The notes under the pieces are model-generated. The model searched no databases. It saw only the letters and a program-made list of their open reading frames with translations, and had not been told where the DNA came from. The position numbers and the translations under genes were made by a program. A DNA stretch of 33,396 nt from Sphaeroforma arctica JP610 (taxonomy: Eukaryota). The stretch lies in NCBI RefSeq assembly GCF_001186125.1, contig NW_014040002.1, forward strand, positions 26,859 through 60,254. Reading direction: 5' to 3'. Positions 1-33,396 of this stretch are shown piece by piece (within the stretch, counting starts at the first letter, position 1; each line of letters starts with the position of its first letter).

Positions 1-245
1 ATTATATATTTTGCCATCGTATACGTATAAATACAGTACTGATGTACATATTATATTATATATATATATACATCATATTCTTAATATATTTTTATACACT
101 TAGTACTATAATATATGTAATCAAAACAAAGTCGGTTGTATGGTCATTTTTTTAAATTCACAGATACACCATGTTGTGCACATGTTTATTGTGCACCTGT
201 TTAATGTGCACACCTGTAGAAATATAATGTATATACGGGACTTAC

Positions 246-391
246 AAATGGTATGTTTTTCCGCATTCTCACTCTCAGATTTGTAGTTTGGCGGTATATC
301 ATCCCGAGTTTTATACTCAGGCAAGGTTACTGTCGCGTCAGATGACTTGCCCCGGGTCTCTTCGATCACCATTGCGAAGTAATGTTTGTAA
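246..391 (-). other. Possible internal coding exon of an unidentified gene
   Basis: On the minus strand it is flanked by a pyrimidine-rich acceptor (tttttgcatttgttcAG) and a GTAAGT donor, and reads open as YKHYFAMVIEETRGKSSDATVTLPEYKTRDDIPPNYKSESENAEKHTI. No family recognised and no partner exons could be linked. Confidence 0.25.
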
Positions 392-2289
392 CTGAACAAA
401 TGCAAAAATGTATATATATTCCAAAGAGAATCAGCCACCCACCAATGACTTGCTATATTCAGTTATGCCGAAACCTCTCGGTTCATATCATAATAGTGGA
501 CTGGTTATATTTAACTATGAGGAACCCTCACTATAACATGATAGTGGACTTCTAGGACGCTCGTTTCAATTGTAGCAGAATATCGTCACCAGCTTCGAAA
601 GTTTCGCAAGCGTTTCTCGAGTTGAACTTGTTGTCGGTGTCTCGACTCTCAGAGACTCAGACCTCAGTCCTCACTCGAGATATCATATATATACATGACC
701 TTCTAGAAATAAAAATTACCTCTAGAAATAAAAAGTAAGGCTGACGGACTCCAGGACTTGTATATAACTTTTTCTGTAATAAATGTTTCAATTTAGAAGG
801 CTATGTAATAAACAACAATAGGAGGCCCAACACCGGGCCAACAGGGAAAAATTCAAACAAACAAAAAAATGGTTCCAAGGGATGTTTTTATTATTTATTT
901 ATTTTGGGTTTTTTAATAAAAATACAAATTCAGCACCATACGGCTTACATATTATTTTAAAATTATGTATGTATGTATTTACCTGAAATTCATACACACA
1001 TACATAAATTTATGTATTAATTACTGAAAAACAGCAGCGAGCAAAACAACAATCACTGAATTGTTAGTGATTACTCATAATACTGACAATCAAAGTTCTT
1101 TGTCCTGGTCAAATATAGCCAATGAAAACCAAGTAAACAGTATTCTCGAGGAACTCTACTACTCGTTGGCTGGGGAAAAGTGAAAACAAACAAAAGCTGC
1201 AGGCTCAGTCTCTCGGTCTCCGGCTCTGCCTCTCTGCTTCGTGCTTTTCTCTCCATTCTGCTATGTATTGCCTTAGTATGTACTATGGTTATGTACCTTG
1301 AGCAAATCTATGTGACGATTCTGGTGATCTGGTTATATGTACGTTTATTGCTTTTGTATTGATAGCCATGTCGACAATATTCGTAGCAATCTGAACAATC
1401 ATTGTATTCTGATTTCCAAGTCTGCTTTGAAAACCGGACTAGGAAACGAAAATACAACTTGAATAACCATTGGCGAAGTAATCAGTAGTCCCAGACTACA
1501 ACACGCATGCCTTATTTGTATTCAATAAGCTAACGCCGGGAGGTTACCACATATTTACCTTTGCCAATCTTCATGGGAAGTATCCTTGCACCTATCCATA
1601 TGCTCTCGGAAATGCTTCTGTTAATTTCTTCGGCAACAGCACAATTTGGGCGTTGTCTGCGACAAACAAACTACTAAAAGTTTTGGTCCTTTTGTAAGTT
1701 CCGTCTATTCTTGAAGTATTCCGCTAACCTCTAGGAATTCATACATTCTTGGTGATTTTGAAATACCCCAGTTTCATTTAGAAGGCTATGCCCGTGCACT
1801 ATTCTAAACTGCGACAATTTTACGACTATTTAATACATTGTACAAGTGGCCATATACAATAGTGTTAATTGCGCCCGTTTCCAGCGGCGTCAAAATCGGA
1901 GTACAGTATCTAGAATTTCTGTGAACATGCAGTATGCTGAGTACTGTTAGAACATATATATCGAGACCCCTAATGTACACCTAACCTATTAGAACATACA
2001 TTCGTAGGAGAAGCATTTATATATAGATAGTATATACGTATATAGTGTACATTGTCTACACGAAAGTATTCTACATATGACAATGTTCTCATTCACTTGA
2101 CACCTTTACAGTTCTGTGACACTATATTGTGTTGTGTATGAGATGTTCAGAAATACGTGATGATTCTGGCTTAACAAGTATGAGATAATACCTGAATTGC
2201 TATGTAGGTTAGGAATCGCAAGTCGAATGTTTGAAACGCTAAATTATCACTATTATTTTTAATACCTTAATTTTTGAATGTTTACATCA

Positions 2290-5200
2290 TTAGGCCTGAA
2301 GTCGCAGGTTCTCATGGAAATTTCGCCCGTCTGTAGTGGCGTCAATAATGCCAGCACGGATAACGAAATCACCGAAGGTTTCCCCATGGTGACGGTCAGA
2401 AGCATACTGCTTGAATATAGGCTCGATGAGTTCGAGGATCTGTGCCTCGTTCACGCTCTCGCGGTATAGTTTGTTCAGACGCTCACCTGAATGACTACCA
2501 CCCAGTAACATGTTGTATGTACCTGGAGCTCGGCCCACGAACGCAATTTCTGCCATATAGGGCCTTGCGCATCCGTTGGGACAACCAGTCATACGGATAA
2601 CTATACTATCTTGTCTGAGACCGAACTGTTCGAGGAGGTCCTCCATCTTTGTAATGAGACTGGGCAAGTACCGCTCACTCTCGGCCATGGCTAATGCACA
2701 GGTAGGTAAGGCTACGCAAGCCATCGAGTTAAGTCTGAGACCTGTTGCGATTAAATGAAAAATAGAGTAAGTAGGGGACATATAGAATAGCGTTCATAAG
2801 GATACAATACAGAAGCAGGACCAACCGTCGACGTACAAGAGCGAATCAAAAACTTACCGGACATTTTCTCATTGCCGATTCCGTACTTGTGCATAATCTC
2901 ATCAATTATAGGCTTGTTATCATTCGAAACGTTTCCGAAAATGATATGTTGATTGGCGGTCAAGCGGAAATCACAGATTTTCTTCAACGCAATCTCCTTA
3001 AGGGCGGTCTTCATTTGAAGCTGAGGAGTGTCGATCACACGACCATTCGTAATGAACAAACAGTAGTGGTTTGTACCGTTCACACCCTTAGTCCATCCGT
3101 ATCTGTTTGTATAGCACGGCAAAATGAGAGTTTAGGGATCAGACAGTTGTACAAGGGGGTAAATTCATATCCGAGAACAACCAGTCAGACAATTCTACAG
3201 GACAAAAAGATATGAATAATAAACTTGAATGCTACATACCTGTCAGAATTATTCTTGAATGTAATAGGCATGCTAGGCTCCAACTTAAAACCAGCACGCT
3301 CCTCGACCTGCTCTCTGAACCAATCAATGCCGTGATCGTCCACAGTGTATTTGAGACGAGCATGTTTGCGGTTGACACGCTCACCATGGTCTCTCTGTAC
3401 CAACATAACTTTCTCACCCACAATCAATCCCTGCTCTGGGGTACAGAAGCCCAGCTGCTTCGCAATCTGAGGATACGTTTTCTTGTTACTGTGTGTCACA
3501 CCCATACCACCTCCCACGCTCACATTATAACCCAGCAACTTCCCGTCCGAAATGACAGCTGTGTATCCCAAGCAGTGGGCATATACATCCACATCATTGT
3601 TTGGCGGTACAGCAATAGCAATCTTGAATTTACGGGGCAGGTAGGTCTCGCCGTAAAGGGGTTCGTGATCCTTGTGCACGTCACCAGCCACCATCTTCTT
3701 GTCCAACCAAATCTCGTGGTAAGCTGAAGTCTGAGGTGACAAGTGCCGACTGAGCTCTCGGGCAAAGTGGTCCACCTCAGCGTGTACCGCACTCTCAAAA
3801 GGATTGGGGTTACACATCACATTTCTGTTTACATCGCCACAAGCGGCGAGTGTGTCCATGAGAGCCGCGTTGATGCCCTGAATGGTGGGCTTGAGCTTCT
3901 TCTTAATCACACCATGCAGCTGATAGGCCTGGCGGGTTGTCAGCTTGATGGTTCCATTTGCATGAGAGTCCGCAAGCGCGTCCATGGCTAGATACTGATC
4001 CGCTGTGGAGACACCTCCGGGCACACGCACACGGATCATAAATGAGAAGGCATTTTCCAGACCCTGGGCCTTGCGCTCTTCTCGGAGATCTCGATCGTCC
4101 TGCTGATAGATCCCGTGAAATTTAGTCAACTTAGTATCTCTCTCGGCAAGTGCACCGGTGCTCTCATCCGCCAACCCCTCCAAGATGGTGCCTCGCAAGA
4201 AGTTAGATCCAGTCTTAATGTCGTCATCAGTAATCTTGGGTGGTGCCGGACCGCCGCTGATACCGGCGACACCCAGAGCTTCCCACACGAGCTCCAACCA
4301 GGGCTCTAGTGCAGTATTGAAACCATCATCAGCCGAATCGTCTCCCAAGCCAATAGGGACCAAGCGTTGGCCACCCATAACCTCCAAACGCTCGTCAAGA
4401 TCCTTAGCCGGCTTACAAAAGTATAACTCACCCTCGGCACCAGGCCAGTAGTGAACATCTCCCAGCCCGAAGATCGCATATTGAGTGTTGTTGAGCGGTG
4501 TGTCGGAGGCCTGTAGTCCCTTCCATAGATCTTTGAAGTTGCCTGGGAACTCTCCCTGACCTGCTGTACAAAGCAGAAATATGACTTTGGTTTCCAAAGA
4601 CAAATCATCGGCCTCAAACTCATCACCAGCCATGCAACGAGCATTGAGTCCTCGTCCTTTCGCTTCGCGCTCCATGTTCTTGGCTACACCCTCAGCATTA
4701 CCGCCATCACTTCCATATAAGAATAGCACGGGGTCTCCACTCAAACCACTCAATAGACTGGAGTATGCCGCCACCGCCTTAGCCATGGTTTTAGTGTGTG
4801 TCTCGACAACCTTAGTTTCGGTCGATTTAGCTAGTGCTGGTGCTACGACGATCTTGTCCGCGGCCATCACACTCAGCTGTTTATCTTTCGCAAGGAAATC
4901 TAGCAAATCTTTCTTTGCTCGCTCGGAGTCCAACGAGAAGTTGTCCTTGCCGTTGTGCTCGTTCTGCGGGTTCCATCGGTACAATGGCCACAAACCACTA
5001 TCGACGGCTCGTTTTGTCTCTTTAAGAGCCTCCAATGGCTTAAGTGACTCTGAGATCCCCAGGGCACCAGCATCAACATGTGGCATGTATGCTAGAACGA
5101 CACTAGGACCGGGATAGCGGTCTGCTTCCATGCACGCTCGCAGTACTTGTGTGTAAGATGAGTAGAGTGCTACAGAAGCAACATAGCAGCCTCCATAGTT

Positions 5201-7356
5201 CATGGAGTACAAACCAATGTCCTTCTTCATCTTTTGGTGTCTGTTCTTGGACGTATGGGAGTAGGGCTGTGTGTCTAGGATAAGCACATTTACATCCTCT
5301 CCTCCGGAGATGATATGGTGTACACCACTGTCACTTAAATCACGTGCCCAATCATCACCACCAACTAGCCACCTCGACTTCTTGCTGAAGAGTTCACGAT
5401 CCTCGAATATACTGCTCAAAACCCCGTTCCCGTTCGCCTCTACACTTAGCAGTTCAGATATTTTTTCTTCTAGCGCCGCGGATTCCTTAGCGTCCTCCCG
5501 ATTCTGCAGCCATTGCAAAAAGAATTCCTTCAACCCCTCGCTCAAACCGATAGACTTGTCCCATAGTGCATGGTTTACAAGTTCAGCCAACTTACTTCGT
5601 CTCTGAAGATTGGCCGAGTGTACTCCGTAACCATATTCAATGGTGGACTTACCACCGTCACCCCATACTGTGGCGGAGCCGAATGCATTGGCAATAGCTA
5701 ATCTTTCTGCAAACAGGTGCTGTAATACCTTCACATATTGATTGTCTACATCATCGGACTTCTCGTCTGAAACCTTCAACGTGTGCAGTTTATCAACTCC
5801 CCCCTTGCCCAAAACAAAGGATGTTGCGGGTGTAGGAGAAGAAACGTGCTGAAATGCGGTTTGTACAATTTCGTGGGAGATACTTGACCCCTGAATTTGA
5901 CCACCGATCACCAAAGGTCGCTCATTCGAGTTCCAAAGATCCTCACTAGTTTCGTAAATAGCAGCCATGACATCCAAGTATAATGGACCGTAATAACTAC
6001 CATTCGACTGAGTTACATCTAACACTGCGATGCGTTTGCAAGTCTTCGGCAATGCTTTGATAAGCATGGCGCCAGACCACGGTCGAACCATACGGCACAG
6101 GAGTACACCACACTTGTCCCCAGCTTGTGAGTGACTAATAGTGTCGGCGAACACACTGCCAACAGTGCCTACAGCCAAGACAACGTGCTCTGCGTCTTTG
6201 GGTCCAACATATTCGAAAATGTGATAGCGATGTCCCAGAACGTTGGTCAGATCCTGTGCAATCATAAACAATACATATGAGGTACACATTTGCTTCATGG
6301 CGCAGAAATTATCAGAGAAGGGTTAACTAGAAAATGACAAACAAAAAGCAGGTCAAATCGACACTGTCAACAGGAATATAAAAATTAAACAACATATCGA
6401 GATAAACAACTAGGCGTACCTTCATAACCTCTTCAACTGCGGTGGGGAAATCAACTGATTCTGTCTTTGTCTCTGCCTCCGATCCCTCTTCTGCAGTCTC
6501 CTCGTGACTTTTATCTCCCTTTTTCTTGTAGTTATCAATAGTATCTGCATCGCCTTGAATGAACTCGAGCAGGGACTCCTTGTTAGCAAGAGCCACCGAG
6601 CCTTCGCGTGTGCTATCCCCATCGAAGAAATGAATGCTGGGAGTATTAGTGCGAGAGGCAGCGATCTGTGCAATAATAGACAGATCATGTGCTTCCTGTG
6701 TGGTCTGAGAGCTAAAGATAGCAAATCCAATCTCACTTAAAGCCATCACATCTCCGTGATCTGCGAGAGGCACTCCATTTGCCATGACCGTGGGGGCTGT
6801 TTGTACTAATAGGGCCCATTTTTCTTCGGCGACGTTATAAAGTGCTGGAATTAAGGACAATAGATTGTCGCTCGTAGTGTGTACCACAGTGAAGGGTGTG
6901 TTAGACGCCGCCGACTCCAAGGCTGAGGCACTGCCCGCAGCGTTCTGAGCAAAAATAAAACATATCAAGAGTAAGTCACACAGTAGCAACATTTGAAAAG
7001 AAGATATCTAATGAATATACGAGTGTTGAGGGTATTGCTCTGAGTAGGTTAACAATGGGCGTAAATCGAAGGCGGTGCAAACGGCATTCGGCCAAGAAAT
7101 TACGTACCCTGGATTCCACAACTGATATGTCCCTATCGAAGGAGTTTTTTTCTTGTGATAGTCCTTTTAGGGCTGAGTGTCCGCCGAGAACGGGTCTACC
7201 ACTGGCAGAGTCGAAGATGAAGACCTCATCGGCGAACAGATGGGTCACATGCGCAACCGCGACATCGGCAGTAACTTTTGGCGTTGCAGTAGCCGATGCT
7301 TTGCTGTTGCGTCCCCAGAGATTGCCCAAGGCATTCACAACGAAACTGGCCTGCAT
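2290..7356 (-). CDS. MET5: Sulfite reductase [NADPH] beta (hemoprotein) subunit, fungal Met5/ECM17 type: PFOR-like N-terminal domains + flavodoxin + NIR/SIR siroheme-[4Fe-4S] domains, about 1494 aa
   Basis: Exons 7356-7108, 6944-6420, 6253-3240, 3102-2858, 2741-2290. All four introns are GT..AG with consistent phases (0,0,2,1); spliced CDS is 4485 nt. Motifs: flavodoxin [11 protein letters not shown] and FGLGD; hemoprotein [30 protein letters not shown]; Fe-S/siroheme cysteines ACVALPTC and MTGCPNGC. Confidence 0.95.
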
Positions 7357-8017
7357 TTTATCGGTGTCTCTGGTCGCTTAGTATGCGTTAGTTAATCCTT
7401 GCCTTCTTTCACTATGAAATTCCAGGATGACAAGTCGATGGTAAATATGGTCACAATTATTGTTTAACTTTGTATATCGTCGCACGTATCTAATCCTCTA
7501 ATTTGGGTGCCGTGCCGAATAAAGTGATACAAGTGTAACTTCCACGCGGGTAGTGCAAGCTGCTTATAGCTCATCAGTAAACAACACAGACAATCGGCGT
7601 CGATCGCTGTTGAAGCAAATAGCAAGCATAATATTGTACAGTTTATTATACAAACGTGACAAAATGTCTCATTTTTTTTTCACGCGATGAGCCCACCCAA
7701 GCTCCAGTATATTTAGAGGTGAAAGGCTGTCACTTTTGTTTTTTTTATAATTATTTTTTTTAAATCACCAACTTTTGTGTCATTGGGCATACGATTTGAT
7801 TGGCCAGCGCCCATGCATTGAATTACATTATCGCGACTCGCGTTGACTGTACAAGAAGTGTACATAAATACTACGTCCACAGTATTGTGATTTTTTTTTT
7901 TACAAAACAATTATTAGTCACAACCTGTATAATTTAGAGAGGGTTATTTATGTTACAACTCACAAAATCATATGATATTTGTAGTTCGATAATTTTTATT
8001 TTTATAAAAATAAATAG

Positions 8018-8046
8018 CTGCCAGCCTGCCAGCCTGCCAGCCTGCC
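8018..8046. repeat. 8-bp tandem repeat (CTGCCAGC) x about 3.6
   Basis: ctgccagcctgccagcctgccagcctgcc read directly. Confidence 0.8.
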
Positions 8047-9455
8047 ATAAATACCAGAGTCCGACGGACAGACAGCCTGAACCCTGAGGGCTAAGGCCCT
8101 GAGCGGCCCCCGAGCCGACACACAAAGAAGGGGGTGTACATACTACATAGTCCCTTTTCTCAACACAAGTTCCCAACGCACACACTCAATGTGACGAGGC
8201 TTTTCAAATTTCACAGAAATTCAGAATCGATTTTGTTTTGTTTGCTTTTTGTTTGTTTAAAAAAAACCTCCCTAATTGTTTTTTAAAAACAAATATAATA
8301 ACCAAAGGGGATTACCACACGCGATATGCGCCAGAGCGGCGGTGCGCAGTGCGACCCTGTCACACTTTCGAAAATAGATCTTTATTCATTGGTTCACCTC
8401 TTTATTTTTGGGACTACTGTTCCCATATCTGGCAGGAAAGCGTCTTGCTAAAATTGATGAACACCTATTGTGACTTTGTGAAAGACTGAGAGGGCTGAAC
8501 CGCTGAGGAGGGCGCTTCTTGATTCTTGAACGTGTAATTCCTGTTCTGACCCTGTACTTTTCTAGTAACCAATTGGGTTCTTGTTTTTTTGCGGTTGGAA
8601 TGATGTCGGGACAGACACTATTACTGTAATAACGTCCCCCATTGATTGGATATAAATCTGGCTGATATGAGTTCGAATTTCCTTGAAATATTATTGAGAT
8701 TTCCAAATTTCAGGTCTGCTCCCTGCCCCAGGGCCCAGGAGTCCAGGACCAAGCTTCATTGACATCTCGCAGAGAGAGTGAGTGACGCAACCTCGAACTT
8801 TCGAAGTCCAGTATTTTTCCTCTTGGCTTTTTTTTTTAACCAATTTTTCAATACATAGCAGATAGCTGTCATAGCCTGCTAAATTTGTAAACACAGTCGG
8901 AAGGCCCCTTGTGAGTAGTGACTCACTTGTTGTGACTTGTGTGTGTCTTCACTGTCTTCACTCACTTTCTGGGGTCTTGTCCTGACCCTCGTGACTTGTC
9001 ACAGCAGATCTTTTGATAATTTTTGGAGTTGTGTCGGCATAATTCAAACACACTACATTGTATATCCAATACGAGCAAATGTCCATGTCGCCTCATTTAA
9101 TAGTGTTTTCATTGGCCTGAAGCAATGGACCAACACCTACGATAGTAAAAAAAGTCCTATGTTTTTTAATTTTATATATATCCATATTTTCATGCCATCT
9201 TGTTTTTTTATCCTCTTCCTGCAAAGTGCACACACAGTCCACACTCCACACTCCACAATCCACAATCACAGTCGACACGGAACACAGAGACTGTCCGTCT
9301 CTCGCCAGCACTCCAATACCCTGAGGCCAGCCGTCTACTTCACACTATTTACTTGTGACACTTTTGAATTTTTTAAAACGGCCTTGCCACAAGTAATACT
9401 TTACATAAGATACCTGTTGTATGTTCTTTATTATTAAAGCCCAAATATATCTATT

Positions 9456-9680
9456 ATGGATGGTATTCAAGCCCACAGTGCAGCTGATATTGCTGAACGT
9501 GAACAGACAACAGAACAATACAGCCATACGATCGAGCCTCAATCTGAAGACTTACCGATGTGCTTCAACGAAGTAGCATCCCAGAAGCGCCTCAAACCAA
9601 GGTACTCGAGAGCTTCTAAGGAGGTCAATACCTCGAGAGGCTTCTTGTCAACCCTTTTTTTTGGGAATTACGATTGGTGA
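9456..9680 (+). CDS. Hypothetical 74-aa small ORF
   Basis: ATG-to-TGA ORF (MDGIQAHSAADIAEREQ...FFGNYDW) with protein-like composition, in a more GC-rich island within AT-rich flanks. No recognisable motif. Confidence 0.25.
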   Translation: MDGIQAHSAADIAEREQTTEQYSHTIEPQSEDLPMCFNEVASQKRLKPRYSRASKEVNTSRGFLSTLFFGNYDW

Positions 9681-9930
9681 TTTGAGGACGATAGACAAGT
9701 CTGCGACCGTAATGTAAAGTGATTTCAATGATTTTTAATAGTGACCAAAAAATGACGACATACTCTTGGTCTAACGATACCAAGTATCAGCACAAGACAT
9801 AGCCTGCCTCTATATTCCTGAAGCGTCAAGAGCCTTTATGTTACCAGTGGTCGATGATTCATGTTAACCTAAATAAAAAGGATTATCACTTCTACTTGGA
9901 TGTTCCACGTTTATCTGTTGTTTGAACCGA

Positions 9931-9932
<2 letters not shown>

Positions 9933-9974
<42 letters not shown>

Positions 9975-9986
9975 ATAGTATATTAT

Positions 9987-10028
<42 letters not shown>

Positions 10029-10038
10029 GTACGTATAA

Positions 10039-10076
<38 letters not shown>

Positions 10077-10090
10077 AAGTACATATAATA
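9933..10090. repeat. Compound (TA)n/(TG)n microsatellite
   Basis: Long runs of TA with an internal TG run. Confidence 0.95.
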
Positions 10091-10605
10091 GACATAGCAT
10101 AGACACATATATATTTTATGCATATATATTTATATTGAATTGGACTCTTCAAAATATCATTATATTTGTGTACATTTTCATACATCCGCAGTTGTCTCCT
10201 ATGATCCAAGTGAAACTCAACTCTTCCGTAGAATATATGTTACTCTACAGTACGTAACACCCTTCTTTTGACTTCGGATACTTCACCATCGTATGTAACA
10301 ATCTCAATATCAAAAAAGAGCAACAACTCTTGCAACCATATCGCCAATAGCGTTTTTATTTACAAAGAATTGATTTTAACTGTCACACAAGTACTATATA
10401 TATGTGAAGGTAGCACTACTAGTGTCCCTATCCTTTAAATCCACATATAAAAATGAAACTCAAGCTGTCGACTTTCTTTTAGAGTCCTGATACATCCACG
10501 CGAGTTTAAGGTCGATTACCATCAAATCCACGTACAAGCACAAGCAACCCCTAATTAATATAGATATAGGCATTTGGTTGCTACAACAATCATCGCCGAG
10601 ACATC

Positions 10606-12618
10606 TTAACTGCTTTTCGTTGCATTTTCTCGCAGAATAGCCACGACCTCCGGGTACGCGAACCATTCGGGAATCTCTTCGCCTTCAACCAGCATTTTTC
10701 TGAACTTGGTACCAGAGATACTCATTGGTGTGTAGCCCTTCTCCTTAGCCTCGTCCACTGGAATGTATGCCTCTTCCTCCTTGGCATATACCATTGCCAT
10801 AAATGGCACCATGGTCACTCCAAGTTCCTTCTGCAGAGGCATCATAAGATCCTGCGCATCATATGCGCCGTAGAAGTCGTTACCTGACTTGTCCTTGCAG
10901 CCCGCATGATCGCGTCCGATAATCATGTGCGTGCAGCCATAATTCTTACGGATGAGGGCATGTTGCAAAGCTTCCCGAGGTCCACCGACCATCATACTGT
11001 AAGGAAGGTACTCGAAAGATACATGGTCGAGCTTCTTGGCCAGAGCATCGTACGTTAATTTGCGAACGGTGGCTGGAATATCGTCGTCCTTAGTGGGGCC
11101 GATAACAGGGTGGACCAGCACATCAGCATCATACTTCTCGTGTGCTCGCAAAAACATGGTGGCATGTGCTCTGTGAAGGGGGTTTCGTGACTGAAATGCG
11201 ATCAAATTCTTCCCTGGTGTTTTACTCGCTCTGATTTGTGCGGGAGTCTTACAGTCCACCCAATCTCGTTGCGGAAGCTTGTAAGCGTACACTTTTCCGC
11301 CAATATTGAACTTCTTCTTCTCCATGAGTACGTGGTACACTGATGGATGCTCCTCATTGACGGTACCGTACACCTTCTCGGCCTCGATGGAACGATTGGG
11401 TGTCCATTTGCTAGTGACATGAATGCACCCATGTCCACCAAATAGTGGATCCTTCAATTCAACCCAGTCCCCGATCTGAACGGACTCATCGTCAGTATCC
11501 AGAGTAACGGGCAGTCCAAATAGCTGGCCCTCGGGCAATCGCATATCTGCGATCACAGAGTTGTACTCGGTCTCGTTCATAAACCCTTCAAGAGGAGAAA
11601 ATCCACCGACAGAAAGCAGCTCAAAATCGCACACTTGGCGCTCGTTCATAGTGTGGATATGCGTGCAGTTGCTAAGAGGTGTTTCTATGCTGGCAACACC
11701 TCCCTCCACTAGTAGTTCTACTAGTTTACCACCGTGAGGTTCTCCCTTGCTGGTAATGCGTGTGTGAATACCGCATTCAGTTTGTAGGCGACCCACGAAG
11801 CGACCGGATCGCTCAGAGTCCTCGTATTGGACAGGTACAGAAGTATGTGTATCACCAAAACTCTTCCAGATATATACATATGGTGCTTGAGCGTGAATGT
11901 ACGCTTTGCTGTAAGCAAAGAAAGGAAGCGAAAGCTCCACCTTCTCAAACTTACTGTAAGTATCGCGATCTTCTGCGTAAACCTTTTCCTTAGACACTGT
12001 GATAGTCTTGTGCAGCGCGTTGTATGGCACATTGTATAGTAACACATACTCGCATACCTCCGACCAAGACCAACCAGCAAGAGGATTGAAGGTGCTTTTC
12101 TGAGGCTCCCATGTGTCAAGCGAGACTCGCTCATTGCCTTGATCGCAACGGCGACCTGTAATAGACACTTCCTTTCCAACCTCGTTCAATGCATTCACTA
12201 GAGGATCAATTTTGCTGTGCTTGTCGAAGTCGTCGTAAGACAGGGTCGCGTGGTTCCCGAACTTGGCCTCAAATTCCTCCTTGGTATTGCAGCCCTCAGG
12301 TTTTCTAATCACTGCCTTGAAGTTGTACTTGGCCTCCATTTCGGTGACAACATCGAGCGTCTCTGGGAACAAATGCAAAGTGTCGACACCAACGACAGTA
12401 GGCATAAAGTCGGCAAAGCGGGAGAAAAGATCAACGATCACATTATCACTAACCAGCCAGGCTGATACGACTACAATCTTCTCGGGCTGAAATGATGAGA
12501 GGTGATTCTGTACATCCGTCTTGAAGTTGTTGATCTTCTCCTTAAGATTTGCCGTTATCTCGACGGGCGTAGAGTTTTCTACGCGAGCGCGCTTAGCAGA
12601 ACCGTTAGCAACCGTCAT
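10606..12618 (-). CDS. cysH-sat: Bifunctional APS/PAPS reductase (CysH/Met16 family, about aa 1-285) fused to ATP sulfurylase (Sat/Met3 family, about aa 294-670); intronless, 670 aa
   Basis: Reductase motifs: DTLHLFPET, ITGRRCDQ, FNPLAGWS, YNALH, SFGDTHTS, ERSGRF, ECGIH. After an 8-aa linker, sulfurylase motifs: PHGGKL, DFELLSVGGFSPLEGFM, FQSRNPLHRAH, GPREALQHALIRKNYGCTHMIIGRDHAG, ISGTKFR. One continuous ORF. Confidence 0.93.
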   Translation of the reverse strand: MTVANGSAKRARVENSTPVEITANLKEKINNFKTDVQNHLSSFQPEKIVVVSAWLVSDNVIVDLFSRFADFMPTVVGVDTLHLFPETLDVVTEMEAKYNFKAVIRKPEGCNTKEEFEAKFGNHATLSYDDFDKHSKIDPLVNALNEVGKEVSITGRRCDQGNERVSLDTWEPQKSTFNPLAGWSWSEVCEYVLLYNVPYNALHKTITVSKEKVYAEDRDTYSKFEKVELSLPFFAYSKAYIHAQAPYVYIWKSFGDTHTSVPVQYEDSERSGRFVGRLQTECGIHTRITSKGEPHGGKLVELLVEGGVASIETPLSNCTHIHTMNERQVCDFELLSVGGFSPLEGFMNETEYNSVIADMRLPEGQLFGLPVTLDTDDESVQIGDWVELKDPLFGGHGCIHVTSKWTPNRSIEAEKVYGTVNEEHPSVYHVLMEKKKFNIGGKVYAYKLPQRDWVDCKTPAQIRASKTPGKNLIAFQSRNPLHRAHATMFLRAHEKYDADVLVHPVIGPTKDDDIPATVRKLTYDALAKKLDHVSFEYLPYSMMVGGPREALQHALIRKNYGCTHMIIGRDHAGCKDKSGNDFYGAYDAQDLMMPLQKELGVTMVPFMAMVYAKEEEAYIPVDEAKEKGYTPMSISGTKFRKMLVEGEEIPEWFAYPEVVAILRENATKSS

Positions 12619-13993
12619 GATTATATGTTTGATCGACTAGGTGGCAATGTATGTCTTCAAATAGGCTCAATGTACGCTGTGTGCTTCAAATAAGTATGAA
12701 AGTCCGGGTTGAGTCGACAAATATATTTTCAAAGGCTCCGTTGATTTTGAATGAACCACACGGTATTATATATTTTATTTTAATTTTTTTAACTAACGGC
12801 CTTCTCTCTCTCTTTTGTGTTGACGCTTGCTCGAATCAGACGTATGACATGTTGACATTTGACATGCATTGAAACTTTGAAAGTTCATTCAAATTGATAA
12901 AATATATAGGGCTTATGATTGGTGAATCGTTATTCATGACGGGAATTTCTTTCTGGCTTTTTGTCCCACATACAAGAAGCCAGCTATGCGACAAAAATTC
13001 AAAAATATAGCGAGAAACGGGACTGGGGACATATCAGGTCCAAAATAAATATTGTGAACAAAAATTGATCGATCAAATTGATCATTTGCCTGTAATCCCA
13101 TTCGTCCGCGTCCAATTTTCTGATGCATCAGCTGATCGGAGTCATCGGACAACAAAAATCGAAACAAAATGACGACTCGGCACTCTCGCGGTAAGATCGG
13201 GATTGTGGAGACTCTGGGAGAGGACTCAGAGGAGTCCGGAGGTGGGGCGTGGGGCGCCATGCCAGGGGCTGACGGCCATTTTTTTTTTTACAGTAAAGGG
13301 AAGGCATGTCTGAGTGAGTCTGAGTGTCTGACTGTCTGATCGCCTGTGGCCGTGGGTTCCAAACTTCCAGCTGGTTGTGAGTGACTTTTTTTGTGACAGT
13401 CAGATACTTCACAGCCTCGCAGGCTCGCCCTCTGCACAGCTCACCACACTCACAGCCTCACAGGGGGTGTGGGGGGGGGACTAATAATAAAGTGATGACA
13501 CAGTTAAAAAAAATGGCATGCTTTTGTCGAATATCTGGCACACACGATTGTAGTATTTCGTATTTTATTTTATTTATATTTATTTATTTTAGAAGGGGGG
13601 GGGGGTCGGAGATCTAGAGCCTAGAGGGGGGTGGATATTGGGGGTTGGACCGACTTGGACGTTAGACGGCTGGAGTCTTGGACAGTTTAGTAGAGCCTGA
13701 GAGACGAGATTGACCTTTTGTGGACGGGTCATCCGTGACAGGCTCTCTCGGTTTCACCTACTCGCCTATAAAATAGATATATGAAAATCGTGGTATTTTG
13801 TAGTATGACTGTATGTGATGCCAGCTTTAAAAACCTGAGGAAGCTTTTCATATATCCTTATGTACATTGCTTATTCTAAACATTCTCACACTTGAGGTAT
13901 TGGTCGACGAGATTTTCCGCCACTACGAACTAGATTCATTTATAACATTGTGAGCTCCTTTAAAAGTTGCTAGTGATATCAAACAAGGTCAAC
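12619..13993. promoter_or_regulatory. Divergent intergenic region, candidate bidirectional promoter for the fusion gene and the methyltransferase
   Basis: Head-to-head start codons 1375 bp apart. Contains three TGACAT copies (12846-12866), the palindrome TTGATCGATCAA (13065-13076), G-tracts, and TATAAAA near 13767 upstream of the methyltransferase. Confidence 0.5.
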
Positions 13994-14881
13994 ATGGCTC
14001 CAAACCGCATCGAATACAATTTTGCGGGTGCTCAATCCGTAGAATCATTTGATAGTGCTGAGTTTAGTGAAGATGATATATATCACATAGCTCCAAGAGA
14101 TATTGATGATATAGGTATTGGTCTGGGCAATGAAGTACATCGACCGGTGATACGTGGAAATCTTTTCCTGGTAGGATCCGGTCCCGGTGACCCTGAGCTG
14201 CTAACCATGGCTGCATACAGGCATTTGTGTACCGCGGATTTGGTTGTATCCGATCGGCTGATTCCACAAGAGATTTTAAAACTGGTCACCGGGGATTTAA
14301 AGATTGCGCGTAAACACCCTGGCAACGCGGACGCGGCCCAAGTTGAGCTGATGGATTGGTGCATGGAAGGCATACTGAGGGGCCAAAAAGTGGTTAGATT
14401 AAAGAACGGCGACCCTTTTCTGTACGGCCGGGGAGGGGAGGAAGTCAACTATTTTAGAAGGTTTCATATTGATCCTGTGGTAATACCAGGTATTTCAAGC
14501 TCGTTAAGCGCACCACTTCTGGCAGGGATTCCCCCAACCCACAGAGGGGTGGCTGACCAGGTATTAATAGCTACCGCACACGGCAAAAATGATACTATAC
14601 CGGACTTGCCACCTTACGCACGGAATCGTACTACGATATTTCTGATGTCGATTGGACGGCTAAATACACTTACAAAAGGCCTGATGCAGGAAGCAGGCTT
14701 CCCCACAGACACTCCAGCGGCCATCATCGAAAAAGCGTCCCATTCCAACGGACAACAACGTGTATTCAAAAGTACATTAGAACACATCGCACGCATAGCC
14801 GATTTAGAAAATGTAAAGCCGCCAGGGGTGGTGGTTGTTGGTCACACTGTTAACGCCATCACAGAAAATTACAAGTTCTGA
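13994..14881 (+). CDS. MET1: Uroporphyrinogen-III C-methyltransferase (SUMT, CobA/Met1/CysG-A type), stand-alone and intronless, about 295 aa
   Basis: First ATG at 13994 (the ORF track starts at an upstream TTG). Motifs LVGSGPGDPELLT, ADLVVSDRLI, VVRLKNGDPFLYGRGGEE, VIPGISS, TPAAIIE. Confidence 0.93.
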   Translation: MAPNRIEYNFAGAQSVESFDSAEFSEDDIYHIAPRDIDDIGIGLGNEVHRPVIRGNLFLVGSGPGDPELLTMAAYRHLCTADLVVSDRLIPQEILKLVTGDLKIARKHPGNADAAQVELMDWCMEGILRGQKVVRLKNGDPFLYGRGGEEVNYFRRFHIDPVVIPGISSSLSAPLLAGIPPTHRGVADQVLIATAHGKNDTIPDLPPYARNRTTIFLMSIGRLNTLTKGLMQEAGFPTDTPAAIIEKASHSNGQQRVFKSTLEHIARIADLENVKPPGVVVVGHTVNAITENYKF

Positions 14882-15024
14882 CATCCTGCGGGCTTGAGAC
14901 CGTTCCATTGAAGCTAATGCCGTTAAGGTGTTGGTTGTGGGTTACACTGTAACGCCACCATAGAAAATTACAAGTTTTGACACACTGCGGGTCACCGCGA
15001 CAGTATTGAAGCAAACGCCTTTAA
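14827..15024 (+). repeat. Diverged tandem duplication (about 100-bp period) of the last codons, stop and start of the 3' UTR of the methyltransferase gene
   Basis: 14827-14926 (ggtggtggttgttggtcacactgttaacgccatcacagaaaattacaagttctgac...) versus 14927-15024 (ggtgttggttgtgggttacactgtaacgccaccatagaaaattacaagttttgac...). Confidence 0.9.
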
Positions 15025-15269
15025 TTATATAAACGAAAGAGATAGTGCCATACACCAAATGAGCTTATTTTTGAATTTATTTGATGAAACCATCGCATTA
15101 ACGCAGTTCACTGCAACACACCCTCAATGGCTTTTTGACATATTTATGCCCAGCAGTGCGCTGTAATCTTTGCTTACTTTACTATAGAGTCACCGATTCA
15201 ATAGTAGTAATGGCGGGAGGTGCAAGTGGTGGAACACGAGTATACAAATCCATCGATATCCGGAAAGTA

Positions 15270-15288
15270 GATATATATTTTTTTATAA

Positions 15289-15321
<33 letters not shown>

Positions 15322-15537
15322 GTTATATGTAAGTGTCTTTATATCTATATATGTATGTATTTATGTATGTATGTACATATATAAATGAATACAAACATAC
15401 ATATATATATATATATATATGTATGAATGTACGTATATATGTATATATGTATATTTATATATATATATATATATATGCATGTGTATGTGTATGTATACGT
15501 ATATAGATAAAAATATGTATATACATATATACATATG

Positions 15538-15587
<50 letters not shown>

Positions 15588-16100
15588 TGTTTGTGTTTGT
15601 GTGTTTGTGTGTGTGTATACGTGTGTTCATGCGTGAATGTATATAAGTGTACTTATATATTTACGTATATATGTATATATAAACGCAAGTATGTATGTTT
15701 GTATGTCTGTATGTATGTATTTTTAAATGGATGTATGCATGTATGTATGCATGTATGTGCGTATGTACGCACGCATGTATGTATGTATGTATATACGCAT
15801 GTTTGTTCATATGTATATATGTATGTATGCATGTAAGTATGTATCTATCTATCTATCTATAAATGTATGTATGTATGCTTATATGTATATATGTATGTTT
15901 GTATGTATATATGTATGTATGTATGTGTATGTATTTATGTTTGTGTGTGTGTATGTATGTATGTATGTTTTTAGGTAGAATCGTATGTATACATGTATGC
16001 ATGCATCTATTCATCTATGTTTGTATGTATCCATATAGGTAAATATTGTATATATATACATACACATATATATCTATATATACATATATGTATAGATAGT
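15270..16100. repeat. Large compound microsatellite (TA)n/(TATG)n/(TG)n
   Basis: About 0.8 kb of TA, TATG and TG units; the overlapping Y/I/C/V/M-rich ORFs are artefacts. Confidence 0.95.
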
Positions 16101-16118
16101 ACCATTCTGAGTCGGAGA

Positions 16119-16938
16119 NNNNNNNNNNNNNNNNNNNNNNNNNNNNNNNNNNNNNNNNNNNNNNNNNNNNNNNNNNNNNNNNNNNNNNNNNNNNNNNNNN
16201 NNNNNNNNNNNNNNNNNNNNNNNNNNNNNNNNNNNNNNNNNNNNNNNNNNNNNNNNNNNNNNNNNNNNNNNNNNNNNNNNNNNNNNNNNNNNNNNNNNNN
16301 NNNNNNNNNNNNNNNNNNNNNNNNNNNNNNNNNNNNNNNNNNNNNNNNNNNNNNNNNNNNNNNNNNNNNNNNNNNNNNNNNNNNNNNNNNNNNNNNNNNN
16401 NNNNNNNNNNNNNNNNNNNNNNNNNNNNNNNNNNNNNNNNNNNNNNNNNNNNNNNNNNNNNNNNNNNNNNNNNNNNNNNNNNNNNNNNNNNNNNNNNNNN
16501 NNNNNNNNNNNNNNNNNNNNNNNNNNNNNNNNNNNNNNNNNNNNNNNNNNNNNNNNNNNNNNNNNNNNNNNNNNNNNNNNNNNNNNNNNNNNNNNNNNNN
16601 NNNNNNNNNNNNNNNNNNNNNNNNNNNNNNNNNNNNNNNNNNNNNNNNNNNNNNNNNNNNNNNNNNNNNNNNNNNNNNNNNNNNNNNNNNNNNNNNNNNN
16701 NNNNNNNNNNNNNNNNNNNNNNNNNNNNNNNNNNNNNNNNNNNNNNNNNNNNNNNNNNNNNNNNNNNNNNNNNNNNNNNNNNNNNNNNNNNNNNNNNNNN
16801 NNNNNNNNNNNNNNNNNNNNNNNNNNNNNNNNNNNNNNNNNNNNNNNNNNNNNNNNNNNNNNNNNNNNNNNNNNNNNNNNNNNNNNNNNNNNNNNNNNNN
16901 NNNNNNNNNNNNNNNNNNNNNNNNNNNNNNNNNNNNNN
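16119..16938. other. Assembly gap (820 N)
   Basis: Run of N next to a microsatellite. Confidence 1.
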
Positions 16939-17170
16939 ATGTATATATGCATACAGTTGAAATAGGTATTTGTTTATTCGCGTAGTGTAGTTCTCGTTTA
17001 AAGAGAGAACCCGAATTTTGATTCGAATAAGGAATTATATGGTGGAATTTACGATGCTGAGTGTGCTAAGTTGATCGAGAATTTTATTGGTGCCCATCAA
17101 GTGAGTATCTTGTCCGCTGTGGGATAATTACTATAATATTTTTTTTCTCTGCTTGAAATATAGTATGGCT

Positions 17171-19911
17171 TTAGACATTGCAGGGTTCCTCGGAACTATC
17201 TAGCTCCGGACTCGTAGCATTGGATGGTTCATTGGCTTCACTCATACTGGCCGTCGAAACTTCACTGTTACTGCGACTGCCTCTCGTTGAAGCTTCACTA
17301 TGACTCCTGCTGCTTCCTTCTGTGTCTATATTCACTATTTCTGACTCTACCTCCACAGTCATGTTCGTGTTCGTCGATGCTCTGGCTATCTTCAGTTTGA
17401 ATTTCTCGCCGTCTTGAGATTCCCCCGATCGGGAGGAATTTGAAGCCACCACCGTGACAGGCGGTCCCTGTAATGATAGCGCTGTATCGGGAGATCCGGA
17501 TGAAGTCATCGACCGACTCTCGACATTCTCTTGCAGCTGCTCGTCATTATCGGCGGCCTCGACATCTGGATCGTCCCGCCAACGCTTAGGGCGGAGCCGC
17601 CGTTGTACTGTACTCCATTGACTCTGCACAAACGAGTCCTCAGCACTTGTTATTACATAAGCATAGAGGGCTCCAAGAAGGCCCACTAACACCGAGAAGA
17701 TTGCAATAAACCACCGTTGTTCGTAAAAATATAGGACACAAATCGTCACCGCGAATCCTATAATCTGCAGAGGAAATCCAGTCTTCGCGTAGTTTTTGGT
17801 GTCGTACCGACCAGGTCCCATCACCATTAGCGACGTTTTGTCGCCAGATGGCAGCATGAAGCTGTGAGAGGCCCCCATTAGCACTGCGTACACGACTTGC
17901 GTATAGTACGAGGTCTCGGCTATCGATGAATCTCGAAGGATGGGAAGCAGAAGCGCTACGGCCGCATTGTTGTTGATAAATGAAGACAGTAGAGTTGCGA
18001 AGAGGTAGAAAACTAGATAGATCAGTATTTCACTTAAATCTGCTGTGATCGTTGTGATGACATCCGCCATTCTCGTCGTAAGTCCACTAGTCTGCATCGC
18101 AGCCGCCAATCCGAGAGCACCCATAATAGTCATTAATACCTTGGCATTTTTAAGAAAGACGCTCCCGACAGTTCCAAAGGTGATGACCAAACTGGCAATC
18201 TGAATAGTGACTACTCCCAACAGGATCCTGTTTTGTTAGTATAAATTTGTAATTAGTGCAGCTCCACACAGTTCATTGGAAAACATTTGAAAGCCACAGA
18301 ATAACATACAGAGAGTTCAAACGACGAAAACTTACCTTGCAAACTCGTTGACGAAGATGTTCAGGACGATGGCACCCGCAAATATAACAGTGTTGAACGC
18401 TATCAACCAAATATTGATGCTTTTTGTTTCTACCTTTGTGCCACATGTTTCGCACTTTGTGGCCTTGATGCCAAGTTGAACTACTAAGCTGAAATCTTGA
18501 GAATTCTCTGCAAGTTCAAGAAATCTCTCGTCGGATTCTACAATCAGAAGATCCCGGGGCATCAATGGCAGCTGTAACTGCTCTACATTCCCAACTATTA
18601 GGGTGCCGCCCCGATATACTTGGAGTATGAGAGCGCTATACTCTTTGCGTAGTCGGTCCCGATACGCGCCAAATGTGTCCAAACTGGGGCCTACGTCAGC
18701 AATAACGACTTCAAACAATCGACCTGATGATCCCTGATGTTGGTCGGGAGCGAGCTTCACCAAACCGTAGCAGCACTTTACACTGACGAGCCTCTCTAAG
18801 GACCCAGCAAATGTTAGGGTGTCCCCCACCCTGAAGGTAGTACTTGGCCGCAAAGGAAATGCACAGGTCCCATCATTGTGGTCCACTCGCTTAAGTTGCA
18901 ACTCGGCAGAATCATACAGACCAACTTCATTAGCGGTTTTACCGACCAAGAAATGCCCGTCCGGAATCTCAAAGCGAACAGCATACGACATAATATCATC
19001 AAAATCGGCATCGTCGTCCTCCGGTAGAGATATTTTGTTTTCAGGCAATAATCGGTGCGAAAAGAACATAAGATATAGCACACCAAAGCCTAGCACACTC
19101 AGACCTAATGGCGTGATGTCAAAAGTTCCCAGATTAAGCCCCGAGATATTGTTGGCTACCAAATTAGTACTGCTTCCGATCATAGTGCAAGTTCCACCCA
19201 AAACCGATGCATAACTCAGCGGTATCATCAACTTCCCGACGCCCCTAAAAATGTGGTAGGAGGAATAAATGTTAAGATTGGTTTATCGTTTTGGACTCAC
19301 GGTCATGTAAGCCTGAACTTATTGAAATGATACTAGTAGCATACTTTACAACGAAAATGACACTCGATACTCGCAAACTTGTTGGGAGCGACAGATAGGA
19401 CAATGAAGGACTAATCAACGATACGTTGCACCCGCTATAGCTGTATACTACAGTATATATTGCTTCGCTTCAAACACGAGTTCACCCCATACCTGTTATG
19501 ACCGACAGCCCAACGGATTAGTGTGGGAATGAGTACAGCAACTACGGCAGAGTTGTACATAAATCCGGATAACATCGGTACGAACACACAAAGGACCGTG
19601 ATGCATCTTTCAACGCTGCCAGTCTTTGGCAGCAAGTGCCGCGTTAGGATATCATCTAAGCCTGCCTTTGCCAACCCATGCCCAATAACTAATAATAGTG
19701 CTATTGTGAATACTGTAGTGTCTGAAAACGCCTCCAAAATTACATTTATTGTGGCTCCTCCAAAGAGTATGATAAATATGATAGGGATGAGAAAGCATGT
19801 GTGCGGTTCTAACTTCTGACTGAGAAGCAGAATGACTGTCGCTACTAAGGCGATGCCTACGATCACTGTTTCGTACGTCGTGTACTCTCCCACATCTAAT
19901 TCCCCAGCCAT
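17171..19911 (-). CDS. SLC13/DASS-family anion permease with central TrkA-C (RCK_C) domains, SLT/SAC1-like; probable Na+/sulfate transporter, about 794 aa
   Basis: Exons 19911-19493, 19244-18336, 18227-17171 with GT..AG introns, both phase 2, and an ACTAAC branch site before exon 3; spliced CDS is 2385 nt. Motifs SGFMYNSAVVAVLIP, KLMIPLSYASVLGGTCTMIGSSTNLV, TrkA-C-like FEIPDGHFLVGKTANEVGL, LSSFINNNAAVALLLP, LMVMGPGRY. Sulfate as substrate is inferred from family and gene context. Confidence 0.88.
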
Positions 19912-20568
19912 CGTATGCGATGCACTGGCCTTACGAAGTTAAATTGTGGTATGCTCTGGCCTTACTAAGTTGTAGATACGATCAATTTAGGCAGAATTCA
20001 GTTTTTGTATATTGTATGCAATGTGTATTCTTCTGTGGCTACTCTGGTTGTATAGCTCGTATCTCATAGTCGATTGAAGTTTGTTTCTGTCATATAGTTG
20101 TACAGAAGAGTATCATAAAGTACACCACAGCAGATAAGTTTTTTTTTGTGGCGAGAATGTGTCGTACTGTCGGGTGATGTTTGCTCATTAAGCGAATAAC
20201 AAGAATTGGGATTTCAACTCTTATATAGGATTCGATCCGCTGCCTCTGTATAGATGTTCCATGGTCTCAGAGACTCGCACTAAATTTAAATTTAAATCAT
20301 TGTACATGAAATAATATTACAATATATAATCACTTGTTGTTGCTGCATATCCAGTTGGATTAGGTGTATTTTTCAAACTTTGACCTTGTGACGGTCCTCA
20401 AGAGTCAAAGACTCTCGAGTCTCGAACTCTCGACACTATTCACAGTTTCAGATTCGGAGTTGAAATATTGTTTGTACATGCAAACATACTCGGAGAGAGA
20501 ACAATAACAGCTCTCCTTCTCAGTAGTAAAATTCTACCACACATTCACAATACGAAATAGTCAAATAG

Positions 20569-20612
20569 AATAGGGATAAATCTATTAATAAATAGGGATA
20601 AATTCTATTAAT
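20569..20612. repeat. Short perfect direct repeat (AATAGGGATAAATCTATTAATA) x2
   Basis: Read directly in the transporter/MET10 intergenic region. Confidence 0.8.
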
Positions 20613-23446
20613 ATTACTTTAAGACGGAATAGACAAATAAAAACGCAACTCTTTTTCTATAAATATCCTATATATATAAATAAGTACCGTTTATGGCTAC
20701 TGTTGGGGCGAACAGCCAAGCTGCACGACCGAATAATGTTTATATAAAGTTAACCACACAAATCACAAGACACAGGTACACACTGTACCAAGTTCAATAC
20801 AATAAGTTAAAATATCAGATCAAGCCCATAGGAATGGCAACTATAAAATAAATATTAGTGTTGGCACTGGGCAACACAGTGAGAACACCAAGAAAAAGCA
20901 TATGAAAAATTTCACAGCACATGATGAACATCTCGTATATTAGATGAGACCATATATCTATATATCAGATATCTGTCCAATTAAAATACTTTCCGCTTAC
21001 ACTTATCCGTCACTAATCAGGAACCACACTCCCAAATCCCAATCTTCTATTCTCTCTATTTTTAGTTAATAATATTTCTAGAATGAGTTATGAGGGATCA
21101 CTGATGATTCAATATCCATAGAGAGAATCAAAAAATCTGACAACATATGTGTACGTCTAAAAATATGAAAATGGGTTTTTTTAGAACAAAAAGTAGCCTG
21201 CGTCCTGCGGTCAGACCTGTACAGACCTTTACTTTTTTTTACTTTTTACTTTTTTTTAGGCCTTGGGGCTGGGGGAGTGGGGGGCACTGTGGTCTAGGGG
21301 CTGGCGGCTGGGGGGCGAGGCTGCGGGAGTGCGCCAGTGCTAGGGGGTAAAAAGTTATATATATAAATGTGTGCGTGAGTGATTTCAAGGTATTTATTTG
21401 TAGCTATAGTATTGGTCGGCGAATTGACTATTTGGACATTCCAATAATTTGAGATCTGAACTATATAAATACAATCAGTATTGACATATTTATTTAACTA
21501 TTTTAAAAAACCGATACAGATGTACATACACATATTTGAATTTATGTATCAGCTGAGTATTAAAATATGTGGTACATACAGTGGTCACTGTACAAAGTGT
21601 AGGACGAGACTACTATGTAGGCCGTGTAGGAGTCAGGACTCAGGATTGTATGGCTGTATGCCTGCAGGCTGCAGGCTTCAGGCTATGGGTAATTGGTTAC
21701 AAATGACTTCACATTTTGCTCAAAGAAATAATTCATGTACTCTATAGAGAGGCTCCAGAGTTCAGACTTCACAATGTACATATGTATGTTCTTCAGTTTT
21801 GAGTTACTCTGAGGCGGCAGAGCCTCAGAGCCTTAGAGCTTAGGCCCTCAAACTTCAAACTCTGAGACCAGACTGCCAGAGGCCCAGAGCTTCAGTTTCT
21901 CGCAGCCTCAGACACTCGCAGACATTGAGAGGCTGAGACTGAGGAGTAAGGACTGAGAGTCTGAGAGACTGAGAGGTACAGACCTCAGTTAACCCTTATT
22001 CCCTCCACAGTCAGATACAGAACGGAGACTCGGGACTCGGGGCTCGGGAGTTAGATCATATGTCAAGCCGTTTTCAAAAAGGCACTGCCCCTATGTAAAT
22101 ATTAGATTAGGGGCTAGCGGCCGCCCAGTGGAAGCCTGGTCGAAGCACCTTTATTAGCCTGTAGCCTTAGTCTTGGGGCTTAGAGCACGCAACAACTTCA
22201 CAGTTATATCACGTGTGTGTTGAGTTGTTGAGTTATGACTTGTTACTGTTGTTGTGTTCGCAGTTCGCAACACGATACACGACTACTCCTCTGTACTCTA
22301 TATGCTACTCTAATAAAAGCAAGGAAAAATGTCCACCGTCCGAGTTCAGAAAAGCATTTGTCACCAAGCTAGGTACGAATCATTGCGCCAGAAAAAGTCT
22401 CCAAAATCGAGGCCGTAATGTACTTGCGAAATGATTGGATTTGAAATGTCAATTCACAATATTACAAGATCAATCTTCCGTGTGTAGAAAAACTGAAAAA
22501 GAACCAAAAAGCCAAAAATAAGGAAATATTTACATGAGTTATCTGATGGCAGTGCTGCTCGCACTACTAGTAGCAGTCACTGTATTTTTTTAGTATTTTA
22601 CCAAAAAAACAAAACCCGAGTGAAAAGCGGGCAGCTTCCCAGGACCCAGTCCCTTCAAATCCAGGAATCTCTACTATAGCCCAGCCTCTCTTTCTTTCTC
22701 CTTCACATTTTTTTTACAAAAACAACAAAAGATAAATAGTAGTAGCAGCGATAGTAGTAGTACTAGTAGCAAACTCTCTAGCAATAGGCGATGCCACAGT
22801 CCACAAGTCCAAACCAAACTGGCAAACTCCAACCACAACAAGGCAACCATTCAACAGTCCGATTCCAAACCCAATGAAAAGAAACAAATATTTTCTAAAT
22901 TTCCACAAACAAAACACATGACACAATACACAGGTTTTGAGTTTTCATTCCCGATGTTTTTAATTATTTTAATTATTATATTTGTTATGTAAAAAGTATT
23001 TTAAATTTCAACCCCAAAGGAGTCAAGGACAGACACAAGAAAGTCATTGGCTCTGGGTTTATACCCAATGAAATTTGAATAAGAATGACGTCTAAAAACT
23101 GAATACTCGTAGTCCGTAGAGGAAGAAAAACCAAAAGTGGGATTTTCTTTATTTAAATTAATCTGACATTAGCTCTGTAAAAAGAATATTGCCTGTAGGC
23201 TGCAGCTGATGGTGGAAAGTGGAAAGTGAGTCTGTGACTCAGGGGGACTCCTGTCGCGACAGTCTGGAATTAAAGTCGAAATTCTCTTGGCTATCAACTT
23301 CGAAGTTGTTAATCCGCCTGATCTTCTATGTTTATTTATGATACCACACAACACTTTCAACCGATCAGTTCATCGCACTTCGACATACAATACTTCGACA
23401 TTGTTTTGGTACCTGCGATACAAAATCGACACCCTCACTATACATC

Positions 23447-26400
23447 ATGCCTCCAATTCCACATAATCTTCAAAACCGTGAGCCGGTCCAGGTCGAGACC
23501 GGCCCCGGCGCCAAATCGCCACCAAACGGCACGGGTGTGCATCGCAGATCGTCCATACGAAGCACATCGACCTCACTGAGCCGCAACTCGAGTTCTAATT
23601 TTATATCACGCACATACAGTCGCGGTAGTAGCAGCAGTCTGAATAAGATCGCATTAGACGCACAAGTGCGCTATGCAAGTGTGAACGGCCACACAGCTGC
23701 ATCGTACGTGGCCTATGCTGTGTCGGATATCAACTTCGTATACCCATCTGCGCCATCCGCTTACTTGGGGTCAGATGTCGATGAATGGCACGCGAGTGAT
23801 GTCAAAAATGCTTACGGTCATACCGGAAAGCACTCCAAACTTCAGGTAAGTACGATACCAATCAAATACAATTATCTGTGCTCTCGGTTTAGTCAAGTAT
23901 GTTTACTCGCGTCGTATTCGAGGGAAGCATGCCGTTTTTGAATAATGTGTTTCAAATTGCAGTACTAAAGTTTAATTTATTGTGCCGCAGAAAATTCGTT
24001 ATTATATAGAAACTACGTATATTTACTTCTGACTTGGCGATACACTGGTGCACATATAGATAGATGTTATGGATACCGCGTGTACAGGTTTTAAGTATAA
24101 ATTTATGCATCTATATATATGTATATGTGTGTTTTGAATGTGTATACGTGAGAACGTCCCGCATATGACTACATGTCGTACATTTCTAAAAAACTAACTA
24201 CCGACTGAGCACAATTTGTAAAAAAAAAATCATGAATATGATATTACTCACGGGACGTTAAATAAGATGGAGTTCTGATATTTATTTATTTTTATGAAAT
24301 TATAGGTGAAGGCTGGTGCTGGTTTGGTCCTCCACGGTGCTCTATCTGTGGGAGAGCTCGGTACAGTCTATGCCGCATCCGACGCTATTAAATTTATGCT
24401 ACCAACCATACATTACTTAGCAAACAGTCAGCTATCAAGCGTGATGCATTTTGATACAAAATCACTCGGCGACGACCTGACTGTTAACGTGAACCACACA
24501 CAAATCATGTTGGCTCGCAATACCGGAGCTGTTATCTTGAGTTCGCACTCGGTGCAGGAAACCCACGATATCGCACTAATTGCACACATCCTTACCCTAC
24601 GTGGTAAAGTGCCAGTAATGCACATGATAGACGGATCCAACACAGCACGGGAGACGTCACGTGCACGCCTGTTGCAGTACGGCGAGATCAACTCACTAAT
24701 GAACAAATATGGCGATCTCGAGAGACACCGCGAGCAGTCCAACTCTGCACGCCACCAGCCTGTGACGGGCTCAACCCATAACTCGTCCGAGACTACCGCA
24801 CAGATCGCCGAGGATGTTATGCGTGAGGTATCAGATGCCTTGGGTGTGCGCTACGCACCCTTCGAGTACGTAGGGGCCCGTGACGCCGAAGTCGTGGTGG
24901 TGGTAATGGGCTACCCCGCCCAGGTCTTCTCCGAAACAAGTCGTCTGTTGTGCAGTGTAGGTCGCCCTGTGGGTGTGCTTAAGATCCGTATGTACCGCCC
25001 CTGGTCCGCCCGGCACTTCGTGTCCGCGCTACCCGTATCCGCCAAGCGGCTGGTGGTTATGGACTTCACATCACCCCAGGCATCAGTGCACGTACCTGGT
25101 GCTCTGTTCTTGGATGTTTTGGCTACCGTGGAATCCCAGATCTACGGCACTAAGAAACCTCAGGTGTTGCAAGGCAAGGCCTCTGTGGCAACATTCACAC
25201 CGGCGATGGCCAAGGCCGTCTTTGACTTTGCGGCACACCAAACACGTACATCGTTCACTATTGGACACGAAGGTGCGTCAGCGTACGAGCTAGAAATTGA
25301 AGGGGATGTATCGGCTGTGCCCGAGAATGTGAGTCAGGTGCTGGTATGGCAAAAGGAGAGCGACAACCTGCTCGAACCCATGAACAACCTGCTCTCCACG
25401 CTATGTGACGGCTCCGACACATTCGTACAAAGCAACACATTCTACGATGCGTACAAGCATGGTGGGGTATCCACCTCTCACATCCGCTTGGGTCCCTCAC
25501 CAATCAACGCCCCTTATCCTATCGGCGAGGCTAACCTTGCGATCGTGTCGAGCTCATCCCTGCTAGAAGCGTACGATGTAGTGGCTTCGTTGCGAACGGG
25601 AGGTGTACTTTTAATTAACGCCAGCGTCGAGAGTGTCGACGAGAAGAGCGACGAGCTTCCTACGCTTTTCAAGCAGGAGGTTCTGAACAAGGAAATTTCA
25701 GTATATACCATCGATTTTGAAAAGATAGTGCGAGAGAGCGGATTAGAGCACGAACATGAGGCCACGGCTATGGCAGTTGCTCTGATTACTTCAATTGTTC
25801 GTTTGGCTGGGCTTGCTTCTTTCGAGGCCACCCTTGTTGATCTTCGCACTTGTCTGGATGAGAAGGCAATCGACAGTGAAGTGTTCGAACGCCAAATACA
25901 GATTCTGGAACAGGTGATCGAGAGCGGACTAGTGTTGCAAAAGATTCCGGAAAGTTGGGGAGAGGTACCTTTGCCTCTTGAGATCAAAGAGGGCGAAGAT
26001 GTACCCGAGGTTCTGGCTTTACCTACCGCGGTAGCCGGCAATTTGCTACCCAGCACTGGATACAAGTACGAGGAGCCGAAAACTCATGTGCACTCGAAGT
26101 CTCACCACGCAGCATGGATGGGTATGTTCTCTGAGGCCTATCAGACCAGGGAAGCACTCCGCCCCTCAGAGCACACATCGTATGTGGTCACGTGTACCGA
26201 GAACCGACGCCTGACACCCGACGACTACGAGAGGAATGTCTTCCATATGGAGATGGACATTACTGGCACTGGTTTGGTGTACAATATTGGAGATGCACTT
26301 GGTGTTTGGGGATCCAATGGAGATGACGAAGTGAATGATTTCCTACAGTTCTATGGTCTGAACGGTGATGATGTTGTCGGCGCTGCTCGAGCTCCGTCCG

Positions 26401-27460
26401 GTCACCATGCTGATGAGGCAATCGCGAACGCCAACGTGGAGTACAGAACTATTACGCACTGGCTGCAACAAGTGACTGACCTATTCGGCCGACCTGGTAA
26501 AGGATTTTATGAAGCCTTAGCTGAATACGCTGAAGATCCGGATGAAAAGGCGGAATTACTGCGACTAATTGGAGACACGGGCAAACCTGATTTCAAGAAG
26601 AGGGTGGAGGAGACGGTTACATACGCTGATGTATTGAGGGAGTTCCCCAGTGCGCACCCCTCAGTGGAGGATTTGATCAAGCTCATTGCACCCATCAAAC
26701 CAAGGCACTATTCTATTGCTTCGTCGCAGCGCATGCACGCAAACTCAGTGCACTTACTGGTCGTGGTACACGACTGGCAGACACCCGCAGGCAGACATCG
26801 TATCGGTCAGTGCACGCGCTACCTGGTGGGTGTACGCCCTGGAACCAAGATGACCGTGTGTGTAAAGCCGTCGGTGATGATCTTACCGCCCAGGCAGACA
26901 CAAGCATGTATCATGTCCGGCTTGGGAACGGGTATGGCACCCTTCCGCGCGTTTATACAGGAGCGTGCGTGTGCTAAGCTAGCTGGAGAAGAGGTTGGTC
27001 CTATGATCTTGTACTTCGGGTCACGTTCAAGGGGACAGGAGTACCTGTACGGAGAGGAGTTAGAGGCTTACCATGCGGATGGTCTGCTCAGCGGCCTTCG
27101 TCTGGCGTTCTCGCGAGATCAACCCCATAAGGTAAGTACATGTCAGATTAGTCTATTCTGCTGTACATGGTCTCAGTAAAATGTATTGTACTTGTTCTTC
27201 CCGCTTACGCACCTGCTTCACTTTTCACCTATCAGATATATATTCAGCACAAGATGATGGAGGACAAGGAATACCTCAACGAATACCTTAACAACAGCGA
27301 CGGACACTTCTATCTGTGCGGCCCTACATGGCCTGCGGGCGATGTTCGTGATGCTATTGTTGGCAGTTTCGTGGAAGCCGGTGGTCTGAGTGAGGCCGCG
27401 GCGACCATGACCCTACAGAAACTTAAGGATGATGAGAGATATATCCTCGAGGTGTATTAA
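23447..27460 (+). CDS. MET10: Sulfite reductase [NADPH] alpha (flavoprotein) subunit, fungal Met10 type: PFOR-like domains + FAD/NADPH-binding FNR-like domain, about 1149 aa
   Basis: Exons 23447-23845, 24306-27131, 27236-27460, with GTAAGT..AG phase-0 introns; spliced CDS is 3450 nt. Motifs KAGAGLVLHG, MYRPWS, ENRRLTPDDYERNVFH, IKPRHYSIASS, GLGTGMAPFRAF, LYFGSR, FYLCGPTWP, and C-terminal ERYILEVY. Confidence 0.95.
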
Positions 27461-27567
27461 ATATAGTGATAAAAAACTCATGAAAAGAAATAAATTCAAA
27501 TTGAAAGTACTTTGAGAATTAATCAAGTATGCATCATTGTTTGCCTAATGCTGCAGTCCTTTTTGGA

Positions 27568-27900
27568 GCTAATGAAAGATCATATGTTTCAGTCCTCCAA
27601 GGCTAGTCAAAGATCATATGTTTCGGTTCTTTAGGGCCAGTTAAAGGACCACATGTTTTAGTCCTCTAGGGCTAGTGAAGGATCTTATGTTTCAGTCCTT
27701 TAGGGCCAGTGAAGGACCATATGTTTTAGTCCTTTAGGGCTAGTGAAGGATCATATGTTTCAGTCCTCTAGGGCTAGTGAAGGATCTTATGTTTCAGTCC
27801 TTTAGGGCCAGTGAAGGACCATATGTTTTAGTCCTTTAGGGCTAGTGAAGGATCATATGCCTCAGTTCTTTATCGCTAGTGAAGGATTAAATGTTCTAGT
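27568..27900. repeat. 34-bp minisatellite, about 9.7 copies, consensus GCTAGTGAAGGATCATATGTTTCAGTCCTTTAGG
   Basis: Contiguous units start at 27568, 27602, 27636, 27671, 27705, 27739, 27773, 27807, 27841 and 27875; no spacers between units. Confidence 0.95.
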
Positions 27901-29881
27901 TCAAAATACCTTTTCGTGTGGTAAAGAGTATAGAACCTCAGGCAACACTGCATAAAACACGCATAGCAAGATTTACTTCGTCTGTATCTTCAAGCTCGAC
28001 TGAGACGTAACAGGCCCAGAGTGCACATACACACCCATTCTATCTGGTTAGCAGCCACTATAGGTCTAAAATGAGATCTACCTCAATGTACGGCTCTTAA
28101 ATGATTGAACGCGGTATTCAGAACAATTTGCAAGCCCACCACTGCGTAACAACAGTTTGATCGTATATATGTTGCGCATACCCGCGCTCAGGTGTGCATT
28201 TATACGATTTTATTTAATTATATATATAATTAGTAAATATAAGCTCTACACAATCGAAGATATGGGCGGTAATTCAACTATCACCGTTTATATCCATGTG
28301 GATTTTGGTCGCAGTTCGATTCCTGAGAATACAGAGTAAATCATTCTTATCTGAATGACGCTTGTATGCGCCCTACTGATTAGTAGTAAGCGTTGTTCAT
28401 ATATAAGTTGTGCTAATAAGGTACAGTGTAGTCTGCACGCCAATGCAGTTTATTAGCTTTGTACAAGACTAATGCATACGAATTGTAATCTCTAATTTAA
28501 CTTAGCGCTAGCAGGGCTGCACATGGTACTAGGCACCTGTACAGTGTATGTGTAACACGACGAGCACGGTGAGTACTAAGGTATATGTATACGTACGTGC
28601 ACACTCCCGCATCATGTCTACAGCAGCGGTCCTATGCAACTTCATCAGAGATCTGTACTGTGATGGGGACAGCTAGAATCTTTTGTTGTGCATATGCGGA
28701 ATACAGGCCATGTATCTATTGTAGTACGTATACAGACTTCAGACTGGAAAACAATCATTGGGATCAGGCTCGTGTCCTTTACCAATGGGTTTGGGTTGTG
28801 TCTAACGCTAGCTTACGTTTGCCCCTATCACCAGCAGCGCCTGTTAACACCAATTATACGCCTCAGCCGTAGAATCATAAGCAGCAGACCAATACCTAAG
28901 AAGTTGAACAAACCTGTTAGCTCCCCGGGCGGAGTGCTCGAATAAGTAACAGTTGTAGTAGCCTGGAGTGGCACGGAGTCGATACATGAGCTCAGGAATA
29001 ACAGTGACTCGCTTGAAGCGTCGAGAAACGAGACGGCTTTGAACATATTGGATGGCGGCCGTTCGGATATTCGGCCGCGACGACCACTTTAGAAGGTACA
29101 CTCTGTATGTCCAGCTGTATTCGTTCAAGTGAGGTACATCGTACACGTACGCATATCATTAGGTGACCCCTTCCGAGCGCACAATTCGGTGCACCACCGC
29201 CGACCTTTGCCACCCACACTGTCGCGCACGAATCAACCCGTACGACAACGCACCGGCCTATCACCACATACCAGACAAGTAAGGTTGTCGTACGCCAGCA
29301 GTGTAACCAGCGGGCCGCACCCTAAGTAGGACGTGTCTTGTTCGCCTAGTACCATCCCTAATGGCACAGATAGATATACAATCACAGCATACCCTCGGCC
29401 TGACCCACCCCAAACAGACTCGCCCAACTGTGTCACTAGCATGCATAGGTAGACCATCTGGCATACACACAACCAGCCACCCCAGAACGGGCGTAAGCTA
29501 TTGTATCACCGAAGCTCGTGTACTCGTGTCTATTGCATACTTGTCGTATCCCACACGCGTTGCATCCCAGGCGGCACACTTGTCGGTTTGCAGGCATAGA
29601 CTTGCTGCCTTGTCGGATTAAGGGTGCAGACTTGACAAGCATAAACATGTGGGATTGCATAGGCAACCAAACGGGCGCTGCAGCTATCACGCATTCAGCC
29701 AGTCAAGCCATCTAAGTGCGATCCACGCTCCTGTGAGTTGCACACTAATTAAGCGATAAAGTGCCGTAGAGTGGATATGCTGTATACTACCACCATTCTC
29801 AAGTGCAGCAACCCTTACAATAGACTATACTGAATGCATCGACCGCCGCCAAGCTGTCACGCGGACTTAACCCGAAACAAA

Positions 29882-29947
29882 GAAGTACGACCCCGTGTCA
29901 ACGAAGTACGACCCCATGTCAACGAAGTACGACCCCATGTCCAACGT
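29882..29947. repeat. 21-bp tandem repeat (GAAGTACGACCCCATGTCAAC) x about 3
   Basis: Read directly. Confidence 0.9.
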
Positions 29948-30419
29948 ACGGCTTGTTCATGTCGTATCGTGCAGTGATATCGGTCAACCTGTGGTCCCTG
30001 TGCTGGTTTCTGACATGATTGGACATGATCCTAATCTCCCGATCAAAGCGAGTAGTCCTGTTGTGGATCGATTCGACATCGTCTTATTCATGGGTCCTCG
30101 GATTCTATGTCTGTGACTCGTTGCACCGTTGCCTTACGTCTGACACCGTGCACGTGAAGTCTCAGAACTGACGCCGATTCCCTACCACCCCATCCGGTCA
30201 TCTCATACAATAACATGCTTCTCTCGTGATACCAATATATATCTCTGAGGGAAGTAAGCGTGTAACTAATAGTAATAGCACATACCAACTCCCTCCCCGT
30301 CCCCGGTGTCTGTCCGATCCAATACATAATCCTACCGAACGCAGCCCGTCTCTCGCACAGTTTTCTCTTCCGATACCGTCAGCGTACGTGTATCTCCAAT
30401 ACATACTACTACCCCCTGC

Positions 30420-30420
<1 letters not shown>

Positions 30421-30450
<30 letters not shown>
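30421..30450. repeat. (CT)n microsatellite just past the Raptor stop codon
   Basis: Run of tc dinucleotides. Confidence 0.9.
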
Positions 30451-30478
30451 TGCCGACACACACCCACCCACCGACTGC

Positions 30479-33301
30479 CTACCCTATCCTATACACACTC
30501 ACAATAGAATCAGCACCACCGGCTGCCAGAACCGTCTCGTGCGGATGAAATGTGAGGCAATTGACCGGGCCTATGCGTTGGCCTAAGAAGCCTTCGTGGT
30601 ATTGCACTGTCGACAGCGGTCGCCCGTCTGCTTGGTACGAGAGTACCAGTTCTTGGAACCTCGTGCCGCTATGGTTGGGAGAGGGAATATTGTCATCAGC
30701 TATGGAGTTGGGACGTTATATCCAAGGAACATTTATGTGAGAAACTCTGAGGCGTGTACAACTAACGTAAAAACGTAAAAAGTAAAGTAATTGATAATCT
30801 CCCATGCGTGTACAACTATCGTAAAAACGTAGAAAGTAAAGTAATTGATTTCAGGCGTATACAACTAACGTAAAAACGTAAAAGGTAAAGTAATTGTTAA
30901 TCTCTCAGGCGTGCATAACTTACGTTAAAATGTATAAATGTAAAATGAAAAATGAAGAGACTCGGCGTGTACAACAATCATTAAAATAAACCCGTGAAAA
31001 TCCGCACTATCGTCGGCATCGTGCCACATCATATAGAGCGGGATACCGGACACTCACACTCAGGCGCGTGATGGCTTCGAGCATGGTCTCAACCATGCCA
31101 CGAACGAACGGATGTAACACCAAGAGTCCATGCCATGGATAATGTCATACGGGGTATACAGCATACGAAGCGTGATTAAAGGACTTGCGTTTGCACGATA
31201 ACACGTTTATAAGACATGTCGCATGCGTGTCTTCGAACGCCCTGTTTTGTATCCCCACCCCCACCAAACAGTCATTGACACAAACAACCCCCCAATACAC
31301 AAGTGTTCATTGACACAAACAACCCCCAATACACACGAGATCATTGCATACCTCGCAATCAACGGCGCATAGTTGTGGATGGCCAGTGCAGACATCTGTT
31401 GATTCGGCGAGTGCGCAACGGACGACAAAACATTATGTCCCTTTCGCAGGTCCCACTGCTTGATCGCCCCATCAACACTGCGATACCAAATAAAAATAAC
31501 GTACATATATGTAAACATATGTGTGGTGTGCAGAGAAGTCCGTTTGTAAGTGTTATACCAAGTCGTGGCCGTGGTGATGGTTCTTACCCGAGGGTTTAAA
31601 CCCGGCCCTCTCGAGTGACAGGCACACCCGTGTCACGAATCTATCCAAGGTATATAAACCCAAATGTCAAATAACACTTGTATGGGTTGGTTCGTTCGTT
31701 CGTTTTCGTCAAAGCCCACGATTGCCCGCTATGCAGTTCCGCTTCGCAGTTTGTGAGTTTCAGCCGGAAACCCCCTATATATGAATATACAAGACCCCCC
31801 TGAACAACTGTTGGACTTGTCTGTGTACACACAATCTGTGTAGATGTGTAATGTGCGTAAATATGTATTCAACCAGTACGCGCAGTCAAGTGAAAGTGTG
31901 CAGATACTGAGAGGACTGCTCAACACTCGAGCCCCCAACTCGATGAGCTGAAAGATCTAGACACGTGTGCATGAAGATCACATAGATGTTAATAAGTGTC
32001 AATGTATATATTACTTAGGTTCTCTTGTTCTCTGTGAATCGATTCAATCATAGTGTGAAAGTCTTCCCACCTGGTGAAGTGCATGACATGCAGCGTACAC
32101 ACCAGAGATACCCACATCAATAGAGTCCGATTGTGTTTCGATAATAGTGAATTATTAAAGTGCATAATATACCAAATACGCCCCAAAAAAATAGACACAA
32201 TCATGGTATGTAACCTCAGGGATAGACACACTAATAGGGCCCGACTGTGTCTCGATTAGAGAGGATTATTGGGACATACACCGTGATACAACTGGAGAGC
32301 ACCAGTGAGCAATCATGATGTACAGTTTTACTGTAAGCTGATAGACAACTTGCAAGCTGGGGGCACCCCAAGATCAGCCGCGGGAAGAATAATATGAACA
32401 CTCCTTCTTCAACTATCCGAACAAATACTGTACACCTGTGTGTGCTCATAAATATTGATATATACAGCTCAACATAAATATGTTTGTAATAGTAGCCTGA
32501 TCATAGATCTTACCTGCCAGACACTAACATGCCATTAGAGTTAGATTGAATTCTGGTCTTTAGCACCCATGACTGGTGGTCCGATAAGGTCATCACCGCG
32601 CGACTGTTGCGCACGTCGTACAGGCAAACTGAGCCTGAAAGCGCGTTGAGAGTAGAGCAAGTGTGTTATGTATGTTTCCACCTGTATATGTGGTTGTACC
32701 AGGCGTTCTACAGACAAAACGAGCCTACGAAAGTGTTATTAAGACGCGAGGAGACGTGTTTTAGCCTGTATACATACACACATAGTTCAACCGTAGTATC
32801 GGCTCCTTCTGAGATATGTAGTGGTGCAGTGCCTCCATGTGCGCGCGCATTCGCTAGAGCTGCTATACCACCATACAAAAAACACTCATGAAATTCTGAC
32901 GCATAGTCACGTCCACTTCCGAGTATATAAACTGCGCGCCCCCACACAAGTGACGATAAGTCCATTTGTACAACATTCAGGTCCATCCATCTGGGCAAAC
33001 CGGCCCCAATATGTGAGAGAGAGAGAGAGAAAATACCTACCCGAGCCAAACCCGCACACCAGCAGCGACTCGTGAAAGGGAGCGTGGGACAACGAGCTCA
33101 CACACACGCTATCACTGCCTGTCTCTATCAGCTGTGTGCACTTCTCATATGCGGCGTCCCATAGGGAGACCACGGACCAATCTCCGGCACTGACGAGCAT
33201 CTCAGAATGGGCGCACCAGTCAATCAGCATACCCGCTTCTTTGGCGGCGAAACAGGGCACGTCGGCCAACCCTCGCCACGCCGTGACTATCTCTTGCGCA
33301 C
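30479..33301 (-). CDS. RPTOR: Regulatory-associated protein of TOR (Raptor/KOG1/Mip1), C-terminal WD40 exons; 5' part lies outside the window
   Basis: Exons 33301-33041, 32634-32514, 31477-31352, 30668-30479 splice in frame through GT..AG introns. Translation includes EIVTAWRGL...LLVCGFGSGSVCLYDVR...SVDGAIKQWDLR...MSALAIHNYAPLIASG...YHEGFLGQRIGPVNCLTFHPHETVLAAGGADSIVSVYRIG*, matching the Raptor C-terminal signature. Two of these exons are missing from the ORF track. Confidence 0.92.
30750..30990. repeat. Degenerate 47-57 bp tandem repeat (GGCGTGTACAACTAACGTAAAAACGTAAAAAGTAAAGTAATTG...), 4-5 copies, in the last Raptor intron
   Basis: The core gcgtgtacaac...gtaaaaacgta...gtaaagtaattg recurs near 30751, 30806, 30854, 30908 and 30964. 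Confidence 0.85.
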
Positions 33302-33396
33302 CTGTATTATGAAGCGATGGTCCGATTTAGTGGGAAACATATGAATTATAGACAAGTTACATTGTACATGCAATCATATCTATTTATATACTTATA

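What the first reader, a model, noticed from the sequence alone, without database searches (positions are those of the whole stretch)
2290..27460. Operon-like eukaryotic gene cluster for assimilatory sulfate reduction
Seen: five consecutive recognisable genes are a candidate sulfate transporter, an ATP sulfurylase + APS/PAPS reductase fusion, both sulfite reductase subunits, and the methyltransferase that starts siroheme synthesis, with no recognisable unrelated gene between them. Known: in S. cerevisiae SUL1, MET3, MET16, MET5, MET10 and MET1 are not clustered; such clustering is typical of bacterial cys operons, and the best-known eukaryotic parallel is the nitrate-assimilation cluster. Inference: this is a co-regulated, possibly laterally mobile sulfate-to-sulfide module. 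I do not know of one described with this gene set.
Basis: partly seen in the sequence, partly recalled or inferred. Interest (0 to 1): 0.92.

Follow-up and report, generated by a model that had tools for sequence, protein, structure and literature searches.

The report
Ancient sulfate-assimilation gene cluster in protists
A single-celled relative of animals keeps five genes predicted to take up sulfate and reduce it to sulfide side by side and expresses them in step, and parts of this arrangement recur in three related protists, two of them very distant, so it is likely a very old, selected gene cluster that the literature searches here did not find described.

Summary
Observation confirmed. 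Five intact genes lie in a row: MET5-type and MET10-type sulfite reductase subunits, a CysH–Sat fusion, a uroporphyrinogen-III methyltransferase and a SAC1/SLT-like transporter. The host is an ichthyosporean; the MET10 model equals a protein its source names as Sphaeroforma arctica.

The N gap is very likely not a misjoin. The genes carry consecutive ids in a long-read assembly (g30749–53) and in Creolimax (4553–4556). By gene number, the transporter, the fusion and a MET10-family gene are also within five ranks in Chromosphaera and Corallochytrium, where shared gene order is otherwise rare.

In a published time course the five co-vary (r 0.88–0.99) and fall 3–17-fold; both flanking genes stay flat. 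Sulfur control is untested.

It is not an operon (mixed strands, separate spliced mRNAs), and trees show no recent block transfer. The reductase domain likely uses APS directly. The fusion is known (dinoflagellates, Capsaspora), as is the sister nitrate cluster. I found no description of this cluster in eight searches, and this scan noted only bacterial analogues before. Verdict: new variant of a known kind.

The parts
2290..7356 (-). MET5-type sulfite reductase hemoprotein (beta) subunit, 1494 aa; exons 7356-7108, 6944-6420, 6253-3240, 3102-2858, 2741-2290; PFOR-like N-terminal domains, flavodoxin, NIR_SIR; Cys motifs CVALPTC (1353) and GCPNGC (1397)
   Evidence: E. coli hemoprotein E 4e-97. 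Introns from the model only; matched to Sarc4_g30749 by gene order (inference)
10606..12618 (-). APS/PAPS reductase-ATP sulfurylase fusion (CysH-Sat), 670 aa, no intron; catalytic ECGIH (Cys282), no Fe-S cysteine pairs, P-loop Asp58; fungal-type ATPS domain with no APS kinase tail
   Evidence: orthologs CFRG4556, Nk52_evm57s210, Clim_evm231s157; Sarc4_g30750 in the ATPS orthogroup
12619..13993 (.). 1375-bp spacer between the divergent CysH-Sat and SUMT genes; candidate shared promoter (inferred)
   Evidence: no shared motif found
13994..14881 (+). Stand-alone uroporphyrinogen-III C-methyltransferase (SUMT, CobA/CysG-A type), 295 aa
   Evidence: TIGR01469 193.6 bits over cut-off 185; ortholog CFRG4555 73%, paralog CFRG4047 68%
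15271..16938 (.). Microsatellite-like repeat (15271-16098) and 820-N assembly gap (16119-16938) between the convergent 3' ends of SUMT and the transporter
   Evidence: Not bridged by sequence here; adjacency rests on consecutive gene ids
17171..19911 (-). SAC1/SLT-like (SLC13/DASS superfamily) transporter with a TrkA-C loop, 794 aa; exons 19911-19493, 19244-18336, 18227-17171; candidate Na+/sulfate symporter
   Evidence: (both introns spliced in 2 of 4 runs); orthologs CFRG4554, Nk52_evm61s210, Clim_evm227s157
19912..23446 (.). 3535-bp spacer between the divergent transporter and MET10 genes; candidate shared promoter (inferred)
   Evidence: no shared motif found
23447..27460 (+). MET10-type sulfite reductase flavoprotein (alpha) subunit, 1149 aa; exons 23447-23845, 24306-27131, 27236-27460; PFOR-like domains plus FAD- and NADPH-binding domains
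   Evidence: model identical to P0241; both introns spliced in 3 of 4 runs; ortholog CFRG4553 71%; Sarc4_g30753 in OG0000179

Best explanation
These five neighbouring, separately transcribed genes are expressed in step and likely form an old, vertically inherited cluster that is predicted to import sulfate and reduce it to sulfide. Shown: gene identities, order, spliced transcripts for two genes, co-variation over the life cycle, and neighbourhood of orthologs by gene id in Creolimax (4 genes) and in Chromosphaera and Corallochytrium (2 genes at ortholog level, a third at family level). Inferred steps: (1) The SLT-like protein brings in sulfate, probably with Na+. (2) The ATP sulfurylase domain makes APS. 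(3) The fused Fe-S-free reductase domain reduces APS directly to sulfite through Cys282, using a thioredoxin encoded elsewhere, so no APS kinase is needed (about 75% for APS over PAPS). (4) MET10 passes electrons from NADPH through FAD to the flavodoxin domain of MET5, and on to its siroheme-[4Fe-4S] site, which makes sulfide. (5) SUMT diverts uroporphyrinogen III to precorrin-2 for siroheme; the last two siroheme steps and sulfide incorporation are encoded outside. (6) Linkage is kept by selection for joint control, through two divergent promoters and a local chromatin domain, which would also limit build-up of sulfite. The core (transporter, fusion, reductase) likely dates from the common ancestor of ichthyosporeans and Corallochytrium; SUMT may be a later recruit.
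For: Domains and models. Splicing. Creolimax ids 4553, 4554, 4555, 4556 are MET10, transporter, SUMT, fusion, in the window's order and across the gap. Long-read S. arctica ids: g30750 in the ATPS orthogroup and g30753 in the MET10-family orthogroup, three ranks apart as predicted. Chromosphaera scaffold 210: 57 fusion, 59 MET10 family, 61 transporter. Corallochytrium scaffold 157: 227 transporter, 231 fusion; g478 MET10 family against g481 fusion. Background microsynteny among these lineages is reported as little or none, except Creolimax-Sphaeroforma (907 genes) and Chromosphaera-Corallochytrium (72) (PMC5560861). Expression: r 0.88-0.99 over 20 samples, fold drop 3.1-17, flanks 1.1 and 1.2; 5 of 5 in co-expression cluster C0. 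S. arctica grows axenically on sea salts, dextrose, nitrate and nanomolar vitamins, a medium with sulfate as the only bulk sulfur (PMC6400420; my reading of the recipe). APS use: best PDB sequence match is moss APR-B 4BWV; Asp58 aligns with its Asp, where three PAPS reductases have Gly, Gly or Ala; Asp in 107 of 120 homologs (12 gaps, 1 Glu) and the Fe-S motif in 0 of 120. Vertical descent: the five teretosporean transporters form one clade (SH-like 100); the named holozoan fusions sit in one 12-row clade (99); MET10 groups with Creolimax and Amoebidium (99).
Against: All cross-species synteny is read from gene ids, not from DNA. MET5 was not located in any other species, and SUMT only in Creolimax. 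The Chromosphaera and Corallochytrium MET10 calls are family-level (5 and 4 members), and neither protein was among the 120 listed hits. An unrelated gene (evm60s210, OG0001700) interrupts the Chromosphaera block. Clim_g numbers can be far apart for clustered genes (g5611 and g4940). By id, ATPS is not near a MET10-family gene in Capsaspora, Ichthyophonus, Fonticula or Mortierella (78 of 130 columns shown). C0 is the large growth cluster (2081 of 14,557 expressed genes), and 4 of the 15 other ids g30740-59 are in it too; three of them correlate at 0.82-0.89. The time course was in rich broth with no sulfur change. No shared promoter motif. APR-B and yeast PAPS reductase score almost equally (103.4 and 101.6 bits; Foldseek puts 2OQ2 one rank above 4BWV). 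The role of the P-loop Asp is recalled; its source papers were not held. The transporter's substrate is untested, and the family includes carboxylate carriers. Trees are FastTree on best hits, without outgroups.
Confidence: 0.78

Rival explanations
1. The cluster is a passive remnant of old gene order, and the shared expression only reflects the general growth-phase programme, with no selection for linkage or sulfur-specific control.
For: Creolimax and Sphaeroforma share 907 syntenic genes anyway. C0 holds 14% of expressed genes, and unrelated neighbours g30743, g30744 and g30756 correlate at 0.82-0.89. No common motif. An unrelated gene sits inside the Chromosphaera block.
Against: Five genes of one pathway in a row cannot be a random remnant. 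Neighbourhood persists in lineages with little other synteny. Four of the five fall 9-17-fold, against 1.1-4.4 for the other growth-phase or flanking neighbours examined, and both immediate flanks are flat.
Confidence: 0.1
2. The cluster is a laterally mobile cassette that came in, or moved on, as a block, as proposed for the nitrate cluster between stramenopiles and opisthokonts.
For: The nitrate cluster of the same organisms has such a history (PMC6400420). The best non-ichthyosporean SUMT hits are mostly oomycete. The CysH-Sat fusion is shared only with alveolates among named hits. The transporter family includes algal and bacterial members.
Against: The genes point to different outside relatives (MET10 to fungi, the fusion to dinoflagellates, SUMT unresolved, the transporter to algae and choanoflagellates), which a single donor would not give. 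Each follows holozoan kinship inside its clade. Three genes have spliceosomal introns. No block was found elsewhere, though the 60 metagenome loci were mostly 1-3 kb contigs with no neighbours, so that test was weak.
Confidence: 0.08
3. The two halves are joined by a scaffolding error at the N gap, so the real units are a three-gene and a two-gene group.
For: The gap is 820 N beside low-complexity repeat, and no sequence bridging it was seen here.
Against: Consecutive ids across the gap in Creolimax (4554, 4555) and in the PacBio-based S. arctica annotation (g30749-53). Genes from both sides are near each other in Chromosphaera and Corallochytrium.
Confidence: 0.02

Closest known systems
Nitrate assimilation cluster (NRT2, EUKNR, NAD(P)H-NIR, with TPmet in Creolimax, Corallochytrium and Aplanochytrium); PMC6400420
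   Same: Transporter plus reductases plus a uroporphyrinogen-III methyltransferase for siroheme; same organisms; separate co-regulated genes.
   Different: Other pathway and locus (SARC_08916-08918 against SARC_07207). Nutrient control and transfer between lineages are argued for nitrate, not shown here. That paper has no occurrence of 'sulfate' in its main text.
APR-ATPS fusion of Heterocapsa, Amphidinium, Chromera and Capsaspora; PMC2275785, PMC4220642
   Same: Same domain order, no Fe-S motif; 59% identity to the Capsaspora protein.
   Different: Published as a lone gene of unexplained origin, with no activity data. Here it is found across ichthyosporeans, Corallochytrium and further holozoan transcriptomes, and it sits in a cluster.
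Fungal NADPH sulfite reductase MET5/MET10 and the dispersed fungal pathway (sB, sC, sD, sA; PMC6923255)
   Same: Two-subunit enzyme with PFOR-like N-terminal domains; MET10 is 35-40% identical to most fungal hits.
   Different: Fungi use a different sulfate permease family, ATPS with a kinase-like tail, APS kinase and PAPS reductase, and the passages read give no clustering. A two-gene ATPS-PAPS reductase linkage in Aspergillus is recalled, not checked.
Bacterial cys operons with siroheme genes (Bacillus subtilis cysH-cysP-sat-cysC-sumT-sirB-sirC; from earlier finding e1-803691 and recall)
   Same: Similar functional content: permease, Sat, CysH, SUMT.
   Different: No polycistronic RNA; mixed strands; introns; eukaryote-type subunits; no cysC, sirB or sirC; so convergence, not descent.
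Chlamydomonas SAC1/SLT Na+/sulfate transporters; PMC3355512, PMC8780407
   Same: SLC13-like permease with an intracellular TrkA-C loop; same broad clade as Volvox, Mesostigma and Monosiga homologs.
   Different: About 27-30% identity; one TrkA-C detected (SLTs have 3-4, SAC1 has 2); long low-complexity tail; described as specific to green lineages; not clustered with reductases in what I read.

Membership tests
Eukaryotic nutrient-assimilation gene cluster (nitrate-cluster type) | Consecutive genes of one pathway, non-paralogous, including transporter and reductases | tested here: met
Eukaryotic nutrient-assimilation gene cluster (nitrate-cluster type) | Linkage conserved between species | tested here: met
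   By gene id only: 4 of 5 genes in Creolimax; 2 orthologs plus 1 family member in each of Chromosphaera and Corallochytrium
Eukaryotic nutrient-assimilation gene cluster (nitrate-cluster type) | Co-expression | tested here: met
   r 0.88-0.99, 5 of 5 in cluster C0, flanks flat; partly explained by growth phase
Eukaryotic nutrient-assimilation gene cluster (nitrate-cluster type) | Joint regulation by the nutrient | not testable with these tools
   No sulfur-shift data found
Eukaryotic nutrient-assimilation gene cluster (nitrate-cluster type) | Transfer as a block between lineages | tested here: inconclusive
   No sign in unrooted best-hit trees; sampling limited
Operon (bacterial cys type) | Co-directional genes on one polycistronic RNA | tested here: not met
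   Strands -,-,+,-,+; transporter and MET10 on separate spliced contigs
APR-ATPS fusion (dinoflagellate/Capsaspora type) | N-terminal sulfonucleotide reductase joined to a C-terminal ATP sulfurylase in one frame | tested here: met
APR-B type (Fe-S-free APS reductase) | No CC..CxxC Fe-S motif; ECG(I/L)H catalytic motif | tested here: met
   (motif in 0 of 120); this feature is shared with PAPS reductases
APR-B type (Fe-S-free APS reductase) | Acidic P-loop residue as in APS reductases (criterion recalled) | tested here: met
   Asp58 aligns with Asp of 4BWV; Gly, Gly, Ala in 2OQ2, 7RGE, 6VPU
APR-B type (Fe-S-free APS reductase) | Measured preference for APS over PAPS | not testable with these tools
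   Needs an enzyme assay
Fungal-type NADPH sulfite reductase | Alpha subunit with FAD/NADPH domains; beta subunit with flavodoxin, NIR_SIR and four cofactor cysteines | tested here: met
SAC1/SLT sulfate transporters | SLC13-like permease with TrkA-C domain(s), grouping with algal members | tested here: inconclusive
   One TrkA-C; in a 27-row clade (96) with Volvox, Mesostigma and Monosiga homologs, on a long branch; no characterised SLT in the tree
SAC1/SLT sulfate transporters | Na+-dependent sulfate uptake | not testable with these tools
   Needs a transport assay
Complete siroheme pathway (MET1+MET8 / CysG) | Dehydrogenase and ferrochelatase as well as methyltransferase | tested here: not met
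   Only the TP_methylase domain is in the window; the rest of the genome was not available

The most novel reading that the evidence does not exclude
A complete sulfate-to-sulfide cluster was assembled in a single-celled ancestor near the base of Holozoa and has been held together by selection ever since, in lineages whose gene order is otherwise scrambled. It runs an algal-style APS route (fused, Fe-S-free, no PAPS step) into a fungal-style sulfite reductase. This would be the first such cluster in any eukaryote, a sulfur twin of the nitrate cluster with its own duplicated siroheme methyltransferase, and a living record of the pathway that animals lost.
Probability: 0.45. Interest if true: 0.87.

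Novelty: new variant of a known kind. Interest (0 to 1): 0.76.

Why it matters
Clusters for primary nutrient assimilation are rare in eukaryotes, and the nitrate cluster is the standard case. A sulfate counterpart conserved across very deep splits, in cultured relatives of animals, gives a second case for asking why such clusters form and persist. [quoted passage not shown]

Tried and rejected
Run search: no RNA holder listed on record; this is no evidence on expression. No reads were laid on the left half, so the MET5 introns are unconfirmed. The three RNA-guess runs show no cover from 20168 to 23335; a hole proves nothing. Metagenome scans: 0 of 107 stretches confirmed, then 60 loci, mostly short transcript-like contigs or distant CysH matches, whose neighbours I did not analyse. 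L047 is not in a held genome. k-mer and recalled yeast-motif scan of the spacers gave only A/T-rich words. Supplement searches with no hit: Creolimax ids in PMC4739763, 'CFRG' spelling in PMC6855841, Cfra_4552/4554/4555/4557/4558/4047 in the cut orthogroup file, evm ids in PMC5560861, Clim_g47x/48x in PMC6400420 file 3. evm58s210, evm62s210, Clim_g479 and Clim_g480 are absent from the stored part of the orthogroup file, which is uninformative. Abeoforma ids (s9087, s13768) are first genes on separate small scaffolds, so uninformative. The AlphaFold model (pLDDT 80, catalytic tail under 50) and Foldseek did not separate APR-B from PAPS reductase. The first transporter tree did not finish; FastTree was used on 126 of 151 rows. 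Three papers were not held. No complex prediction was sent: MET5-MET10 is a textbook pair over the size limit. Rejected: operon, recent bacterial origin, misjoin.
Full report
OBSERVATION. The window holds five intact genes between 2290 and 27460. Models with GT..AG introns and no internal stop: MET5-type subunit (-, 1494 aa, 4 introns), CysH-Sat fusion (-, 670 aa), SUMT (+, 295 aa), transporter (-, 794 aa, 2 introns), MET10-type subunit (+, 1149 aa, 2 introns). Pfam and NCBIfam give NIR_SIR, flavodoxin and POR_N for MET5; PAPS_reduct, PUA_2 and ATP-sulfurylase for the fusion; TIGR01469 above cut-off for SUMT; CitMHS, Na_sulph_symp and TrkA_C for the transporter; POR, FAD- and NAD-binding domains for MET10. 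No other long ORF lies between them. The right flank is Raptor. The spliced MET10 model equals P0241, which its source names as Sphaeroforma arctica SARC_07207.

TRANSCRIPTS. Of 4 runs laid on 17000-27550, contigs skip both transporter introns in 2 and both MET10 introns in 3. The DNA run shows none of these joints and reads through MET10 intron 1. The RNA label of the three runs is the tool's guess. The two genes are on separate contigs and opposite strands, so this is not an operon.

THE GAP. It is 820 N beside microsatellite repeat, and I saw no bridging sequence. Two annotations support adjacency. In Creolimax the orthologs are CFRG4553 (MET10, 71%), 4554 (transporter, 84% on exon 2), 4555 (SUMT, 73%) and 4556 (fusion, 82%). 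In the PacBio-based S. arctica annotation of PMC6855841, g30750 is in the ATP sulfurylase orthogroup and g30753 in the MET10-family orthogroup; g30749, g30751 and g30752 are assigned to MET5, SUMT and the transporter by order (inference). The expected Creolimax MET5 (4557) was not seen, because the orthogroup file is cut.

AGE. The next-best transporter hits are Nk52_evm61s210 (Chromosphaera) and Clim_evm227s157 (Corallochytrium). The fusions of these species are evm57s210 and evm231s157: same scaffold, four ranks away in both. The MET10-family orthogroup contains Nk52_evm59s210 and Clim_g478, where the Corallochytrium fusion is g481. With recalled gene totals each coincidence has a chance of about 1e-3. 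PMC5560861 reports little or no microsynteny among these lineages, apart from Creolimax-Sphaeroforma (907 genes) and Chromosphaera-Corallochytrium (72). The Creolimax match is therefore partly background, but the match to the other two is not. PMC11286789 puts the ichthyosporean-animal split near 1100 million years ago, with caveats. Limits: this is id evidence, not DNA; the MET10 calls are family-level (5 and 4 members) and these proteins were not among the 120 hits listed; evm60s210 is an unrelated gene inside the Chromosphaera block (its Arabidopsis member is recalled as a MUTY glycosylase); MET5 and SUMT are not placed in these species. By id, ATPS is not near a MET10-family gene in Capsaspora, Ichthyophonus, Fonticula or Mortierella (78 of 130 columns shown).

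EXPRESSION. In the 20-sample life-cycle table, the five genes correlate at r 0.88-0.99 on log values and fall 8.8, 11.4, 3.1, 10.6 and 17.0-fold from early to late samples. The flanks g30748 and g30754 change 1.1 and 1.2-fold (15 genes g30743-57 examined). All five are in co-expression cluster C0. Against this, C0 is the growth cluster with 2081 of 14,557 expressed genes, 4 of the 15 other ids g30740-59 are also in it, and three of those correlate at 0.82-0.89. The culture was rich broth. Co-expression is shown; sulfur control is not. No shared motif was found. PMC6400420 grew S. arctica axenically on sea salts, dextrose, trace metals, nanomolar vitamins and nitrate. Sulfate is the only bulk sulfur there, which indirectly supports a working pathway (my inference; carry-over not excluded).

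MECHANISM. Likely flow: sulfate uptake by the SLT-like protein, APS from the ATP sulfurylase domain (closest solved structures are fungal), sulfite from the fused reductase, sulfide from MET10/MET5, with SUMT starting siroheme synthesis. The reductase domain has ECGIH (Cys282) and no Fe-S motif (0 of 120 homologs). Its best PDB sequence match is moss APR-B, narrowly ahead of yeast PAPS reductase (103.4 and 101.6 bits). Asp58 aligns with the Asp of APR-B, where three PAPS reductases have Gly or Ala, and it is kept in 107 of 120 homologs (12 gaps, 1 Glu). That this Asp excludes the 3'-phosphate is recalled; the papers were not held. No APS kinase is in the cluster, which fits an APS route. I put APS use at about 75%. 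The cluster is not self-sufficient: the last siroheme steps, thioredoxin and sulfide incorporation are missing from the window.

ORIGIN. FastTree trees on best hits (unrooted, SH-like support): five teretosporean transporters form one clade (100) within a 27-row group that includes Volvox, Mesostigma, Monosiga and Ancoracysta homologs (126 of 151 rows). The named holozoan fusions fall in one 12-row clade (99), apart from dinoflagellate fusions (42 of 120 rows). MET10 groups with Creolimax and Amoebidium (99; 27 of 120 rows). SUMT groups with CFRG4555 (93) and then CFRG4047 (100), its deeper place unresolved. Outside relatives differ by gene, so assembly in place and vertical descent fit better than block transfer. 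Single-gene transfer, for instance of the fusion, stays open.

WHAT IS KNOWN. The fusion is described for Heterocapsa (PMC2275785) and for Amphidinium, Chromera and Capsaspora, with no activity data (PMC4220642). The nitrate cluster with a siroheme methyltransferase is described in these organisms (PMC6400420); its S. arctica locus is different. SAC1/SLT transporters are described as specific to green algae and non-seed plants (PMC3355512, PMC8780407). Eight searches for a eukaryotic sulfate cluster listed no paper describing one; for most hits I saw only the listing, and subscription journals are largely missing. A two-gene linkage in Aspergillus is recalled, not checked. This scan's earlier notes hold only bacterial analogues.

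WHAT I SAW OF EACH PAPER. PMC6400420: passages, section 16 whole, supplement hits (files 13-31 not searched, file 3 cut). PMC6855841: passages and rows of supplements 2, 4, 7 and 9 (2 and 7 cut at 4.0 million characters). PMC5560861: passages and a blank supplement search. PMC4739763: blank supplement search only. PMC2275785, PMC4220642, PMC11286789, PMC8173546, PMC3355512, PMC8780407, PMC6923255, PMC11350084: passages. The unseen part of the orthogroup file (OG0003905, OG0004240, OG0004472) would directly show where the transporter, MET5 and SUMT sit in other species, and the unseen TPmet tree figures would show which Creolimax methyltransferase is in the nitrate cluster.

VERDICT. Real, likely ancient, co-expressed cluster of known parts in an arrangement I could not find in print. 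New variant of a known kind; interest 0.76.

Noticed in passing
P0244-P0360 (table): 40 of the 120 listed MET10 hits carry siroheme-synthase parts in the same polypeptide: 14 with PF00590 plus PF13241 (chytrids such as Spizellomyces) and 26 with PF13241 only (glomeromycetes, Basidiobolus, some chytrids). This fusion parallels the linkage of SUMT to the reductase here; its methylase part is only 27-33% like the window's SUMT.
   Followed up: partly
P0122, P0123; Creolimax has two close SUMT paralogs (4555 in this cluster, 4047) and a more distant one (5164). One of the others may be the copy in the nitrate cluster, giving one methyltransferase per siroheme enzyme; not confirmed.
   Followed up: partly
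P0003, P0004, P0007, P0008: The CysH-Sat fusion also occurs in proteins labelled Colp12 and Opistho-2 (recalled as Syssomonas and Pigoraptor) and in Abeoforma, so it looks ancestral to several unicellular holozoan lines, wider than published.
   Followed up: partly
window 31207-33326 (-): C-terminal WD40 exons of Raptor (E 3e-14 to human Raptor). Sarc4_g30754 and g30755 correlate at 0.90 and may be two pieces of this gene.
   Followed up: partly
window 27554-27895: Tandem array of ten 34-bp units just after the MET10 stop; smaller arrays at 30750-30944 (54 bp x 3.7) and 29878-29946.
   Followed up: no
window 14836-14990: The last ~55 bp of SUMT and its stop are followed about 100 bp later by a diverged second copy (seen).
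   Followed up: no
window 17171-17650 (-): The transporter ends in a ~160-residue Ser/Glu-rich low-complexity tail, a possible regulatory region, as might suit a SAC1-like sensor.
   Followed up: no
PMC6400420 file 3: Chromosphaera Nk52_10066 looks like a full siroheme synthase (dehydrogenase-like N-terminus plus methylase), unlike the stand-alone SUMT here.
   Followed up: no
window 121-462 (-): Possible exon of the left flanking gene (perhaps Sarc4_g30748, OG0000187); no Pfam match.
   Followed up: no
run X20 on window 17211-27451: A run labelled as another organism carries the same spliced transporter and MET10 transcripts with about 2-3% differences, so a close relative has both genes.
   Followed up: no

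What the first reader, a model, noticed from the sequence alone, without database searches (positions are those of the whole stretch)
10606..12618. Reductase::ATP sulfurylase fusion instead of the usual sulfurylase/kinase fusion
Seen: a CysH-family domain ending ECGIH (11764-11778) is joined by TRITSKGE to a full ATP sulfurylase starting PHGG (11728-11739), and the protein ends with no APS-kinase-like domain. Known: animals fuse APS kinase to ATP sulfurylase (PAPSS) and fungal Met3 has a C-terminal kinase-like domain; from memory, a reductase-sulfurylase fusion has been noted only sporadically, for example in a dinoflagellate. Inference: the fusion could channel APS and pull the unfavourable sulfurylase reaction. 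The normally free, mobile ECGxH catalytic tail is tethered to the second enzyme.
Basis: partly seen in the sequence, partly recalled or inferred. Interest (0 to 1): 0.82.

Follow-up and report, generated by a model that had tools for sequence, protein, structure and literature searches.

The report
Kinase-free sulfate-assimilation cluster in animal relative
A single-celled relative of animals carries a two-in-one sulfate-activating and sulfate-reducing enzyme, of a kind already reported in dinoflagellates and Capsaspora, inside a block of five neighbouring sulfate-assimilation genes that likely turns sulfate into sulfide without the extra kinase step fungi use.

Summary
Window 10606-12618 (-) is one intronless 670-aa frame: an FeS-free CysH-family reductase, an 8-residue linker, a complete ATP sulfurylase, and no APS kinase. 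Transcript-like contigs span it. The fusion is not new. Patron 2008 described it in Heterocapsa with the same channelling idea, and Prioretti 2014 added other dinoflagellates, Chromera and Capsaspora, noting no activity data. It is also not sporadic: 118 of 120 best homologues share the architecture, across ichthyosporeans, Corallochytrium, Syssomonas, filastereans, alveolates and one giant-virus bin. A shared ~45-residue insert and fixed linker point to one origin. The gene sits in a 25-kb block (Sphaeroforma arctica by a 100% named match) with both sulfite reductase subunits, a siroheme methylase and an SLC13-type transporter, but no APS kinase. Gene numbers show the same spacing for three of the five genes in Creolimax. 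I found no paper describing this cluster. Most likely the enzyme reduces APS directly, which pulls the sulfurylase. True channelling is unshown. The scan's notes held nothing like it. Interest 0.48.

The parts
10606..12618 (-). APS-reductase(APR-B-like)::ATP sulfurylase fusion gene, 670 aa, intronless
   Evidence: homologues; model
11764..12486 (-). CysH-family reductase domain (residues 45-285), no Fe-S cysteine pairs
12445..12465 (-). P-loop SAWLVSD; Asp58 aligns with the Asp of moss APR-B and with Gly in yeast PAPS reductase
11866..12009 (-). about 45-residue family-specific insert (residues 204-251) between YNxLH and KSFGD
11764..11814 (-). catalytic tail: ERSGRF substrate-binding motif and ECGIH with Cys282
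   Evidence: motif roles from PMC8173546
11740..11763 (-). 8-residue linker TRITSKGE (T286, R287 invariant in 114 of 114 rows)
10606..11739 (-). Sat-type ATP sulfurylase (PUA-like + catalytic domain); QSRNPLHRAH at 11164-11193
10341..12727 (.). extent of the longest transcript-like contig spanning the fusion (run X6; RNA is the tool's guess)
2290..7356 (-). sulfite reductase beta (Met5-like: PFOR-like + flavodoxin + siroheme/Fe-S domains); candidate GT-AG splicing gives an open frame of about 1500 aa in 5 exons
13994..14881 (+). uroporphyrinogen-III C-methyltransferase (first step of siroheme synthesis), divergent from the fusion gene
   Evidence: (TIGR01469 193.6 bits, cut-off 185)
17171..19911 (-). 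SLC13/DASS-type anion transporter with TrkA-C domain, likely a sodium:sulfate symporter; about 790 aa in 3 candidate exons
23447..27460 (+). sulfite reductase alpha (Met10-like flavoprotein), 3 exons, 1149 aa, equal to named record SARC_07207; divergent from the transporter

Best explanation
The gene encodes one chain holding an intact ATP sulfurylase and an intact iron-sulfur-free CysH-type reductase, and it sits among four other sulfate-assimilation genes, which together likely convert imported sulfate to sulfide by reducing APS directly, with no kinase step. Shown by sequence: both domains keep their catalytic motifs, the linker is fixed at 8 residues across the family, and the block holds a transporter, both sulfite reductase subunits and a siroheme methylase but no APS kinase. 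Inferred: the transporter imports sulfate. The sulfurylase makes APS. Cys282 attacks APS to form an S-sulfo intermediate that a separately encoded thioredoxin releases as sulfite. The NADPH-dependent two-subunit reductase makes sulfide. Removing APS next to where it is made would relieve product inhibition and pull the unfavourable first step, by proximity and 1:1 stoichiometry rather than a sealed tunnel. The protein is probably cytosolic (no targeting presequence). The fusion likely arose once and is shared by unicellular holozoans and alveolates; the direction of any transfer is unresolved.
For: Catalytic motifs conserved in the 114-row family alignment: K136, GRR, ERxGRF, QxRNPxH in all rows and C282 in 113. 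No CC or GCxxC Fe-S motif in 114 of 114. P-loop Asp58 in 105 rows, Glu in 1, gap in 8; it matches moss APR-B 4BWV and differs from yeast and Candida PAPS reductases and from 10 of 10 fungal-type rows. No kinase in the window: CysC probe best E 1.3, positive control 3e-45. High APS reductase activity was reported in H. triquetra extracts (PMC2275785 section 9). The AlphaFold2 model has mean pLDDT 92.2 and pTM 0.88, with the tail/linker region lower at 74-78. Cluster. Creolimax numbering 4553 (sulfite reductase alpha), 4555 (tetrapyrrole methylase) and 4556 (fusion) mirrors the window and SARC_07207/07205. Single origin: shared insert and linker, and fused reductases form one clade with the insert columns removed (87/87; 100/99 with two unfused insert-bearing rows).
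Against: No member of the family has published activity data in what I read (PMC4220642). The P-loop Asp rule is recalled, not read, and is not absolute: diatom-type thioredoxin-fused rows carry Gly there, although APR activity is reported for diatom extracts. Foldseek ranks yeast PAPS reductase 2OQ2 above 4BWV; VIA-align reverses this by only 1.4 Z. The block also lacks thioredoxin, the later siroheme steps and the cysteine/homocysteine synthase (none found in the frames scanned), so a missing kinase is suggestive, not decisive. Creolimax synteny rests on gene numbers for three of five genes, without DNA. No convincing shared upstream motif. Trees lack free-standing algal, moss and fungal sulfurylases; AU tests settle neither placement (p 0.078; p 0.38).
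Confidence: 0.75

Rival explanations
1. The reductase half is a PAPS reductase. APS leaves the enzyme, is phosphorylated by an unlinked APS kinase and returns, as in fungi; the fusion only co-expresses two steps.
For: FeS-free like fungal Met16; 2OQ2 is the top reductase in Foldseek; the cluster's sulfite reductase is fungal-type; two unfused insert-bearing relatives have a Gly P-loop; the genome outside the window is unseen.
Against: Near-invariant P-loop Asp shared with APS-using moss APR-B; no kinase in the cluster or in the giant-virus bin carrying the fusion (control rang in 11 of 14); fusing steps 1 and 3 while leaving out step 2 gives little gain.
Confidence: 0.12
2. True substrate channelling (first reader, Patron 2008): APS passes between the two sites without mixing with bulk solvent, through a fixed interface built by the insert and the 8-residue linker. 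This is a stronger variant of the best explanation, not exclusive of it.
For: Linker length 8 in 111 of 113 rows matched; insert with invariant R218, P232 and near-invariant L229, Y249; pTM 0.88 suggests a defined domain arrangement; channelling is accepted for some bacterial sulfurylase-kinase fusions.
Confidence: 0.2
3. The five genes are neighbours by ancestral linkage or chance and are not a co-regulated unit.
For: Intergenic gaps of 1.4-3.5 kb; no shared upstream motif above background; no expression data across sulfur sources; synteny beyond two close genera untested.
Against: Five consecutive genes of one pathway with no other recognisable gene between (an 820-base N gap at 16120-16938 is unseen); two divergent pairs; order kept at 70-82% protein identity in Creolimax by gene number; the same two species have a co-regulated nitrate cluster (PMC6400420).
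Confidence: 0.15
4. The fusion is an assembly or annotation artefact, or one domain is dead.
For: The runs laid are only guessed to be RNA.
Against: Single stop-free frame; single contigs across the junction in 4 of 4 runs, one from a strain about 94% identical; over 100 homologues with the same junction; all catalytic motifs kept.
Confidence: 0.02

Closest known systems
APR-ATPS fusion of Heterocapsa triquetra, Amphidinium, Chromera velia and Capsaspora owczarzaki (PMC2275785; PMC4220642 Fig. 3E)
   Same: Same domain order and full-length homology (Capsaspora 59%, dinoflagellates about 44%), same insert, linker and P-loop.
   Different: Here in an ichthyosporean, without a targeting presequence, and inside a five-gene pathway cluster that those papers' passages do not mention.
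APR-B of Physcomitrella patens (PDB 4BWV), FeS-free APS reductase
   Same: No Fe-S cysteines, F/YxxxxK and GDxxxS motifs, P-loop Asp; best reductase match by sequence.
   Different: Free-standing, lacks the 45-residue insert, about 33% identity.
Fungal Met3 (ATP sulfurylase with kinase-like domain) + Met14 + Met16 pathway, with Met5/Met10 sulfite reductase
   Same: Sat-type sulfurylase fold (Z 48.8 to 1J70); two-subunit fungal-type sulfite reductase.
   Different: No kinase or kinase-like domain; reductase fused instead and with a different P-loop. The only fungal linkage I found in print is a sulfurylase/PAPS reductase gene pair in Aspergillus terreus (PMC7653285).
Metazoan PAPS synthase (APS kinase::ATP sulfurylase)
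   Same: A second enzyme fused N-terminal to the sulfurylase to consume APS.
   Different: The partner is a reductase, the product sulfite not PAPS; sulfurylase only about 24% identical to PAPSS.
Nitrate assimilation gene cluster of Sphaeroforma arctica and Creolimax fragrantissima (PMC6400420)
   Same: Transporter + reductases (+ tetrapyrrole methylase in Creolimax) clustered, with a fused enzyme, in the same two species.
   Different: Different pathway; that cluster is shown to be co-regulated, this one is not yet. The paper's TPmet tree lists 4555T1 and SARC_07205, but the passages read do not place them in a sulfate cluster.
Bacterial cysH-sat operons (Bacillota; L135, plasmid hits H9, H16)
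   Same: Same gene order reductase then sulfurylase.
   Different: Two separate genes, Fe-S type reductase, about 30% identity; none of the 80 best bacterial loci showed a fused frame (597+ matches, 80 kept).

Membership tests
APR-ATPS fusion (Patron 2008; Prioretti 2014 type E) | N-terminal CysH-family reductase and C-terminal ATP sulfurylase in one chain | tested here: met
APR-ATPS fusion (Patron 2008; Prioretti 2014 type E) | full-length homology to the described members | tested here: met
   Capsaspora 59% over 97%, Chromera-cluster row 45% over 95%, named dinoflagellates 43-46%; the Heterocapsa sequence itself was not among the named rows
APR-ATPS fusion (Patron 2008; Prioretti 2014 type E) | both activities in one protein | not testable with these tools
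   motifs intact; no assay
APR-B (FeS-free APS reductase) | no CCxxR/K and GCxxC cysteine pairs; Y/FxxxxK and GDxxxT/S instead | tested here: met
   FDKHSK 131-136, GDTHTS 255-260; 0 of 114 rows with the cysteine pairs; criteria from PMC2275785 Fig. 4 legend
APR-B (FeS-free APS reductase) | ECG[IL]H catalytic motif and R(S/E/A)GR(W/F) motif | tested here: met
   motifs from PMC8173546
APR-B (FeS-free APS reductase) | prefers APS to PAPS | not testable with these tools
   indirect only: P-loop Asp, no kinase in the cluster
APR-B (FeS-free APS reductase) | branches with moss APR-B | tested here: inconclusive
   moss sequence not in my tree; sister rows P0168/P0171 (P0171 with a moss-like P-loop) have only 87/33 support
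Fungal PAPS reductase (Met16) | TTAFGLTG-type P-loop and place in the fungal clade | tested here: not met
   SAWLVSD; fungal rows form a separate 100/100 clade; TIGR02057 125.5 bits, cut-off 254.2
PAPS synthase / Met3-type kinase fusions | APS kinase or kinase-like domain | tested here: not met
   (NF004040 348 bits, cut-off 669)
Sat-type ATP sulfurylase | PUA-like + catalytic domain with QxRN and HxxH motifs | tested here: met
   TIGR00339 360.6 bits, cut-off 322.95
Eukaryotic metabolic gene cluster | three or more adjacent, non-homologous genes of one pathway | tested here: met
   five genes in 25,171 bases
Eukaryotic metabolic gene cluster | linkage conserved in another genome | tested here: inconclusive
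   three of five genes by consecutive Creolimax gene numbers; DNA not seen; no metagenome locus with the fusion held a cluster neighbour, but these loci were mostly 2-3 kb
Eukaryotic metabolic gene cluster | co-regulation | not tested
   no expression series across sulfur sources; motif scan negative

The most novel reading that the evidence does not exclude
Unicellular relatives of animals run a third, kinase-free route of sulfate assimilation that is ancestral to Holozoa. It is built on a rigid two-site enzyme that hands APS straight from sulfurylase to reductase. In Sphaeroforma and Creolimax the whole route is packed in a sulfur-regulated, operon-like cluster. The fused gene has moved between holozoans and alveolates, with giant viruses as a possible carrier, was retargeted to mitochondria in dinoflagellates, and gave rise by fission to the free sulfurylase of marine picocyanobacteria.
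Probability: 0.12. Interest if true: 0.78.

Novelty: new variant of a known kind. Interest (0 to 1): 0.48.

Why it matters
The fusion itself is in print, but by the 2014 review it had no activity data and an unexplained holozoan-alveolate distribution. This window gives an intronless, presequence-free copy in a cultured species that already has a characterised nitrate cluster, so two standing questions become directly testable: whether FeS-free fused reductases use APS, and whether APS is channelled. It also challenges the rule of thumb that plastid-less eukaryotes reduce PAPS (PMC2275785, PMC11350084), and bears on what the ancestors of animals lost. The five-gene cluster appears undescribed in the library searched, and would be a second inorganic-nutrient cluster in these osmotrophs.

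Tried and rejected
No genome held, so no test for a PAPS synthase, APS kinase or thioredoxin elsewhere. First metagenome scan found nothing; the second gave 60 loci, mostly 2-3 kb, none with the fusion plus a cluster neighbour; L047 and L135, which looked fused by tblastn, are unfused bacterial operons. The representative-protein search was busy on 8 tries, so free-standing algal and fungal sulfurylases are missing from the trees. Complex prediction on the two halves gave no answer. Upstream motif scan of five 700-base regions gave only AT-rich or weak words; yeast Cbf1/Met31-type words (recalled) are not enriched. The AU tests did not reject monophyly of fused sulfurylases (p 0.078) or of holozoan-type reductases (p 0.38), so I reject any firm claim on donor or direction. 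The papers on P-loop specificity and the APR-B structure were not held (searches found nothing usable). The capsid search in the virus bin rang nowhere and is uninformative. Two more viral scans returned only the same contig. The Atlas listing only returned the fusion's own cluster; its taxa are not used as evidence. The scan's earlier notes: three unrelated bacterial notes, none by place or words.

Full report
Observation. Window 10606-12618 on the minus strand is one frame of 670 residues from ATG to TAA. Pfam finds a PAPS-reductase domain (56-206), a PUA-like domain (293-446) and an ATP-sulfurylase domain (457-664), and no kinase. In 4 of 4 runs laid, one contig covers the whole frame with short flanks, and none covers 12854-13698 between this gene and the next. 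That is the shape expected of transcripts, but the runs are RNA only by the tool's guess, and the intron test could not be run. A contig cannot show strand or level.

Organism. The neighbouring sulfite reductase alpha frame is 100% identical to a record named SARC_07207 of Sphaeroforma arctica, an ichthyosporean. No whole genome is held.

The family. Of the 120 best homologues listed (of 3529 found), 118 carry all three domains, the window's own protein included. Named ones are CFRG4556T1 (82%; Creolimax by its prefix, which I recall and which fits the numbering), Syssomonas, Pigoraptor, Chromosphaera, Abeoforma, Capsaspora, Clim (Corallochytrium by prefix), Chromera and several dinoflagellates at 43-46%. 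Most rows are unnamed, so the list does not show absence in any group. I aligned 114 of the 120, leaving out six shorter rows. The linker from ECG[IL]H to the sulfurylase start is 8 residues in 111 rows and 9 in 2; one row did not match the pattern. Between the YNxLH and KSFGD motifs there are 47-55 residues in the 103 rows matched. In 51 more distant reductases it is 4 residues in 40, unmatched in 9, and 66-67 in 2 (probably a mis-anchored pattern, not checked). With the insert columns removed, the 35 fused reductases sampled form one clade (87/87), and 100/99 with two near-identical unfused insert-bearing rows. This points to one origin of the fusion. In the sulfurylase tree, holozoan-type rows group with Chromera (98/87), while dinoflagellate-type rows group with Synechococcus/Prochlorococcus enzymes (100/100). 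That fits the eukaryote-to-picocyanobacteria transfer proposed in PMC2275785 (section 7), but monophyly of fused sulfurylases is not rejected (p-AU 0.078), and free-standing algal and fungal enzymes were not available. In the reductase tree the dinoflagellate type falls among holozoan rows with weak support, and holozoan monophyly is not rejected (p-AU 0.38). Both trees used LG+G4 without the mixture model. Direction of transfer is open.

Mechanism of the enzyme. Both halves look active: K136, GRR, ERxGRF and QxRNPxH are in 114 of 114 rows and C282 in 113. The roles of these tail motifs are from PMC8173546 (passages and section 7). No row has the Fe-S cysteine pairs. The P-loop carries Asp58 in 105 rows, Glu in 1 and a gap in 8. 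It aligns with Asp in moss APR-B (4BWV), which reduces APS, and with Gly in yeast and Candida PAPS reductases and in 10 of 10 fungal-type rows. That an acidic P-loop residue excludes the 3'-phosphate of PAPS is recalled; the source papers were not held. It is not absolute, as diatom-type rows have Gly. The AlphaFold2 model is confident (pLDDT 92.2, pTM 0.88; only residues 1-16 disordered) with a dip to 74-78 over residues 271-290, consistent with a tail that still moves. It matches yeast sulfurylase (Z 48.8) and 4BWV/2OQ2 (Z 23.8/22.4). I had no coordinates, so no distance between sites was measured. APS is a strong product inhibitor of sulfurylases and its reduction is exergonic, so coupling helps even without a tunnel; channelling was disproved for human PAPSS1 (PMC3734648 passages). 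A tail that continues past ECG[IL]H is not unique: thioredoxin-fused and fungal reductases do so too.

The cluster. The spliced genes can be read as open frames with GT-AG introns (exon ends of two genes are candidates). No other recognisable gene lies between them in the frames checked, though an N gap at 16120-16938 is unseen. A bacterial APS kinase probe finds nothing in the window (best E 1.3) and 3e-45 in its control. In Creolimax the alpha subunit is 4553, a tetrapyrrole methylase is 4555 (supplementary files 23 and 24 of PMC6400420) and the fusion is 4556. In S. arctica the first two are 07207 and 07205. The spacing equals the window's order, so the block likely predates the split of the two genera. 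Genes 4554 and 4557 and the DNA were not seen, and matching SARC_07205 to the window's methylase is by number. No shared upstream motif stood out.

What is in print. PMC2275785 (passages and sections 7, 9, 10) describes the fusion in Heterocapsa triquetra and proposes APS channelling. PMC4220642 (passages) adds Amphidinium, Chromera and Capsaspora, says no activity data exist and calls the holozoan-alveolate similarity hard to explain. PMC11350084 (passages) repeats the fusion in 2024. For the cluster I searched: sulfate assimilation + Capsaspora + sulfurylase; Creolimax/Sphaeroforma/sulfate assimilation/gene cluster; sulfate assimilation/gene cluster/eukaryotes/horizontal/holozoa; APR-ATPS + dinoflagellate; Sphaeroforma + sulfite reductase. 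I read passages of PMC6400420, PMC11286789 (no mention of sulfate or sulfur), PMC13345962 (two of three supplements) and PMC7653285. None describes it. The library lacks most subscription papers, and 17 of 31 supplements of PMC6400420 were not searched, so 'not in print' is limited to this.

Side results. A giant-virus bin carries a full-length 646-residue copy with ECGIH and the sulfurylase motifs. Its neighbours include an Erv1/Alr oxidase, a SWIB protein, a natural H2B-H2A doublet and a weak match to a solved virus protein VP88; the bin has VLTF3 and A32 markers and no APS kinase or sulfite reductase match. Sulfurylase genes in giant viruses are already reported (PMC11265010 passages), not as fusions in those passages. 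Its branch is long and placed differently in the two trees. Of 73 non-holozoan-type rows with a Met-start extension of 20 residues or more (of 100), 70 are basic and nearly acid-free and 1 has a hydrophobic stretch. This looks like mitochondrial targeting by composition only, whereas PMC4220642 lists the Heterocapsa enzyme as plastidial.

Verdict. The wider holozoan range, evidence for one origin, the APS-type P-loop and above all the kinase-free five-gene cluster are additions that a sulfur-metabolism or protist-genomics specialist would find interesting and testable. Interest 0.48; new variant of a known kind.

Noticed in passing
L141:3995-5935 (giant-virus bin G001): Full-length reductase::sulfurylase fusion (646 aa, 38% to the window protein) among giant-virus-like genes; it lacks the PHGG start of the sulfurylase. 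The bin has no APS kinase or sulfite reductase match.
   Followed up: partly
proteins P0015-P0116 (dinoflagellate-type fusions): 70 of 73 N-terminal extensions are Arg/Lys-rich, acid-poor and non-hydrophobic, like mitochondrial presequences, against the published plastid assignment. No predictor was run.
   Followed up: partly
proteins P0124/P0314: Unfused reductases that carry the family insert but a Gly-type P-loop and a non-sulfurylase tail; sister to all fusions. Either the pre-fusion state or a fission. Both from contigs of about 1.1 kb.
   Followed up: partly
window 12583-12594 (-): A basic KRxR/K word in the otherwise unconserved N-terminus of the Sphaeroforma, Creolimax and Corallochytrium proteins; resembles a nuclear localisation signal (recalled).
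   Followed up: no
L061-L127: The closest bacterial sulfurylases are those of Synechococcus, Prochlorococcus and Cyanobium (43-51%), grouping with dinoflagellate-type fusions.
   Followed up: partly
window 14820-15010: The 3' end of the methyltransferase gene is repeated imperfectly just after its stop codon.
   Followed up: no
window 31207-33326 (-): Exons of a WD40-repeat gene flank the cluster on the right (weak Pfam hits); it resembles the Raptor C-terminus (recalled).
   Followed up: no
window 27590-27900: Imperfect tandem repeat with a unit of about 36 bases downstream of sulfite reductase alpha, seen by eye.
   Followed up: no
window 16120-16938: Assembly gap of Ns next to long microsatellites inside the cluster.
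   Followed up: no
proteins P0182, P0186, P0201, P0204 and others: Chytrid sulfite reductase alpha subunits are fused to siroheme synthase domains, another coupling of the functions that are clustered here.
   Followed up: no
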